Assembly: GCA_965112735.1 (NCBI GenBank)
Contig: OZ218950.1
Span: 6,386,001 to 6,450,000 of the forward strand
Origin: Phaeosaccion multiseriatum
Lineage: Eukaryota; Protista; Ochrophyta, other classes
Reading direction: 5' to 3'
Length of the DNA: 64,000 bases
Shown here: positions 1 through 64,000 of the stretch, one piece after another
Layout of the letters: every line of letters begins with the position of its first letter
Numbering within the stretch: position 1 is the first letter of the stretch
The notes under the pieces: generated by a model
Seen by the model: the letters and a program-made list of their open reading frames with translations, nothing else
The model's database searches: none
What the model was told of the DNA's origin: nothing
Position numbers and translations under genes: made by a program

Positions 1-1367
1 CTTGCGTTACAGGATGCTTGTGCAATGAGCGGCGACGAGTAGAAGGCGTTCTCGAAGCCATGCAGACCCACTTGCCCCCCGCTAGTCTCCCCCTCCGCCG
101 CCTGTAGCGCCCGTAAATAATAGCCTCCTCCTCCTCCTCCTCCTCCTCCTCCTCCTCCTCCCGCCACCGGTTCGTACTCGTCCTTGTCCTCCCCTCCTGG
201 GTATTCATCCGCGTCCTCCTCCTCCGCGTCCTCCTCCTTCTCCTCCTCCTCCTCCTCCCTCACAGGGTCGGCGTTATCCGTCATCAGTTTGGCCATTTTA
301 TACCCTATGGCACCTGCGGTCAAGTTGTTCTGTGGTGGAGAGGACGGGGGGGGGGGGAAGGAGGGAGGGAGGGAAGGAAGGGCCACTTATCAGCCATCCT
401 CTTAATTCGGTGTGAGTCAGAACTCCAAATTCGTCTAGGGGTGCCCTCCCTCCCCTCCCTCCCTCCCTCCACGCTTCACACCTGGTGCGAATGCCAGAAG
501 CGATCTCCGCGGCGTGTGGTCTGCCAAAAGGTCCTCCTCACCGACTCTCTGAAGAGCGGAGAGAGGAAGAGCGAGGGGTTTGATGCACTGGCTCTGCTCT
601 CCGCCAAGCCGCCTGTTGGAAGGGGGGGGGGGGGGGGGGGGGTGGGGATGGTGGGGTGAGTGAGGGAGAGAGAGACAGGTAGGAAGAGAGATAGATAGAA
701 CGAGAGAGAGTAGAGAGAGAGGACAGAAAGAGAAAGACAGTTAAAGAGAGAGGGGGGGGAGAGCACTAAGAGGCAAACACACACGCGCGCACACGCACAC
801 ACACAGCGGCCCGTCGCTCCTCACCGGGCAGGGCCTCGAGAGAGTCCACGTCTCCGTACACAGAGCGGAGCAGCTCTGTGGGCCGGGGGAGGGGGGTGCC
901 AAGACGGAGGAGGGGTGTCAGGTGTCAGGACAGAAGAGGGAGGGGAAGGGGTGTCAAACAAGTGATAAAAACTGGAACACTCAAAGCCGAAAACTGAAAC
1001 TTGAAAAACCGAACCCGAATAGTTGCGCTGTCTTCCTTCTACTCGTGCATCGTACGACACTGGAGTTTCGTCTCCCCCTCACCTGCCACCCCGGGGTCGG
1101 AGGTGACGTCATCGAAATCAGCGGCTCTGCTGAGGCCGAGAGCGGCTCGGGCGTCGTTGTAGGAGGGGATGGCGACGTCTCGCGCTCGCTGGATGTCCAA
1201 CACGGGAGCGTTGAAGGAGGTCTCTGTGAGCAGGTCGTCGACGGTGTGGCTGTGTTTTTGGGGAGAGGAGGGAGAGGACGGGAGGGGAGGGGAGGGGGGA
1301 GAGATGAGAGGAGAGAGAGACACACATACAGAGAGAAGTGACAGGGGAGAGGGAGAGACAGAGAGAC

Positions 1368-1442
<75 letters not shown>

Positions 1443-2398
1443 AGAGAGGAGAGAGAGACAGAGATTGAGAGAGAGAGAGAGACAGAGACAGAGAGAGAGA
1501 CAGAGACAGAGAGAGATAAGAGGAGAGAGAGACAGACAGAGAGAGACAGACAGAGACAGAGATAGATAGATAGAGAGAGAGAGAGCACGCTAGACAGAGC
1601 AACGCACAGCACATACTCAGAGCGAGAGGGCGCCCTTGCCAGCGCGGCCCTGGGCCTCCGGCGCATGTTGGTTCCCCACGCACAGAGTGCGCCGCTACTC
1701 ACAGATCTGTCTCGTACATGACGCCACCCACCATCCCGTTGAGAACGGGATTGAGGCCGTGAGTGGCAAACACGTCGTCGATGAGAGAGGGGTCGAAGGA
1801 AGAGCGGAGAGGGACGGGGTCATAGCTGGACACCGGGGACAGGTCCTCCTTCAGCAGCCTAAGGGGGTGGGGGAGGGATGTACATGTGCATGAAAGCACG
1901 AAAAGTGGTGGTCGCGAAGGTGGGGGTAATGGTGGTGGTGGTGGTGGTGGTGGTGATGGTGGTGGTGGTTGTGGTGGTGGTTGTGATGGTTGTGATGGTG
2001 GTTGTGGTTGTGGTTGTGGTGTGTGGTGAATCATATGGGTAGAGGGGTGAGGAAGGTGGTGAGATGGGGAGAGGACCACCACAAAGACGACAATACACAG
2101 GCAATGCAAAACCAGACACGAGCACAACGCATGGGGAGAGAAGAGCAGAGAAGGGGAGAGAAGGGGAGAGAAGGGGAGGGAAGGGGAGAGAAGGGGAGAG
2201 AAGGGGAGAGAAGAGGACAGAAGGGGAGAGAAGGGGAAAGAAGAGGAGAGAAGAGGACAGAAGGGGGGAGAAGGGGAGAGAACGGGAGAGAACGGGGTGG
2301 AAGGGGGGAGAAGGGGAGAGAAGCGGAGAGAAGAGGAGAGAAGAGGAGCGAAGAAGAGAGAGCCCTCGGCGCGATTGACCACGTCAATGGCACGCAAC

Positions 2399-2439
<41 letters not shown>

Positions 2440-4484
2440 CCTCAGAGAGGGCCCCATGGCCGACCAAAAGAAGCGGCTCGCCACGATGGCATAAAACACA
2501 TCCGTGGAGGGGTCGACGGTGGCGTCGTAGGGTTGGTTGGTCGGCGTCTCGCCCAGGAGGTACAGCAGCCACTCGAAGAAGGTGATGTGCTGAAATACCG
2601 CTATCGTCCACATGCGAGCCGCCTGGGGCATGGAGGGGGTGGGTGGGTGGATGGGTGGGAAGGGTGGGTTGTGTGGCTAAGTGGATAGGTGCTGGTTACG
2701 GTTACAAAAAAGGGGGTTGGGTTGGGTGGGGAAAAGAAAAAACGTTCTCTCCCCTCCCACCCGCTCACCTCAAAGATTTGGTCGTCTCCCCATGGAGCAC
2801 AAGGCTCGGGTTGGCAGTCGTCCCCGCTCCCATCCCCCCCCCGACACGCTCTGGGCAAACACCCCCCGAAGTCCTCCTCCACCTCCCTAAGATGGTCGAC
2901 GGTGAGTGCGGAGGCCCGACGGTTGTGCTCTCTCATGAGCAACGTCACCAGAGACAGGGTGCCGAGGTTAGAGGCCAGTCCCTGAGGACACAGTTCACAA
3001 GCACGAGTACATTGGACGTATTTTCGTTGAGAGAGAAAGATAGAGAGACAGAGATGGAGGGAGGGAGGGAGGGAGGGAGGGGAGGGAGGGAGGGGAGGGA
3101 GAAGAGTCAGCAGACGCCGATCGATGCCCACCGGGGTTCATGCCGGGTGAGACTCGCGTCAGTGCGGCCGTGTGCATGTCACATACCCTGTATCCTCTGA
3201 CCCACACCCCTATACCCTATGCGACATACCCTATGCCCTGTACCTGGTCTGCCACCTTCCACCTGCCGTCCACGAGGCGAGGGAGGTTGGTGTCCGGTGC
3301 CAGGTCCAGTTTTCCATCGGAGAAAGTCCTGCGTCAGTGAATGAATGCAATGACCACGAGCACAAGAGGGGAGCAGCCGATGGAAAGCGATGGAACGGGG
3401 GGAGGGTAAGCTTAGAGACCGGAATAGGATCAAGCAAGGCAGTGATGTGGAGGGAGGAGTGTCCCGTTCCCAGGTTGGAGGCAACTATCTCGACCTTGAT
3501 AGGGGTCCAAGCTGGCTCCCTGACCTCACATCCTGGCCCTGGCCCTGGCCCTGACCCTCACTCTGACTCTGACCCCTTACCCCTGACCCCTGACCCTGAT
3601 CGCTCGAAGACCTTGGAGACGGTGTCGTGATACCTCCCCCCCCCCCCTCCACACACACACACACACACACCTCAGGGAATTGACCGTGGCTTCGTCACTT
3701 CCGTAGAGAAAGTCCAGATCTAGGAAGTGTGTGGAGGAGGATATGGGCTGGCGAAGGCCCGTGCTGGCATTGAGCTGCGCCTGGCTGCGGTTGAAGGGAA
3801 TGGAGGAGTCAGCATTGGGGCACTGATTGTCCCACACCCCGTCATCACAGGGAATGTCAAAAGGCTCGGATGCGTTTTGGTAGGGGGTTCCTGCCAGATC
3901 TCTGGACACCAGCCAGCCCCAGAAGGCAAAGAGCTGCGAGGCGGGTATGCTGTCCGCGTCGCCGTATGCGTAGTTGGGTCTGCCGTCACCGTTGCTTGGG
4001 AGAAAGGAAAGCGGCACAAAGAGGCGGAGGTAGAGAAGGACGTTAAGAGATGGAAGGGACAAGGGAGGAGGCCCCGCGTGTATTTGAGGGACGTACTTGC
4101 TGACCCGCGGCGTGTCCCTCAGGTAGAGCTCCCGCATAATGGTCCTCGCCGAGGGCAGCCCTTCGCCAGCAGGATCCGCCCCCAGCCCATCTCCCGTCGG
4201 GAAGGCAGAGGGGATATCTCGATATTTGTAGGGGCTAGCAGTCATTCCCCAGTCAAAATGTTCCCTGTTATTGCCCGAACCATTATAGGCCCTCCAGTCC
4301 AATTGCAAAAAGCAGTTGACGGTACAGCCTGTAGCGATAGAGAAGGAGTCATTACAATATAGCAAACCGAAGCTAATGACTGCTTAAAACATGGCTACAA
4401 ACCTGAATCCACGAAATCTAGCTCGTGGGCTTGCGAGAGAAGCATCCCCGCCTGCAGGACCAGCAGAAGAAGCAGAGGGTGCAT
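1..4484 (-). CDS. Secreted/membrane animal-type haem peroxidase-domain protein (An_peroxidase/DUOX-like), catalytic residues absent; multi-exon, runs off the left edge
   Basis: ATG 4484 with signal peptide MHPLLLLLVLQAGMLLSQA. GT-AG joined exons give WRAYNGSGNN..WG, LPSARTIMREL, PFNRS, THFLDLDFLYGS, TLLMREHNR, ARMWTIAVFQHITFFEWL, DIQRARDVAIPSYNDAR and RRGDRFW, in canonical peroxidase-cyclooxygenase order. Confidence 0.85.
1262..1585. repeat. (GA)n/GAGACA compound microsatellite in peroxidase intron
   Basis: Direct inspection; it produces the spurious ERER/SLSL ORFs. Confidence 0.95.
2132..2360. repeat. 10-bp polypurine minisatellite (AAGGGGAGAG)n, intronic
   Basis: About 20 degenerate tandem copies. 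Confidence 0.9.
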
Positions 4485-4826
4485 TGTCCCACGCATCGGC
4501 ATCCACAACACCCCAGTAAAGAAAGTCTTGTCTCTCAATCCCTGAATCTCGTCGTTCCCCCCATCTTCCCGTCCTCCCTCAGTTCCCTGTCTTCCTTCTA
4601 CACCCACAGACAATAGCGTAGACTTGAAGGGGCTTAACCTCCAATGCTTTCCCCACCGGAGAGATGACTCTCGCGCAAAGAAAGCCAAAAACCCCACAAC
4701 TTCCACCCCCGCCCAGCTGACTAAACACAGATTTTTCGCATTCGATGGCAGCAGACGGATGACTAATTTGCACCTTCGGGATCGGGATCGATCGGGAGGT
4801 TATACGAGCGAGAAGCAACAGGGGTC

Positions 4827-5749
4827 ATGAGAGACAATTGGGAGACGCAGCTTGTAAGTGCGCTGCCTCTGCAGCTCTTCCTTGTCACGCCCTACGCCTC
4901 ACCTCTGTCTTTCTACCCTATCCTTACTCTCTTCGCTCTTCTCAGAGAGGGGAGCAATGTCTTCTCGTGCCGTACCGTCGCAGATACGTGAAGCGGTACC
5001 ACGAGTGGATGCAAGACCCTTGGATAAGAGAGATGACGGCCTCTGAGCCGCTGAGCCTGCAGGAGGAGTACTCCATGCAGGAGTCGTGGCACTTGGATGA
5101 TAAGAAATGCACCTTTATTGTTCTGCACGCTGCGACCCTTGACAAAAGCACCGCAACCACCACCAGCAGAGCTAAAGCCGATGGCACGGCTGCTTCCTTC
5201 GATGAAGTAGAGGTCGTTGTCAAGGAGGAGAAGGAGGAGGAGGAGGAAGAGGGAGGAAGCAGCAGCAGCGGCGGCAGCAGTATCGGCTGGGGGTCGAGCA
5301 TGGCGGGAGACGTGAACCTCTTCTTCAACGACTACGAAGACGAGCACGCCTGCGAGATTGAGATTATGATTGCCGAGGAGAAATTCCGCGGCCGCGGGAT
5401 GGGCAGGGAGGCTCTCGTCCTGATGATGCAGTACGCTGCGGTCCACCTCCAAGTGTCAAGGTTCTATGCGAAGATCGGCGACGCCAACAAGGCCTCCCAC
5501 GCGCTCTTTGCCAAGCTGGGCTACGTCAAGCGTAAGTATGTGGCCGCCTTCAAGGAGACGGAGCTGGAGTTTGTGCTGGATGAGGCGAGCAGAGAGAGGC
5601 TGCGTGGCTGGGCGGGGAGCATGCAGTTGGTGATACAACCCTACTCGGAGGAGAAGGGGGCACTGGCAGACCCTGCTCCTGCTGTATCGCCACCATCTGC
5701 TGGGGGAGGAAGCGGAGGAGGAGAGGGGCAGGGAGAGAACGGCGGCTGA
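4827..5749 (+). CDS. NAT9: N-acetyltransferase 9-like (GNAT acetyltransf_3); exons 4827-4853, 4946-5749
   Basis: MRDNWETQL|RGEQCLLVPYRRRYVKRYHEWMQDP..TASEPLSLQEEYSMQESW..DKKCTFIVL, MAGDVNLF, EIEIMIAEEKFRGRGMGREA; GTAAGT..CAG intron. Confidence 0.93.
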
Positions 5750-6945
5750 TGGAGACCATGCAGGGAGAAGCGGAGTGGCAAGCTGCACTTCACGGAGAAC
5801 TTGGAGTCCTTCTCGCGGTGACAACTCGAAGCAGCAACAGGTGGCGGTGACAGCCACCCCAGCAAGCAGATGGAGCAGAGCTTTGTTTAGGGCAGGTGCA
5901 GCAGGCTTGACGAACACCACTCCAGAAGGCCTTCGCCTGACCCGCCGCTGCCGTTGGCTCCACCGTCTCACAGCAGATGGGGCTTCGCGGCTGGGGCTCC
6001 AACAGCAGCAGCATTGCATGGGACAAGGGAGGCAGGGTTTCCGAGTCTGGGGGGAGGAGACAAGGAGGAGGTAGATGGCATGGGTGGGCCCCTCCTTCGC
6101 CTTGCCCTCCGTCGCCCTCCTTGAACTCGGCCATGATGAACGCGCCGGGGGGGTGTAACCGAGGCGCCCCCTGCTGCGCTGCTGTCCCTCCTCCTTTGGG
6201 GTTGCCGCACTCTTCGCACCTACGCAGGAATTTGTCTCTCGGTGAGGGCGGGGCACTTGGGCGTTTGAGCATTCATTCGAAGTGTATTGCTTGTTTGAGA
6301 CATCGGGGGGGGGGGGGCTCGAAAGAAGGCAGACAGGCAACTGAGTGTTGTTGGGTTGGGAAGGCCCAAACTGACTGGCCGAGCTCGTCCTTCTGTGTGT
6401 GCTGCGTCGCCACAGGGAGCCAAGCGTAGTACGGCAGCGGCAGAAGCGGGGACAGCGCACGTAGCACTGCATGGGTCAAGGCTAGTGGGAAGCATCGCGT
6501 TGGCGGGGAGGAAGCTGCTGCTGCTGGTGGTGGTGGTGCCATCCCAGGCAATGCCGCATTAAGCCTCGGCCCAGTAGGGGGTCTCGAGAGGGTGTCCCGT
6601 GGGGGCATGCGCTCGTCTCAACGCGTCTATCGAAAAGGGCCACCCGCCTGTATGCAGCCCCACCGACAGGTCAGTGCCTGGTGTCAGGTGTCAGTCACTC
6701 AGTTAGTCAGTCACCAAGCTCGAGCTGGGAACATATGATCCGCCCCCCCTCCCTGCCCATATGCCTCTAACTGCCCCGCCGGCCTGCGTGCCTGCTGCTT
6801 TCCTTCTCCTCAATGATACAGTTGTACAGCCCGGCGAGCAGCGTGGGAAGGTGGTGGGGAAGGAGAGGGCGGTATGGGGGCTAGATACATCGCAGTAGCA
6901 TTTTTCTCCGAGAGGGACAAAGACGGGGAGAAGGGATAGTCTCAA

Positions 6946-7024
6946 TGACACGCTATCCGCTATCCGCTATCGCCGGCGAGCTATCCGCTATCGAGAAAGT
7001 GGGCGATAGCGTGTCAGGGGTCGA
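6946..7024. mobile_element. Short TIR relic related to the TCGACCCCTG family
   Basis: TGACACGCTATC...GATAGCGTGTCA inverted repeat ending CAGGGGTCGA, with internal GCTATC repeats; same terminus as the elements at 39447 and 43199. Confidence 0.55.
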
Positions 7025-7427
7025 CAACAGAGGAGCGTCAAGGAGGAGAGCGGCGCATCAGTTGCAGGGGGTAGCTAGAGAAGCTCAGCAGCAGCGGAGC
7101 CGTGCAAGTACCCAGAGTAGGGAGAGGCAGAGGTAGCATCTACCCTCTTAATCAATCAGAAGGCGCAATTGTATAAAAGTAACGTCTCACCGCCCCGGGG
7201 AATTTAGACATCCACCCATCTGTGACTGGATTGGCTGGATTCTACCCGAGGACCTTGCCCGCAGCTTGGCAGACGGAGCAGCAGCAGCAGCAGCCAGCAG
7301 GGCAGCGAGAGACGTAAGAGAGAAGAGAAAGTAGTAGCAGTGGTGGCAGAGGACGGAGAAGGGCGGTCCCAGGTAGGTCCCAGGACAGGAAGAAGAGATT
7401 CGCCGGGGGAAGGTCGAGGGGGGAGAA

Positions 7428-9275
7428 ATGAGGGGGAGGACGGGCGATGCTACGCCTGGGGCAGGGACAGCGGCTCTAAGGACTGTGGCCAGCCTCATCT
7501 CTGACAAAGCTCTGTGGGGTGTGTGCAAGAAGGTCGATGAGGTCACTGCCCGCACTCTGAGGATCAACGCCGAAATGCCCCAGCGTGTCCAGCAGCGCAT
7601 GCTGAGTCTGCTGAAGCGGCAGCAGGAAGAGGAGGGGAGAAGCGCTGCTTTGGCTTGGCCCACCGCGACTATGCTTACTGCCTCTGCTGCTGCAGCTGCT
7701 GGCTGTGAGGAATGTCCTGCAGTGGGAGCGCGAAGATCGGGGAGGATTCGGGCGAGGCAGGAAGCGCAGCAGCAGCAGAAGCGGCGTGGGAAGAGGCAGC
7801 GCAATGAGGCTGGACCTCCTGATGAGGGGGGCTTGTTTCGCGTGGTGTCTGTGGAGCTCGGTCGTAAGGCCAAGACCTACCAAGATTCGAAGGACGACGC
7901 CAAAATATCTGCTGATGAGGCTCTCGTAACGAAGGTATTGGCGCTGCTGCCAGCATCGGTCAAGCTTGTGCGCTTCTCTGGGGAGTTCAATCAGGCCAAC
8001 GTATGTCTTCCTGGCACAGTTATGGAAGTGGAGCTCGGGTGGCAATTCAACAAACACATCAATCTCCCTGCCTTTCTGAAGAAGATCAAGTTTGAAAAGG
8101 ACTCGAAGTTCAATCAGCAGTTGGTCCTTCCTTTTGGTGTGGAGGAGGTGCAGATGGGGAGTGACTTCAACCTCCCTCTGGACCTGCCTGCCTCGCTGAA
8201 GAAGATCAAATTTCATGAGGACTCGGAGTTCAATCGGCAGTTGGTCCTTCCTTGTCGTGTGCAGGAGGTGGAGATTGGGGATGACTTTAACCTCCCTCTT
8301 GAGCTGCCTGCCTCTGTGAAGAAGATCAGATTTGGCTATCACTTCAATCAGCAGTTGGTCCTTCCTTGTGGTGTGGAGGAGGTGCAGATGGGGCGTGACT
8401 TCAACCTCCCTGTGGAGCTGCCTGCCTCTCTGAAGAAGATCAAGTTTCATCCGGACTCGGATTTCAATCAGCAGTTGTTCCTTCCTTGTCGTGTGGAGGA
8501 GGTGGTCATGGGGCTTGACTTTAACCTCCCTCTGGAGCTGCCTACCTCTCTGAAGAGGATCAGATTTAGCTTTCACTTTAATCAGCACGTGGTCCTTCCT
8601 TGTGGTGTGGAGGAGGTGGTGATGGGGCGTGACTTTAACCTCCCTCTGGAGCTGCCTACCTCTCTGAAGAAGGTCAGATTTGTTGCGTACTCCAAGTTCA
8701 ATGAGCAGTTGGCCCTTCCTTGCGGTGTGGAGGAGGTGCAGATGGGGGGTGACTTTAACCTCCCTCTGGAGCTGCCTACCTCTCTGAAGAAGATTAAGTT
8801 TCATCAGTACTCCAAGTTCAGTCAGCAGCTGGTCCTTCCTCCTGGTGTGGAGGAGGTGCAGATGGGGGATGACTTTAACCTCCCTCTGGAGCTGCCTGCC
8901 TCTCTGAAGAAGGTCAGATTTGGCTGGAAGTTCAATCAGCACGTGGTCCTTCCTTGTGGTGTGGAGGAGATGCAGATGGGGCGTGACTTTAATGTCCCTC
9001 TGGACCTGCCTGCTTCGCTAAAGAAAATCGAGTTTGATTATTCCTCCAGCTTCGATCAGCAGTTGGTCCTTCCTTGTGGTGTGGAGGAGGTGCGGATGGG
9101 GCCTGTCTTTAATCGCCCTCTGGAGCTGCCTGCTTCTCTGCGGACTCTGATACTGGGACCGCGTTACACCTGCCCTTTGGAGAGCCTGCCTGCTGGCCTT
9201 AGGACGCTTTGGGTTGGGATGGACGTCCCGCTGCCTGCAGATCTACCCGAGGGGCTAAAGGTGATTCACTTATAA
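7428..9275 (+). CDS. FNIP-repeat (LRR-like) protein 1, 615 aa, intronless, 9 double repeats
   Basis: Alternating FNQQLVLPCGVEEVQMGxx / FNLPLELPASLKKIKFx(3,5) units; C-cap YTCPLESLPAGLR. Confidence 0.92.
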   Translation: MRGRTGDATPGAGTAALRTVASLISDKALWGVCKKVDEVTARTLRINAEMPQRVQQRMLSLLKRQQEEEGRSAALAWPTATMLTASAAAAAGCEECPAVGARRSGRIRARQEAQQQQKRRGKRQRNEAGPPDEGGLFRVVSVELGRKAKTYQDSKDDAKISADEALVTKVLALLPASVKLVRFSGEFNQANVCLPGTVMEVELGWQFNKHINLPAFLKKIKFEKDSKFNQQLVLPFGVEEVQMGSDFNLPLDLPASLKKIKFHEDSEFNRQLVLPCRVQEVEIGDDFNLPLELPASVKKIRFGYHFNQQLVLPCGVEEVQMGRDFNLPVELPASLKKIKFHPDSDFNQQLFLPCRVEEVVMGLDFNLPLELPTSLKRIRFSFHFNQHVVLPCGVEEVVMGRDFNLPLELPTSLKKVRFVAYSKFNEQLALPCGVEEVQMGGDFNLPLELPTSLKKIKFHQYSKFSQQLVLPPGVEEVQMGDDFNLPLELPASLKKVRFGWKFNQHVVLPCGVEEMQMGRDFNVPLDLPASLKKIEFDYSSSFDQQLVLPCGVEEVRMGPVFNRPLELPASLRTLILGPRYTCPLESLPAGLRTLWVGMDVPLPADLPEGLKVIHL

Positions 9276-10347
9276 GGGATGACGTGACTTGACAGAATCG
9301 GAGGGGCACTCGAGGCCGAGAAAGAACGTTCAAGAGCGAGGCTGGGCAGGATGTGCATTCACATGAGAGCAGCAGCAGCAGCAGCAGCAGCTGCCGCCGC
9401 AGGGAGGAAGGAGCTGCCTCTTGAGAGTGAAGCGCCAAGGTGGATCAGGGTCAGGGCCAGAGGGTCAAGGGATGTTAGCACGGCTGAGTGTGAGGTTGGC
9501 CTCCATTGTCTTTTCGAATCGAGCGTGACTTCATGAGTGGGTGTGTCCATCCTCTGCTGGCAGATGGTGTCTAGGAATGCAGGCAAGGTGGTCATGGGCA
9601 ACAGCGGCAGCAGCAAGAGCAAGAAGAGCAAGAGTAAGAGCAACAACGAGGGAGGCGACGGGAGGTGAAGCAGACAAGGGACTATAGATCCAAGCAGGAG
9701 GAGCAGCAGAAGCAGCAACAGCAGCAGAGCAAGAGGGTGAGGGGAAGCAGCGGCACGGCGTGGGTGAAGGGCAGAGGGGCAGAGTGGCTGCAAGGGCAAG
9801 AGGAGGCAAGGGGGGGCGATGCGGGTGAGAGACAGGAGCTCAAGCAAGAGGAGGAGGAGCAGCGGGAGTGAGAGGGGTGGGAGGAGGAGTAGCGGAGGAT
9901 CAAGGGCAGCAGCAAAGCAGGAGGGGTGTTTGTCCTCCACGATGTCAAGGCGGGGGCAAGCGCGGCATCCTTCGTCAGACCCCCGGGGGAGCAAGGGCGT
10001 TCGAAAGAGCCCCCCACTTGCAAGCCCTCGGCGGTGTGGGAGGAGGCAGCGGCGGTGCCAGCAGACGGAGGAGGACGACCACGAACGACGAGAGCAGGAG
10101 AGGTGCATGGTGGGTCGAGGGCAGAGCTTCGACCCCCTTCAGCGGAGGGGATCTGAGCGGCAGGAGAAGAAAGCCCAGCGCCAGCAGCACCGGCGACCCT
10201 CCCGACGCGCAGCCCCAGCCTCATCTTCAGCGGCGGCACTGCTTGGGTCAAGGGCAGGAGTCGCGGCCTCGATGCCCGATACCCGAGACTCCACCCTCCC
10301 GCTCCTCCTCCCTGTCCCGCTACGGTGCGTCTGCAGGGGCTTGGGAC

Positions 10348-11229
10348 ATGCCCCCCGGGGGAGAGGGAGCATCTCCTCTGCCTGGTCCGGATGGAGACAA
10401 AGGTGAGCGATCATTTCATGCGGACATCGAGTCAACCCCCCCCCCCCCCTTCTCCTTGCGCTGTATGGGAAGGGGATGTGTGTTGCTCTCTCACTTGTCT
10501 CGAACTGACTTGCAGGCACGCACTCTCTGACCCCTCCTCTTTGTTCTGTCGCTCTCTCTCTCTGTCGCCCTCTTCATCTCTTTCGTGTGCCTCTCGTTCT
10601 CCAACCCTCTGTTGCATTGCTCGAAATCTGCTTTTCTCCCCCTCCCCTGTCGCCCTCTCCTTCTCTCCCTCTCTCCTTCTCACTCGCGGTATCTCTCTCA
10701 CACATAATTGTCCCTGTCTTTGCCTCCCTCTCTTTCCCTCCCTCCCTCCCTCCCTCTTCTCTGCTGCTGCATCGCTCCATTTGTGATCTCTACTCACAGC
10801 TCGGGCCTACATGTCTCTGAACGACCTCTCTTCCGCCAGCGCTCACCTCGCCAGGGCACTAGAGGTGGACCCTCACTGTCCAGGAGGTGCGTTGGTGGGG
10901 AGGGAGGATGGCAGTGGATAGGGGGGGGGGGGGAGGACGAAGTGGGCAAGCAGAGGAAGGACCATTCGCATTCACTCACAGCCTTAATTGCGTTTGTTGA
11001 TCTGTTGTGTCACCCCTTTCGCCCCTCCCCTCCCCTCCCTCCAGCCTACGTGGACCTTGGTCAGTTGTGCACGCAGGAGGGCAAGGTGGAGGAGGCGCTT
11101 TGTCTGTACGAGAAGGGCGTGCTCCACTCGCGCTACTTGCACGAGCTGCACGATGCCATGACGTGTCTGCTTGTGGCCAAGGAGCACCTCGCTGCCAAGG
11201 AGGAGCTGGGGATGGGGGACGAGGAGTGA
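10348..11229 (+). CDS. Tom70-like C-terminal TPR module, copy 1 (exons ..10402, 10800-10886, 11045-11229); partial or chimeric gene
   Basis: Phase-compatible GT-AG joins give ARAYMSLNDLSSASAHLARALEVDPHCPGAYVDLGQLCTQEGKVEEALCLYEKGVLHSRYLHELHDAMTCLLVAKEHL, resembling the last TPRs of Tom70. Start uncertain. Confidence 0.55.
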
Positions 11230-11682
11230 AGCAGGAGGGGAGGGGAGGGGAGGAGAGGGGAGGGGGGGAGAGAGGGCGGAGGGGAGAGGAGTAGCGTAGA
11301 GTAAGGTCTGGTGTACTCTTGGCAGCAGGACTGAGAGGAGCGTCCAGGAGGGCGTGTCAGTCGCAGGGGGCAGAGAAGCTCAGCAACAGCGGAGCCGTGC
11401 AAGTACTCAGAGTAGGGAGAGGCAGAGGCAGCAATTACCCTATCAATGAATCAAAGGCCCTCTTCAGCCCCGAATCCGCTTAGCTTCCATCCATCTGTGA
11501 CTGGATTGGCTGGATTCTACCCGAGGACCTTGCCCACAGCTTGGCAGACGGAGCAGCAGCCAGCAGGGCAAGAGAGAAGAGGAAGTAGTAGCAGTGGTGG
11601 CAGAGGACGGAGAAGGGCGGTCCCAAGGAGGGCCCCAGGACAGAAAGAAGAGATTCGCCGGGGGAAGGTCGAGGGGGGAGAA

Positions 11683-13167
11683 ATGAGGGGGGAGAGGGGC
11701 GATGCTACGCCTGGGGCAGGGACAGCGGCTCTGAGGACTGTGGCCAGCCTCATCTCCGACAAAGCTCTGTGGGGGGTGTGCAAGGAGGTCGATGAGGTCA
11801 CCACCCGCACTCTGAGGATCAACGCCGAAATGCCCGAGCGTGTCCAGCAGCGCATGCTGAGTCTGCTGAAGCGGCAGCAGCAAGAGGAGGGGAGAAGCGC
11901 TGCTTTGGCTTCGTCTTCCGCGACTATGCGTACTGCCTCTGCTGCTCCATCTACTGGCTGTGAGGAAAGACGTACTGCGGAGGGAGCGCGAAGATCGGGG
12001 AGGATTCGGGCGAGGCAGGAAGCGCAGCAGCAGCAGGAGCGACGTGGGAAGAGGCAGCGCAATGAGGCTGGATGTCCTGGTGAGGGGGGATTTTTTCGCG
12101 TGGTGTCTGTGGAGCTCGGCCTCAGCACGTACCTACATTCTGAGTACGATGCCAAGGTTTGTGCTGATGAGGCTCTCGTAGGGAAGGCACTCGCGCTGCT
12201 GCCAGCATCGGTCAGGCTTGTGCGCTTCTCTGAGTACTTCAATCAGGCCGACGTATGTCTTCCTGGCACAGTTGTGGAAGTGGAGCTTGGCCGGAAATTC
12301 AACAAACACATCGATCTCCCTGCCTCTCTGAAGAAGATCAAGTTTGAAATGGACTCGGATTTCAATCAGCAGTTGGTCCTTCCTTGTGGTGTGGAGGAGG
12401 TGCAGATGGGGTATGCCTTTAACCTCCCCCTGGAGCTGCCTGCCTCGCTGAAGAACATCAAATTCGGCTATCTCTTCAATCAGCACGTGGTCCTTCCTTG
12501 TGGTGTGGAGGAGGTGGAGATGGGGTATTACTTCAACCTCCCTCTGGATCTGCCTGCCTCCCTGAAGAAGATCAAGTTTTATAGGTACTCTTCCTTCAAT
12601 CAGCAGTTGGTCCTTCCTTGTGGTGTAGAAGAGGTGGAGATGGGGCGTGACTTTAACCGCCCTCTGGACTTGCCTGCCTCTCTGAAGAAGATCAAATTTG
12701 CCTATCGCTTCAATCAGCACGTGGTCCTTCCTTGTGGTGTGGAGGAGGTGCAGATGGGGCGTGACTTTAACCTCCCTCTGGAGCTGCCTGCCTCTCTGAA
12801 GAAGATCAAATTTTATGAGGGATCGGAGTTCAATCAACAGTTAGTCCTTCCTTGTGGTGTGGAGGAGGTGGAGATGGGGTATCACTTTAACCTCCCTCTG
12901 GAGCTGCCTGCCTCTCTGAAGAAGATCAGACTTGGTTATCACTTCAATCAGCAGATGGCTCTTCCTTGTGGTGTGGAGGAGGTGCAGATGGGGTATGACT
13001 TTAACCTCCCTCTGGAGCTGCCTGCTTCTCTGCGGACTCTGAAACTGGGATGGAATTACACCTGCCCTTTGGAGAGCCTGCCTGCTGGACTGAGGAAGCT
13101 TTGGGTTAGGGCCAACTGCCTGCTGCCTGCAGATCAACCCGAGGGGCTAAAGGTGTTTCGCTATTAA
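11683..13167 (+). CDS. FNIP-repeat protein 2, 494 aa from the conserved ATG (an in-frame upstream ATG at 11446 gives 573 aa), 6 double repeats
   Basis: Same architecture as FNIP1; the ATG at 11683 is the one conserved in all paralogues. Confidence 0.92.
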   Translation: MRGERGDATPGAGTAALRTVASLISDKALWGVCKEVDEVTTRTLRINAEMPERVQQRMLSLLKRQQQEEGRSAALASSSATMRTASAAPSTGCEERRTAEGARRSGRIRARQEAQQQQERRGKRQRNEAGCPGEGGFFRVVSVELGLSTYLHSEYDAKVCADEALVGKALALLPASVRLVRFSEYFNQADVCLPGTVVEVELGRKFNKHIDLPASLKKIKFEMDSDFNQQLVLPCGVEEVQMGYAFNLPLELPASLKNIKFGYLFNQHVVLPCGVEEVEMGYYFNLPLDLPASLKKIKFYRYSSFNQQLVLPCGVEEVEMGRDFNRPLDLPASLKKIKFAYRFNQHVVLPCGVEEVQMGRDFNLPLELPASLKKIKFYEGSEFNQQLVLPCGVEEVEMGYHFNLPLELPASLKKIRLGYHFNQQMALPCGVEEVQMGYDFNLPLELPASLRTLKLGWNYTCPLESLPAGLRKLWVRANCLLPADQPEGLKVFRY

Positions 13168-14246
13168 GGGGTGACGAGCCTCAAGTGAATTGGAGGGGCA
13201 CTCGAGGCCGAGAATGAAGGGTCAGGGGAGAGACTGGGCAGGAGAGAAGTCGACGCTGTATGGAGGTGTATTCACAGAAGAGCAGCGGCAGGGAGGAAGG
13301 AGCTGTACCGTAACAGTGAGGCGCCAAGGTGGGTCAGGATCAGGGTCAGAGGGTCAGGGGGTCAGCCATGGCATGGTTGAGAGTTAGGGCCGCCCTCAAT
13401 CTCTCTCGACCTTGGTCAGACCCCCCGGGGAGGTAGGGAGAGAGAAAGAGGGCCCCCTACTTGCAACCCCTCGGCGGTGTCGGAGGGGGCAGCGGCGATG
13501 GCCGCAGAGGGAGGAGGAGGAGGAGGAGGAGGAGGAGGAGGAGGAGGAGGAGGAGGAGGAGGAGGAGGAGGGGCAGGGGAGGAGCATGATGAATGGACGG
13601 CAGCTTCGACCCCCTTCAACGGAGGGGCTCTCAGCAGCAGCAAAAGGAAGCCCAGCACCAGCAGCACCGGCGACCCTCCCGACGCGCAGCCCCAGCCTCA
13701 TGTTCAGCGGCGGCACTGCTTGGGCCAAGGGCGGGATTCGTGGTCTATGTGCCCGATCCCTGATAGTCCACCCTCCCGCTCCTCCTCCCTGTCCCGCTAC
13801 GGGGCGTCTGCAGGGGCTGGTACACGCCCCCCGGGGGAGAGGGAGCCTCGTGTCTGCCTGGTCCGGATGGAGACAAAGGTGAGCGATCATTTCATGCGGA
13901 CATCGAGTCAACCCTCCTCCCATTCTCCTTGCGCTGTATGGGAAGGGGATGTGTGTTGCTCTCTCGCTTCTCTCGAACTGACTTGCCGCCACGTACTCTC
14001 TGACCCCTCCTCTTTGATCTGGCTCTCTCTCTCTGCTCTCTCCATCTCTTTTACCGTCTCTCTGTGTGCCTCTCTTTCTCCAACCCTCTGTTGCATTGCT
14101 CGAAATCTGCCTTTCTCCCCCTCCTCTGTTGCCCTCTCCTTCTCACTCGCGGTATCTCTCTCTCACACATAATTGTCTCTCTCTTTCCCTCCTTCTCTCT
14201 CTCTTTTCTGCTGCTGCATCGCTCCATCTCTGATCTCTACTCACAG

Positions 14247-14861
14247 CTCGGGCCTACATGTCTCTGAACGACCTCTCCTCCGCCAGCGCTCACCTCGCCA
14301 GGGCACTAGAAGTGGATCCTCACTGTCCAGGAGGTGCGTTGGTGGGGAGGGAGGATGGCAGTAGATGGGGGGGGGGGGGGGGGGGGGGACTATGTGGGGT
14401 TGCAGGGAAGACAAGCAGAGGAAGGGAAGTGCCTTCGTGGGGTGTCAAGCGGGCAGGAGGTGGAGGCGGGGGCGGCGGCGGCGGCGGCGGCGGCGGAGGA
14501 GGAGGAGAAGGAGGCGGTGGGTTGTCAAGGATGAAGAGCAGAGGAAGGACCACTCACAGCCTCACCCACTTCAGGCTCCTCTCCTGTTCCTAATTGCACG
14601 GTCGTCCGTCTGTTGTGCGCCCCCTTCGCCCCTCCCTCCCTACGTCCTTCGCTCCCCTCCCCTCCCCTCCCTCCAGCCTATATGGACCTTGGTCAGTTGC
14701 GCATGCAGGAGGGCAAGGTGGAGGAGGCGCTTTGTCTGTACGAGAAGGGCGTGCTCCACTGGCGCTACTTGCACGAGCTGCACGATGCCATGACGTGTCT
14801 GCTTGTGGCCAAGGAGCACCTCTCTGCCAAGGAGGAGCTGGGGATGGGGGACGAGGAGTGA
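14247..14861 (+). CDS. Tom70-like TPR module, copy 2 (exons 14247-14333, 14677-14861; upstream exon frameshifted)
   Basis: Same two exons, open; the upstream exon ending 13878 is out of phase relative to the other copies. Confidence 0.45.
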
Positions 14862-15115
14862 AGCAGGAGGGGAGGGGAGAGGAGTAGCGTAGAGTAAGGT
14901 CTGGTGTACTCTTGGCAGCAGGACTGAGAGGAGCGTCAAGGTGGGGAGCGCCGCAGGGAAGCTCAGCAACAGCGGAGACGTGCAAGTACTCAGAGTAGGG
15001 AGAGGCAGAGGCAGCAATTACCCTATCAATGAATCAAAGGCCCTCTTCAGCCGCGCTCTACCCGTACCCGCTTAGCTTCCATCCATCTGTGACTGGATTG
15101 GCTGGATTCTACCCG

Positions 15116-15373
15116 TCGGCTCCAGGCGACAGAAGCCGTAGCCCCCTCCAGGCTTCGGGCTTCTGGCCGCAGGCCAGCGCAGGCTTCTGGCCGCAGGCCA
15201 GTGGTCAGGCTTCAGGCTTCTCAGGCTGGGAGAAAAATGGGGGACTTGGCAGGCTTCTCGCTACTTTCTGCAGGCTTCTGGCCGCAGGCCAGCCGCAGGC
15301 TTCTTATTTTCGGCCGCAGGCCGCCGCAGGCTTCTGCTTTATCGGGGGCCCGAGAAACCTCGCCTGGAGCCGA
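15116..15373. mobile_element. 258-bp MITE, 14-bp TIR TCGGCTCCAGGCGA, 6-bp TSD TACCCG
   Basis: Perfect TIRs with TACCCG on both sides. The empty site GGATTCTACCCGAGGACC is present upstream of FNIP1, 2 and 4. Internal CAGGCTTC repeats. Confidence 0.92.
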
Positions 15374-15394
15374 TACCCGAGGACCTTGCCCACA

Positions 15395-15945
15395 TCCGAC
15401 CAAGAATATGGGGACGGCCACAAATCACTTATGATTGATGTCACGCTCACAGATGCCACCAACATCACCAATCGGGCCAAGGCATCGAAGGAGGCACTCG
15501 CGGCAGCCAAGAAGGCTGAAGCAACCAAGCGGACGAGATATGGGGTGCCACAGGTAGGCATGGAAGGCCAGCGTGGGGATATCCACTATGACCCCACGAG
15601 GTACCACCTCGTCCCTTTCGCAATGGAACAGCAAGGCGCATTTGGTCCTTCTGCTCAGTCGTTTATGAAAACCCTTGCCACCCCACATGGCTGGGGGGCA
15701 CGAACATCTGGACATGAGGGCTTATGCGAGAGCTGTTTGCGTCATTCGGCGGCGATTAGCCGTAGCGCTCCAGCGGGCCCGACACGAACGATCGGTTCGA
15801 CACAGGATCCTGGCTGGTATCAACTTTGTTCCAATGGGGAGAACTGATGAGTCAGAGGGACACGACCTCGAGGGCTAAGTTCCCCCGGGGCGGTGAGACA
15901 TTACTTTTAGACAACCATAGATGGCACTTAAGGGTGTAATATATT
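15395..15945 (+). mobile_element. 5'-truncated non-LTR retrotransposon (CRE-like), restriction-like endonuclease C-terminus plus 3' UTR, frameshifted
   Basis: LMIDVT..AAKKAEATKRTRY..LVPFAMEQQGAFGPSAQSFMKTLA, then after a frameshift RRLAVALQR; ends in an AT-rich tail; absent from the homologous site of FNIP1, 2 and 4. Confidence 0.8.
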
Positions 15946-16107
15946 ACAGCCTTTTTTTGGCAGACGGAGCAGCTAGTAGGGCAGCGAGAGACGCAAGAGG
16001 GAAGAGGAAGTAGTAGCAGTGGTGGCAGAGGACGGAGCAGGGCGGTCCCAAGGAGGGCCCCAGGACAGAAAGAAGAGATTCGCCGGGGGAAGGTCGAGGG
16101 GGGAGAA

Positions 16108-17628
16108 ATGAGGGGGGAGACGGGCGATGCTACGCCTGGGGCAGGGACAGCGGCTCTGAGGACTGTGGCCAGCCTCATCTCCGACAAAGCTCTGTGGGGG
16201 GTGTGCAAGGAGGTCGATGAGGTCACCACCCGCACTCTGAGGATCAACGCCGAAATGCCCGAGCGTGTCCAGCAGCGCATGCTGAGTCTGCTGAAGCGGC
16301 AGCAGCAAGAGGAGGGGAGAAGCGCTGCTTTGGCTTCGTCTTCCGCGACTATGCGTACTGCCTCTGCTGCTCCATCTACTGGCTGTGAGGAAAGACGTAC
16401 TGCGGAGGGAGCGCGAAGATCGGGGAGGATTCGGGCGAGGCAGGAAGCGCAGCAGCAGCAGGAGCGACGTGGGAAGAGGCAGCGCAATGAGGCTGGACCT
16501 CCTGGTGAGGGGGGCTTCTTTCGCGTGGTGTCTGTGGAGCTCGGTCTCAAGACCTACCGAGATGATGACGAGGAGCTCGGCCTCGGGACGTACCAAGATG
16601 ACGACGCCAAAGTATCTGCTGATGGGGCTCTCGTAGGGAAGGTACTCGCGCTGCTGCCAGCATCGGTCAGGCTTGTGCGCTTCTCTGAGTCTTTCAATCA
16701 GGCCGACGTATGTCTTCCTGGCACAGTTGTGGAAGTGGAATTCGGGCGGCACTTTAACAAACACGTCGATCTCCCCGCCTCTCTGAAGAAGATCAAGTTT
16801 GTGGAGTCCTCGGAGTTCAATCAGCAGTTGGTCCTTCCTTGCGGTGTGGAGGAGGTGCAGATGGGGTGTGACTTTAACCTGCCTCTGGAACTGCCTGCCT
16901 CTCTGAAGAAGATCACATTCGGTTGGAGCTACAACCAGCACGTGGTCCTTCCTTGTGGGGTGGAGGAGGTGGAGATGGGGTTTGACTTTAACCACCCTCT
17001 GGACCTGCCTGCTTCTCTGAAGAAGATCAGATTTGCCTATCTCTTCAATCAGCACGTGGTCCTTCCTTTTGGTGTGGAGGAGATGGAGATGGGGTATCGC
17101 TTTAACCTCCCTCTGGATCTGCCTACCTCTCTGAAGAAGATCACATTCGGTTGGAGCTACAACCAGCACGTGGTCCTTCCTTGTGGGGTGGAGGAGGTGG
17201 AGATGGGGTTTGACTTTAACCTCCCCCTTGAGCTGCCTGCCTCGCTGAAGAAGATCAGATTTGGCTATGACTTCAATCAGCACGTGGTCCTTCCTTGTGG
17301 TGTGGAGGAGATGGAGATGGGGTATCGCTTTAACCTCCCTCTGGAACTGCCTACCTCTCTGAAGAAGATCAGATTTGATGAGGAATCTCGCTTCAATCAG
17401 CACGTGGTCCTTCCTTGTGGTGTGGAGGAGGTGGAGATGGGGGATGCCTTTAACCTCCCTCTGGAGCTGCCTGCTTCTCTGCGGACTCTGAAACTGGGAC
17501 GGTATTACACCTGCCCTATGGAGAGCCTGCCTGCCGGACTGAGGAAGCTTTGGGCTCGGACCAACTACCCGCTGCCTGCGGATCTACCCGAGGGGCTGGA
17601 GGTGTTTCGCTTGGAAGGGATGGCGTGA
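16108..17628 (+). CDS. FNIP-repeat protein 3, 506 aa, 6 double repeats
   Basis: Same architecture as FNIP1. Confidence 0.92.
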   Translation: MRGETGDATPGAGTAALRTVASLISDKALWGVCKEVDEVTTRTLRINAEMPERVQQRMLSLLKRQQQEEGRSAALASSSATMRTASAAPSTGCEERRTAEGARRSGRIRARQEAQQQQERRGKRQRNEAGPPGEGGFFRVVSVELGLKTYRDDDEELGLGTYQDDDAKVSADGALVGKVLALLPASVRLVRFSESFNQADVCLPGTVVEVEFGRHFNKHVDLPASLKKIKFVESSEFNQQLVLPCGVEEVQMGCDFNLPLELPASLKKITFGWSYNQHVVLPCGVEEVEMGFDFNHPLDLPASLKKIRFAYLFNQHVVLPFGVEEMEMGYRFNLPLDLPTSLKKITFGWSYNQHVVLPCGVEEVEMGFDFNLPLELPASLKKIRFGYDFNQHVVLPCGVEEMEMGYRFNLPLELPTSLKKIRFDEESRFNQHVVLPCGVEEVEMGDAFNLPLELPASLRTLKLGRYYTCPMESLPAGLRKLWARTNYPLPADLPEGLEVFRLEGMA

Positions 17629-18206
17629 CTTGACAGAATCGGAGGGGCACACGAGGCCGAGAAAGAACGTTCAAGAGCGAGGCTGGGCAGGATGTGCATT
17701 CACATGAGAGCAGCAGCAGCGGCAGCAGCAGCAGCCGCAGGGAGGAAGGGGCTGCCTCTTGAGAGTGAAGCGCCAAGCTGGATCAGGGTCAGGGCTAGAG
17801 GGTCAGGGGATCTTAGCACGGCTGAGTGTGAGGTTGGCCTCCATTGTCTTCTCGAATCGAGCGTGACTTCATGTGTGCGTGTCTCCATCCCCTGCTGGCA
17901 GATGATGTCTAGCAACGTAGGCAAGGTGCTCAGGAGCGGAGCAGCAAGAGCAAGAGGAGACAAGGAGGCGATGCGGACAAACTAAAAGAGCTCAAGCAAA
18001 CAGGATGAGCGGCATGGCAATAGTCATTCAGTCAGTCAGTCAGTCAGTCAGTAAATCGCCCTTGCGATGCGAAGGCGGAAGGAGGCAACAGCAGCAGTGG
18101 TTATGCCAGATTGTTCAGTTTCAGTTTTGTAGAGCCAAAACCAGCCTACAAAAGGTCAATCAAAAGGAAGCCAGTGTTTCTGTGGGGGGGCACCAAGCAC
18201 TTGTTC

Positions 18207-18238
<32 letters not shown>

Positions 18239-18626
18239 TACAGGTCCTCGCAACGCTCCATACGGGGCAGAGGGTAGGGGGGGGCGGGGCTGGGGGGCTA
18301 CCTATGTGTCTGTCTCCAGGAGCATTGGCCAGAGTACACACCAGACCGCACACCACAGTTCACAGCCCCGCAGTCAGTCAGTGAGTCAGTGGGAGCTCGT
18401 CCCTTGGAACCTTGGTCTCCGCCCCGCTCCTTTCGGGTCCAACGCGATGGATGTTCGCTGCACCATTCAAACTGCAATGCGCTGAGGTTTCTTTGTACAC
18501 AAGCGACATGATGCCACGGGGGCAGGCGTTACAACTCCACTCTCACCCTCCGTTGAGAGAGACACAATAGAGAGAGAGAGAGGAGAGAGTCCGCCAGTAA
18601 GTCGGTGGGAGAGTTCGGCCAGTAAG

Positions 18627-21600
18627 TCAGTGGGCAGCCGGCTGCCCTGCCACTACCTGCTCTGCCTGCGCGCTGGCGGTTGCTGCTGCCGCGTCTGCCT
18701 TGATTGTGGAGAGTGCGTGGAAGAAGCGAAACGCAAAGAAGTCGCTCATGCAAGTGACGGCAGGCCGGGTGGAGTCGAACGAGTCCATTCGTGCCAACAA
18801 GCGGACGCTGTTAGCGCGTATGCTCTCGTCACTGTGCATGAGGCCCTGTGCTAGCACCGAGATGCCCCCCTGGGACTCCGGCAGCAGGCCCAGCAGCACC
18901 TGATGTGTGTGTGCGTGTGTGTGTGTGGTTGTGTGAGTGAGGGAGGGAGGGAGGGAGGGAGGAAGTGTGAGTGAATGAGTGAGTGACTGACTGAGTGAGT
19001 GAAGGAGCGAGTGTGTGATGCCGAGCAATACCTGCAGTGACTCCTCGCTCTGGAGGGCGTCGGTGAGCTCCTGAAAGATGTGTCGAGCGTCGGGGGTGTG
19101 CATGTCCCTCTCAAGCTGCAGACGCCGCAGGTGCTCACGGAGCCTAGGGAGGGAGGGAGCGAGTGAGAGAGTCGGGGCGGGGTGTTGGTGGTGTTGTTGT
19201 TGTTGTTGCTGTTGTAGGGCGGGTCAGAGGAGATGTGTAGAGGCGACGGGCGTTACACACACATGGAAAGGGAGAGAGCGCACAACGGTACTCCTCGCAG
19301 GGAGGGAAGGGGATACCCATCACCGCCCACCCAACCCTCACCACCAGCGGGCTAGCTAAAACTGAAACCTGGCACTCCCTCATGGCAATAAACAATAAAC
19401 TGAAATTTGACACTCCCACCCACCTGCTGCCAGGGATCTTGAGGCGGGCACTGCAGCGGTCCCAAGGGTTTCCATCAGTTTCCGCGGTGACGTGGTAGAG
19501 CTTTATTAACTTGCCGAGTCGCCAGGCGTTCCTCTCACACTTGTACTCATGCTCAGCCCGTGCGGTTTCGGAGAGCTGAGAAGGAGAAGAGGAGGAGGAG
19601 GAGGAGGCGGGGCTTTCAGCTCTCCGCCACGCACACACAAACATGTACACACAGAGACACACATACAAGGGATTGCCCCACACGCTCCTTCCACACGCTT
19701 CGCTCGTTCGCTCGGGCCTTACTTGGGGCCGTTTTTCTGTCCCTCCCCTCCTTACCCTCCTTCAACCTCCTTCCCATCCCCTCCCTCCTTCCCCTCGTGT
19801 ATTTCCCCTCCTTACTCTCCCAACTCACCTTGTAGCAAAGTCCAGTGACTTGGTCAGTGGCGAGATCGAAGAGCGCTGCGGTGTAGTCAAGGAACTTGGT
19901 CCTGGCCAGCTGCTCGTTGATGTGCGGTGACTTCATGGTGGCGATGAGGCCATTGACAAATCGCGCGTCCTCTTCTGTCATAAGCTGTGTGCATCACAGA
20001 TCCCCACCCACCCATCCACGCACGGACCCAGCCCGAAGGGTAGAGGGAGGACCGACAAGACCAACGAGAGCGGGAAGGGAGGAGATGGGAGGGGAGGGGA
20101 GAAGGGTCGGGTGGGGAGAGAGCGATTGATGCATTGATTCGTCAGACCACGTTTTGTCTCGGCCTTGGCAAGTACTTCGTATCGCAGATGATCGACTTGT
20201 TTCAACACGGCTGGCAAGACTCTTCGAGCAGAGAGCGAACTAAACCGGCGCCACATGTGAAGCCATGAAGCCAAGATGGAGCGCATCCACTCTTGCCCGA
20301 CCCATCTATAAAATCTCTCTCACCCCTTCCTCCCCTCCCTCTCCCTCTCCCTCTTCCTCCCTCCCTCCCTCCCCTCTCTCTCCCTCTTCCGCCCTCCCTT
20401 CCCTCTCTCTCCCTCTGCCCGCCCCCCCTCCTGTGTCCCTCTTCTCATCCACCTGTCTACCCTACCCCACCCACCTGCTCTGCTGAAACCCGAGGTCCTC
20501 CGGGCGTGGGCGGGGGTGAAGACCTTCCCTTGGCCTGGTCAAGTGCTGCCTTCTCCTCGGCTGTGACCACGGTGCCTGTGCCATTCGGCAGATCCAGGGC
20601 GCAGAGAATGTCCCACCACTCGTGGTGTGACTCGAACATGGGGTTGGTGACACCGGCGATGAAGCCCTCCACCTGGATGGATGGGTGGGTTGGTGGAGGG
20701 AGAGAGAGAGGGAGGGAGGGAGAGAGAGACGAGCGATGACGAGTAGCCAGCAGAGCAAGCAAGCAGCAAGCAGCGGGGTGAGTGAGATTTATGCAAAAGT
20801 CTATACACTTCACACAAGCAAAGGCGATGAGAGATACTCACTCACTCACTCGATCACCCACTCACTCACTCACACACCCTCTCGCTCTTTCCCTCACCCA
20901 CTCACTCACAGACTGACTCACTTACTCACTCGCCCACTCATTCACTCACTCACTCACTCATCCACTCACTCTCAAACACCCTCTCGCTCTTTCCCTCACC
21001 CACTCCCTCCCTCACTCACTCACTCACTCACTCGCTCACTCACTCACTCACCCCCTCCCTCACTCACTGACTCACCCCCTGACTCACGTAGTCACTCACC
21101 CACTCACCCACTCACCCACTCACTCACCTCTAAGAAGCTTAGGTCGCTAAGGTTGGCGTAGGGAAAGGTTCTGTGTACGAGGCCTTGGATGGGCGGGGAC
21201 ATGAGCGCAAGGGCTGCGAGGACGAGTTTGCACACGTCTCCAGAGGCGTGGTTGTAACCGACAAACTATGAGAGGGACAGAGACAAGGAGGCGATGACAG
21301 AGGGGTAGATAGGTAGGTGTAAAGAGGGGACAGAGAGAGAGAGAGAGAACAGAGAGAGAAAAGGGGAGAGAGAGAGGGAGGGGAGAGAGAGGAGAGAGAT
21401 GGGAGGGGGGGAGAGAGCGAGGTAGAGACGGAGAGACAGGGTTTAGGGGGAAACAGAGGAAACGACGACTTGTTGGGTGGGCGACTTGGGCTCCAACCCC
21501 AACTTCACTCACCAGCACTCGCTGACCCGTCAGCACAGCGTTGTAGATCTTCATCGCGCTCTGTGGTGATGAAGGAAGGGGGCGGATGGTTGGGTGGGTG

Positions 21601-23989
21601 GGTGCGTGGGTGGGTGGGCCCAGAGAGAGAAGGAAGGAGGACGAGGGGGAAGAGAATAGAGTACAAAATTAGACACGAGAGGAGAAGAGTGCACCGTAAC
21701 ACTGGGGTTAGATAAGGAGGGGGTACAGAAGGGAACAAGGCGGACCCAACACAGGAGGGAAAGGAAGACTGGGAACCAAGCAAAGCCAAGCCAAGCAAAG
21801 CCCACCAGGCAGTCTCTCCGGCGGCGTTCCACCGCCCTGTGGGTGCGTGCGTTCACTGCTTTCGCCTGTGGGAATGAAATGCTAGGGTGCAGGGTGCGGT
21901 TCCTCCTTCCTTCCTTCCTTCCCTCCTTCCCTCCCGGGTGGGGGGGAAAGGATCCTCCTCTTCCTCCGCTCCTCCTCCCCTTCCTCCACCTCCTCCTCTC
22001 TCACCTGCCCAAAGACGTTCAGCAATAGCATGATGGAGGGTCCTAGCGTCTCGTCTGGAGAGGTGTGCAGCGGTATGCTTGCCTGCACGGGCTGTCCTTC
22101 GGCCCCCTGCTTTCCGAAGCTGATGGTGTGGGTCCACTTGTGAGGAAGGTGTTCGTCAGGACAGCTACCCACGTATCTGTCTGCAAGGCCCCGCCGCATC
22201 AACTGCCGCTCCCAGGGGCAAGGTCGAGGTACCTAAGGATCGAGGGGTGGCACCGGGTTAGATATCCGTCGGGTCATCGGGTCATTGGAGGGTGGGGGTG
22301 AGGGTGTGGGTGGTTGGAGAGGTGCACGCAAGGAAGAAAGATACAACAACGGCATTCAAATGGATCATCTATGCTGGTTCAAAGACGTCACTCGACTACC
22401 ATCTGCTACCATCCATAAAAAAATCAATCAATAGATTGACTGTTCACACCTGCACAAACCGTATGCCTCCATCCATCCCCCTCCCCCTTGACTCACCTCC
22501 GACAAATCGGCTCCATTTAGTGTGTCAAAGAGATCTTTAAGGACGACAGGGTCCTGCAATGTGTAGTAGCGGTCCAGCGCGATGAGCAGCAGCGGCCGAA
22601 ACACTTCTATAAAGTTGTACTGACTGCACACGGTCAGAGCCTTGACCACCGCCCCTCTCCGCACTGTGGGGTCGTCCTTCTTGCGAACGAGATTGATGCA
22701 GTAGAGGAAGGGACCGGTCCGCGCTCGTTCTTCCTCGCTCAGGTCGTCGGAGGAAGTAGGACGAGGAGGAAGAGGAGGAGGAGTGCGCACTTGACCCACG
22801 CCTGCAGCAGCATCTTGTTCTCGAGGGAGAAGGGGGGGGAAGTCGGCGTCTAGCGCTGGCTTACGCTGTTTGTTGATTTGGTTTTGGTGTTGGTTAGGCA
22901 ATCGGTCGCATCAGAAAAGGAGGACGGCAAGGGGAGAGAAGGGAAGGTGCACCGGGTTAGGAGAGGCCTGGCCCAATCATGGACAATAATAGCGTCACGT
23001 CCTTGATGCCAAGGGGGGTAGGGGGGGGGGATATGAGAGATGAGCGAGCGGAGTGAAAGGCCTCTCCTAAAGAAGAACAAAGGCCACACACCGAGCTATC
23101 CACTCTCTCCGAACGCATACATGGGCGTTTGTGTTCGTGCGTGCGGCTGTGCCGGTAACACGCCATACGATCCCCACCAAGAGTCAACGATGGGACACCA
23201 GAGGCCTCCCCATCCCAGCACCCTCCTCGCTCTTCCTTCATCGCCAGACTGGGCATCGTAGGAGCCAAAGCCACCCCACCATAGCAGCAGCTTCCGCGAG
23301 CAATGAGTTTACCGAAGGGAGGCCCCACATCCCGTTCTATTGCTCGATCACTAACCTTGTTCAGGAAGAAGACACACCAGTCCAAGGAATGGTTGTGGGC
23401 ACCCTCTGGCAGCATGTACTCTGCGGACGCAGGGATAGGCAGGCGACGGGAGAAGTGTGATGGGGTCATTATGGCAAGGGGTTGAGCAGGAAGCTCGTCC
23501 CTGACCCTCTGTTGCTACATGGCCAAGCTGGTGCAACTTGCCCATCGGCACCCACCGTACCTGCAAAGTAGTCATCGGTGTAGCCCGGAACCGGACGTGG
23601 GTACTTGTGACGAACAGTACTGCAGCAGCAGAAGCAGTGTCAAGAGGGAAGAGGGTAAAAGAGATGTACCGGGGAAGGAAGTGTGAGCAGTTGACGTTGT
23701 TCGTCAAATTGTTCCCTATTCGCCGGCAGCTTCTACGACATTGACCGGGGGGGGGCTCAAAAGAGCGGTAGTAGTAGTACCTCCAACATTGGAGGCTCTC
23801 AGAGGCTTGCGTGTAGGATAAAAAGACGACTGCCAGAAACAGACAGAAGCACAGAGATAGGACGAGAGTGTCCTCTCTTCCTCTTCTTGCGTCTCACCTG
23901 CCGCTATCAATATCAAACTCCGCTAGAATCACATGGTCCACAAGAGGAGCCGCACTCTTCCCTCTCTTATGCTTGAGAGCCCAACCCAT
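18627..23989 (-). CDS. Afi1/MesA-like (DENN-related, SPA domain) polarity/trafficking protein, multi-exon
   Basis: [12 protein letters not shown]|TVRHKYP..FAE|[79 protein letters not shown]. Confidence 0.85.
20835..21127. repeat. (CACT)n tetranucleotide tract in intron
   Basis: Reads GTGAGTGAGT.. from the donor site on the minus strand. Confidence 0.9.
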
Positions 23990-24119
23990 GGTCCAGCTAT
24001 CGTCCAAAGAGAGGGCGCCGACCTTTTTGGCCCCTATGACTCTCAATTTTTTATTATCGTACCGACTCTACAAGTCGATGTATTACTATTAGAGAGCGCT
24101 GTCTGGCCCAAGGGCAGAG

Positions 24120-26277
24120 TCATCTATCTAGACCGCACAGGCTGAACTCTGTAGTGGCGCCTCCGTGCAAGCTCTTGTTCTTCTGCTCCCTCCTCCTCTC
24201 CATAAATTCATTGATCCCCTCCATCTCGAGCAGTTCCGGCTTCCTCAGAGGGTTTCCCGCAAGCTCCAGAGCAACCACACCGGATGACCTAAGGCGAGGA
24301 GAGGAGAGGGGAGGGGAGGGGAGGGGAGGAGAGGGGAGGAGAGGAGAGTAGAGGAGAGGAGAAAGGAGGGGAGGGGAGGGGAGGGGAGGGGAGGGGAGGG
24401 GAGGGGAGGGAAGGGAAGGGAAGGGGAGGGGAGGGGAGGGGAGGGGAGGGGAGGGGAGGGGAGGGGAGGGGAGGGGAGGGAAGGGAAGGGAAGGGGAGGG
24501 GAGGGGAGGGGAGGGGAGGGGAGGGGAGGGGAGGGCAGGGGAGGGGAAGGGAAGGGAGGAGAAGGGGACAGGGAGGGTAAGGAAAAAAACTAATGGGTTG
24601 GAGAAGAAATATTTAGAAGGAGAAGGGGACACACTGCGACTGCTGCTGTTGCTTCGCTCAAAGCCCCTCCTCTTCTCATCACCCCTCCTCTCGTCACTTC
24701 TCACCCCCTCTCCTCTCCTCTCGTCTCCTCTCCTACCCACTCCTCTCCTCTCCTCCCCCCCCCCCCATGTATCTGTCCCGCTCTACTCACGTGAAGAGCT
24801 CGGGGCAAATGCTCGGGCTCCCGAAGGCAGTGGCCGCGATTTTATTCCCTTGGAGGGAGAGCCGTTTCAGGCCTCCGAGGGCGGTTATGGAGGCCTCAAT
24901 CTATTCACGAATATTGGGATGGACAAGATAAAAAAGAAAAGCAGGGAGACACAGAGCGGGAAGGAGGAGACAAGTAAGGAGCGACGTTGGTGGCTGAGTG
25001 AGTCAGTGAGTGAGTGAGTGAGTGAGTGAGTGAGTGAGTGAGCAAGCGTTCCGGTATCGATTGATCGACACAGCACCACAGCATACAGCCGCCCTCCTTC
25101 CCAGCAAGCGGTGTATCTAGCGTTGGGACACTCTCTCCCTCTCTCTCTTACATTGGTGATGACGTTGTGGTCCACAATCAGCTCTTCCAAGGCTGGCGTG
25201 TTGGGCATCCGGGGCAGGGCGGCGATGCCATTTGAGGACAGGTCGAGTGTCTTCAGCGCAGGCAGCAGCAGCGCGCCTTCCAGCAGCACCCCCGGCACCT
25301 CTGCGAGTTGGTTGTATGAGAGGTTCACACTCGTCAGGGAGCTGCTCAGCCCGCGCACTGACGCCGGGCCTGGTGATGCAACAACATATGCAGAAGCCGC
25401 AGCAGCAGCAAGGGCAGAGGGGGAAAAGGTGGAGGGTGGGTTAAAATCTCTGCAAAGGCTTCGAACTTCGATCACACAGTAAGGCGGGGGCGCTGGGAGG
25501 CCCTGCAGCATCCCGAGAGAGCATACGCAAATTAGACCAGCCGCAGAAGGGAGACGAAGAGGGTGAGATGATGCTTCGACACAACAAACTCCCACCCCGC
25601 AGGTACCGACGGAACTCATTCTATCGCATGCGTGCCCTCTATAAGAGCGAGAGGCACATCGTAAAGAAATATTTCGTACCCGCTAATCTGTTGTGCGACA
25701 CAGACAAGGTCTTGAGCGCTGTGAGGGCGGACACGTCCAGCACCTCAGTGAGCTTGTTGTTGTCGAGCTTGAGGCTCTTGAGCTTGTCCAGAGCTCCGAG
25801 CTCGGAGGGGACCTCCTTTAGAGCGTTGGAAGATAGATCAAGCGTCTGGTGTGTCGTGTGGAGGGGGGAGGGGGGAGAGCGGGAAAGGGACAGGGAGATG
25901 GAGGGTGGACAATAAGTAGGAGCTAAGTATCAAGTTGCTCTTTCCCCTTCCCTTCATACTTGTGCCTCTCTCGTTGGACCATCTTCTCGTCTCTCCTGGC
26001 CACCTCCACGACCATAACTCACCCGAAGGTTGGAGAGTTGCAGCAAAGGCTCAGGAACTTCCTTTAGGCCATGTTCCTGCAAGTTGAGGACCCCCGTCTT
26101 GGCTGCGGTTGCAAGCTTCTCATTCGTGACCTTCCTCCCTGTCTTGATGCGCTCTTTTCCCCCAGTGTTAGGCAAGGAGGACTTGATGTCTGCGAACAGA
26201 GTGTCCACGCTTGCCTTCACTTTCGGGGGCTGGTTCTTCTCCTTCTTTTTCGAGCTGCTGCTGCTGCTATTGCCCAT
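24120..26277 (-). CDS. LRRC57: Leucine-rich repeat protein 57-like, N-myristoylation motif, multi-exon
   Basis: MGNSSS.., KLATAAKTGVLNLQEHGLKEVP, LRR exons (LTSVNLSYNQL, LKTLDLSSNGI), C-terminal LELAGNP..EGINEFMERR. Confidence 0.85.
24295..24580. repeat. (GAGGG)n/(GAAGG)n polypurine tract, LRRC57 intron
   Basis: About 280 bp of near-pure purine pentamers. Confidence 0.95.
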
Positions 26278-26732
26278 CCTTCCTCCTCGTCTCTCCCTTC
26301 TTGCTCTCTCGTGTTCTACCCCTCTCTGTCTCTCTCTCGCTCGCTCGCTCTCGCTCTCGCTCTCCCCGACTCCCTCGCCCCCCGTATCCCCCCGGCCTCA
26401 CCCCGCCACGAGCTGCCATCCTCAACCTCTTGATCCTGCCCTTGACTCAATTCCTATAAATGCGACAGCCACCACGGTCAAACCGCCTTCCCCTGTTCTC
26501 GATCTTCGGGTGCTTCCGCTTGGCGTGGGGATGGGGTCTCGTCTTCTTGTGGTGCACGAGCAGCGACGGTAGAGCACGGGGCGCCCTGCTGTGTGCTCTC
26601 TCTCCACTGGAAGGGGAAGGGAGGCACAGCAGCGGGGAGGAAGCAACAGCAGCGGGGAGGAAGGGAGTGGAGAAGAAGCAGCAGGAGCAGAAGAAGCAAC
26701 AGCCAAGTCTCCCGGCGGCGATTGCACCTCGC

Positions 26733-29121
26733 ATGCACGCGAGGCGAGTCGTGGCTGCAGTAAGCAAGGGCGTGTTTCTTCGCCCACGGCCACCAGGGGG
26801 GGCTGTCCTCGCCGCTGCCACTGCTGCTGCTGCTACCACCACCCCACCTTCTCGATTAGAACGGTCTGCTACAGCTCTTGCGGGCGGGGGGGGGCGTTCT
26901 ACGCGACGTGTGTTGGGGGCGTACGTGCTTCATCCGACGCTGAGAGGGCTCACCACGGGAACAGCAGCAGCGCCGCCTTCCTCGGTGCCTTCGGCTGCCT
27001 CTGCTGCCGCTATTTGCTCGAAGCGGATCTCACCTGCTGTTGCTGCGGTGTGCCGTGGGCATTTCGCTTCTACTGCTGCCCTTGCTGAGGGAAACACCTA
27101 CAACCTTGAGGAGCTGCAGCAGCAGCAGGATCAGCTTGCTTGGCTCCTCGAGCTGCAGGCTGCGGAAGGTTCGTTCCATCCTGGCACCGCTGGTGCTGCT
27201 GAAGGTGCTGGTGCTTCGACAGCCAGTGCCGCCGTGCCCAGTCAACGGGGCTGGAGCATCGAAGGAACGCGAGTGTCAGCCATAGAGGGACGAGCCAGTG
27301 GGGAAGAGCAAGGAGGAGGGGGTGGAGGGATAATGAGCAGCCAGCGTGTGCTATGGGTGGAGTCTGTGGCCTCAACCATGGATGCTGTCAAGACACGAAT
27401 AAAGGCCGGCCAGCTGGATGAGCAGCAGGCACAGCTCGCGGGAGGAGGAGGAGGAGGAGGAAGAGGAGGAGGAGGAGGAGGAGGAGGAAGGCGACAAGTG
27501 TTTGCCTTGGCCGCACGGGAGCAGGTGGCAGGTAGGGGAACTCGCGGGAGAAGCTGGGAAGGAACACGAGGCAATGTGTTCCTCACAGTGGCCATCCCGA
27601 TCGACGTCATCCCCGTGCCCCTCAGCATCACGCCCCTACGCGTGGGCACCCTCATTGCTGCCGTGGTGCAAGCCAGGCTAGACTCTACCGAGACTCAGCC
27701 GTGCGCTACCGCTTCCGCCACGGTTGCGGCAGAAGCTGGAGACGAGCTTGCTGCCATTGCTGCTGCTGCCACTGCTGGTGGTGGCGGTGGTGAGAGGGCC
27801 ATGGAGGAGGAGGAGGAGGACACTATCCTACCTTGCCCGGCCGGCGCCGCTGCGAAGCTAAAGTGGCCCAATGATGTGCTGATTGGGGACGAGAAGGTGA
27901 GCGGGGTGCTTCTCGAGGCGGAGCTGCCCTACATGCTAGTCGGTATTGGCATCAACGTGCGGCACAAACCTGCCGTGCCTCAGGAGGGCCCACAGAGGGG
28001 TCGGCCCGCCACCAGGTGAGGGCGGGGGATGGCACTGGATGGGGGGCTCTTATGTGTGCTGGAGATTTGGCAAGATATGCATTCGGCCCAACGGGTACCG
28101 AGCGAGTGGGTGGGACCACAGCCGCCAAGTACAAAGTTTTCTTTCTCTGCTATTGATTGACTCCTCCGGGGGGTTTGTTGATCTCTGATTGGAGTGAGGG
28201 CTGACGGAAGCAGCAGGGACCGCAGCGAGCGGGCTTGTCCTCCTCACCTCCGCCCTCTTTTCTCTTTGTGCCCTCGGCCTTTTGTGTTGGTTGTCCCCAC
28301 AATCGTCGTGCTTGCGTCCCTCAGCTTGGCCGATCACGGCGCGGACGTTACGGACGAAGCCGTGGAGAGTATTGTGGAGGACTTAGTGGAGAGTATTAAG
28401 CATTGGGTGCAGGAAGGGACGGACAACGGTCCCGCCGCCCTGGCGGAGTGGCAGCGATGGGTGGACTGGAATGCGCCTCTCCGCATCAGGTAAAGAAGCG
28501 CACACATTCGGAGTGTGTTGGGGTGGGGTGGGTTGGAGTGGGTTGAGCGGGTGGGCCTACGACTGTGCTGCGAATTTAAATTTCACAGCACCGCCGCTAG
28601 TGACAGAGGAATTCTGTGCTGCGCTTGGGCGGAATCTCAAATGATCGGTTTATGCACCTCACCCTTCATTCATTCATTCGTTCGTTCGTTCATTCATTCA
28701 TTCGAGCCCTGATCCGTTTCTTCTACGTTCCCCCGGCTGTGCTTGCTGAGCTCTCCCATCGGCCGTCAAACACACACCACTCTCCCCCCCCCGGCCATCT
28801 CACTGACAACTCTCCTCCTCTCAATTCTACGCTTGGCCCACTCACTCACTCACTCACTCACTCACTCACTCACTCACTCACTCACTCACTCACTCACTCA
28901 CTCACTCACTCACTCCCTCTTTCACTCATTCACTCACTTATTCACTCACTCTCTCTCTCTCCCCCTCACTCTCTCTCTCTCTCCCTCACTCACCCGCTCA
29001 CTCGCACAGGGAGGATGACGTGGAAGTGACGCCCCTGGGGGTGCAGGCAGACGGACAGCTCAGGGTGAGGGATTCCGTCACGGGAGAGGAGAGACTCCTC
29101 ATCACTGAGTACCTATTCTGA
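26733..29121 (+). CDS. birA: Biotin--protein ligase (BPL/BirA catalytic domain) with a long N-terminal presequence; 3 exons
   Basis: SVASTMD, AREQVAGRGTRGRSW, GNVFLT, LKWPNDVLIGDEKVSGVLLE, VGIGINV, last exon GVQADGQLRV..EYLF*. Start chosen at MHARRVVAAVSKG (transit-peptide-like). Confidence 0.9.
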
Positions 29122-29469
29122 ATGTGTCCGAAGTGTGTGTTCTGAGTGTTCTTTGCCCTGCAGAGGAGCAGCTGCAAGCACCACTGGCGTCCCTTACCAT
29201 CAGGAGGAGAAGCAAAGTAGCTGCACCACCGCCAGCCGCAGCAGCAGCAGCTGAATCAGGAGCGGACCATCCGCGGTACTCGCACAGGGCGGGGTAGAGC
29301 GAATTTTCGCGAATTCTCACACCCGTGAACGCAAAGTCCGCCCCCTTCTCTTGGACTTCAGCTCTTCTTTCCTTTCGACTTTGAAGGGGGGGGGGCATCG
29401 TCGTTGAAAGGCCTCGGAGGTGTGGGAGGAGGCAGCGGCGATGGCAGCAGATGGAGGAGGAGGACCACG

Positions 29470-30590
29470 ATGGGGAGGAGGAGGGGAAGGAGAGAACCAA
29501 TGTGGGTGGAGGGCAGAGCGACCATCCCCTTCAGCGGAGGGGATCTCAGCAGAAGTAGAATGAAGCCCAGCGCCAGCAGCACCGGCGACCCTCCCGACGC
29601 GCAGCCCCAGCCTCATGTTCAGCGGCGGCACTGCTTGGGCCAAGGGCAAGAGTCGCGACCTCGATGCCCGATCCCCGAGACTCCCCCCTCCCGCCCCTCC
29701 TCCCTGTCCCGCTACGGTGCGTCTGCAGCGGCTTGGTACGTGCCCCCCGGGGGAGAGGGAGCATCTCCTCTGCCTGGTCCGGATGGAGACAAAGGTGAGC
29801 GATCATTTCATGCGGACATTGAGTCAACCCTCCTCCCATTCTCCTTGCGCTGTATGGGAAGGGGATGTGTGTTGCTCTCTCACTTCTCTCGAACTGACTT
29901 GCCGCCACGTACTCTCTGACCCCTCCTCTTTGTTCTGTCGCTCTCCTCTCGCTCCCTCTCTCTGCTCTCTCTCCATCTCTTTTCCCCTCTCTCTGTGTGC
30001 CTCTCTTTCTCCAACCCTCTGTTGCATTGCTCGAAATCTGCCTTTCTCCCCCTCCCCTGTCGCCCTCTCCTTCTCTCCCTCTCTCCTTCTCACTCGTCTC
30101 CCTTCCTCCCTCTTCTCTGCTGCTGCATCGCTTCATGTCTGATCTCTACTCACAGCTCGGGCCTACATGTCTCTGAACGACCTCTCTTCCGCCAGCGCTC
30201 ACCTCGCCAGGGCACTAGAGGTGGATCCTCACCGTCCAGGAGGTGCGTTGGTGGGGAGGGAGGATGGCAGTGGATGGGGGGGGGGGGGGAGGACGAAGTG
30301 GGCAAGCGGAGGAAGGACCATTCACATTCACTCACAGCCTTAATTGCGTTTGTTGGTCTTTTGTGTGACCCCTTTCGCCCCTCCCCTCCCCTCCCCTCCC
30401 TCCAGCCTGCATGGACCTTGGTCAGTTGCGCATGCAGGAGGGCAAGGTGGAGGAGGCGCTTTGTCTGTACGAGAAGGGCGTGCTCCACTCGCGCTACTTG
30501 CACGAGCTGCACGATGCCATGACGTGTCTGCTTGTGGCCAAGGAGCACCTCGCTGCCAAGGAGGAGCTGGGGATAGGGGACGAGGAGTGA
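29470..30590 (+). CDS. Tom70-like TPR module, copy 3 (exons 29470-29794, 30156-30242, 30406-30590)
   Basis: Three exons in phase from ATG 29470; the first exon is low-complexity and non-TPR. Confidence 0.5.
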
Positions 30591-31042
30591 AGCAGGGGGG
30601 GAGGGGAGGGGAGAGGGCGGAGGGGAAAGGAGTAGCGCAGAGTAAGGTCTGGTGTACTCTTGGCAGCAGGACTGAGAGGAGCGTCCAGGAGGGGAGCGGC
30701 GCGTCAGTCGCAGGGGGCAGGGAAGCTCAGCAACAGCGGAGCCGTGCAAGTACTCAGAGTAGGGAGAGGCAGAGGCAGCAATTACCCTATCAATGAATCA
30801 AAGGCCCTCTTCAGCCCCCGAATCCGCTTGGCTTCCATCCATCTGTGACTGGATTGGCTGGATTCTACCCGAGGACCTTGCCCGCAGCTTGGCAGACGGA
30901 GCAGCAGCCAGTAGGGCAGCGAGAGACGCAAGAGAGAAGAGGAAGTAGTAGCAGTGGTGGCAGAGGACGGAGCAGGGCGGTCCCAAGGAGGGCCCCAGGA
31001 CAGAAAGAAGAGATTCGCCGGGGGAAGGTCGAGGGGGGAGAA

Positions 31043-33223
31043 ATGAGGGGGGAGAGGGGCGATGCTACGCCTGGGGCAGGGACAGCGGCTCTGAGGACTG
31101 TGGCCAGCCTCATCTCCGACAAAGCTCTGTGGGGGGTGTGCAAGGAGGTCGATGAGGTCACCACCCGCACTCTGAGGATCAACGCCGAAATGCCCGAGCG
31201 TGTCCAGCAGCGCATGCTGAGTCTGCTGAAGCGGCAGCAGCAAGAGGAGGGGAGAAGCGCTGCTTTGGCTTCGTCTTCCGCGACTATGCGTACTGCCTCT
31301 GCTGCTCCATCTACTGGCTGTGAGGAAAGATGTCCTGCGGAGGGAGCGCGAAGATCGGGGAGGATTCGGGCGAGGCAGGAAGCGCAGCAGCAGCAGGAGC
31401 GACGTGGAAAGAGGCAGCGCGACGAGGCTGGACCTCCTGGTGAGGGGGGCTTCTTTCGCGTGGTGTCTGTGGAGCTTGGCCTCAGCACGTACCTACATTC
31501 TGAGTACGATGCCAAGGTTTGTGCTGATGAGGCTCTCGTAGGGAAGGCACTCGCGCTGCTGCCACCATCGGTCAGGCTTGTGCGCTTCTCTGAGTATTTC
31601 AATCAGGCCGACGTATGTCTTCCTGGCACAGTTGTGGAAGTGGAATTCGGGTGGCACTTTAACAAACACATCGATCTCCCTGCCTCTCTGAAGAAGATCA
31701 AGTTTAAATGGTACTCGGAGTTCAATCAGCAGTTGGTCCTTCCTTGTGGTGTGGAGGAGGTGCAGATGGGGCGTCACTTTAACCTCCCTCTGGACCTGCC
31801 TGCCTCTCTGAAGAGGATCAAATTTCATGAGGAATCGGAGTTCAATCAGCAGTTGGTCCTTCCTTGTGGTGTGGAGGAGGTGGAGATGGGGCGTGACTTT
31901 AACGTCCCTCTGGAGCTGCCTGCCTCTCTGAAGAAGATCAAGTTTAGTTGGAAATTCAATCAGCAGGTGGTCCTTCCTTGTGGTGTGGAGGAGATGGAGA
32001 TGGGGCATGACTTTAACCTCCCTCTGGAGCTGCCTGCCTCGCTGAAGAAGATCAAATTCGGCTATCACTTCAATCAGCACGTGCTCCTTCCTTGTGGTGT
32101 GGAGGAGGTGGAGATGGGGTATGACTTTAACCTCCCTCTGGAGCTGCCTGCCTCTCTGAAGAAGATCAAGTTTGTAGGGCGCTCTTACTTCAATCAGCAG
32201 TTGGTCCTTCCTTGTGGTGTGGAGGAGGTGGAGATGGGGAGTGACTTTAACGTCCCTCTGGAGCTGCCGGCCTCTCTGAAGAAGATCAAGTTCTGCGGAG
32301 GATTTAATCAGCACGTGGTCCTTCCTTGTGGTGTGGAGGAGGTGGAGATGGGGCATGCCTTTAACCTCCCTCTGGAGCTGCCTGCCTCTCTGAAGAAGAT
32401 CAAATTCGGCTTTCACTTCAATCAGCATGTGGTCCTTCCTTGTGGTGTGGAGGAGGTGCAGATGGGGTTTGACTTTAACCTCCCTCTGGAGCTGCCTGCC
32501 TCTCTGAAGAACATCAAGTTCGGCGATCACTTCAATCAGCAGTTGGTCCTTCCTTGCGGTGTGGAGGAGGTGCAGATGGGGAATGCCTTTAACCTCCCTC
32601 TGGACCTGCCTGCCTCTCTGAAGAAGATCAAATTTTATGAGGGATCGGATTTCAATCAACAGTTAGTCCTTCCTTGTGGTGTGGAGGAGGTGGAGATGGG
32701 GGGTGACTTTAACCTGCCTCTGGAGCTGCCTGCCTCTCTGAAGAGGATCAAATTCGGCTATCGCTTCAATCTGCACGTGGTCCTTCCTTGTGGTGTGGAG
32801 GAGGTAGAGATGGGGCTTGACTTTAACCTCCCTCTGGAGCTGCCTGCCTCGTTGAAGAAGATCAGCTTTGGTAGCAAGTTCAATCAGCAGTTGGTCCTTC
32901 CTTGTGGTGTGGAGGAGGTGGAGATGGGGTATCACTTTAACCTCCCTCTGGAGCTGCCTGCCTCTCTGAAGAAGATCAAGTTTTATGAGTACTCGGATTT
33001 CAACCAGCAGCTGGTCCTTCCTTGTGGTGTGGAAGAGGTGGAGATGGGGTTTTACTTTAATCACCCTCTTGAGCTGCCTGCTTCTCTGCGGACTCTGAAA
33101 CTGGGACGGAAATACACCTGCCCTTTGGAGAGCCTGCCTGCCGGACTGAGGAAGCTTTGGGCTGGGACCAACTACCCGCTGCCTGCAGATCTACCCGAGG
33201 GGCTGGAGGTGTTTCGCTGGTAA
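31043..33223 (+). CDS. FNIP-repeat protein 4, 726 aa, 12 double repeats
   Basis: Same architecture; conserved ATG at 31043. Confidence 0.92.
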   Translation: MRGERGDATPGAGTAALRTVASLISDKALWGVCKEVDEVTTRTLRINAEMPERVQQRMLSLLKRQQQEEGRSAALASSSATMRTASAAPSTGCEERCPAEGARRSGRIRARQEAQQQQERRGKRQRDEAGPPGEGGFFRVVSVELGLSTYLHSEYDAKVCADEALVGKALALLPPSVRLVRFSEYFNQADVCLPGTVVEVEFGWHFNKHIDLPASLKKIKFKWYSEFNQQLVLPCGVEEVQMGRHFNLPLDLPASLKRIKFHEESEFNQQLVLPCGVEEVEMGRDFNVPLELPASLKKIKFSWKFNQQVVLPCGVEEMEMGHDFNLPLELPASLKKIKFGYHFNQHVLLPCGVEEVEMGYDFNLPLELPASLKKIKFVGRSYFNQQLVLPCGVEEVEMGSDFNVPLELPASLKKIKFCGGFNQHVVLPCGVEEVEMGHAFNLPLELPASLKKIKFGFHFNQHVVLPCGVEEVQMGFDFNLPLELPASLKNIKFGDHFNQQLVLPCGVEEVQMGNAFNLPLDLPASLKKIKFYEGSDFNQQLVLPCGVEEVEMGGDFNLPLELPASLKRIKFGYRFNLHVVLPCGVEEVEMGLDFNLPLELPASLKKISFGSKFNQQLVLPCGVEEVEMGYHFNLPLELPASLKKIKFYEYSDFNQQLVLPCGVEEVEMGFYFNHPLELPASLRTLKLGRKYTCPLESLPAGLRKLWAGTNYPLPADLPEGLEVFRW

Positions 33224-33600
33224 GGGATGACGTGCCTCAACTGAGTTGGAGGGGCCCTCGATGCCGAGTGTGAAGGGTCAGGGGAGAGAAGAAGACACTG
33301 CGTGGATTTGCATTCACAGCACAGCAGCAGCAGGGAGGAAGGAGCTGTACCGTAACAGGAAAGCACCAAGGTGGGTCAGGATCAGGGCCAGAGGATCAGG
33401 GGGTCATGGCATGGTTGAGAGTTAGGGCCGCCTTCATTCTCTCTCGACCTTGGTCAGACCCCCCGGGGAGGTAGGGAGAGAGAAAGAGCGCCCTCTACTT
33501 GCAACCCCTCGGCGGTGTCGGAGGGGGCAGCGGCGATGGCCGCAGAGGGAGGAGCCGGAGGAGGAGGAGGAGGAGGAGGGGCAGGGGAGGAGCATGATGA

Positions 33601-34882
33601 ATGGACGGCAGAGCTCCGACCCCCTTCAACGGAGGGGCTCTCAGCAGCAGCAAAAGGAACCCCAGCGCCAGCAGCACCGGCGACCCTCCCGACGCACAGC
33701 CCCAGCCTCATGTTCAGCGGCGGCACTGCTTGGGCCAAGGGCAGGACTCGCGGCCTCGATGCCCGATCCCCGAGACTCCACCCTCCCGCTCCTCCTCCCT
33801 GTCCCGCTACGGTGCGTCTGCAGGGGCTTGGTACGCGCCCCCCGGGGGAGAGGGAGCATCTCCTCTGCCTGGTCCGGATGGAGACAAAGGTGAGCGATCA
33901 TTTCATTCGGAAATCGCGTCACCCCCCCCCCCCCCCTCTCCTTGCGCTGTATGGGAAGGGGATCTGTGTTGCTCTCTCACTTCTCTCGAACTGACCTGCA
34001 GGCACGTACTCTCTGACCCCTCCTCTTTGTTCTGTCGCTCTCTCTCTATCGCCCTCTTCATCTCTTTCGTGTGCCTCTCGTTCTCCAACCCTCTGTTGCA
34101 TTGCTCGGAACCTGCCTTTCCCCCCCTCCCCTGTCGCCCTCTCCTTCTCTCCCTCTCTCCTTCTCACTCCCCCTCTTTCCCTCCCTCTCTCTCTCCCTCC
34201 CTCCCTCCCTCTCTCTCTTCTGCTGCTGCATCGCTCCATGTCTGCTATCTACTCACAGCTCGGGCCTACATGTCTCTGAACGACCTCTCTTCCGCCAGCG
34301 CTCACCTCGCCAGGGCACTAGAGGTGGATCCTCACTGTCCAGGAGGTGCGTTGGTGGGGAGAGAGGATGGCAGTGGATGGGGGGGGGCGGGGGGGGGTAG
34401 GACTAGGTGGGGTTGCAGGGAAGACAAGCAGAGGAAGGGAAGTGCCTTCGTGGGGTGTCAAGCGGGCAGGAGGTGGAGGCGGGGGCGGCGGCGGCGGCGG
34501 CGGAGGAGGAGGAGGAGGAGGAGGAGGAGAAAGAGGTGATGGGTTGTCAAGGATGAAGAGCAGAGGAAGGACCACTCACAGCCTCACCCACTTCAGGCTC
34601 CTCTCCTGTTCCTAATTGCACGTTCGTCCGTCTGTTGTGCGCCCCCTTCGCCCCTCCCTCCCTACGTCCTTCGCTCCCCTCCCCCCCCTCCCTCCAGCCT
34701 ATATGGACCTTGGTCAGTTGCGCATGCAGGAGGGCAAGGTGGAGGAGGCGCTTTGTCTGTACGAGAAGGGCGTGCTCCACTCGCGCTACTTGCACAAGCT
34801 GCACGATGCCATGACGTGTCTGCTTGTGGCCAAGGAGCACCTCGCTGCCAAGGAGGAGCTGGGGATGGGGGACGAGGAGTGA
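33601..34882 (+). CDS. Tom70-like TPR module, copy 4 (exons 33601-33889, 34259-34345, 34698-34882)
   Basis: Three exons in phase from ATG 33601. Confidence 0.5.
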
Positions 34883-35155
34883 AGCAGGAGGGGAGGGGAG
34901 GAGAGAGGGCGGAGGGGAAAGGAGTAGCGTAGAGTAAGGTCTGGTGTACTCTTGGCAGCAGGACTGAGAGGAGCGTCAAGGTGGGGAGCGCCGCAGGGAA
35001 GCTCAGCAACAGCGGAGACGTGCAAGTACTCATAGTAGGGAGAGGCAGAGGCAGCAATTACCCTATCAATGAATCAAAGGCCCTCTTCAGCCGCGCTCTA
35101 CCCGTACCCGCTTAGCTTCCATCCATCTGTGACTGGATTGGCTGGATTCTACCCG

Positions 35156-35413
35156 TCGGCTCCAGGCGACAGAAGCCGTAGCCCCCTCCAGGCTTCGGGC
35201 TTCTGGCCGCAGGCCAGCGCAGGCTTCTGGCCGCAGGCCAGTGGTCAGGCTTCAGGCTTCTCAGGCTGGGAGAAAAATGGGGGACTTGGCAGGCTTCTCG
35301 CTACTTTCTGCAGGCTTCTGGCCGCAGGCCAGCCGCAGGCTTCTTATTTTCGGCCGCAGGCCGCCGCAGGCTTCTGCTTTATCGGGGGCCCGAGAAACCT
35401 CGCCTGGAGCCGA
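35156..35413. mobile_element. 258-bp MITE, second copy (TIR TCGGCTCCAGGCGA, TSD TACCCG)
   Basis: Appears identical to 15116-15373, at the same site. Confidence 0.92.
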
Positions 35414-35431
35414 TACCCGAGGACCTTGCCC

Positions 35432-35988
35432 ACATCCGACCACGAATATGGGGAGGGCCACAAATCACTTATGACTGATGTCACGCTCACAGATGCCACC
35501 AACATCACCAATCGGGCCAAGGCATCGAAGGAGGCACTCGCGGCAGCCAAGAAGGCTGAAGCAACCAAGCGGACCAGGTATGGGGTGCCACAGGTAGGCA
35601 TGGAAGGCCAGCGTGGGGATATCCACTATGACCCCACGAGGTACCACCTCGTCCCTTTCGCAATGGAACAGCAAGGCGCATTTGGTCCTTCTGCTCAGAC
35701 GTTTATGAAAACACTTGCCACCCCACATGGCTGGGGGGCACGAACATCTGGACATGAGGGCTTATGCGAGAGCTGTTTGCGTCATTCGGCGGCGATTAGC
35801 CGTAGCGCTCCAGCGGGCCCGACACGAACGATCGGTTCGACACAGGATCCTGGCTGGTATCAACTTTGTTCCAATGGGGAGAACTGATGAGTCAGAGGGA
35901 CACGACCTCGAGGGCTAAGTTCCCCGGGGCGGTGAGACATTACTTTTAGACAACCATAGATGGCACTTAAGGGTGTAATATATATCAT
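35432..35988 (+). mobile_element. 5'-truncated CRE-like LINE, second copy, flanked by ACCTTGCCC direct repeats
   Basis: Same RLE peptide and frameshift; ACCTTGCCC at 35423-35431 and 35989-35997 (TSD-like). Confidence 0.82.
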
Positions 35989-36156
35989 ACCTTGCCCGCC
36001 GCTTGGCAGACGGAGCAGCAGCCAGCAGGGCAGCGAGAGATCCAAGAGAGAAGAGGAAGTAGTAGCAGTGGTGGCAGAGGACGGAGCAGGGCGGTCCCAA
36101 GGAGGGCCCCAGGACAGAAAGAAGAGATTCGCCGGGGGAAGGTCGAGGGGGGAGAA

Positions 36157-38097
36157 ATGAGGGCGGAGACAGGCGATGCTACGCCTGGGGCAGGGACAGC
36201 GGCTCTGAGGACTGTGGCCAGCCTCATCTCCGACAAAGCTCTGTGGGGGGTGTGCAAGGAGGTCGATGAGGTCACCACCCGCACTCTGAGGATCAACGCC
36301 GAAATGCCCGAGCGTGTCCAGCAGCGCATGCTGAGTCTGCTGAAGCGGCAGCAGCAAGAGGAGGGGAGAAGCGCTGCTTTGGCTTCGTCTTCCGCGACTA
36401 TGCGTACTGCCTCTGCTGCTCCATCTACTGGCTGTGAGGAAAGATGTCCTGCGGAGGGAGCGCGAAGATCGGGGAGGATTCGGGCGAGGCAGGAAGCGCA
36501 GCAGCAGCAGGAGCGACGTGGAAAGAGGCAGCGCGACGAGGCTGGACCTCCTGGTGAGGGGGGCTTCTTTCGCGTGGTGTCTGTGGAGCTTGGCCTCAGC
36601 ACGTACCTACATTCTGAGTACGATGCCAAGGTTTGTGCTGATGAGGCTCTCGTAGGGAAGGCACTCGCGCTGCTGCCAGCATCGGTCAGGCTTGTGCGCT
36701 TCTCTGAGTCTTTCAATCAGGCCGACGTATGTCTTCCTGGCACAGTTGTGGAAGTGGAATTCGGGTGGCACTTTAACAAACACATCGATCTCCCTGCCTC
36801 TCTGACGAAGATCAAGTTTTGTCCGCTCTCGGATTTCAATCAGCAGTTGGTCCTTCCTTGTGGTGTGGAGGAGGTGCAGATGGGGCGTCACTTTAACCTC
36901 CCTCTGGACCTGCCTGCCTCTCTGAAGAGGATCAAATTTCATGAGCGATCTCACTTCAATCAGCAGTTGGTCCTTCCTTGTGGTGTGGAGGAGGTGGAGA
37001 TGGGGTATGACTTTAACCTCCCCCTGGAGCTACCTGCCTCTGTGAAGAAGATCAAATTCGGCTATCACTTCAATCAGCACGTGGTCCTTCCTTGTGGTGT
37101 GGAGGAGGTGCAGATGGGGGGTGACTTTAACCTCCCTCTGGACCTGCCTGCCTCTCTGAAGAGGATCAAATTTCATGAGCGATCTCACTTCAATCAGCAG
37201 TTGGTCCTTCCTTGTGGTGTGGAGGAGGTGGAGATGGGGTGTGCCTTTAACCTCCCCCTGGAGCTACCTGCCTCTGTGAAGAAGATCAAATTCGGCTATC
37301 ACTTCAATCAGCACGTGGTCCTTCCTTGTGGTGTAGAGGAGGTGGAGATGGGGTGTGCCTTTAACCTCCCCCTGGAGCTACCTGCCTCTGTGAAGAAGAT
37401 CAAATTCGCCTATCGCTTCAATCAGCACGTGGTCCTTCCTTGTGGTGTGGAGGAGGTGGAGATGGGGTGTGACTTTAACCTCCCTGTGGAGCTGCCTGCC
37501 TCGCTGAAGAAGGTCAGCTTTGGCTGGAAGTTTAATCAGCACGTGGTCCTTCCTTGTGGTGTGGAGGAGGTGCAGATGGGGGGTGACTTTAACCTGCCTC
37601 TGGAGCTACCTGCCTCTGTGAAGAAGATCAAATTCGCCTATCGCTTCAATCAGCACGTGGTCCTTCCTTGTGGTGTGGAGGAGGTGGATATGGAGGGTGA
37701 CTTTAACCTCCCTGTGGAGCTGCCTGCCTCCCTGAAGAAGGTCAGCTTTGGCTGGAAGTTCAATCAGCACGTGGTCCTTCCTTGTGGTGTGGAGGAGGTG
37801 GAGATGGGGGATGACTTGAACCTCCCTCTGGAGCTGCCTGCCTCTCTGAAGAAGATCATATTTGGCTATGACTTCAATCAGCAGTTGGTCCTTCCTTGTG
37901 GTGTGGAGGAGGTGGAGATGGGGAGTAACTTTTTTCACCCTCTTGAGCTGCCTGCTTCTCTGCGGACTCTGAAACTGGGATGGAATTACACCTGCCCTTT
38001 GGAGAGCCTGCCTGCTGGACTGAGGAAGCTTTGGGCTAGGATCGACTACCCGCTGCCCGCGGATCTACCCGAGGGGCTGAAGGTGTTTCGCTTGTAA
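36157..38097 (+). CDS. FNIP-repeat protein 5, 646 aa, 10 double repeats
   Basis: Same architecture; conserved ATG at 36157. Confidence 0.92.
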   Translation: MRAETGDATPGAGTAALRTVASLISDKALWGVCKEVDEVTTRTLRINAEMPERVQQRMLSLLKRQQQEEGRSAALASSSATMRTASAAPSTGCEERCPAEGARRSGRIRARQEAQQQQERRGKRQRDEAGPPGEGGFFRVVSVELGLSTYLHSEYDAKVCADEALVGKALALLPASVRLVRFSESFNQADVCLPGTVVEVEFGWHFNKHIDLPASLTKIKFCPLSDFNQQLVLPCGVEEVQMGRHFNLPLDLPASLKRIKFHERSHFNQQLVLPCGVEEVEMGYDFNLPLELPASVKKIKFGYHFNQHVVLPCGVEEVQMGGDFNLPLDLPASLKRIKFHERSHFNQQLVLPCGVEEVEMGCAFNLPLELPASVKKIKFGYHFNQHVVLPCGVEEVEMGCAFNLPLELPASVKKIKFAYRFNQHVVLPCGVEEVEMGCDFNLPVELPASLKKVSFGWKFNQHVVLPCGVEEVQMGGDFNLPLELPASVKKIKFAYRFNQHVVLPCGVEEVDMEGDFNLPVELPASLKKVSFGWKFNQHVVLPCGVEEVEMGDDLNLPLELPASLKKIIFGYDFNQQLVLPCGVEEVEMGSNFFHPLELPASLRTLKLGWNYTCPLESLPAGLRKLWARIDYPLPADLPEGLKVFRL

Positions 38098-39077
38098 GGG
38101 ATGACGTGCCTCAACTGATTTGGAGAGGCACACGAGGCCGAGAATGAAGGGTCAGGGGAGAGACTGGGCAGGAGAGAAGTCGACGCTGTATGGAGGTGTA
38201 TTCACAAAAGAGCAGCAGCAGGGAGGAAGGAGCTGTACCGTAACTGTGAGGCGCCAAGGTGGGTCAGGATCAGGGTCAGAGGGTCTGGGGGTCATGGCAT
38301 GGTTGAGAGTTAGGGCCGCCCTCATTCTCTCTCGACCTTGGTAAGACCCCCCGGGGAGGTAAGGAGAGAGAAAGAGCGCCCCCTACTTGCAACCCCTCGG
38401 CGGTGTGGCCGGAGGCAGCGGCGGTGGCCGCAGAGGGAGGAGGAGGAGGACCAGTATGAGGAGGAGAAGGAGGAGGAGGAGGAGGAGGGGCAGGAGAGGA
38501 GCATGATGAGTGGAGGGCAGAACTTCTACCCCCTTCAGTGGAGGGGGAGAAGTAGGAGAAGGAACCCCAGCGCCAGCAGCACCGGCGACCCTCCCGACGC
38601 GCAGCCCCAGCCTCATCCTCAGCGGCGGCACTGCTTGGGCAAGGGCGGGACTCGCGGCCTCGATGCCCGATACCCGAGACGCAAGTGCCGAGCGATAGAG
38701 TGGAGCGTCAAGGAGGAGAGCGGCGCATCAGTCGCAGGGGACAGGGAAGCTCAGCAACAGCGGAGACGTACAAGTACTCACAGTAGGGAGAGGCCGACGT
38801 ATAGACTCTCTCATTCAATCAAAGATCCTCCTCAGTCGCGTTTTACCCGCTTGCAGGGAAGTCCTCTCAGCACGCACAGAGCTTCCACCCATGTGTGACT
38901 GGTTTCTACCCGAGGACCCCGCCTGGGCAGAAGGAGGAGCAGCCTGTAGCAGCAGCCTATAGCAGCAGCAGGGGAGCGAGAGACACGGGAGAGAAGAGAG
39001 TGGTCACAGCTACAGAGGCCCGAGGCCGAGGACAGGAGAAGGAGCATCGCCGGGAAGCAAGGTCGAGTGGGAAGGAA

Positions 39078-39180
39078 ATGAGGGGGAAGACGAGCGCAGG
39101 AACAGCGGCTCTAAGAACGGTTGCCAGCCTCATCTCTCATCTTTACCAAGCAAAGCTCTCCTGTGGAGGTTGTGCAGAGA
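39078..39180 (+). pseudogene. Degenerate FNIP N-terminal relic (6th copy)
   Basis: MRGKTSAGTAALRTVASLIS preceded by a diverged leader (38700-39077); no repeats follow. Confidence 0.75.
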
Positions 39181-39446
39181 GGCCGATGGCAGCGGGGGAG
39201 CAGCAGGAGGGGGAGAGGCTCTACGACAGGCTCTGGGTGTGTCCGAGCGAGCGATGGCAGTTGTGCCTGGGTGGTGAGAGCGGAGGTCGTGGGGATAGGT
39301 GGGAAGGGAAAGGTGGAGTAAGCCAATGCCGCCGCCACCCCCGGGTTGACACACAGCCAGCCACACACAAAAATAGACACAGCCAGACACACACGCACGC
39401 ACACACACACACGCACATACGCGCACACACACACGCACACACACAC

Positions 39447-39568
39447 TCGACCCCTGACGTGCTACCTGCCACCGCCGGCGTGATACCTCCGGCCAGTAGC
39501 ATGTTACCGGGAGGGCCCGGAAGCATATGCTACCGAGAACCGTGCGTCGGTAGCACGTCAGGGGTCGA
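39447..39568. mobile_element. 122-bp MITE, 20-bp perfect TIR TCGACCCCTGACGTGCTACC
   Basis: TIRs at 39447-39466 and 39549-39568; homologous to 43199-43633; no clear TSD (inserted in a CA tract). Confidence 0.8.
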
Positions 39569-40557
39569 TCCAACACACACACACACACACTCCAGGCTTA
39601 TTTTCCCCCCCTCTTGATGGAGAGGTGACTGGAAAAAAGGAAGGAGAAGGGGAGGACGATGAAACGGCTGGGCATTCCATGTTGATTTATGCCATCCGTG
39701 CCCATTCAACGTCCAGTTTGTGGTCTCGAAGGCCCCGAAATAGAAATTTTATCAAATTCCGAGCCCGAAACCACGACTCTGGGCTGGTGTGGCACGAGGC
39801 CTCCTCCATCACATCGCGTAGCATCGTAGTATGGGTGCAGTTGCGCCTGTGCCACTTTTGTGGCTCTTGTAACGCGCGGCCTCGGTAGAGCCGCGGGGGA
39901 AGTGGGGGAGGGAGCCTCCGCAGGAGGTCTCCCTTCTTTGTCGCGGGCGTAATCCCCCCCGCATCACGCGGCGGTCTTTCGCGCCCCAAGAGGCACCACA
40001 TCCCTGGTCACCATAGCATCACTTTCGACAGGGACAGGTGGGCGAGCTGGGGCAGGCCGCCGCGTGAGGCGTCAAGGAGGAGTAGTAGAAGGAGGTTGGA
40101 GTGGAGAGAGGCTCTGACTCTGGAGAGGAAGGAGAGGGTTCAAATTGCGCGGAGGGGCTTCTGAACAGCACAAAGTTGCTCTGCGCTCTTTAACGTGCTG
40201 CTGCTCCGACGTGAGCCCAACGTAACGCTCCAGCAAGAGCAGTAGATAGCGAGTGCTTCATTTGAGGAGCGGAGGGGGTGGGAGTGTGGTGGCGGTAGCA
40301 GGGAAGTAGCATCTCTGGAAACTCTCTGCTGCGGAGAGGCACCCCCTCTCACAAGTCCTTTTAGGGTGTCCGGCAACGAGAGGGGGGGGCTGTCCGCCTC
40401 GTGCGGCGTCCAGCAGCAGCAGCAGGAGGAGGGGGAGGAGGCTGAAGTGAAGTGGAGTGAGGCCCTTGCTCCTGGAGACAGCGACGGGAGACTTTCAAAT
40501 CTCGTGAACAGCAACTAGCCAACCGAAGGTGTCCGCAGGTGCACGAGGGGCCGGTAA

Positions 40558-42922
40558 ATGGGGGGCAAGTGCAAAGACCCGTCCGGCTGCGACAAGTGGG
40601 CAAAATGGGGCGGCTTATGCGCGGCGGTGAGTGAATGAGTGAGTGTGTGCGTGCTGGGGGGGGGGGGGAAGGGTGTGGCTTAGCTCTCTCTTACCTCCAT
40701 GTTCCGCCTTCTCGACACTCGACAATTCCCCCACACAGCACGGAGGCATTAAGAAGGTCAAGATGTGTCACATGGCTGGCTGCGAGCGGGAGAGCGTCAA
40801 GGGCGGGGGTTGTGCAGAGCACGGCGTCTCCACGCAGCGCTGTAGCAGGGAAGGGTGCGAGAAGAACGTGGTGCAGGGCGGGCTGTGCATCAAGCACGGG
40901 GCGGTGGTCAAGAAGTGCAGTAAGGAGGGCTGTGAGAAGCACGCTGTGCGAGGGGGGCTCTGCATCGGCCACGGGGCCGTGCTCAAACGCTGCAAGATTG
41001 AAGGCTGCCAGAAGAAGTCCATACAGGCGGGGCTCTGCATCGGGCACGGCGCGGTGATGAAGCGCAAGAGCTGCAGCGCGGAGGGGTGTGGGAGGCAGGT
41101 AGTACAGGGAGGCAGGTGTCTCCAACACGGCGCCGTGATGCGACGCAAGCGCTGTCGCAAGGAGGGCTGTGAGAAGCACATTATCCAGGGGGGACTCTGT
41201 GTAGAGCATGGTGCAATCGTCAAGAAGTGTTCTCACCCGAGCGGGTGTAAGAGTAATGCCAAGCGAGGCGGGCTGTGTGTGGAGCACGGTGCCGTCCTCA
41301 AGACAAAGCGGTGCAGCAGACCTGGCTGCGACAAGTACGCCAAGCAGAAGGGCCTCTGCTACGGCCACGGGGACGTCAACAAGCGCTGCTCCCAGAAGGG
41401 CTGCCCCAAGCTGGCCCGAAAGGACGGGGCGTGTCTTGAACACGCAGGGGTTATGGCGACGGAGGTCGGGGGCAGGCACTCTCCTCCTCCCCCTCGTCCT
41501 AATCCTCCAGCACTACAGACACTCCCCACCAGCTCGCAAACATCGGCAGCAGCAGCAGCGGCTGAGAGGGCAGCATCGGCGGCGGCGGTAGCAGCGGTTA
41601 GGGCAGCAGCAGCAGGGGGAGTGGTAGCCCTGCCGGGGTTTTCCCCTGAGATGGCGCCGCAATACCCCCACCAAGGGCACCACCCGGGCCAGCCGTTCTC
41701 GATTGTTCTTCCTCGGTATGGATGGAGCACCGCAGGCGGCAGCAGCAGCAGCAGCAGCAGCAGCAACGACAACAACAACGCTGCCTGGGGCAGCGGCAAC
41801 GGCAGCAGCAGCGGCAGCAGCGGCAGCAGCGGCAGCTTCAACACGAGCGACGAAGGGCTCATGGGGTCCAGCCATGGACCCAACGAGGACCCCTACCGCA
41901 ACCCCTCCCACAGCACCACCTCCGCCACCGACCCCCGCTACCCCGCTGACGGTCCGTATGCTTCGCTTAAGCGACGGATGGGGGCCGATGGCAGCGGCAT
42001 CAGTGGTGGTGTTCCGAGTCACAAGCGAGCGCGAGATATGCATTACCCTTCGCAGCCCCCCCCCGTCACGAGCACTGGACTGAGTGGTATTGGCGAGCCG
42101 CACAGCCACAGCCAGATGGGCGCTGGGCCGCACCAGCAATACCACCAGCTCTACCGGCACCCGCATCAGCACGGCCGGGTGGACATGGCGACGACAATCA
42201 ACCCCTTCCCTCGTTCTCACGAGCCCCACCACGCCATGCTGCCGGAAGGGGTGCTGCAGGGAGTACACCCGGCCTCCCCCCTCGCCTACGAGAATGCTCC
42301 TATGGTGCCAATGTCGATGGGCGGCAGCAGCAGTAGTGGTAGCAGCTGCTTCGCCCCACCGAGCGGCGGCTCAGGCGCAGGCACCAGCGTAGGGATGGGC
42401 GGCGTCTATAGCGACAGTAGCAACTGGCGCTGGATGGGAGGCAACAGCCCCCATAGTTCCACTCCCGACAACAACAGCAACAACGCAAACGACAATGACG
42501 GATACGTCTTCACCAGGCCCCGTCTTCCCACCGCCCCAGGCACGGGCATAGGCACTGGTGATGGTAGCAGGCCTGGCGGGAGTGGCCCAGGCTCCATGAC
42601 AAGCCCCCCTGCCCCCTCCATGCACCCTGCAGCAGAGAGTCTCGCCTCGGAGCCTCAGAGCACTCCTCGAGCCGCAGCCGCCGCCGCGTCGCTCGTGCGC
42701 ATGTCTTTCTCTACCTTTGGAAGCGAAGAGTCGCATGCTGACCTCGGAGAAATGCTGTCGCGCGCAGGCCCACCGCCCCCCACTGCTCACAGTCACGGTC
42801 AGGTCAGGCGCCATCTGCCGCCGCCGTCGCTGCCGCCCCGTATGGGGGGTTCATCCGGTGGCAGGGGTGGTGGTTCTAGGAGCGCCTCGACGGGAAGGCC
42901 CGGAAGAGCGGCAGCCGTCTGA
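40558..42922 (+). CDS. WRKY19-like CCCH zinc-finger repeat protein (10 Cx4-5Cx9CxxH fingers) with a long disordered C-terminus; exons 40558-40626, 40739-42922
   Basis: MGGKCKDPSGCDKWAKWGGLCAA|HGG; the intron join completes finger 1; repeats such as CSREGCEKNVVQGGLCIKHG. Confidence 0.88.
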
Positions 42923-43198
42923 GCAGGAGCTGCACGAGGAAGAGGATCCGCAACACAGCGGCAACGACTGAGAAGTGGTACTTGGAGCAGCAGCAGCACC
43001 ACCAGCAGCAGCAGGAGCAGCAGCAGCAGCAGCAGCAGGAGGAGGAGGAGGAGCCTGGAGTAGGTGAGGAGAACGGAGCATGGCGAGAGTCTCGGACAGC
43101 ACTCGGGCTGTGTGTGGGCATTTGGGTGGCGTAGGTACGCGGGTGTGCCTTGATGAACACAGAACAGAGGGAGGTGGGAGAACAGAGGAAGCACAAGG

Positions 43199-43633
43199 TC
43201 GACCCCTGACGTGCTATCGACGCATTCTCGGTAGCACATGCTACCGGGCGGCGGCCAGTAGCATGTTACGGGGCCACTGGTTTGGTGGAGCTCATGCTTG
43301 TTAGGTCAATCGCTCCCTCCTTATCCTTTCCAGCCGCTGGAGCTCCTCCTCCTTCTGTTGGAGGGCCTCCAATCGCCCCCCCCTTATCCTTTCCAGCCGC
43401 TGGAGCTCCTCCTCCTCCTCCTCCTCCTCCTGTTGGACACTCTGGAACAGGAGGAGGAGCAGCTCCAGCGGCGGGAAAGCATAAGGAGGGAGCGATTGAC
43501 CTAACAAGCATGAGCTCCGACGACGGGGATGTGCGGCCCCGTTAACATGCTACTGGCCACCGGCCGGTAGCAGGTAGCACGCCGGCGTCGCGTTGTACTG
43601 GTAGCAGGCAGCAGGCAGCACACCAGGGGTCGA
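43199..43633. mobile_element. 435-bp foldback MITE, TIR TCGACCCCTG.., 6-bp direct repeat ACAAGG on both sides
   Basis: ACAAGG|TCGACCCCTG...CAGGGGTCGA|ACAAGG with nested internal inverted repeats. Confidence 0.82.
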
Positions 43634-44106
43634 ACAAGGCCCGGGGCTGTGCCTCTAGAAAAAAAGAACACAGGGAGGGGGATCGCATCCGCCGGGAGGA
43701 TGACGAATAGAAGGGACGTAGAAGCGGGGGGCGGTGAGCAGAGGCAACATAGCGGGAGGGGAAGAACTAAGTTCTTGTGTGAATATTGGTTGACGAGTTG
43801 AAGGTGTACACTGAGGGCAGTAAGCCGCCCTCACACATCAAAGTAGTAACTACAACCGAGAGAATGGAAAGGAAAATACAACTCTCGCAATACCATATAT
43901 ATATATATAATATGTCGTATTAAATTAAAATTCAATTCAGCGGTCATCGATTTCTATATTCAATTCAGCGGTCATCGAAACAGAGGCGAGCGAGCGAACG
44001 CCCCTGCTCTTTGCGTGGAAGGAAGACTGCTCAAATGAGCGCCTGCCTCTTCCCAAGCCCATCTCTTTTCCGCCTATTTACACACACAAGACGTGCTCAG
44101 CGCCGC

Positions 44107-44573
44107 TTACTTGTTGGCCGGGGCTGCCAAGGAAGCTGTAAACAATTGGAAGCGCTTGTAATATTCACTGGGAAAGAGAGAGTGAAACCCCCCCATACAC
44201 CCCCAGATAGACAAGCGACACACGCACCCACAACAAAGGGTTGCAGGAGAAGGGGCAAAGAAGACGGCGGCAAACGCATTTTTGAGAGGGATGAAACGAT
44301 TCACGCGAAAAAAAACATTTATTGGGTCCAGCGGGTACCCAAAGGCGTGGAGGGGGGAGGGGGAGGGATGGGAAGGGGGGCAGGACGGGAAGAGAGAATG
44401 AGAATAACAAGGAGCGGGGAAGGGGGGGGTGGGAAGTAGCAGCAAGTACTACAGAGTGAAGAAGGAACTGCCCTCTGTAGAGTGAAGAGCGAACTGCCCT
44501 CTGGACTTGGGCCTGGTAATGGGGGCCGTCAATGCCCAATGGGGGGCAGAGGGCACCATTGGCCACTCGAGAG

Positions 44574-44637
<64 letters not shown>

Positions 44638-45238
44638 CAAACTAAGGACAGACTTTTCTTTCCCTCCCCCAAGACTGGTAGATCGGTAAGCACGTCTCGT
44701 CGACGTCCACCTCGATCTCTACCTCTACACCCGCCCATGCTAGAGTTTGCTCACCTTGTGTTGGCGTCTCCATCCACTATGTCGTTGTGTCCTCTGCGCA
44801 CGTCGGTGGGACAAGCCGTTACGGGGGGGACGGGGATCTCGGCGTTAGATGGGGAGGCCACTCTTGAAGGAGATAGAGGAAACACGTCAGCACACACACA
44901 CACTCACACACACACGCACGCACGCACGCACGCACCCACACGTGCCCACACACGCACACGTACCTATCATTGCACCACCATGGCTCGCGTTGGTACTTGT
45001 TCGGTACTGCGTCATGCAGCTTCTTGCCGTGTGCCCACAGAACCTCCTCGTCCTCCTTGCCGTGAATGATCCACACCGGACACTTGACGTGCCCAATGCG
45101 ATCAATATTTGGGTAAATGTCCAAACATGACAGCGCTCTGACCACACACACCAAAAGGCCAAGGGAGGGAGAAGGCACAGCCGGAGGGAAAAGCGAGAAC
45201 ACAGAGAGAGGGAGAGAGAGAGAGCGAGAGAGAGAGAG

Positions 45239-45331
<93 letters not shown>

Positions 45332-47405
45332 GAGCGAGAGAGAGAGAGAGAGAGAGAGAGAGGACATACTTGAGGAGGGATGAGAAGTTGGGGGGGGGGG
45401 GGGGTAGAGGAATTGACCTTAACTCCGCCTTCCTTCGGCGCCGTCTGCTCGTCACACTGCCCAAGCCCTGCGCCCTCGGAGCTGAGTAGGCAGACATGCG
45501 CCCACCGTCAACTCAACCTCCGAGTATGTACCAACCGGCCCGCTAGTGGCCCGCTAGTGTAAGGAGTCAAGGGGACAAGACCCCAACCATACGCTCTCTC
45601 TCCTTCTCTGGCCTGCTCTCTTGATGAAACTGAAACTGAAACTGTAACTGACACTGACACTGGCCCTGAAACTGACCTGCTCTCTGTGAGGACCCGCATG
45701 CCGCTCATAATCGGGCTGTGCAGCACAACAGCCGCTATGGGCACCGCCTGCTCTATCATGTAGCAGGTGGGCCCGCTGCCCACGCTCTGAGGTTGGTGCA
45801 GTGAGGCATGGAGGCATGGCGTGGGGGATAAGGAATGGAAAAGGGAGAGGGGGAGGGGGAGAGACAGAGGGAGAGCGGGAGGGGGAGGAGAAGAAGAGAG
45901 GGAGAGGGAGAAGGAGAAGGAAAGGGAGAAGGAGAGGGTTCACGTGCGCACGGGACGAGTGTGTGCGCGTGCGTGAGTGTGTGAGTGAGTGTGCGTGTGT
46001 GAGCAGGTGGAAAGACAGACAACCAATCTTTGGGGTCACCCCCCAACGCAATGAGCCAAAGCAACAAACCACAGTGTACAGTCCCGCTGTGGCTGCTTAG
46101 GTACTCCCCCCTCAACACCTTCAACAAAACATCAGCTCAGGCTATAGTACCCTGTGTAGTTTACGATACCTGTCCGTAAAGTATAATGCCGTGGCTGCCG
46201 TCGGCGCCGTCTCCCTCCTCTCCCTCCTCGCACACTTGTGCCTTGGTCCATTGATACACCGCCTTAAGGTCCGCGTACGTCTTTCTGGCAGTGGCCGCAC
46301 CCGACGAGGACATACCATACCCTGTGTAGTCATATATTACTACATTGACCGCTACATTCGTCGCGATGCCAACACACGTCTCGGCCATACTCCCGATATC
46401 TGCGGCGTTCCCTGCAGGAGGAGGGGGAGGAGGAGGAGGAGGAGGAGGAGGAGGAGGAGGAGGAGGAGGAGGAGGAGGAGGAGGAGGAGGGCATGGGCGA
46501 AGAGTTACATGCAGTGCAGCGTCCAAGCTCCAACAAAAGGGGCTTCATCCAGCTCACCGTGACTATAAATGACCGTGTAGCGAGCCTTGGCCCCTCGTTT
46601 TCGGAAGAGAACTACAGGTATTCTGCTCTTGTGCGCTGTTTGCACCATAGCGACCGTTGTCCACGGCCAAGGACGAAACTGTGGCGAGGGGGCAGGGCAC
46701 AGTGCATGAAGCGAGGGCCACGATAGCAAGCAGCCAAGACAATTCAGAATCATCGGGATGTAGCGTTGCTGCTCCCTCTGCTACTGCGACAGAGACTCAC
46801 ATCCAAAAATTGCGCCACCTCTAATTCCAGCTCCTCTGCGGGAGATACTCCCTCCTCCTCTTCCGTCTTTGCGTCTCCCTCCTCCTCTTTCTTCTTGGCG
46901 TCTCTCTCCTTCTCCTTTTTCACTATTGTGTCTGGTGAGATGGATCAACGTTGGGGGGAGGAGGTATGCGTATGCCATGAGGTACTGGTTCGCCTCGCTT
47001 TGAGGCCTAATTTTGCAGCTGCTACATCCACGCTCCCTCCTGACAGCATTTCAAACCAGGCTACTTACAGCACGGTGGGTTTGGAGGGAAGAAAGTGAGA
47101 GCTCCCTGAACAACGTCCGCCTTGCATCCAGACTTGCAATACCTAAGGACCGTCGAGGCGGGCGGTGGGGTGGAAGGCAGTAGGATCAGAGATACACCCC
47201 ATTAAAGAACAGAGATTCCAGACAAGACAAGTACTGCAAGGATTGAGAACGGACCGAAGAAGCAGGGGAAGAGGAAACAAAGATGCCTGAGCAAGGGCCC
47301 GTAAAAATACGTAAACTGCCTTTCCTTTTCCCTTCTTAAGAGCGTCTCTCCTTCTCAAACCGATCTCACTCACATGCCCATCAGCACACATACTACGCCT
47401 CCCAT
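44107..47405 (-). CDS. ABHD17: ABHD17-family depalmitoylase (alpha/beta hydrolase), multi-exon
   Basis: MGGVVCVLMGM|YCKSGCK..TFFPPNPP, VIYSHG|NAADIG, YDYTGYG, YGQ|SVGSGP, VLHSPIMSG, IIHGKEDE, GHND, EYYKRF. Confidence 0.93.
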
Positions 47406-47535
47406 GATAGAGAAGGGGCGAGCCCCTGCTGATCGGAGAAGAGCTTGTAAGAGGGGGGAGCGAGGGGGAAGATTCCATGTGAATTTCAATTTATAAATCT
47501 TCCATCTTCTATACTTGTATTCTCTCCCCCCCCCC

Positions 47536-49780
47536 TTACACTCCCCACAGCTTGTGCTTCCTCCTCCCGAGGATGGGATGGGCGTCTTCATCTTCGCTGT
47601 CTGAAGCACCAACATCAGCAGCAGCAGCGGGTTCCTCCACGCCGTCTCTCGCTCTCCGAGAGGAACCGCCACGGCCGCTTCCCTCGCCCCCTCTCTTAAC
47701 CTTGGGACGACTGCTCCGATGGCCTTTCCTCTTCCTGCTGCTGCCCTCGGCCTCACTGTCGCTTGCGGCGGAATGTGACGTCAGAGTGGAGGCGGACGAG
47801 TCGCTTCCGTCGTCGTCGTCGGAAGAAGAGTTCTTCCGCCGTTTCTTACTGGAGTGAGAAGAGGAGTGACGCCGATGCTTGCCGCCTTCTCTTGCCTTCT
47901 TGTGCTTCTTGCTGTGCTTCTTTCTCGCCTTCTTGTCTTTCTTCGACGAGCTCTTCTTCTTCCGCTTCCGCTCACGCCCACCCCTCCCATCCTTGGCCAT
48001 CCTGCTCCCCGTCTCCTCCTCCTCCTCCTCCTCCTCCCCTTCCTCCTCTCCTCCTCCCCCTCCTCCTCCAAACAGCAACTGCTGCTCCTGTCTCGCCGAC
48101 GCAGCCGCGGCCTTCCCCCCTATAGCCCCCATGGGTCCTCCTCCATTGGGCTCACTTCCTCCTATCACCAGCCCATACTCATCCACCCGAGCCTTCCCCC
48201 CGAGCCCAGCCACGGCAGATGATACCATCAGCCCATTTCCTAGACTACTCCGGGACGACGCTGCCATCCCCACATCTCCTCCTCCTCCTCCTCCTCCTCC
48301 TCCTCCTCCTCCTCCTCCTCCTCCTCCTCCTCCTCCTCCTCCTCCTCCTCCTCCCCGCCCCAGGATGGCTGCATTGGCCGCCGCATCCGCCCCTCTCAAC
48401 AGGGGGTTGAGTCCCTTGCTCGCCTGCACGCGTAACCGCGCCGTCGTGGACTCTTGGTACTTGCGCGCGTTGACGCACGACGGGTCAATGCTCAGCGCCT
48501 TTTCGAAGCCCTCGAGCGCCAGCCCGAGGTTTCCCATGTTAGCCTGGATGTATAGGCACCACGCAGTACAGAGGACACACGTAGAGGGTAGAAGTAAGCA
48601 GGATTGATTCGGATACTCCTAGGAGACAGCTCGATAAGTCAACCAAATCAGTCCGTCCGTCGTCGTCACAGCCCCCCTCACTCGCTCTCTCTCTTCTGTT
48701 CACAACCAAGACGATGAGCTCCAAGCTCCAATCCCCCAACAACACTCTTACTCTCTGGCCCACCTGTGCCGCCCCGCGAGCCACCAATGCATCCACATGA
48801 CTGGGCAGCATGTTGAGGGCCTGTTCATAGTACTTGAGCGCAGCGGAGTGCTGCCCCTGCTTGGCCAGCGCGATGCCCTTGCTCACGCGCTCGTCAGCCC
48901 AGGCGGCGTTCTGATCGTCTCGGAGGGTGTCGTAGTACCACTCTTGCTGGGACAGAAGGGGTAGGGGTGGCGGGGGTGGTGGCTGATCTCGCTGCTGCCG
49001 CTGTTGCTGCTCCTCCTCTGCACTGTTACTTGGCCTTTGCCTCTTCTTACCGCTACTCCTACTTGTCCCCCCTTTCTTCTCGCCAGCAGCTGCCGCACCG
49101 GAAAGGGGGCTTCCTGCCTCCCTCCCCGATTCTCCTCCTCCTCCTGCTCCTCCTCCTCCTTCTACTGCTGCGGCTACCTCTTGTGTCGCTTCCGCCGCCG
49201 TCGCCGCTACCGGGCCGTCCTTCCAACAGTCCACCAACAGCGACACATTCTGCTGCAAGCCCCACGCGGTCGCCATGCCCTCCGTGGCATAGGGGTTGTG
49301 AAACGACTTGTCTTCCAGCAGGATTGTGTTGTACGGCTTGCTCTCGCTGTCACTACCACTGCCACTGCTGCTACCACTGCCGCTGCCCGCACCGTTCCTA
49401 CTCGAGCCGCCGCCGTGGGAGCTTCCGTTCTTCCCAGCCGCTGCTGCTGGCCGCCCCCAGCGACTCTTCCGCGTCGGCTGCTCCCTCGGCAAAAACTCCT
49501 CGATGGCAGGCATCCAGGAGAATGCCCAGGTATCTGCCTCCTCTCCCACCGCCGCGCCGTGCTGCTGACCATCACCGCTGCCTAAATGCGTCCTCTCCTC
49601 GTCCTCCTCGGCCCGGAGCGCCCTTTGCTGCTGCTTTTCCAGCAGCGTCAACGATATTGGGGGTGTCCTACTGCTGCTACTGCTACTGGGGGGGGTGGTG
49701 GGGGCGGTGGCAGAGATCCCGAGTAAGCCCGCTTCGCTCAACCGAACGTCCACTCGCGGCAGCTCCCCTCCGCCTAACAT
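47536..49780 (-). CDS. TTC14: TTC14-like TPR protein with a Lys/Ser/Arg-rich tail; 2 exons (5' end uncertain)
   Basis: FHNPYATEGMA..GL, YDTLRDDQNAAWADERVSKGI, ALKYYEQAL..HVDALVARGAAQ|ANMGNLGLALEGFEKALSIDPSCVNARKY. Confidence 0.78.
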
Positions 49781-50240
49781 ATTCCCCCCCCCCTTGTCGT
49801 CTCTCTTCCTAAAGAACCTTCGGTGCCGGCTCTAAAATCCCTCCATCTCCGAAAATGACAGAACTCGGTTGAGAATTTGCGTTTTAGCTCATTCTCTCGG
49901 CAATACTCGGGCTAGCGATCTAGCAAACAACAACAACAACAACAACAACAACATCCAACTCTCCTCTTTCGTGGAGGACGATGCGTACCAGGGCGGGCTA
50001 CAGGGAGCAAACCATCACGTGTGCTCGTTATTTACCAGCATCTTGGCATTAAGAACGCACCCCTCGTAGGGGGTCTCATAGGTGGCGTGTCTCACGGCAC
50101 GCGATCGAAGAGAAGGACTTGCAGCAAGCAGCAGCAAGCAGCAGCAAGCAGGAGCGAGAACTAACTACCCACTCCTAATTCTCTTCAGGGGGCGCAAAAG
50201 AATCGTGAATGGAAAAGGCAGGGAGAGAGGCGTAGGAGGC

Positions 50241-51404
50241 ATGGCGAGAAGCGGGGGGGAAGCAGGTGGGGTTGCGGTGGGGGGGATGCCTCCCATCGCT
50301 GCTGCTGCTGCTGCTACTGCTGCCGGGCCGTCGGAAGACAGGACGCGGAGCGCCAAGGTTGACAACCTGTTGATGCGACTGAACCTCAGAGGCCAGGTGG
50401 GAGAGCCGCGGGAGGAAATGGTGACAGGCCGAGGGAAGAGGACCCGAAAGAGGAAGACAGCATGGGGAGGGGACGCGGACACGGAGGGCAGAGGCAGGGC
50501 GAGGAGCGACGTAATGTGGAGGACGCCGGCAGCGGATGGGGCAGAGTCAGACGACGAAGAAGGTCAAGATGATCCAGACTTGGCAGACGGCAGGAGTAAA
50601 AGAGCGTGTAGTTTGGTGGTGGAGATGGATCCATTGCCCGATGCAGGCAAGCGAGAGCAAATCCTAATGTCAGTGGACCTGACTCGCAAGGGCCTGACCG
50701 CGGGTGAAGCGATTCTGCTGGCTCCCACCCTTCGTATGACCACCACAATAGAGAGCCTGCGGCTTTGCTACAACGCCCTCGGAGACCAAGGAGCGGAGGC
50801 AGTGGCGAGGGCCGTTGAGACACACGTCTTTCTCAAGATTTTGGACCTCGGCTTCAATCAGGTACGTTGTGCAACTCATGCTCACGCCTCTCAATTGTAG
50901 AAAGATGATATAAAGATGGCATAAAAGTGGCGGGCGCCACCGCCACGACCACCGCTCTTTTATACATTGGTTTTCTCTGTCTCTCACACACACATTTCTT
51001 TCTCTCTCTCTTTCACAGATCGGCGACGCAGGGGCGGCCTCCTTGGCACGAGCTCTCGTCAAGAACCGCTCCGTGCAGACCCTCTACCTCTCCGGCAACA
51101 ACATCGGCGGGCAAGGAGCCACCGCCCTCGCCAACAGCCTCAAGACAAACTCCAGCCTCACTTGTTTGCACCTCACCTTTAACAGTGTGGGTCCAGATGG
51201 AGCATGTGCGCTCGCAGAGGCCCTTCGCACCAACGCCTCGTTGGCTCGGTTGTATATTAGCGGGGCCGCCGTTGGAGTGAGAGGGAGTCGCGCCTTGGGG
51301 GCTGTCTTGGCCAGCAACACCACTCTGCGCTTCCTCCAGCTCAGCGACAACGACATTCAGGATCAGGTGTGTGTGTAAGAGTGAGAGAGAGAGAGAAACA
51401 GAGA

Positions 51405-51451
<47 letters not shown>

Positions 51452-54400
51452 GGGGGGGAGGGCGGAGGGGGAGAGAGCGGCAAGGGCACCGAGGGGCGAG
51501 GTGGCTGAACGCACATGGTCGAAATTCACTTGTTCGATAGCGTGTGACATCACGCAGAGGTGCTGCGTGAGCCCGCTCTGTAACGCCTGTAATGCCCTCT
51601 TCCCCCGCACCAACGCCCACTCACAACTGGCACAAACAGGGTGTGTACGCCCTGGCCGAAGCGCTGCAGCGCAATCGGGGCATGAAGACACTAGAGTTGG
51701 GATTCAACGGACTCACAGTTGCCGGGGTGGAGGCCCTGATGATGATCTTGGGCGGCTACACAGCCCTGCATGAGCTCAACCTCAGCAACAATCAGGTGGG
51801 GGACGTGGGGGCGGCCCACATCGCTACGGTCATTCCCACACTCTCCTCCCTGAGGTTTCTCGACCTGGGCTTCAATCGAATCGGGACCAAGGGAGTTACC
51901 GCGCTCATGAAGGTGGGTGCATGTGTGTGTGGGTGCGCGGGCGCGTGGCTGAGTGCGTGCGTGCAAGTGTTGTACCAAGAGTTTTGAGCAGGCCGACCCC
52001 CGACTTGTTCGGGCGTGTTGTCTTTCCTGTCTCGTCGTCTCTGGCTTGTTCTTTTGTCCAATTTCCATCGTATTCTCGCTCCCTCCCCCCAAACCCACAT
52101 GCACACACACCCATAGCTCCTTTTCACCTGGTATTTTTCGTGCTGTGCCTATAGCAATCATCTTGAAATGTTAAGCAAATGGAGTATGCCTTCGCGCACT
52201 TCTTACATCACCTTACAATACCCACTCCACTCCACTCCGTCCTCTCTCCCCCTACCCCTCTCTCTACTCCTCCCTCTCCTCAGGCCCTTCTCCAGAGCGA
52301 GATTACCCGCCTCACCCTCTCCGGTAACGCTATGGACACTGACGCCGCCAAAGCCATCGCCTACACACTCGCCCAACCCGGCTGCAGCCTCCTCGAGTTG
52401 TTCCTGGATCACGCCAATCTGGGCCATGCCGGGGAGCGGCACATCGCCGCTGGCGTGCTCAGTTGCAGGCATCTCAAGGTAGGTTGGTCCTGCCGGTTTC
52501 ACTTTATTACCTCGACGAGGGTTACCTATTCTATCACGATCCTCATATCGAGCATGATTGTCACGCAGTTGGTTCTTGTTGATTTTGAGTGTTAAATCAA
52601 CTTGTCATTGTTGGCCCTATGCCCGCCGTATCATCGAGCTGCCTTTTCCTACTCCTCCTCTCTCTTCCTCCCTTCTCCTCATCATGCTTCTTCTTCTTCT
52701 TCTTCTTCTTCTTCTTCTCCTCCTCCTCCTTCTTCTTCTTCTTCTTCTTCTTCTTCTTCTTCTTCTTCTTCTTCTTCTTCTTCTTCTTCTTCTTCTTCTC
52801 TGCCTTCCCAACGAACCTCCGTGCGATACCCAACGCAAACGCAACGCAGCTGAAGAACTTTACGGGCTTCCGCTTGGCCGCAGTGCTCGTGCAGCTGGGC
52901 ATGTCTTCCAAGGTGGAGCACTGCTCCAACGAGCAGGTGCTGGAGAGGATCAGAGACTTGTGGGCCACCCATTTGGGACAGCAAGAGCAGCGTCGGTTAC
53001 AGAACGAGCAGGAGCAGCAGCGACAGCAGCAGCTGTTGGCCTTACACCAGCAACAGCAGCAGCGACAGCAGCAGCAGCAACATAGGCAGCAGCAGCAGCA
53101 TCACTTGTTGGCGATGCAGCAGCAGGAGGAGGAGGAGGAGCAGGAGCAGCAAGTGGCCCAACTCAAGCCCCTGTTCATGGAAGCCCCCACGCCTTTCTTG
53201 CCCGCCTCGCAGGCTGCGGCACTTCAGAGCACTACTGCGTATCAACAACAATGTGCCCCTTCTCTTCTCCATCAGACCAATACGCCGCAGCAGGAGCAGC
53301 AGCAGCAGGAGCAGCAGCAGCAGATGTTTGGCCAGGGAACGGAGGTGGGTACTGTGACGAGGGTCGTGAGGTCGGGTTCGCGTGGAGAAATGACCTTTGC
53401 TGGCCATGGGGAAAGCTCTTACGGAACCGCGTACGGGGTGCCGGTGATTGCAGTTGGTAGCGCGGTTGGTAGTACACTGCTGCCAAGTAGCGCCACAGGC
53501 GGTGGTGCCTTTCGAGGCAGCGGCGGTGGCGGTGGTGGACTTGGAGGGGGCGACAACGACCAAGATATGGCGCTTGAGGGTGTAGAGGCTGCGTCATGCG
53601 ATACCTTCGGATTTGCCCTCGGTGCAGGTCTGGGGGGATTCTCCATGGGAGCGGAGGACGGAGTGTCTGGCGGAGGGGGGGAGGTGGGAGGACACCGGAG
53701 TAGGCTTACAGGTCACCACCACCACCACCACCACCACAATCATCAACATGCAAGGGCAAGAAGGGCGTCGAATGCCGGTGGAGCAGGAGGTGGGGGCAGG
53801 AGTCGTGCCAACAGCTCGGTGGGAGAGACAAAGAGAAAAGCGGGGGGGGGAGGTGGGGTGGGAGGGGGGAGGCAGAGCCCGAGCGAGACTGGAGCCGCTG
53901 TGGCTATCGTTGGGGGCGGGGGCGGGGATGGGGGTGGCTTACTCTTCATCGATCGGACGAGGCAGGTCTCCTCCTCCTCTGCGCAGACCACCTCCACGTC
54001 GCCAATCTCGTTCTGTTCAGATGATGATCATGTGTCGTCCAACGGAGGCAGTCCGTGTCTTCCTGCAGGCATCAAGACCATCTCTCCGCAGCTGCTGGAC
54101 ACACACGCAGCGGTAGGCTTGACGAGTGAGCAGATTCAGGAATTAAGGCAGATTGTCGGCCTGCCCTTCGACGGCGCGGAGCTGTGGTGCCTTCATCAGT
54201 ACTATGTGAGCCCGCCTCCCAATCCGCAGCTTCACGCCGACAACACTGAAGGGGGAGGAGGAGGAGGAGGAGGAGGAGGAGGAGGAGGAGGAGGAGGAGG
54301 AGGAGGGGGCATGCAGCATCAGGGGCAGGGGGGGGAGCACCATCACCATCATCAGGGTGGGGGGGGGGAGAGCGATGACCAGGGCCTGTACCCGCACCCG

Positions 54401-54859
54401 CCGGCAGCGAAGCGGGCAGCCAACAGCCTTACCAAGACCCGTATTGCGTACATGCCCCGCATCAAGGCAAAGCTCGAGGCTCTGAAGCGTGATGAGCACA
54501 AGGTCCTGACACTTTTGCGGCAAGTCAGGTACCTGGAGATGCTCTTCGCCAACCCCCGTGCTCCCCACCCTCCTCCCCATCCTCTTCCCCATCTGACTGG
54601 CTCGTGTACTGGAGCGACCGCCGCTGCTGCCTCTCCTGGGGGAACGTTTGGCAGTGCATTCCGCGCTACTGGCGCTGCCACTGCTGCTGGAGGATGGAGT
54701 GCTGCTGCTGCTGAAGGTCCTGCTGGTGGTGGTGCTGATGAAGCTGCCGGAGACGGTGCGGGGGTGGGTATGGGCGGCACCATGCAAGCACGGGGTGCCA
54801 TGCATGCACCGAGGACGATGGGGCCTGACATGGAGACGCTGCTATTGGAACTCGCGTAG
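50241..54859 (+). CDS. RNI-like (NLRC3-type) leucine-rich repeat protein with a polyQ/polyG C-terminal region; about 5 exons
   Basis: 28-aa LRRs: LRLCYNALGDQGAEAVA, LYLSGNNIGGQGATALA, LELGFNGL, LNLSNNQVGDVGAAHIA, LTLSGNAMD. Confidence 0.85.
52688..52800. repeat. (CTT)n trinucleotide tract, intronic
   Basis: About 37 units. Confidence 0.95.
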
Positions 54860-55770
54860 GCTACGCATGGGGTCAGTCGGTCGCTCGGTCGGTCATCTGC
54901 TGGTGGGACTGTTCATCTCTCTGACTCTCTTTCTCTTCTCTCTCCTCCTGATCGACACCTATGCGTGAAGGAATGGAAGGAAGGTTAGGACATGTGGGGG
55001 TGGGGCGCCTTCTGCCATGGGCTGCCTTCTACCACCTCCGAGCCGGGGAGAGAACGAGGGGGAGGGGGGATGGGTGTAGTCCCTGCTCGCGCGGCTTGTG
55101 GATGGGTCCTTTCTCCGTGTGCCTCGTGCTGCAGAGGTGGAAGGCGAGAAAAATGGGGTGTGGAAGGGTGGGGAGGAGGCCGGAAGGGTGTGGCCAACGG
55201 AGTCGCACCGCACCCACCGTGGTGAGGCTCTTTTTTGTATATTTCGTCAAGGTGGGGTGGTTTCTGCTTCTTGCTGAAACGGAGCGCGGCCAAGGGACGG
55301 GGATGCGGAGAGGGAGGGGTGAGGGGTGAGGGGTTGTATAGTATATGTCGTTGGGATTTGATTTTTTATTTTATTCAAGTAGTGAGCGGAGATTTTTTTT
55401 TGTAGACGTAGACGTTTTTTTTTTTAATTAAATAGGGAGGGCGTGTGATCTTTGCGGGAGTTTTGGGTGCTGGATTGGGGTGTGGGTCCGGGGAGGCAGA
55501 AGCAGCAAGAAGCAGCGGGATAATCTTGAAAGGGAGAGAGCCTTCCCTCTTTTGAAGATGGGAGGATGTGGAGCAGTAGGGGACGGGGGGTCGGCATCCT
55601 AAGGTATAATAAAATATGAAGCTATTTTTTCCGTCTCTCGTCCCTCCCTGCCCTTCCTGTAAGTCAATAAGTATCTCCCAAAATGTGGGCGAGCAAGCCT
55701 CAAGCAAGCACAGAACAGTGCGTGGTGTGTGTGTGCGTGCGTGCGTGCGTGCGTGAGTGAGTAAGTGGTT

Positions 55771-55895
55771 GGGTGAGTGTGAGTGGTGGGTAAGTGTGAG
55801 TGTGAGTGGTGGGTGAGTGTGAGTGGTGGGTGAGTGTGAGTGGTGGGTGAGTGTGAGTGGTGGGTGAGTGTGAGTGGTGGGTGAGTGGGTGAGTG
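55771..55895. repeat. 17-bp minisatellite (GGGTGAGTGTGAGTGGT)n upstream of TTC5
   Basis: About 6-7 tandem copies. Confidence 0.85.
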
Positions 55896-55988
55896 AGAAG
55901 GGAGGGAGGGGCGAGTTCCAATGCCAATAAGCTAACAAAAGCTAACGACGGCGGTTCAAACACGAAAACAAAACGAGAGACATCAATA

Positions 55989-58640
55989 ATGGCACCGTCA
56001 GGAACAGGAGCCACGAGGGAGTCTCCTCCACCCCCCCCCTCGAAAGAGGGAGAAGAAGCAGCAGCAGCACCAGCGACCACAGTAGCGGAAGGAAAAGTAG
56101 CAGGAGAAGTGGAGGAAGAAGAGCGGCTTCTGGCAGTGGCCGAGTCGAAGCTGAAGGCCCTTTACGACCTGCATGACTACTTCTTCTCCCCAGAGCGATC
56201 AGAAAAGCTGGTGAGACTCAAACACAGCTGCGGGAGGGGAGTAATCCTCGTGTTTCACGTCTGTTATCTTGCATCACCCTCTCGACGGCTTTTCTATTCT
56301 CCTCGCGGCCCGCAGCTATCACACGACGCATCGCTCACCGTCTCAACACGCCTGCCCACCCAGAGTCTCACCTGCTCCCACGACATTTCTGTCCCCGACC
56401 CACCTTCCCCCGCCCCTGCCCTGGTGAACGAAACAGGAGCTTCTTCAGCAGGCGGCTCAGGAAGTGGAAGATGCCGTGGATGCCATTGGACAGGGAAAAA
56501 CCAATCGCCAGGTTCGTTTCGTCGTGCCTGTTGTGTCGCAAGCCTTGACGTGGGGCTTCCCGTAGGCCTTCTTTTTCCTCGAGCGTCTCCACTCTCGTCA
56601 GAACACACTCACACCCACCCCACACCCTACCCAACCTTACAGCGCTCGCGACTGTCCTACCTCCGAGGCCGAGCTTTGGATGCGCTCCCCACGTACAGCG
56701 CAGCCGCGGAGGCGAGCCTGCAGAAGGCAGTGAAGCTGCACCCCTCCAATGTCGATGCCTGGAACGCGCTGGGGCACTGCTTTTGGAAGAAGCGGGAGCT
56801 TTCCTCCGCGGTCAACTGCTATAAGGAGGCGCTTGAAAAGGTTGGTTTGGTTTGGTTGGCCTTGGTTTGCTTTGCTTTGGGTTGTCTTGCGGCGAGTGAG
56901 GGGTATGTGTGCCCCACCTCCCCCCCCCACTTCTTTTCTCCCACGCGCCCGCCGACCCTGCTCTTCTTCTCTGCTCTTTTCTCTTCCGTTCGCTTTTGTT
57001 CGACCTGCCGACGAATGCTTCCTTCCTTCCAGGCTCCCAATGCCAAGAGTCTCCAACAGCTCTCCATGCTGCTAAGACAGCTCACGGGGACGAAGGATCA
57101 GGCCCTCGCCAACCTACAGGAGTCTGTGCAGGTAAGTGTGTGTGTGTTGTGTGTGTGTGTGTGTGCGCGTGTTGTGTGTGTGTGTGTGTGTGTGTACATG
57201 TATGTGTGCCTACCCCCCTAACCCCCCTCACTCCTCCCCCCCCTCCCTAACCCTTACTCCCTCCTCCCCGCTATGCTTAAAGCTGGCGAAGCAAGCGGTG
57301 GCATTGGGTGTCACAGATGGCGAGTCTTGGTACGTGCTGGGCAATGCTTACGTGGCGAGCTACTTCAGAGCCACCCATGATCTTCGAGAGTTGGACAGGT
57401 GAGTAAGCTCGTCAGTGAGCGGGGGGAGGGGGGAGATGGAGTGTGAATTGTTGTCAAGTGTAATACACCACTGAAACTGAAACTGAAACCACGACCTAAC
57501 CTTCGCCTACTCCGCCACCCACCCACCCGCACTCAGGGCTTTGCAAGCATACCACAGAGCGGCGGCGAACGGAGCGGAGCAGAACCCGGACCTTTTCTAC
57601 AATAGAGCAAAAGGTGTGTGTATGTGTGTGTGAGAGAGAGAGGGGGTATGTATGTGTGTGTGTGAACATATGTGTGTGTGGGGGGGGGGGGAAGGGGTAG
57701 AGATGTGTGTGTGTGTGTGTGCGCGCGTGTGCGTGCGTGTCTGGGTATATAAATGTGTGTGTGTGTGGATGTGTGTGGGTATGTGTGGGTATGTGTGGAT
57801 ATGTGTGTATGTGTGTGGGGGGGGGGGGGGGGTAGGGGCGTGTAGGTGTGTGTGATTCATTCCTCCCCTTCGACCTCGCCCCGCCCACAACCCCCCACAC
57901 CACTCACCCCTCACCTGTCCAGTCCTGCACTACCTGGAGAACTACCAAGCCGCGGCAGAGAGCTACCGAGAAGCCATGTCCATCGACCCGCTACTGCCTG
58001 CCGAGGACACCCTCGACGATCTGCAGAGAAGCGTCACAAGGGTGGCTCTCAATGTGCACACCAAGGGCAAACTCAAGCCCAAGAGGCTCGCACAGCTTGT
58101 GGCGCCTCTCCAAAAGACGCAGCAGGTTCGTTTTAACCTCGTTTCCTCCTCCTCCTTCTCCTCCTTCTCCTCCTTCTCCTCCTTCTCCTCCTCCTCCTCC
58201 TCCTCCTCCTCCTCCTCCTCCTCCGTCTGATGAGCTTCTCCTTGTTCTGCTGTCACAGGCTCCGAAGGGATACAGCTTGGTAAAGCTCAAGGATCTAGCC
58301 GAAGGAGAGGAGGGAAACGCCGGAAAGGTGAGTGCGTGCGTGCGTGCGTGTGTCCAAGGAGAGGATGCGAGGGTGGGCTCCTGGCTGGACTGGCCTGGGC
58401 TTTGTTTGCTTGGTTGGCGTGTCAATATTTTTTCATCGCCCTCGTCAAGCCGAATCAATCAATCAATCAATCAATCATGAATCAATCCATACACCAACCT
58501 CTCTTTGTCGCTGCACTGCACCCCCGCCTCTCTCTCTACCTCTTTATTCTCTATCCGTCTTTCTCATCTCTCCCCCCCCCTCTCTCATGTCTCTTTCCCT
58601 CTCTCTCTCCCTCTCCTTCTCTCTCTCATCCCCCCCTCTC

Positions 58641-58671
<31 letters not shown>

Positions 58672-59621
58672 CGCTCCCTCTCCTTCTCTCTCTCTCATCC
58701 CCCCCTCTCTCTCTCATCTGTCCGTCCCACCTACCTCTCAGGCGGTGGCTCTGAAGCTGCTGGTGCCGTGCGGAGGAGACTCCCCCCCGGAGAAGTACGT
58801 CATGGCGGACGCTGAGGGAGAGGCGGTGGGTGTTTCTCTCTATCACCTCGACAGGGCCTCGTGTGCGGGGTACGTAAGAGCGTGCGTTAGTGAGTGAGTG
58901 AGTGAGTGAGAGAGCACCTGAGTGCGTGCGTGTGTGTGTGCGTGCGCGTGCGTGTATGCTTGCAGGACGGATCAGTCGATCAAAACCCTCATATTGCAGG
59001 AGCGACGAAGGGGCGCTTGCATCATTTGTGTACTTACTTGCCTCATCACTGTCGTTTTATTTGTCCTTTCTTGATGCCTGTTGCTACTCTACCACTCCTT
59101 TGCTTGGGTCGTGTTGCTGCCATGCCAGCTTCAATTCGAAGGACACGTTTATCGTCAAGTCTCCTAAGATGAGGCGGGTGTCGTACAAGAGAGGTGCTCC
59201 CAGGAGCGTCGCCAGCGCTAAGGCGGGAGGAGGAGGAGGAGGAGGAGGGGGGGGGGGGGGGGCTGACCGGCAGGGCTCCAAGGAGAGTAAACAAGCTGTT
59301 GCTGCTGGTGGTGGGGTTGCTGGTGCTGCTGCTACTGGTGCTGCTGCAGGGGACAGCTGTAGCGAAGGGCAAACAACGAGTGCGGGAGCGACGACAGCAG
59401 TGGAGACAGGGGAAGGAGGAGGACAAGAGGCTGCCGCGCACAAACGCGAAGATGGTAGCGACGATAGGGGTGCTGGTGATGGTGTTGGTGATGATGACTC
59501 GACGACAGTTTCGTATCGGAATATCCGGATCGTGGAGTGCGGTAAGCTGCACGTCAACGGAAAGTGCATGGAGGGGGCATATGCACCGGCAGAGGTGCAT
59601 CTTGCCAACTTTGACAAATAG
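55989..59621 (+). CDS. TTC5: Tetratricopeptide repeat protein 5 (TPRs + C-terminal OB-fold), multi-exon
   Basis: LYDLHDYFF, YLRGRALD..LQKAVKLHPSNVDAWNALGHCFWKK, SLQQLSMLLRQ, AKQAVALGVTDGESWYVLGNAY, NPDLFYNRA, KGKLKPKRL, IRIV..LHVNG. Confidence 0.92.
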
Positions 59622-59912
59622 ACCCCACCGTGCGAGCGCCGTATATGGTGCGTCTCTCTCACACACACACCAAGGGCCAAGGGCGCGCCACATGACGAAA
59701 TTTTTTGGATCACCAACACTCAAAGGATCCTGCTGCTGGTGGAGAGCAACATCAAAATTAAAAAAGAAAGAAAAAAAAACATGCCTCCTCCTTTGGGGAT
59801 GGGCTGCTGGCAGCGACAACTACAGGGTCAGGACATAAGTTCTTGGCTGCCAGACATACTCTGAATGCGGTTCGTGCAAAGCGAAGGACTGACCTCCAGA
59901 GAACATTAGAAG

Positions 59913-60392
59913 ATGATGGCTCGGGGGAAGGCATTTTTGAAGCAGCATGCTCCGCAGCGGGGGCAGGAGCAGCAGGAGCAGCAGAAGAAGCAGCAGGAGA
60001 AGAAGGAAGAGGAGGAGCAGCACCAAAAGAAGAAAGAGGCTTCATTTCACAGTTCCTGTTCTGAGAGCTTATTAGACAGCGACGACCAGTCACCCCAAGC
60101 GCTGGAGGCCCTCGTGCGAGAGCAACAAAAGGCCGATCGCCAAGTCATGGAGCGTATGTATGCTAGACTCCGCCCACCCCTGGCGGCGAGAGAAGAAGGT
60201 GGGATGGGAAGACGGCCGCCAACAGCGGGGGTGGACAAATTGGCTGCATCAGCATACTCATTACGTGTACCAGCACTCATGACGCCCAAGGCTATTCGAA
60301 TGGCGGCAGCAGACTTTAAAGAAAAGAAACGGCATACGACTCTATTTCGAAATCAATCCATCAACACGAGTGCAATGCCTGGCAGGAAGTAG
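59913..60392 (+). CDS. Hypothetical protein or exon (charged, 159 aa)
   Basis: ATG-initiated ORF with a non-repetitive C-terminal half; no family recognised. Confidence 0.3.
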   Translation: MMARGKAFLKQHAPQRGQEQQEQQKKQQEKKEEEEQHQKKKEASFHSSCSESLLDSDDQSPQALEALVREQQKADRQVMERMYARLRPPLAAREEGGMGRRPPTAGVDKLAASAYSLRVPALMTPKAIRMAAADFKEKKRHTTLFRNQSINTSAMPGRK

Positions 60393-60773
60393 TCCTACGC
60401 TCCGGCCCATTCCATCCACTCCTTTCGGAGAGCGAGCCTACGAGCGATGCAAGCATTCGCCCTGTGCCTGCCTGTCGCTATCGCTCGTCGCGACGATGCA
60501 GTGGAGCAGCGACGGCCAAAGCAGGGAGTCAATCAGCGGGGCTGGCCTGGCTGGTGAACGCCTCTGATCTCCCCGGGCTGGGTCAGGAGTAGTTGAGGGC
60601 TGGTGAAGACCTCTTACTTAGTGTACATGTATACGCATTTTGAGCACACCTTGCTGTCTTACTAATAATAATGGTAGTTGCGGGCTGGTGAATACCTCTA
60701 ACTGAACTTCGAAGATACATACAATGTACATATATACGCATTTTGTCCCCCTTCTTTCTTTCTCTTGTAGCTG

Positions 60774-61647
60774 CTACTCTCCCACTCCCTCCTGATGCTC
60801 CCGCTGATGCTCCTGCTGATGCTCTTCCATCACGCCCGCACTGATCTGTTCTTGCCCCTGGTCTTCCTGTGGCTGCGGCGGCTGCTCTTGGTGCTGCCCT
60901 TGATCCTGCTTCGCTTCTTCCGCTTCCTGCTGCGCCTTCCTTTCCTGCCGCTGCCGCTCCCACTTCTCCTCTTCTTGCTGCTGCTGCTGCTGCTGTTGCT
61001 GTTGCCTCTTAAGCTGCAGCTCCTGAAACTCCTGCTGCTTCGTCTTCTTCCTCTTCGGCTTAGTCTTCTGCTGTGCACCCTTGGAGGTCACATTCGCCGC
61101 TGCCCTTCCTCCTCCAGTTGTCGTGGCTGCTGCTGCTCTCGGTCTTGTTGCTACTGCCCTCGGCCCCTGCCGTTCCCTGCTCTGTACTCGCCGTAACCGT
61201 GTCACTACAATCATGAGGGTAAAGGAAGCGCGAGACGCACAAGACGGAGGAAAACATTTAGAGATGGAGAGCGATACGGAAAAACATGGGAAAGCGGGAG
61301 AAGGCAGCAAAATCCTTTGTGTATCGTGAGGGGCTGGGCACGGGTACAGCACAAAGGGAAGGGGCAACTCTTCTCTCTATCTCTCTGTCTCTCTCTCTCC
61401 CCTCTCTCCCTCTCTCTCCCAGTCTCTCTCTTCCAGTTTCTGCCTCTTCGGCCTCTGCACGGCGCAAAGAACCCCGATGGAGTACATGCATGCAAGGGGT
61501 GCTCTTCCACTTACGATATCGTTGTACTCCCTTGGATTGGGCAAAGCGCGCCGTCCACGCCTCGCTCATCTCCCATTGCCCCTCGCCAGGCAGCAGCAGC
61601 ACGGGACTGTCTCCCTTTTGCGGCCCGTCTCCCTCCTGCCCCTCCTC

Positions 61648-61713
<66 letters not shown>

Positions 61714-62214
61714 TTGTTGCTGCTTCTCTCGCTCTACTAGCGGCGGGCCCTCCTGCATCCAGCCCCCTCTCGTCTGGGATGAGAAGGGACCCCCCTCATT
61801 GTGCACTGGATGATGTGCTCTACTTCCGTCCTCCCGCTCTTCCCGAAAGAAGGAGGGTGTGTGCTCTACCAGGTACGGGTCATTGGCGTGCGTATAGCTT
61901 GGTGGCATGGACCGAGAGGGGAAGCGTGAGGCATGCCAGGAACAGCCAACCTGGGGTTCCTGAGGCGGTGCGGGCCCGGAGGAGTGATTCACCGCTGCTC
62001 GTGTGCCCCATTCGAGATGTACGGGCGCTGCAACAAAGGACACAAGGAGAAGGAGAGGTTGAGCTGGGAGATGAGACCACGGACTCGTGCCTGAGGCATC
62101 TTTCCCCTCACCTCGGTGGTTGGAGCCCGTGGGACGAGACCGGCGCGGGTGGGGAAGCGTGGATGACGGCTGGCAACGAAAGAAAGGCAAGGCCTCCGAC
62201 GCGTAGTCGCCCAT
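60774..62214 (-). CDS. Hypothetical polyQ-rich protein, probably spliced; boundaries uncertain
   Basis: Q/E-rich open frames 61258-62214 and 60774-61367, with a plausible intron after WEMSEAWTARFAQSKGVQRYR. Confidence 0.35.
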
Positions 62215-62430
62215 GGGAAGGTCGAGAGGGATTAAGGGATTGAGGGGCCTGGGGGGGGCTTAGCGCGAAGAAGCTGAAGTTCGCAGCCTCCTCATCCAGA
62301 GTCACAAATGGTTTGCCCTTCCTTTTTTCTTTTTTCTTTCTCTTTCTCTCCTTCTTCTTCCTTACCACGCAGAGCCTTGCTTACACAAGTTGGCACCAAG
62401 CAGCTGTAGGCGATCATCGGAAAGGTCACT

Positions 62431-64000
62431 ATGCAGCAGCCGAAGCTGTGCCTTGGGGCCTTGGCCCTTGGGTGCGTGTTTTCCACGTCAGTAGCCTTTG
62501 TGTCTCCCCTCTCTGCCCCTCGCGGCTTTGTGGCTCCTCTCCAGCAGCCGCAGCATCAGCAGCACAAGCAGAGCCGAGGACTCGGCCATGGATCTGTTGG
62601 GGTATTGCATTCTGCCTTGGAGACTCGCCGTAGCACGAGGTAAGCTTAAGACTGTCACAAGAAGGTACCTGCGTCATCTGGCACCTTGCATGGTGCCACT
62701 TTCAGGAGATACAAACGGTCAAGAGCGAGAGCAGCCCTCCAATCGCTCCTTGTTGGTTTGAATCTACTGCGAACGAAGATGACGACGTGCGACTCCTCCT
62801 TTGTCTCCCCTTTCACCTGTTTGTCCTACTCTCTCTCCCTCTCTCCTACTCTCTCTCTCTCTGTCTGTCTTTGTCAGCATGATCTTTAGGTGGGGTCGAC
62901 GAGACCATCAGGCAAAATCAAGGCAGAGCTCATCGGCGCTGCGCATGGTATCAGGGACAGACGATGTCCAGGGGAACGACAAGACGGGCGTCAGGAGGCT
63001 TGTTTTGGGAGGAATCTGGGCAGGCCTGGTCGCTTGGGCTTTTCTCTTTGCTCCTGGAAATAACCCGGCTGCCAAGGCTCTCGACGCGCAGCTTGTCACC
63101 GCTATGATTGCGAATCTAGCGGACACCAATGTAGACTTGATCTTCCGCCTGGTGTTCAACGCCTTGGGCCTCATGCCGCTCCTGTACGCCGGCATCCTGC
63201 TGCCTGGCTCCAAGGACCAGAAGCCGGTCCCTGCCTTTCCGTTCATTTTGTCCTCCATGGCCCTCGGATTTTTCGGGTTGGGGCCGTACGTGGCACTTCG
63301 AGAGTAAGTATATCTAAAGTTCCCTCCCTCTCTTTCCTCCTCCTCTTCCTCCTCACCGTTTACTCACACTCCCTCTGCTTTGTTTTCTGTTGCATTCCGC
63401 GCTGTTCCGAACCTTGCCTTCCCCCCCCTACACACAGATACAAGCCTTCGGTAAACCCTGAGAGCCTCGGCTGGGTACGTTCGTTCAGTTCCTTTGTGAT
63501 AGTCTGGCGCCTTTGCAACACTTCTGAATCGGCGGGCCTTTGTGCTCTCAGGAATGAATGTGCGCCTCTGGAAAAGAACCAAAGGGAGAAGGAATCGCCC
63601 TCGTTGCTAACCTTGGTCATCTGAGCTGCTTCCCACCTCACTTGTCTTGCTCTGCCCTCGGTCAGGGGGGAGGGGAGCGGGGGTGGGGTGGGCAGTGGCG
63701 TGTGGGCGTTTCCACAAACACTTGACTTGCTCCCCTCCCCCTCCCTTTCTATTGTTTTCCTCTCCCTCGTCCTGTGTCCCTCTCCCCTCCACCCTGCCCC
63801 TCCTCTTTGCCTCTCTTGCATCATCAGCTAGCCAAAGGGGCCAACTCGAAGGCCTTTGGCGGCGTTTGCCTGCTTTACCTGCTGGGGCTTTGCTACACAG
63901 CCACTACTGGAGACCTCTCCGCAAGCTGGCCAGAGTTCCTCCGGCTCGCCTCCACACAGCAGCTCGTCAACGTCTCGTCGGTGCGTCGTGCGAATCACTC
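62431..64000 (+). CDS. Plastid-targeted multi-pass membrane protein (cyanobacterial/plant DUF2834-like), runs off the right edge
   Basis: Signal peptide + SVA-FVSP (ASAFAP-type) presequence; FLFAPG, LVFNALGLMPLLYAGILLP, PAFPFILSSMALGFFGLGPYVALR. Confidence 0.78.

Follow-up and report, generated by a model that had tools for sequence, protein, structure and literature searches.

Five FNIP-repeat genes, g1–g5, on the + strand of a 64-kb stretch of Phaeosaccion multiseriatum DNA (the window) probably form a tandem and segmental duplication cluster encoding soluble intracellular FNIP/FGxxFN LRR solenoids, on which one stripe of residues was diversified under selection in the germline. The proteins constitute a lineage-specific FNIP subfamily with unusually short repeats; the class itself is already known.

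All five genes were confirmed as intact, uninterrupted ORFs at the expected coordinates by ORF listing and translation. Counted from a common MRGE/MRAE start, the predicted proteins are 615, 495, 506, 726, and 646 aa in length. Each has an N-terminal region of ~200 aa, one N-cap LRR, an array of double units of 38 or 40 aa, and one C-cap (unit parsing). g1 spans 7428–9275, with the N-terminal region at 7428–8006, 9 double units at 8007–9068, and the C-cap at 9069–9272 (Pfam FNIP E 4.5e-57). It is the most divergent paralogue, with an N-terminal dS of 0.08–0.14 against the other four. g2 spans 11683–13167 from its MRGE start, with 6 double units at 12259–12960 and the C-cap at 12961–13164 (E 1.7e-47). 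g3 spans 16108–17628, with 6 double units at 16714–17409 and the C-cap at 17410–17625 (E 7.5e-44); its N-terminal region carries a 10-residue insertion specific to this gene. g4 spans 31043–33223 from its MRGE start, with 12 double units at 31619–33016 and the C-cap at 33017–33220 (E 7.6e-84). g5 spans 36157–38097 from its MRAE start, with 10 double units at 36733–37890 and the C-cap at 37891–38094 (E 4e-68). The program-called ORFs of g2, g4, and g5 begin upstream of the common start, at 11446, 30845, and 35992, respectively. An earlier reading made from the sequence only had described five intronless FNIP genes with 9/6/6/12/10 double repeats, an N-cap, and a C-cap; in the predicted gene models, these are indeed reading frames uninterrupted from start to C-cap. 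No FNIP fragments outside g1–g5, orphan LRR cassettes, tRNA genes, or Rfam families were detected in the window.

Self-BLAST identified two segmental duplicates on the + strand with ~92% identity. One, at 10712–17628, contains spacer, g2, spacer, and g3 (repeat families D12–D19), and the other, at 30063–38097, contains spacer, g4, spacer, and g5. The p-distance between them is 0.067 in the 3′ flank and 0.027 in the 5′ flank. Spacers between the FNIP genes are 2.3–2.9 kb in length, repeated, and non-coding. A 312-aa spacer ORF considered as a partner gene was ruled out as coding, as it shifts frame between copies, is of low complexity, and has only sub-threshold TPR matches. Between g3 and g4, and also downstream, the genes are of host type (Afi1/DENN-like, LRR, biotin/lipoate ligase, TPR, WRKY19-type zinc fingers, and peroxidase). 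A viral-insert or mobile-element setting was rejected: the neighbours of the cluster are ordinary host genes with introns, and a non-exhaustive scan of ORFs detected neither a reverse transcriptase nor a transposase.

Pfam FNIP (PF05725) matched all five proteins at E 7.5e-44 to 7.6e-84, in 4–13 stretches per protein and far above the cut-off of 21 bits. Using phmmer, g3 matched Crov588 (6nyr) at E 1.2e-66 and Crov539 (7zal) at E 7.5e-17. The AF2 model of g3 has a repeat domain with pLDDT >90 and 170 N-terminal aa mostly <50, and its top Foldseek match was Crov588 (E 1.8e-17). The AF2 model of g4, built from position 31529 onward, has a pLDDT of 86.7, a pTM of 0.72, and 29 strands in a near-complete ring, and matched the closed circle of Crov588 (E 7.5e-28, TMq 0.75 over 631 columns). 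Solved FNIP members ranked 1–3 in Foldseek for the g3 and g4 models; the next matches of comparable TM-score for g4 were TLR7/8/9 rings (TMq 0.5–0.6). Both models have one strand per 19–21 residues. The statement of the sequence-only reading that FNIP repeats are LRR-like therefore stands, as an LRR solenoid was recovered by both sequence and fold. No signal peptide or membrane segment was predicted in the five proteins (maximum KD hydropathy 1.49; N-terminal hydrophobic segment absent), and they are therefore predicted to be intracellular, as that reading had also proposed.

Each double unit consists of two short LRRs that alternate strictly. The A repeat is 19 aa in length (LPCGVEEVxMGxxFNLPLE), and the B repeat is 19 or 21 aa (LPASLKKIKFxxx[Sx]FNQxxV). 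The FN of FGxxFN is nearly invariant, with F in 37/38 and N in 38/38 A repeats, and each in 36/38 B repeats. The motif starts with M-G in A repeats and with F followed by G or another residue in B repeats. These lengths lie outside the ~22 aa (21 in Megavirus baoshan) typical of the FNIP family, but they represent a length variant and are no argument against homology. No close sequence relatives were found, the best identity being 31–35%; the nearest database relatives share 28–35% identity and lie on gene-dense, virus-like metagenomic contigs. IMG/VR and JGI metagenomes yielded no relatives (full-length and repeat alignments; two short peptide patterns only, a weak blank).

Variation is concentrated in few columns of the unit. 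Columns 12, 30, 31, 32, and 34 have an entropy of 2.4–3.1 bits, and column 13 one of 1.5 bits; the scaffold is mostly at 0–0.8 bits per column, with five columns between 0.83 and 1.7. This agrees with the earlier description of a fixed scaffold with substitutions concentrated in MG-[xx]-FN and KF-[xxx or xxxSx]-FN, and all of the di-, tri-, and penta-residues it listed are present. The enrichment in Y/W/F/H/R/D that it reported was recovered in a composition count: D, Y, G, H, R, E, and W are common at the variable positions, with Y+W+F+H at 31%, D+E at 26%, and I/L/V/M at 4%. Its two hypervariable windows are real as variable surface positions but not as two sites. Both are one structural site, repeat positions 7/8–9, the xx of FGxxFN, seen in two repeat subtypes that alternate. 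In the g3 model, strands E249–Q251 and K268–T270 are followed by variable residues 254–255 and 272–274. The two windows are thus predicted to lie next to successive strands on the same edge, a point that reading had put to structure prediction, and since they occupy the same repeat position in A and B, their residues would line up as one continuous variable stripe, judging from strand register and the published crystal structure. The xx of FGxxFN was previously reported as the most variable position, at the concave face's edge (PMC9525666). Fast-changing surface residues are a pattern already described for FNIP/FGxxFN proteins.

Non-synonymous change at the variable sites exceeds synonymous and flanking change, in line with the dN/dS expectation of the sequence-only reading (pN/pS across units, within one genome). 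Pooled over units, pN is 0.50 at variable codons, and pS and pN are 0.16 and 0.073 in the scaffold. Unit pairs with <3% scaffold divergence have a variable pN of 0.325 and a scaffold pS of 0.027. For positional homologues, variable pN is 0.456 against a scaffold pS of 0.14 (Fisher p 5e-9 from non-independent pairs) and also exceeds the 3′ flank divergence of 0.067. Concerted evolution lowers scaffold pS, so the ratios of variable pN to scaffold pS are inflated. Within window 1, pi is 0.52, 0.47, and 0.00 at codon positions 1, 2, and 3. An event-based test of this window counted 16 minimum steps, all non-synonymous, which is marginal under neutrality (p ~0.046). The lack of any variation at third codon positions makes it unlikely that a mutation hot spot (DGR-like or other) alone caused the variability in window 1.

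The units are mosaics, and their two windows assort independently of each other. All four gametes occur in ~40% of informative site pairs, at any distance, and Rm is 19 in 114 nt. Among unit pairs with one window allele in common, 0/15 and 0/40 also share the other. Recent internal unit duplications are present in g5 (u1~u3; u2~u4~u5~u7; u6~u8), and unit duplications also occurred within g3. The 5′ halves are homogenized, with an N-terminal dS of 0.007 between g4 and g5 despite their differing arrays. Units g4_u0 and g5_u0 differ by 8 nt within 15 nt in otherwise identical surroundings. Such clustering does not fit independent point changes and probably reflects imported patches, and the window "rate" is therefore not simply a substitution rate. 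High window pN and mosaic units on a scaffold with low pS point to diversifying selection with exchange between units, the scaffold being homogenized.

In the proposed mechanism, each repeat would contribute one short beta-strand, with the residues just after it facing one edge of the concave face. Arrays with few units would be arc-shaped, and the one with 12 units would nearly close into a ring, as in Crov588. Diversity may arise in the germline over evolutionary time by duplication and deletion of whole units, by recombination or gene conversion between near-identical unit scaffolds, which would yield mosaic units with reassorted windows, and by point substitutions at positions 1–2 of the window codons. 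Diversifying selection would keep the windows diverse, with uniformity maintained in the scaffold and the 5′ half. From its class alone, the stripe is a candidate surface for binding ligands, which would most likely be proteins, and specificity may differ from one paralogue to the next.

It is highly unlikely that selection for diversity is absent and that the windows are unconstrained surface loops on a scaffold that purifying selection and gene conversion keep uniform, in genes that could be dispensable or virus-derived passengers. Concerted evolution is evident and lowers scaffold pS, N-terminal dN/dS among paralogues is 0.3–1.1, and the virus-like contigs of the nearest relatives would fit such passengers. 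However, loops evolving neutrally should diverge no more than neutral sequence does, and window pN (0.33–0.46) is above both the flanking spacer (0.067) and scaffold synonymous values (0.03–0.14). Gene conversion alone would homogenize the windows too, and the invariant third positions of window 1 beside varying positions 1–2 also argue against this explanation, as do the intact ORFs, caps included, and the host-type neighbours. The least probable explanation makes the proteins ubiquitin-ligase substrate adaptors with a degenerate F-box-like N-terminal module, the FNIP array selecting proteins for degradation, a role already suggested for F-box-FNIP proteins of Megavirus and Dictyostelium. An F-box+FNIP architecture is documented in Megavirus and Dictyostelium (PMC9525666), and residues 17–40 (LRTVASLISDKALWGVCKEVDEV) are loosely F-box-like by eye. 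F-box/FNIP clusters of Nucleocytoviricota were listed in the Atlas language-model feature search with the N-terminal part, but at chance-level scores (0.79–0.81 at most) that shuffled proteins also reached. No Pfam domain, F-box included, was found in the 200 N-terminal aa at E up to 10, and neither a word-based search nor exhaustive phmmer against 1.84 billion representatives returned a homologue of this region. AF2 predicts it as largely low-confidence helical, with one long 50-residue helix (pLDDT below 50–70) rather than the three helices of an F-box. F-box identity is thus unsupported. The region also carries an NLS-like basic motif (RRSGRIRAR...RRGKRQR).

An immune or antiviral receptor repertoire, in which the stripe recognizes a pathogen molecule and the N-terminal region triggers defence, is unlikely, though it is the better-placed of the alternatives. 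In its favour, diversifying selection acts on a surface of binding type, the genes are clustered in tandem, and copy and repeat numbers are dynamic; the same pattern is typical of plant NLR LRRs. The Y/W/H/R/D composition is paratope-like. A comparable proposal was made for brown-alga LRR-ROCO genes (PMC3341825), and in a giant-virus system FNIP genes are the fastest-varying genes between near-identical virophages (PMC10945749). Against this, Pfam found FNIP only, and no NB-ARC, NACHT, TIR, ROC-COR, kinase, death-fold, or F-box domain was found in the five proteins. Together with an N-terminal region that lacks homologues and a confident AF2 prediction, this left the antiviral or antiparasite role suggested by the sequence-only reading with no supporting evidence. 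Giant viruses, too, have many proteins of this class, and there the benefit would fall to the attacker and not the host; mating, self-recognition, and ubiquitin-adaptor systems also have fast-evolving binding families. Of the candidate diversified receptor repertoire, the scaffold with fast-changing aromatic and charged surface positions therefore stands, and the receptor or immune part is speculation. A bolder version is very unlikely. In it, the near-identical scaffolds of several hundred FNIP units across the genome would be substrates for recombination, in the germline or even in somatic cells, that continually reassorts window cassettes into a combinatorial intracellular antiviral or antiparasite repertoire, with the N-terminal region as a new signalling or effector module. 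If true, VLR-like logic would have been reached independently in a stramenopile alga.

The preferred reading, a germline-diversified family of FNIP solenoids, was compared with known systems. VLRs of jawless fish share with g1–g5 an LRR scaffold, residue variability at or close to the concave face, and a mosaic combination of LRR cassettes with short shared homology. VLR assembly is somatic: cytidine-deaminase-dependent copy-choice completes a germline gene that is incomplete, and the products are secreted or membrane-anchored. In contrast, each of g1–g5 already runs from start to C-cap in the germline, and none encodes a signal peptide; their mosaicism is evolutionary, and nothing indicates VLR-like assembly. 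The comparison of FNIP/FGxxFN proteins with VLRs is already in print (PMC9525666). Crov588 and Crov539 of Cafeteria roenbergensis virus are strong sequence and fold matches that share the FN motif and LP start. Repeats are otherwise nearly identical, and g4, the longest paralogue, matches the closed ring; here, however, an alga is the host, and no counterpart of the N-terminal region was found. Differences from the FNIP class are repeats of 19 and 19/21 aa rather than 22 (21 in Megavirus baoshan), two alternating subtypes, Met for the first Phe of FG in A repeats (MGxxFN), and, in B repeats, a variable Gly and an optional two-residue Sx insertion. A further difference is that the C-cap resembles bacterial IpaH/SspH-type LRRs. 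F-box-FNIP proteins of Megavirus baoshan and Dictyostelium likewise place a non-repeat module at the N-terminus and an FNIP array at the C-terminus, but an F-box is undetectable in g1–g5.

Large lineage-specific FNIP families also occur in brown algae, relatives of this alga, with 104 sequences in Ectocarpus (PMC9525666) and 121 FNIP proteins in Saccharina japonica (PMC4421812). Here, word depth suggests ~five copies of the N-terminal region, which would confine it to the g1–g5 cluster. In the same broad lineage, brown-alga LRR-ROCO and NB-ARC-TPR genes use repeat units as shuffled modules with fast-evolving repeat residues. They are candidate receptors with exon shuffling for which an immune role was proposed without proof (PMC3341825, PMC11378527). 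They carry one repeat per exon plus ROC-COR or NB-ARC, whereas the g1–g5 arrays lie in a single ORF with no signalling domain. How algae and other protists recognize viruses and parasites is largely unknown, and large fast-evolving binding families are obvious candidates. The cluster provides a clean, quantified case in which selection and inter-unit exchange are concentrated on a single structural stripe, within an LRR scaffold of great regularity. The five paralogues differ almost only in the stripe, which makes them well suited to binding and knock-out tests. Their value is as a well-characterized test case and a short-repeat (19 aa) scaffold variant, not as a new principle.

The concern that the copies are assembly artefacts is countered by paralogue-specific sequence in contigs of two independent DNA samples, including the g3-specific stretch 16529–16655 with zero mismatches in both. 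Sequence sets found for this alga are DNA-like contigs that span spacers as well as genes. The second DNA sample differs at, e.g., 12880 and 13117, and multi-copy words make strain assignment unsafe. A high-copy dispersed repeat of ~834 bp with no Pfam match is inserted at 15116–15949, ~160 nt upstream of the g3 start codon, and a second copy lies at 35156–35989, upstream of g5. Alignment of empty and filled sites showed that the corresponding site upstream of g2 and g4 is empty. The word depth of this repeat is 7,000–40,000, compared with ~100–300 in unique spacer, and its two copies differ by 0.8%.

Five plus-strand genes (g1–g5, in order) encode FNIP-repeat proteins in DNA of ~58% G+C. ORF scanning and translation place their long ORFs at 7428–9275, 11446–13167, 16108–17628, 30845–33223 and 35992–38097, with a common MRGE/MRAE start methionine at 7428, 11683, 16108, 31043 and 36157. 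The translations share a ~200-aa N-terminal region, an array of near-identical double-repeat units and a C-terminal cap. Regex parsing resolved 38- or 40-aa units, numbering 9, 6, 6, 12 and 10 in g1 to g5, with the consensus LPCGVEEVxMGxxFNLPLELPASLKKIKFxxx(Sx)FNQ[QH][LV]V. The sequence-only reading had given exactly this layout, and each variable di-, tri- and penta-residue it listed is found in the parsed units. No further FNIP fragments were found elsewhere in the window, and in the five proteins hydrophobicity never reaches the level of a signal peptide or membrane helix (maximum KD 1.49).

All five proteins match Pfam FNIP (PF05725) at E 7.5e-44 to 7.6e-84. Against solved structures, the g3 sequence matches the Cafeteria roenbergensis virus proteins Crov588 (E 1.2e-66) and Crov539 (E 7.5e-17). 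In the AlphaFold2 model of g3, the repeat domain has pLDDT >90 and a short strand every 19 residues, and the ~170 residues before it are mostly at pLDDT <50, with long helices at 29–78 and 100–128. The g4 repeat-domain model has pLDDT 86.7, pTM 0.72 and 29 strands. Crov588 is the top Foldseek match for both models (g3, E 1.8e-17, TMq 0.50–0.55; g4, E 7.5e-28, TMq 0.75 across 631 columns); the remaining g4 matches of comparable TM-score are ring-shaped TLR7/8/9 ectodomains (TMq 0.5–0.6). From the models and these matches, the short paralogues are predicted to form arcs and the longest, g4, a near-closed ring like Crov588. The last three repeats of the C-caps (e.g., 17410–17625) depart from the FNIP type, with the pattern LPASLRTLKLG..YTCP.ESLPAGLRKLW......LPADLPEGL and a weak match to LRRs of bacterial IpaH/SspH E3-ligase effectors (E 5e-5 to 2e-3).

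Two LRRs make up each unit: the A repeat spans 19 aa (V-E-E-V-x-M-G-x-x-F-N), the B repeat either 19 or 21 aa (L-K-K-I-K-F-x-x-x-[S-x]-F-N). Two separate hypervariable windows had been proposed, the xx of MGxxFN (window 1) and the xxx(Sx) between KF and FN (window 2). Their variability holds; the strand register shows, however, that both are one known variable site. In the g3 model, strands E249–Q251 and K268–T270 are followed two to five residues on by variable residues 254–255 and 272–274, and on the LxxLxFGxxFN register these are positions 8–9 of A repeats and 7–9 of B repeats. Variability at this FGxxFN position is already described, and the repertoire was likened there to variable lymphocyte receptors (PMC9525666). 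With the repeats stacked in register, the windows of A and B repeats are predicted to alternate along a single continuous stripe.

Across 38 internal units, columns 12, 30, 31, 32 and 34 have entropies of 2.4–3.1 bits and column 13 has 1.5 bits; most scaffold columns lie at 0–0.8 bits and five at 0.83–1.7. Nei-Gojobori counting over all pooled units gave pN 0.50 and pS 0.34 at variable positions against scaffold pS 0.16 and pN 0.073. Variable pN was 0.325 against scaffold pS 0.027 in unit pairs below 3% scaffold nucleotide divergence, and 0.456 against 0.14 in positional homologues between paralogues, including N-cap units (Fisher p 5e-9, pairs not independent); in these comparisons scaffold pS is lowered by concerted evolution. 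The non-coding 3′ flank of the duplicated blocks diverges by just 0.067. Nucleotide diversity at codon positions 1/2/3 of window 1 is 0.52/0.47/0.00, and its codons are invariably NNT, then GAC, GCC, CAC, CGC or TAC. The 17 internal window-1 alleles require at least 16 steps, 16/16 non-synonymous (p ~0.046 under neutrality). The pN/pS, flank and codon data support diversifying selection at the windows. The reported focusing of diversity on the windows of a fixed scaffold (variable pN 0.325–0.50, scaffold pS 0.027–0.16) is statistically real and fully confirmed.

In the unit alignment, four gametes occur in ~40% of informative site pairs regardless of distance, and Hudson-Kaplan Rm is 19 in 114 nt. 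Among 15 unit pairs whose window-2 codons are identical, none is also alike at window 1, and none of 40 pairs identical at window 1 is alike at window 2. Identical scaffolds carry different windows in g5 units u1 (RH/HERSH) and u3 (GD/HERSH), and in g5 u2 (YD/GYH), u4 (CA/GYH) and u5 (CA/AYR). The u0 units of g4 and g5 differ at 8 nt inside one 15-nt window, with near-identical surroundings and N-terminal regions (dS 0.007); this resembles the exchange of a patch, not a set of separate point changes. Duplicated whole units can be seen in both g5 and g3, and 10.7–17.6 kb is paralogous to 30.0–38.1 kb at ~92% identity. The cluster itself originated by segmental duplication. The diversification seen here is germline evolution, and none of the evidence indicates somatic change. 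Arrays would turn over by gain and loss of units, with recombination or gene conversion among near-identical scaffolds, while point substitutions would supply further window change and selection would maintain window diversity.

Contig sets from both sequencing-run searches are DNA-like, since they span spacers as well as genes. Paralogue-specific sequence, such as 13076–13232 and the g3-specific insertion at 16529–16655, was recovered without mismatch in two independent samples, which argues against simple assembly artefacts, with contigs too short to span the arrays. Rough summed word depths in run X1 were ~100–300 for unique spacer, ~1,000 for the N-terminal region and 7,800–32,000 for the arrays. 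These rough depths are consistent with about five copies of the N-terminal region, limited to the cluster, and show that words of the scaffold recur at many other places in the genome. At spacer positions 13277, 13966, 14311 and 14130, every contig of most or all DNA runs, including the independent sample, has a base other than that of the window; possible reasons are base errors in the assembly and fixed differences to the samples sequenced.

No homologue of the N-terminal region was found by word-based search or by exhaustive phmmer on 1.84 billion representatives. No Pfam family, F-box included, matched it at E ≤10, and an Atlas feature search scored ≤0.81, the chance level. Its first ~76 residues are almost invariant across paralogues, overall dN/dS is 0.3–1.1, and a basic stretch (RRSGRIRAR…RRGKRQR) resembles a nuclear localisation signal. 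FNIP repeats are described as 22 aa (or 21 aa), whereas these are shorter (19/21 aa). The five proteins are a new lineage-specific subfamily with short alternating repeats and an N-terminal region without homologue. The best database relatives are FNIP proteins at 28–35% identity, dictyostelid proteins among them; two relatives checked both lie on gene-dense metagenomic contigs. Pattern scans of IMG/VR and JGI metagenomes, a weak negative, returned none closer.

Published FNIP expansions in brown algae comprise 104 sequences in Ectocarpus (PMC9525666) and 121 proteins in Saccharina (PMC4421812). An Ectocarpus viral fragment contains an FNIP pseudogene (PMC2373305), and the hypervariable genes between near-identical virophages are FNIP genes (PMC10945749). 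A literature search turned up no study that quantified positive selection in FNIP repeats; in concept, the nearest precedent from algae is the exon shuffling of candidate LRR-ROCO receptors (PMC3341825). Of the proposed receptor system, the structural and evolutionary inferences stand; the immune or antiviral function drew no support from domains, context or expression and is hypothetical.

Spacers between the FNIP genes are 2.3–2.9 kb, repeated and non-coding. A dispersed high-copy repeat of ~834 bp (15116–15949 and 35156–35989) occupies the same site ~160 nt before the start codons of g3 and g5, a site empty upstream of g2 and g4. It has word depth 35–200x that of unique DNA and internal subrepeats of 23–41 nt, with no ORF detectable by Pfam; neither terminal inverted repeats nor a target-site duplication could be clearly seen. 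Divergence is 0.8% between the two copies and 3–10% between their flanks. Host-type genes (Afi1/DENN-like, LRR, biotin/lipoate ligase, WRKY19-type zinc-finger, TPR and peroxidase) lie between g3 and g4 and downstream; with such ordinary neighbours, the cluster is outside any obvious viral insert. Many CACTCA-type microsatellites, read as (THSL)n, and proline/serine-rich low-complexity ORFs occur on both strands of 18600–29100, in introns and spacers of host genes between g3 and g4. An uninterrupted 759-aa ORF at 40643–42922 (+) has WRKY19-type zinc-finger repeats (PF24906, E 4e-38, five matched stretches; CxxxGCxxxxxxGGxCxxHG) and a long low-complexity tail, and is probably a transcription-factor-like host gene. 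A 756-aa ORF at 52589–54859 (+) matched no Pfam family; close to its mechanical start lies a poly-Phe run of >40 residues, long poly-Q, poly-G and poly-H tracts are also present, and its 5′ part is probably non-coding. At the window start, 1702–2631 (−) is an animal-haem-peroxidase-type exon (PF03098, E 6e-8), part of a multi-domain peroxidase gene.

Follow-up and report, generated by a model that had tools for sequence, protein, structure and literature searches.

Third-position invariance in the variable codons of a young FNIP-type leucine-rich repeat gene cluster from a protist

In diversity-generating retroelements (DGRs), adenine mutagenesis of AAY template codons produces variable codons of the form NNY. 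A stretch of 64,000 nucleotides from the GC-rich protist Phaeosaccion multiseriatum (hereafter the window) raises the question of how a pattern of this kind can arise in eukaryotic genes. The initial annotation of the locus named two possible causes, extreme positive selection or a mutagenic mechanism that is targeted or works from a template. Selection is supported by a contrast in rates and by the closest pair of repeat units, and a targeted mechanism finds no support.

The pattern is found in a cluster of five neighbouring paralogous genes, all of which code for FNIP-type leucine-rich repeats (LRRs):

7428..9275, + strand: FNIP/FGxxFN LRR gene 1, an ORF of 615 amino acids with nine A-type units (Pfam FNIP E 4.5e-57)
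11446..13167 (ORF), + strand: FNIP/FGxxFN LRR gene 2, with the common MRG..TGDATPG start at 11683 and six A-type units
16108..17628, + strand: FNIP/FGxxFN LRR gene 3, 506 amino acids, with six A-type units and a match to Crov588 (PDB 6nyr, E 1.2e-66)
30845..33223, + strand: FNIP/FGxxFN LRR gene 4, with the common start at 31043 and 12 A-type units (Pfam FNIP E 7.6e-84)
35992..38097, + strand: FNIP/FGxxFN LRR gene 5, with the common start at 36157 and ten A-type units

The genes are young. Divergence at four-fold sites in their N-terminal parts is 0–0.13 across the five. It is 0.000 between genes 4 and 5, about 0.03 between gene 2 and genes 4 and 5, 0.04–0.06 for gene 3, and 0.06–0.13 between gene 1, the most diverged paralogue, and the other four. 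A Pfam search with the N-terminal part itself, 185–195 residues long, gave no hit up to E 10. An F-box or other N-terminal domain was considered and dropped on account of this empty search.

The repeats come as pairs of halves: the B half is FNLPLELPASLKKIKF followed by three or five variable residues, and the A half is FNQ[QH]xVLPCGVEEVxMG followed by two. At the nucleotide level, the A-type unit has the form …GTGGAGGAG…ATGGGG-6 nt-TTYAAC, plus variants. Membership in the FNIP family (PF05725) is clear from Pfam scores of 190 and 276 bits over 8 and 17 stretches, against a gathering cut-off of 21. Among solved structures, Crov539 (7zal, E 7.5e-17) is matched in addition to Crov588. Both halves follow the motif LxxLxFGxxFN...(L/I/W)P, as LKKIKFgyhFN...LP and VEEVeMGxxFN...LP, and in the Crov588 alignment the MGxxFN of the A halves falls on FGxxFN. 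The repeats differ from those of the family in being of two alternating types, 19 or 21 residues long instead of about 22, with M for F in the A type. Further differences are that the nucleotide scaffolds of the units are almost identical, that the genes are chromosomal, and that the N-terminal part lies outside Pfam.

Nearly all of the amino-acid variation sits in codons 18–19 of the A half and codons 17–19 or 17–21 of the B half. Judged by the motif and the Crov588 alignment, A-type codons 18–19 are the xx of FGxxFN. These xx residues have been described as the most variable positions of this LRR class, and solved relatives show them at the margin of the concave face, where ligands are presumed to bind (PMC9525666).

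Large lineage-specific families are typical of FNIP repeats, and the same holds here. In every run of Logan contigs, which come from one or two near-identical samples, the repeats collect thousands of pieces at least 90% alike, with a depth of up to several hundred times that of unique sequence. The repeat-unit family is very large. One paralogue read behind ATGGGG (place 8627, run X5) carries AAC ACA, a pair outside the NNT-NNC form; it comes from a weak three-piece consensus with an agreement of 0.68 and carries little weight. The nearest database proteins are only 27% identical, too distant for codon comparison, and exact-pattern scans of metagenome contigs and viral contigs returned no independent relatives.

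To describe the variable codons, units were set by the protein motif, independently of the DNA pattern. This gave 43 A-type half-repeats in the five ORFs (9, 6, 6, 12 and 10), and the variable di-codons within them extend between the following two:

8160..8165, + strand: first of the 43 variable di-codons, AGT GAC, codons 18–19 of an A half-repeat and the xx of (M/F)GxxFN
37924..37929, + strand: last of the 43 variable di-codons, AGT AAC

Every di-codon sits at unit start + 51..56. The prefix upstream is exactly ATGGGG in 41 of the 43 units, the variants ATTGGG and ATGGAG being found once each. Codon 18 is NNT in all 43 units and takes 11 forms (TAT 9, CGT 8, GGT 5, GAT 4, TGT 4, TTT 4, AGT 3, CTT 2, CAT 2, CCT 1, AAT 1). 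Codon 19 is NNC in all 43 and takes seven (GAC 27, GCC 6, CAC 4, TAC 2, CGC 2, GTC 1, AAC 1). The 21 distinct di-codons are connected by at least 21 single-base steps, at positions 1 and 2 only. The initial annotation had reported the NNT-NNC form, the confinement of change to positions 1 and 2, and the same numbers of first and second codons, all of which agree with the motif-defined tally. The silent scaffold changes that it noted are also present, mainly in the B half (TTT/TTC, TCT/TCG/TCC, CTG/CTA).

The set of codons at codon 18 is uneven. By class, YRT is represented by 4 of 4 codons, RRT by 4 of 4, YYT by 3 of 4 and RYT by 0 of 4, and the absence of the whole RYT class has p ~0.01. Codon 18 seems to have varied by a walk of point mutations that set out from a single founder class, not by randomization.

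Other variable slots in the same proteins behave differently. Examples are provided by the capping units and the B patches:

7986..8045, + strand: capping A-like unit (FNQANVCLPGTVMEVELGWQ), with equivalents at 12238, 16693, 31598 and 36712
31706..31720, + strand: five-codon variable patch in the first B half-repeat of gene 4, with 8 of 15 bases different from gene 5

The xx codons of the five cap units are TGG CAA, CGG AAA, CGG CAC, TGG CAC and TGG CAC; these are not NNT-NNC, and position 3 varies. The B patches vary at all three codon positions, and position 3 changes about as often as positions 1 and 2: 24 of 73 steps fall on position 3 in the B patches against 0 of 21 in the A di-codons (Fisher p 0.001). 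The A di-codon never encodes E, K, Q or W, for which NNR codons are required, but the B patches and cap units do. At the equivalent xx of the 19-residue B half, the codons are mostly NNT (16/24) and NNC (18/24), TAT CAC being the commonest pair.

Rates of change were compared by parsimony-type counts on minimum spanning trees of the units, which describe repeats within one genome and are not a population test. On these trees, positions 1 and 2 of the di-codons take 32 and 27 changes over four sites, about 15 per site. The corresponding figures are 2.2 for position 3 of the A scaffold, 4.6 for position 3 of the B scaffold, and 0.8 for position 2 of the A scaffold (0.8–1.4 for scaffold position 2 overall). 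The four variable letters change 3–7 times faster than scaffold third positions. The scaffold appears to be under purifying selection, as indicated by position 2 changing about one third as often as position 3. The contrast is also seen in the closest pair of units:

36892..37011, + strand: B+A unit of 120 nt, with two base differences from its nearest copy at 37126-37245

The two differences fall at 37007 and 37010, both of which are second positions of the di-codon (TAT GAC against TGT GCC).

The best reading of these observations, with a probability of roughly 0.75, is diversifying selection acting on very young, homogenized repeats in which the final T and C were inherited from a founder codon pair. 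All A halves would share a recent common ancestor, a single founder unit in which the first xx codon, probably YRT, ended in T and the second, probably GAC, ended in C; the mostly NNT and NNC codons at the equivalent slot of the 19-residue B half are in line with such a founder state. The scaffold, even at its silent sites, would be kept almost uniform by duplication of units, gene conversion and unequal crossing-over. Selection for diversity, putatively for new binding surfaces, would then fix or retain those point mutations that alter the amino acid through one of the four replacement letters. A silent change at the third position would bring no benefit, and such changes would be as rare as in the rest of the A scaffold. 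Replacements at the third position are few by nature: most are conservative (D/E, H/Q, F/L, N/K) or give stops (from TAT and TGT), and the four-fold codons CGT, GGT, CTT and CCT allow none. In addition, a change from T to C in codon 18 would create a CpG in 34 of the 43 units, against the CpG depletion of the genome (observed/expected 0.62).

How well selection accounts for the invariance can be judged from the scaffold and from simulation. Scaffold codons with an invariant third position number 5 of 33 overall and 4 of 17 in the A half, and two such codons together have p ~0.02–0.06 (0.09–0.14 for T<->C silent changes alone). The position-3 replacements available from di-codon codons are all transversions. 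With about 15% of viable replacement neighbours at position 3, finding 0 of at least 21 steps there has p <= 0.033. Diversity-matched coalescent simulations gave the full pattern in 0–0.4% of runs if every amino-acid change was favoured to the same degree, and in 1–3% under a preference for radical changes with kappa 3. When the neutral rate was calibrated on scaffold silent events, the diversity was reproduced by omega ~10–20 for codon 18 and 3–5 for codon 19; calibration on pairwise silent diversity required omega ~100 instead. The site spectrum of the units is skewed to rare variants, so that neither calibration is exact.

The idea that the pattern follows trivially from recency and the genetic code was dropped, since the simulations gave at most 3%. 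The initial annotation had proposed selection-only simulations as a check on a dedicated mechanism, and at this frequency they speak against one only weakly. The pattern is genuine, and its rarity is of the order of 1%, but the choice of it was made post hoc from about eleven hypervariable codon columns, and as such a post-hoc oddity it remains after simple selection-only models. Because the simulations under-predict it, and because the neighbouring B patches, under the same regime, do use position 3 and include residues encoded by NNR, an extra amino-acid preference or some luck would be needed.

Such a preference could form part of a further constraint on the two third-position letters or on the accessible amino acids, through exclusion of E, K, Q, W and M, CpG avoidance, codon preference, or a signal at the RNA or DNA level. 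The insufficient invariance of naive selection models points this way, as do the CpG depletion, the general quietness of third positions in A codons 13–19, and the absence of T, I, A and V from codon 18 although NNT reaches them, which suggests amino-acid filtering. Against this, CpG avoidance has no bearing on codon 19, where C is followed by T, and codon preference is weak because T- and C-ending codons are used about equally in the five genes. Antisense ORFs over the repeats were rejected as a by-product of GC-rich repeats; they are not preserved across all five genes because CTA and TTA sense codons interrupt them. This constraint is quite improbable as the explanation. A larger share of doubt, still on the unlikely side, belongs to shuffling, in which short gene-conversion tracts would bring in the differences in di-codons and B patches from the very large genome-wide pool of units. 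The identical scaffold would mask the tract ends, and NNT-NNC would be the limited set of older variants in the pool, itself still shaped by selection. Genes 4 and 5 illustrate the case for it: in about 820 bases just upstream of 31706..31720 (5' flank and N-terminal coding sequence) they differ by 1.2%, and yet, beyond the first B patch, the next two differ at 5 and 7 bases and two di-codons at 2 of 4 letters each, with 111 identical bases separating patches. Mosaic similarities in the flanks of the genes, the deep stacks of similar contig pieces, and the pairing of GCC at codon 19 with five different codon-18 states are also in its favour. However, the window holds no donor for any patch, the third-position invariance is merely shifted onto the pool, and an equal local contrast could arise in a protist with a large population under strong selection.

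Mutation processes blind or tuned to the codon fare worse. A local untemplated hot spot without selection, for instance downstream of the GGGG run, would explain why the di-codon changes are clustered in five bases beside a G run, but it is scarcely credible. No single mutational signature emerges, because positions 1 and 2 take all four bases, and 0 of at least 21 steps at position 3, where one third would be expected, rejects it (p ~2e-4). Restriction of the variation to replacement positions fits the prediction of selection, while a hot spot would also strike the middle T. Extremely improbable as well, if a little less so, is a dedicated diversifier, DGR-like or other, that rewrites positions 1 and 2 of both codons in each repeat. 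The resemblance of NNY-only variation to adenine mutagenesis of AAY codons is in its favour, together with the rarity of the pattern under simple selection models; as in a DGR, stops are avoided and many amino acids can be reached. The initial annotation judged a classical DGR to be unsupported, and this is borne out. Among the ORFs of the window outside the FNIP genes, the ten largest contain neither a reverse transcriptase (RT) nor a deaminase domain. The proposed template search gave nothing within the window: ATGGGGAATAACTT with up to two mismatches matches only the coding units themselves, and no non-coding copy bears AATAAC. Scaffold adenines (in AAT, CAG, GAG GAG and ATG), described earlier as invariant, are essentially so, being unchanged in 40–43 of 43 units at every such position. 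With no RT in those ten ORFs, no AAT-AAC template and no variable scaffold adenines, a DGR is excluded for this window. More generally, the targets would be 43 dispersed codon pairs across five genes in place of the single variable region of a DGR, the codon set is unrandomized (11 of 16 codons at uneven frequencies, with a whole transversion class absent), and the B patches and caps vary at position 3. The host is a eukaryote, and no DGR is known from eukaryotic nuclear genomes.

Diversifying selection on young repeats, the preferred reading, has parallels in other systems. In plant NLR/R-gene clusters, exposed LRR residues are under diversifying selection and clustered receptor genes evolve in concert. 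The present cluster resembles these in its young tandem paralogues, its conserved scaffold, its clustering of replacements at a small number of exposed sites in each repeat and its traces of unequal crossing-over or conversion. It differs in its LRR class and in having no NB-ARC or other signalling domain, and the selection proposed here is read from repeats within one genome alone. Another parallel is provided by the variable lymphocyte receptors of lampreys, to which the Crov structure paper itself likens FGxxFN LRRs (PMC9525666). Both carry variable residues on the concave side of an LRR scaffold. Lamprey diversity is somatic and drawn from flanking cassettes, whereas here it is germline and lies in complete genes, with no cassette system seen.

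There is a very slim chance that the third-position invariance is instead the footprint of codon-register-aware diversification in a eukaryote, either templated rewriting of the xx dinucleotides over hundreds of FGxxFN units or conversion that exchanges only these letters. If NNT-NNC held in hundreds of related units genome-wide whatever their age, a far more unusual process would be indicated, and a codon-register-aware process would be a diversity generator of the NNY type in an organism other than bacteria and phages.

As it stands, the cluster is a compact example of the diversification of a repeat family, in which the DNA scaffold is nearly frozen and two surface codons per repeat move at amino-acid-changing letters only. 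It adds a codon-level view to the amino-acid hypervariability already published for the xx of FGxxFN repeats (PMC9525666), and it suggests that these protist FNIP proteins may be under pressure to recognize changing partners.

The repeats belong to the FNIP/FGxxFN group of leucine-rich repeats (LRRs). Five tandem open reading frames, all on the same strand and spanning 7.4-38.1 kb of the window, encode them. Pfam FNIP was matched at E values of 4.5e-57 and 7.6e-84. Crov588, a protein with a crystal structure, was matched at 1.2e-66, its FGxxFN motif aligning with the MGxxFN and FGyhFN found here.

FNIP/FGxxFN genes, with their N-terminal coding parts
7428-9275, same strand as genes 2-5, gene 1 (N-terminal part 7428-7985)
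11446-13167, strand common to all five, gene 2 (11683-12237)
16108-17628, strand common to all five, gene 3 (16108-16692)
30845-33223, strand common to all five, gene 4 (31043-31597)
35992-38097, strand common to all five, gene 5 (36157-36711)

Each protein comprises an N-terminal part of some 185-195 residues, an array of alternating half-repeats and an LRR-like C-terminal cap. The B half consists of FNLPLELPASLKKIKF and 3 or 5 variable residues, and the A half of FNQ[QH][LV]VLPCGVEEV[EQ]MG and 2 variable residues. The variable di-codon (codons 18-19 of the A unit) is exactly the xx slot of FGxxFN. The amino-acid hypervariability of this slot has already been published: no residues of the family vary more than the pair separating FG from FN (PMC9525666).

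The N-terminal part, which includes a basic RRGKRQR stretch, matched no Pfam family in any of the five proteins. Among the paralogues its codon positions 1-2 are as changeable as position 3 (for instance 0.09 versus 0.10 changes per site when gene 1 is set against the others), so it is either relaxed or itself fast-evolving. Antisense reading frames of 388-488 residues lie codon for codon opposite the arrays of genes 1, 3 and 4, whereas gene 5 has none. Most likely these frames result simply from TTA, CTA and TCA being rare as sense codons.

Antisense reading frames
7476-8942, minus strand, opposite the array of gene 1
15973-17403, minus strand, opposite the array of gene 3
31493-32659, minus strand, opposite the array of gene 4

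The ten largest other reading frames of the window encode lipoate/biotin-ligase-like, WRKY19-type zinc-finger repeat, TPR and conventional LRR proteins. About 13 kb (17700-30800) separate gene 3 from gene 4. GC content is about 58%, and microsatellites are abundant.

Other features
15029-15847, 272-residue reading frame between genes 2 and 3, no Pfam match
20836-21127, long simple repeat ACTC
24292-24577, long simple repeat AGGGG
24885-25619, minus strand, conventional LRR reading frame
26460-28019, lipoate/biotin-ligase-like reading frame (PF03099, E 1e-10)
35069-35887, 272-residue reading frame between genes 4 and 5, no Pfam match
40643-42922, 759-residue reading frame with at least 5 WRKY19-type zinc-finger repeats (PF24906, E 4e-38)
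40849-41056, 75-bp tandem repeat within the preceding frame

The stretch 14853-15152, which runs into the start of a 272-residue frame, is 97% identical to 34893-35192, and the regions upstream of genes 4 and 5 are also 97% alike. The cluster is therefore a mosaic of duplications and conversions.

When units are delimited by protein motif, without reference to the DNA pattern, codon 18 is NNT (11 codons) and codon 19 is NNC (7 codons) in all 43 A units. The codon lists of the initial annotation are thus exact, and its observations that scaffold codons carry silent variants and that scaffold adenines are invariant hold as well. A network joining the 21 distinct di-codons needs no fewer than 21 steps, of which 12 fall at position 1, 9 at position 2 and none at position 3. 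In 34 of the 43 units, a C in place of the final T of codon 18 would give rise to a new CpG. Over the whole window the observed/expected ratio of CpG is 0.62, and TpG and CpA lie slightly above expectation (1.10 and 1.16), as cytosine methylation or some other CpG-specific bias could produce.

How unusual this pattern is can be judged by its two components. Since the third position is invariant in 5 of 33 scaffold codons (4 of the 17 A-half codons), and 5 of 17 Y-ending scaffold codons have no T/C variant, the silent component, that both specified codons are invariant, has a p between about 0.02 and 0.14 according to the measure chosen. For replacements, position 3 accounts for only about 15% of the viable amino-acid-changing neighbours of the observed codons, because CGT, GGT, CTT and CCT have none, TAT yields stops only, TGT yields one stop and W, and the remaining codons reach E, Q, L, K or R by transversions only; over at least 21 steps this gives p of at most 0.033.

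Both components were joined by simulating a coalescent of the 43 units with a codon model for each of the two codons, keeping only diversity-matched runs. With the neutral rate taken from pairwise silent diversity, an omega of about 100 is needed and P is about 0.004-0.01. With the rate taken from the number of silent events, omega is about 10-20 at codon 18 and 3-5 at codon 19, and P is 0-0.4% when all changes are equally favoured or 1-3% when radical changes are favoured with a kappa of 3, as estimated from scaffold third positions. It follows that simple selection-only models, the comparison proposed by the initial annotation, reproduce the pattern at about the 1% level, for a pattern picked post hoc from about 11 hypervariable columns, with very many windows scanned.

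Of the two origins offered by that annotation, selection is supported, and a dedicated diversifying mechanism, without positive evidence, is very unlikely. An untemplated hot spot would also change the T between the variable dinucleotides, yet position 3 took none of the 21 or more steps, against an expected third (p 2e-4). Adenine-directed mutagenesis, as in diversity-generating retroelements, is excluded, and the initial annotation was right to reject it: scaffold adenines are invariant, the window holds no AATAAC-type template, and no reverse transcriptase or deaminase domain occurs in its ten largest other reading frames. Nor is the codon-18 set randomised. It contains all four YRT codons (23 units), all four RRT (13 units), three of four YYT (7 units) and none of the four RYT, the chance that five missing codons include a whole class being about 0.01. 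Such a set looks like the outcome of stepwise point mutation starting at a YRT founder, with the missing class two transversions away; the same codons would be left by a filter against the amino acids T, I, A and V. An ancestral slot of NNT-NNC form fits the B halves with 3 variable residues, where xx is NNT in 16 of 24 and NNC in 18 of 24, most often TAT CAC.

What stays odd under selection is the difference between A and B. In the B patches position 3 is as changeable as positions 1 and 2, with 24 of 73 steps; at the A di-codon it takes 0 of 21 (Fisher p 0.001). The xx of the A-like cap units also shows position-3 differences among the five genes. E, K, Q and W occur in B patches and cap-unit xx and never at the A di-codon, and an amino-acid filter at the A slot is possible. 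Alternatively, A halves may have been homogenised later than B halves, in line with their third-position scaffold diversity (0.09 versus 0.19), and some chance may also be involved.

All five genes are copies of very recent origin. In the N-terminal parts, four-fold divergence is 0.000 between genes 4 and 5 (0 of 106 sites), about 0.03 between gene 2 and these two, 0.04-0.06 for gene 3 and 0.06-0.13 for gene 1. When the two length classes are added together, minimum spanning trees of B+A units give about 15 changes per site at di-codon positions 1-2, 2.2 and 4.6 at position 3 of the A and B scaffolds, and 0.8-1.4 at scaffold position 2. These counts point to purifying selection on the scaffold and to four letters changing at 3-7 times the silent rate. 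The two most similar units (120 nt each, starting at 36892 and 37126) have only two mismatches, both at position 2 of the di-codon.

Genes 4 and 5 (30875-32060 and 35989-37174), nearly alike ahead of the repeats, diverge massively within the short variable patches. The 5' flank and N-terminal coding part that immediately precede the repeats (about 820 bases) hold 10 differences (1.2%), and the 111 scaffold bases between the first two B patches are identical, whereas the first B patch differs at 8 of 15 bases, the following two at 5 and 7 bases, and two di-codons at 2 of 4 letters. This suggests either patch-sized conversion tracts out of a large family pool or extremely strong selection. Over the arrays (7400-13250), each of four runs (X1, X2, X4, X5) yields thousands of short contigs with a similarity of 90% or more, with a summed depth in every run of up to several hundred times that of the unique flanks. 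The unique parts are nearly identical in X5, which comes from another sample and study. Because contigs pile up on the repeats in all four runs, the unit family must be very large genome-wide, with hundreds of copies elsewhere.

Follow-up and report, generated by a model that had tools for sequence, protein, structure and literature searches.

A tandem FNIP leucine-rich-repeat gene cluster with patchwork arrays, very probably shaped by unequal crossover, conversion tracts and diversifying selection on loops

In the 64,000-nucleotide stretch of DNA analyzed here (the window), we observe a tandem cluster of FNIP genes with mosaic structure, conversion tracts, discordant segment histories and a codon-position signature in the variable loops, and this cluster has very probably been shaped by unequal crossover, conversion tracts and diversifying selection on the loops. 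Recombination among the paralogous FNIP genes is well supported. Patchwork arrays with selected loops are ordinary for clusters of repeat-receptor genes, and they are clearly documented in this one. All five window genes match the Pfam FNIP family (PF05725) with 148-276 bits against a gathering cut-off of 21 (E 1e-44 to 1e-84, with 4-13 matched stretches each), FNIP3 is homologous to Crov588 (6NYR; E 1.2e-66), with its variable windows V1 and V2 aligning to the xx of FGxxFN, and the family is homologous to Crov539 (7ZAL; E 7.5e-17). Judged from these similarities, the five are FGxxFN/FNIP leucine-rich-repeat proteins. The genes are as follows.

7428 to 9275, plus strand: FNIP1 (open reading frame, PF05725 E 4.5e-57, unit annotation), consisting of N domain, N-cap unit, 9 internal units (8064-9125) and C-cap.
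11683 to 13167, plus strand: FNIP2 (open reading frame, Pfam, units), counted from the conserved MRG.. start in a frame open from 11446, with 6 internal units (12316-13017).
16108 to 17628, plus strand: FNIP3, with 6 internal units (16771-17466), among them a two-unit block present twice (units 3-4 and 5-6).
31043 to 33223, plus strand: FNIP4, with 12 internal units (31676-33073) in a mosaic array with tracts common to FNIP5, to paralogues A, D and B, and to G/FNIP2.
36157 to 38097, plus strand: FNIP5, with 10 internal units (36790-37947), including two doubled two-unit blocks; a chimera of E/FNIP3-type upstream region, FNIP4-type N domain and FNIP2/4-type 3′ flank.

Besides the internal units, each of the five genes contains one N-cap and one C-cap unit, and our counts of internal units for FNIP2 to FNIP5 agree with those of an initial annotation of this DNA. 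The family has at least 165 matches in the 67-Mb genome (22 contigs), with 11 close paralogues on the same chromosome as the window genes; the cluster is tandemly duplicated and the genes look intronless. The N-terminal domain of approximately 180 residues is specific to this family and has no detectable relatives. An Atlas comparison gave an F-box lead for this region with a score of only 0.81; Pfam returned no F-box match at E<10, a family profile searched against the PDB gave no match, and AlphaFold modelled the conserved N-terminal motif with a mean pLDDT of 53.7. In the window genes, no NB-ARC, kinase or transmembrane signalling domain was detected.

The internal unit is 38 or 40 residues long (114/120 bp) and comprises two leucine-rich-repeat turns (19/21 + 19), an FG-type turn followed by an MG-type turn, with motifs L-K-K-I-K-F-G-x-x-F-N-Q... 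and V-E-E-V-E-M-G-x-x-F-N-L... and turns of 19-21 residues. Each turn carries one variable loop window: V1 follows the F of “KF”, and V2 is formed by the two residues behind “MG”. In the 40-residue class, a loop of five residues replaces G-x-x. The LxxLxFGxxFN motif is present, with variability peaking at the xx codons and MG replacing FG in the second turn, and the remainder of the unit is nearly invariant, silent sites included.

Adjacent segments of the paralogues have discordant histories, as demonstrated by segment identity matrices and four-gamete patterns. Upstream regions group at 97-100% as {E, FNIP3, FNIP5} and {D, FNIP2, FNIP4}, whereas the closest N-domain pairs are FNIP4-FNIP5 (99%), D-FNIP2 (99%) and E-FNIP3 (98%), the cap unit divides {FNIP3, FNIP4, FNIP5, B} from {D, E, FNIP2}, and the 3′ flank of FNIP5 resembles those of FNIP2 and FNIP4, with that of FNIP3 resembling FNIP1. 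FNIP3 and FNIP5 had been taken as simple positional duplicates, a view that the chimeric make-up of FNIP5 contradicts. When the PHI test was applied to N domain and cap together, none of 1000 permutations attained the observed statistic (P<0.001); within single units the signal is weak (P 0.28 for 38-residue and 0.04 for 40-residue units), since each unit offers few informative sites.

Sharp-edged shared tracts within the arrays point the same way, and four of them are given below.

12765 to 13042, plus strand: conversion patch FNIP2-G, 278 bp with 1 mismatch to C1:6368343-6368620, minus strand.
31597 to 31831, plus strand: start of the FNIP4 array, matching FNIP5 36711-36945 at every base outside the first variable window of unit 2.
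32717 to 32929, plus strand: FNIP4-A tract, 213 bp exact against C1:6292513-6292725, minus strand, in FNIP4 units 10-12.
32876 to 32983, plus strand: FNIP4-D tract, 108 bp exact against C1:6327962-6328069.

On either side of the FNIP2-G patch there are 17-36 mismatches per 100 bp, and the overlap of the FNIP4-D and FNIP4-A tracts implies a switch of donor within FNIP4 unit 12. Paralogues G and A are inverted and lie 28 kb from FNIP2 and 125 kb from FNIP4, respectively. Longest-fragment permutation gave P<1e-4 for each of FNIP2-G, FNIP4-A, FNIP4-D and FNIP4-FNIP5, uncorrected for approximately 800 possible pair-by-offset comparisons, a correction that the FNIP4-A tract would survive (analytic P estimate ~1e-9); FNIP3-E and FNIP5-E were not significant. 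A 36-nt marker reported earlier occurs only at 12811 (FNIP2 unit 6) and 32633 (FNIP4 unit 10), with 0 occurrences expected by chance. These recombination tests, together with the discordant segments, uphold the proposal that the arrays exchange sequence by ectopic gene conversion or unequal crossover. They do not uphold discrete 114/120-bp cassettes as the items exchanged, in that the tracts are arbitrary, approximately 100-300 bp long, and break within the invariant framework, and a match at one variable window carries no information on the following one.

Units do not cluster by gene. The unit tree requires 66 gene-label changes, compared to 76 +/- 2.3 for shuffled labels and a minimum possible of 12, so that strict clustering, which the initial annotation had named as a finding that would refute it, is absent. 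Among the 43 window units, the nearest relative lies in a gene outside the window for 21, in the same gene for 12 and in another window gene for 10, which, with the FNIP2-G and FNIP4-A tracts, bears out a donor pool extending beyond the window. The arrays of FNIP3 and FNIP5 are indeed unrelated in order, the best FNIP5 match of each FNIP3 unit having 12-16 mismatches, near the background of all unit pairs (mean 20, 5th percentile 11). The intragenic two-unit tandem duplications are likewise real, with HERSH/GYH and AYR/GWK doubled in FNIP5 and GWS-FD/..YR doubled in FNIP3.

Could such arrays have diverged in place by point mutation and selection only, with the shared variable windows convergent? 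GWK does occur in both FNIP1 and FNIP5, and AYR in both FNIP2 and FNIP5. Identical short V1 windows (GWK, GYD, GYH) often recur on frameworks 3-6 sites apart, as expected under mutation alone, and V1 identity predicts neither V2, the next window 58 bp away, nor the framework surrounding it; these recurrent windows may be old shared types or convergence, and not transfers. Nevertheless, we consider mutation and selection alone extremely unlikely as an account of the arrays, given exact tracts of 108-278 bp that span 2-4 variable windows (FNIP2-G with its 1 mismatch), the private silent marks carried in shared tracts (CAA..TTA, CTG CCG, GTA GAG), unit numbers that vary by gene and the doubling of two-unit blocks.

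An assembly or polishing artefact, in which mis-mapped reads or repeat-induced mis-joins created the patches and chimeric arrays, was also considered. Both the high repetitiveness of the arrays and the patch size of 100-300 bp, in the range of short reads, speak for it, and polishing of a long-read assembly with short reads is a conceivable source of patches of 200-300 bp. Yet frames stay open through arrays of 0.7-1.4 kb in 5 of 5 window genes and in most of 8 further paralogues, 22 contigs for 67 Mb suggest long reads spanning whole arrays, and the discordant histories extend to the unique, non-repeat N domain and flanks; we therefore regard an artefact as very unlikely.

The sequences flanking the arrays had been described as approximately 99% identical between copies, and the following features bear on this description.

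13168 to 14300, plus strand: duplicon spacer, to which 33224-34300 and part of the D-E copy correspond.
14575 to 16545, plus strand: homogenised tract defined by identity profiles, covering the leader, the retroelement fragment and the FNIP3 N domain in its 5′ half.
15393 to 15945, plus strand: 5′-truncated 3′ end of a retroelement inserted in the leader, with a twin at 35433-35985.
34597 to 36594, plus strand: homogenised tract again (second copy), extending from upstream of FNIP5 into the gene.
C1:6330-6331 kb, upstream of gene E: third copy of the homogenised tract, ~99% identical to 14575-16545.

Exactly 7 of 819 bases differ between 15029-15847 and 35069-35887 (at 15403, 15415, 15435, 15535, 15538, 15659 and 15673), as the initial annotation had counted, and the near-identity of the flanks holds for approximately 14.6-16.5 kb, where the three ~2-kb copies (E, FNIP3, FNIP5) are ~99% identical. 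It fails elsewhere: identity between the spacer at 13.0-14.3 kb and its counterparts drops to about 85-95% (5-17% divergence), and FNIP3 and FNIP5 have 3′ flanks without homology to each other. In all three duplicon pairs there are 0-3 mismatches per 150 bp in the tract and 3-39 in the spacer.

Seven mismatches in 819 bp beside unrelated arrays could mean that FNIP2-FNIP3 and FNIP4-FNIP5 are a very recent segmental duplication (~1%) whose arrays have since been re-sorted by exceptionally fast cassette shuffling. The nearest other genomic copy of the retroelement fragment is 98% identical, so its insertion and spread are recent, which would suit such a duplication. We find it unlikely, since the same duplicon is so much more diverged over the spacer, the ~99% tract is common to three copies, and FNIP5 differs from FNIP3 in its 3′ flank and has an N domain closest to that of FNIP4. 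Homology ends at the array start without resuming, as it would at a junction or a conversion tract but not around a scrambled interior, and the near-identical flank with unrelated arrays is a recombination junction or a conversion tract stopping at the array start. On sequence grounds, the ~99% flank is best read as a tract itself homogenised or pasted in three copies, not as a clock; it does not show that arrays were scrambled after a very recent duplication, and the high rate that had been deduced from it falls away. Near-identical flanks in clusters of this kind are thus unusable for dating the adjoining arrays.

The 272-residue open reading frame at 15029-15847 has no Pfam match and is probably leader/retroelement read-through, not a gene. 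The retroelement family is dispersed, with at least 40 genomic copies of 85-98% identity sharing a common 3′ end, and a long copy encodes a 1006-residue open reading frame whose RVT_1 match is weak and falls short of the Pfam cut-off (E 3.9e-4).

Nucleotide diversity in V2 codons is 0.39-0.70 at the first two positions; at the third it is 0.04-0.16, the same as at framework third positions (0.12-0.135), and codon-position diversity counts give a pN of 0.51 for V codons vs a framework pS of 0.17. Variation at positions 1-2 and not at 3 points to selection rather than hypermutation, and the pattern indicates that diversifying selection keeps a few loop residues varied. Two unit pairs, D.8/D.9 and F5.3/F5.5, differ by 4 and 2 bases, respectively, all within the 6-base V2 window, which very short conversion patches may explain.

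Such V2-only differences, and the retroelement fragment immediately upstream of three family members, would also fit programmed diversification, either VLR-like somatic or developmental cassette assembly or DGR-like mutagenesis by way of the neighbouring reverse-transcriptase element. We give this next to no probability. All genes are complete open frames, and a search of the window for a VLR-type incomplete acceptor with partial donor cassettes found five arrays in complete frames and no others, orphan cassette arrays included. The retroelement piece is a 5′-truncated copy of ~550 bp from the dispersed family, the conservation of V2 third positions argues against local hypermutation, and the DGR combination of intact reverse transcriptase, template/variable repeat pair and template-directed hypermutation was not found near the window genes. 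From the same V2-only pairs, it is a slim possibility that the cluster is a germline “cassette-exchange” recognition repertoire with loop-centred short patches, intact and broken paralogues as donors and an elevated, possibly targeted or mitotic, rate. If so, a stramenopile-type protist would possess rapidly re-sorting binding proteins analogous to antigen-receptor and antigenic-variation systems.

Under the favoured account of unequal crossover, conversion and selection, the invariant 114/120-bp framework would provide near-perfect homology between any two arrays, in or out of register, and hence allow unequal crossover, non-reciprocal conversion and flank homogenisation. Unequal crossover would add, delete and double units; non-reciprocal gene conversion would transfer tracts of 100-300 bp from one paralogue to another, even where the two are inverted and 28-125 kb apart; this process would likewise homogenise the unique flanks (leader, retroelement fragment and N domain) among copies, and diversifying selection on loop residues would prevent homogenisation of the variable windows. 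We infer the direction and rate of transfer, the limiting of homogenisation by selection and the binding of ligands by the variable edge. The cluster offers a clean, well-resolved leucine-rich-repeat repertoire outside plants and animals, with a uniform scaffold and diverse loops that recombination combined with selection would maintain. If the proteins are recognition molecules, e.g., against viruses, it would be a tractable model of innate-type recognition in algae and protists.

Plant leucine-rich-repeat resistance clusters (Cf-4/9, Xa21, RGC2) consist of tandem paralogues with unequal crossover, exchange and chimeric arrays, in which repeat numbers differ, solvent-exposed residues are diversified and flanks are homogenised. 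The FNIP cluster shares the tandem paralogues, chimeric arrays, varied repeat number, loop selection and homogenised flanks; FNIP is another leucine-rich-repeat class, in another organism, with no signalling domain detected. In lamprey VLR, VSG and chicken immunoglobulin pseudogene V systems, paralogous donor cassettes are copied into an expressed gene through short homologies. Variable pieces are here likewise copied from paralogous donors by conversion, but the window genes are all whole in the germline, an incomplete acceptor locus is absent, and the FNIP cluster yielded neither a deaminase nor other dedicated machinery. TAL-effector repeats are near-identical tandem units of ~34-40 residues with a two-residue variable position, in arrays reshuffled by recombination; FNIP units resemble them in these respects but form a leucine-rich-repeat solenoid, not a helical repeat, and nothing in their sequences points to nucleic-acid binding or to a one-repeat-one-target code.

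Significant homology in sequence links the cluster to the FGxxFN proteins Crov588 and Crov539, which share the FG-xx-FN motif, with xx loops the most variable part of an almost invariant scaffold. Huyton et al. 2022 (PMC9525666) place these most variable xx positions on the edge of the concave face and report family sizes of 557 in Dictyostelium, 104 in a brown alga and ~70 in CroV, so that a large family in a single species is also common ground. The motif period of this protein class is ~22 residues, and the turns of 19-21 residues seen here agree with it. The genes studied here differ in their two-turn super-unit of 38/40 residues, the five-residue loop of the 40-residue class and the family-specific N domain, and their mosaic of paralogue recombination was not analyzed in that study. 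Giant viruses carry the same repeat class as the FNIP genes.

The window DNA (C1:6386001-6450000) is about 58% GC, eukaryotic and microsatellite-rich, and comes from an assembly of 67 Mb in 22 contigs. Between 7.4 and 38.1 kb there are five open frames on one strand (FNIP1 to FNIP5), all five of which match Pfam FNIP (PF05725; E 1e-44 to 1e-84), and FNIP3 matches the solved FGxxFN leucine-rich-repeat (LRR) protein Crov588 (6NYR) with an E of 1.2e-66. Genome-wide, at least 165 matches to the family are present. The proteins contain, in order, a ~180-residue N-terminal domain, a cap unit of 39 residues, 6 to 12 internal units and a C-terminal cap, with each internal unit (38 or 40 residues, i.e., 114 or 120 bp) comprising two LRR turns. 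The two variable loop windows of each internal unit, V1 (after K-F) and V2 (two residues after M-G), align with the "xx" of FGxxFN in the alignment to Crov588. According to Huyton et al. (2022; PMC9525666), these positions are the most variable of the FGxxFN LRR class and lie along the edge of its concave surface. The core between V1 and V2 is an invariant, G/T-rich run (GGTGTGGAGGAGGTGGAGATGGGG) present in every unit, e.g., at window 16840-16875.

The N-terminal domain contains a conserved ~55-residue motif, A-A-L-R-x-V-A .. A-L-W-G-V-C-K-E-V-D-E .. T-S-R-T-L .. M-P, with 16 columns invariant across chromosomes in every member examined (genomic stretches L009-L028; window 16129-16300). The domain was unassigned in Pfam at E up to 10, a best score of 0.81 in the ESM Atlas assigned nothing, residues 1-182 had zero matches in a large word-indexed protein search, and a family profile found nothing among PDB sequences. 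An AlphaFold model of the motif, built from a 16-sequence alignment, was poor (mean pLDDT 53.7), and an F-box-like role for this domain is only a guess.

The initial annotation described gene duplicates with 99% identical flanks and rearranged arrays, and every one of its factual statements holds; its interpretation, shuffling of 114/120-bp cassettes, is partly supported. The two 819-bp stretches at 15029-15847 and 35069-35887, estimated to differ at about 7 positions, differ at exactly 7. Unit counts of 6, 6, 12 and 10 for FNIP2, FNIP3, FNIP4 and FNIP5 are correct (FNIP1 has 9), the 36-nt marker reported in FNIP2 and FNIP4 occurs at 12811 and 32633 only, and the doubled unit blocks in FNIP3 and FNIP5 are present. 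The FNIP3 and FNIP5 arrays were said to share almost no variable windows in order: the best FNIP5 match to each FNIP3 unit has 12-16 mismatches, compared to a mean of 20 over all unit pairs (5th percentile 11), so that, apart from the shared scaffold, the two arrays following the 99% flank are essentially unrelated.

Windowed comparison of the duplicon, i.e., the two-gene module FNIP2-FNIP3 that is repeated as FNIP4-FNIP5, demonstrated about 99% identity solely at about 14.6-16.5 kb, with the spacer at 13.0-14.3 kb showing 71-94% identity per 100 bp. Genes D and E, located 65-70 kb upstream, are a third copy of this module. All three pairwise comparisons between the three copies gave 0-3 mismatches per 150 bp in the ~99% tract and 3-39 in the spacer. 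The 99% flank is not usable as a clock for the arrays. Two copies of a retroelement are relevant to this tract:

Inside the ~99% tract: 5'-truncated 3' end of the retroelement, 550 bp; at least 40 copies exist, which are 85-98% identical and have a common 3' end.
C4:5393527-5396547 (fetched stretch L008, 3527-6547): long copy with a 1006-residue ORF and a weak RVT_1 match (E 3.9e-4).

The truncated 3' end of this retroelement is present upstream of FNIP3, FNIP5 and E, within a leader that precedes every family member. The copies, with their common 3' end and variable 5' truncation, show a LINE-like pattern. We rejected LINE 3' transduction as the route by which the ~99% tract spread, because some 800 bp of the tract also lie on the upstream side of the element. 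A 272-aa ORF at 15029-15847 was rejected as a gene; it is a read-through of leader and element, and matches no family.

Grouping of these genes depends on the segment analyzed. The upstream regions form the groups {E, FNIP3, FNIP5} and {D, FNIP2, FNIP4}; the N domains pair FNIP4 with FNIP5 (99% identity), D with FNIP2 (99%) and E with FNIP3 (98%); and the cap units separate {FNIP3, FNIP4, FNIP5, B} from {D, E, FNIP2}. The 3' flank of FNIP5 resembles those of FNIP2 and FNIP4, that of FNIP3 resembles FNIP1, and homology was absent when the FNIP3 and FNIP5 3' flanks were compared. These partitions are mutually incompatible, and FNIP5 is therefore a chimera. In a PHI-type test of the N domain plus cap, 0 of 1000 permutations were as extreme as observed; within single units, where informative sites are too few, PHI gave P values of 0.28 and 0.04. 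FNIP3 and FNIP5 do not fit the earlier picture of recent duplicates with a scrambled interior, since their homology breaks off where the arrays begin and is not regained further on, as in a crossover junction or conversion tract.

Addition of eight paralogues from outside the window (A, B, C, D, E and G on C1, H on C2 and I on C4) allowed 99 internal units to be parsed. An exact-match scan showed that the 278 bp of FNIP2 12765-13042 differ at a single position from paralogue G, which is inverted and lies at a distance of 28 kb, and that the sequence on either side of this patch has 17-36 mismatches per 100 bp. FNIP4 32717-32929 is an exact 213-bp match to paralogue A, which lies about 125 kb away in inverted orientation, and an overlapping 108 bp of FNIP4 exactly match D. 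The FNIP4 and FNIP5 arrays open with 235 bp that differ in one variable window and are otherwise identical. A longest-fragment permutation, restricted to polymorphic sites and kept in unit register, was significant (P<1e-4) for FNIP2-G, FNIP4-A, FNIP4-D and FNIP4-FNIP5, and no signal for FNIP3-E and FNIP5-E; it replaced an ungapped diagonal permutation, which we dropped as unfair because the 114/120-bp length differences break register. Since both G and A lie in the opposite orientation to the window genes, their patches would most naturally have arisen by non-reciprocal conversion. A polishing artefact is an unlikely source of the shared patches, a reading opposed by the open frames of the FNIP genes, by an assembly in only 22 contigs, and by mosaicism that is seen in unique sequence too.

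The suggestion that the donor pool extends beyond the window was borne out: the nearest relative of a window unit was in an outside gene for 21 of 43 units, in the same gene for 12 and in another window gene for 10. On the maximum-likelihood unit tree there were 66 gene-label changes, compared to 76 +/- 2.3 with shuffled labels and 12 under strict clustering, i.e., units do not cluster strictly by gene and position. No candidate source of the doubled FNIP3 block elsewhere in the genome exceeded 90% identity. The 38- and 40-residue unit classes are old, with 4 changes on this tree. Two of the paralogues are probably broken family members, judging from their reading frames:

L002 5699-7606: gene D, open frame stopping without a C-terminal cap unit.
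C4:507-509 kb (L006): gene I, split into two frames.

Both could serve as conversion donors despite this breakage, with D having the 108 exact bp in common with FNIP4.

Edge repeats usually hold positional identity. The first internal unit does so here, with 5 changes across 13 units on the unit tree, and the array-opening unit begins with CTC CC(T/C), not CTG CCT, in all arrays, e.g., at window 16771, 31676 and 36790. These edge units are spared the mixing that exchange brings about among interior units.

Recent tracts are 100-300 bp in length, and their breakpoints can fall at any point of the invariant framework. Identical V1 windows occurred in 34 cross-gene pairs (background probability 0.95%); in these, V2, 58 bp away, was identical in 15% (background 4.5%) and the next V1 in 9%, and the framework near V2 had 3.2 mismatches vs 3.4 in random pairs. 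V1 identity is thus scarcely carried to neighbouring windows, which, together with the tract lengths, argues against a discrete 114/120-bp cassette as the exchange unit. For some of these short V1 types (GWK, GYD, GYH), the sharing may reflect old age or convergence.

Nei-Gojobori pS is uninformative at V codons because hardly any pair of these codons encodes the same amino acid, and we replaced it with diversity per codon position. In V2, nucleotide diversity was 0.39-0.70 at codon positions 1-2 and 0.04-0.16 at position 3, with framework third positions at 0.12-0.135; pN of V codons was 0.51 vs a framework pS of 0.17. A local mutator would strike all three codon positions, so the V2 pattern speaks for selection rather than hypermutation, and indicates that selection retains amino-acid changes while homogenisation proceeds in the background. 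Units 8 and 9 of D, and units 3 and 5 of FNIP5 (window 36910-37263), are identical over at least 114 bases except for 4 and 2 substitutions, respectively, every one of which falls within the 6 bases of V2. These differences could reflect either micro-conversion, by very short patches whose edges are invisible in the invariant framework, or very strong focused selection.

The model with the best support is a tandem LRR gene cluster that undergoes ordinary non-allelic homologous recombination. In it, changes in unit number and chimeric genes would result from unequal crossover, gene conversion would move tracts between paralogues and homogenise scaffold and flanks, and diversifying selection would keep loop residues different. 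Evidence for somatic assembly or for retroelement-driven mutagenesis was absent in the sequence analyzed. Similar recombination-plus-selection behaviour is known in plant LRR resistance-gene clusters, which our model of the FNIP cluster matches. The model also fits the published picture of FGxxFN families exploiting loop variability (PMC9525666).

Two further ORFs are present in the window:

26460-28019, + strand: ORF of 519 residues encoding a biotin/lipoate ligase domain (PF03099, E 1e-10).
40643-42922, + strand: 759-residue ORF carrying five WRKY19-type zinc-finger repeats (Pfam PF24906, E 4e-38).

The ligase ORF separates the two halves of the FNIP cluster, and a 75-bp tandem repeat is located at window 40849-41056, within the region of the WRKY19-type ORF.
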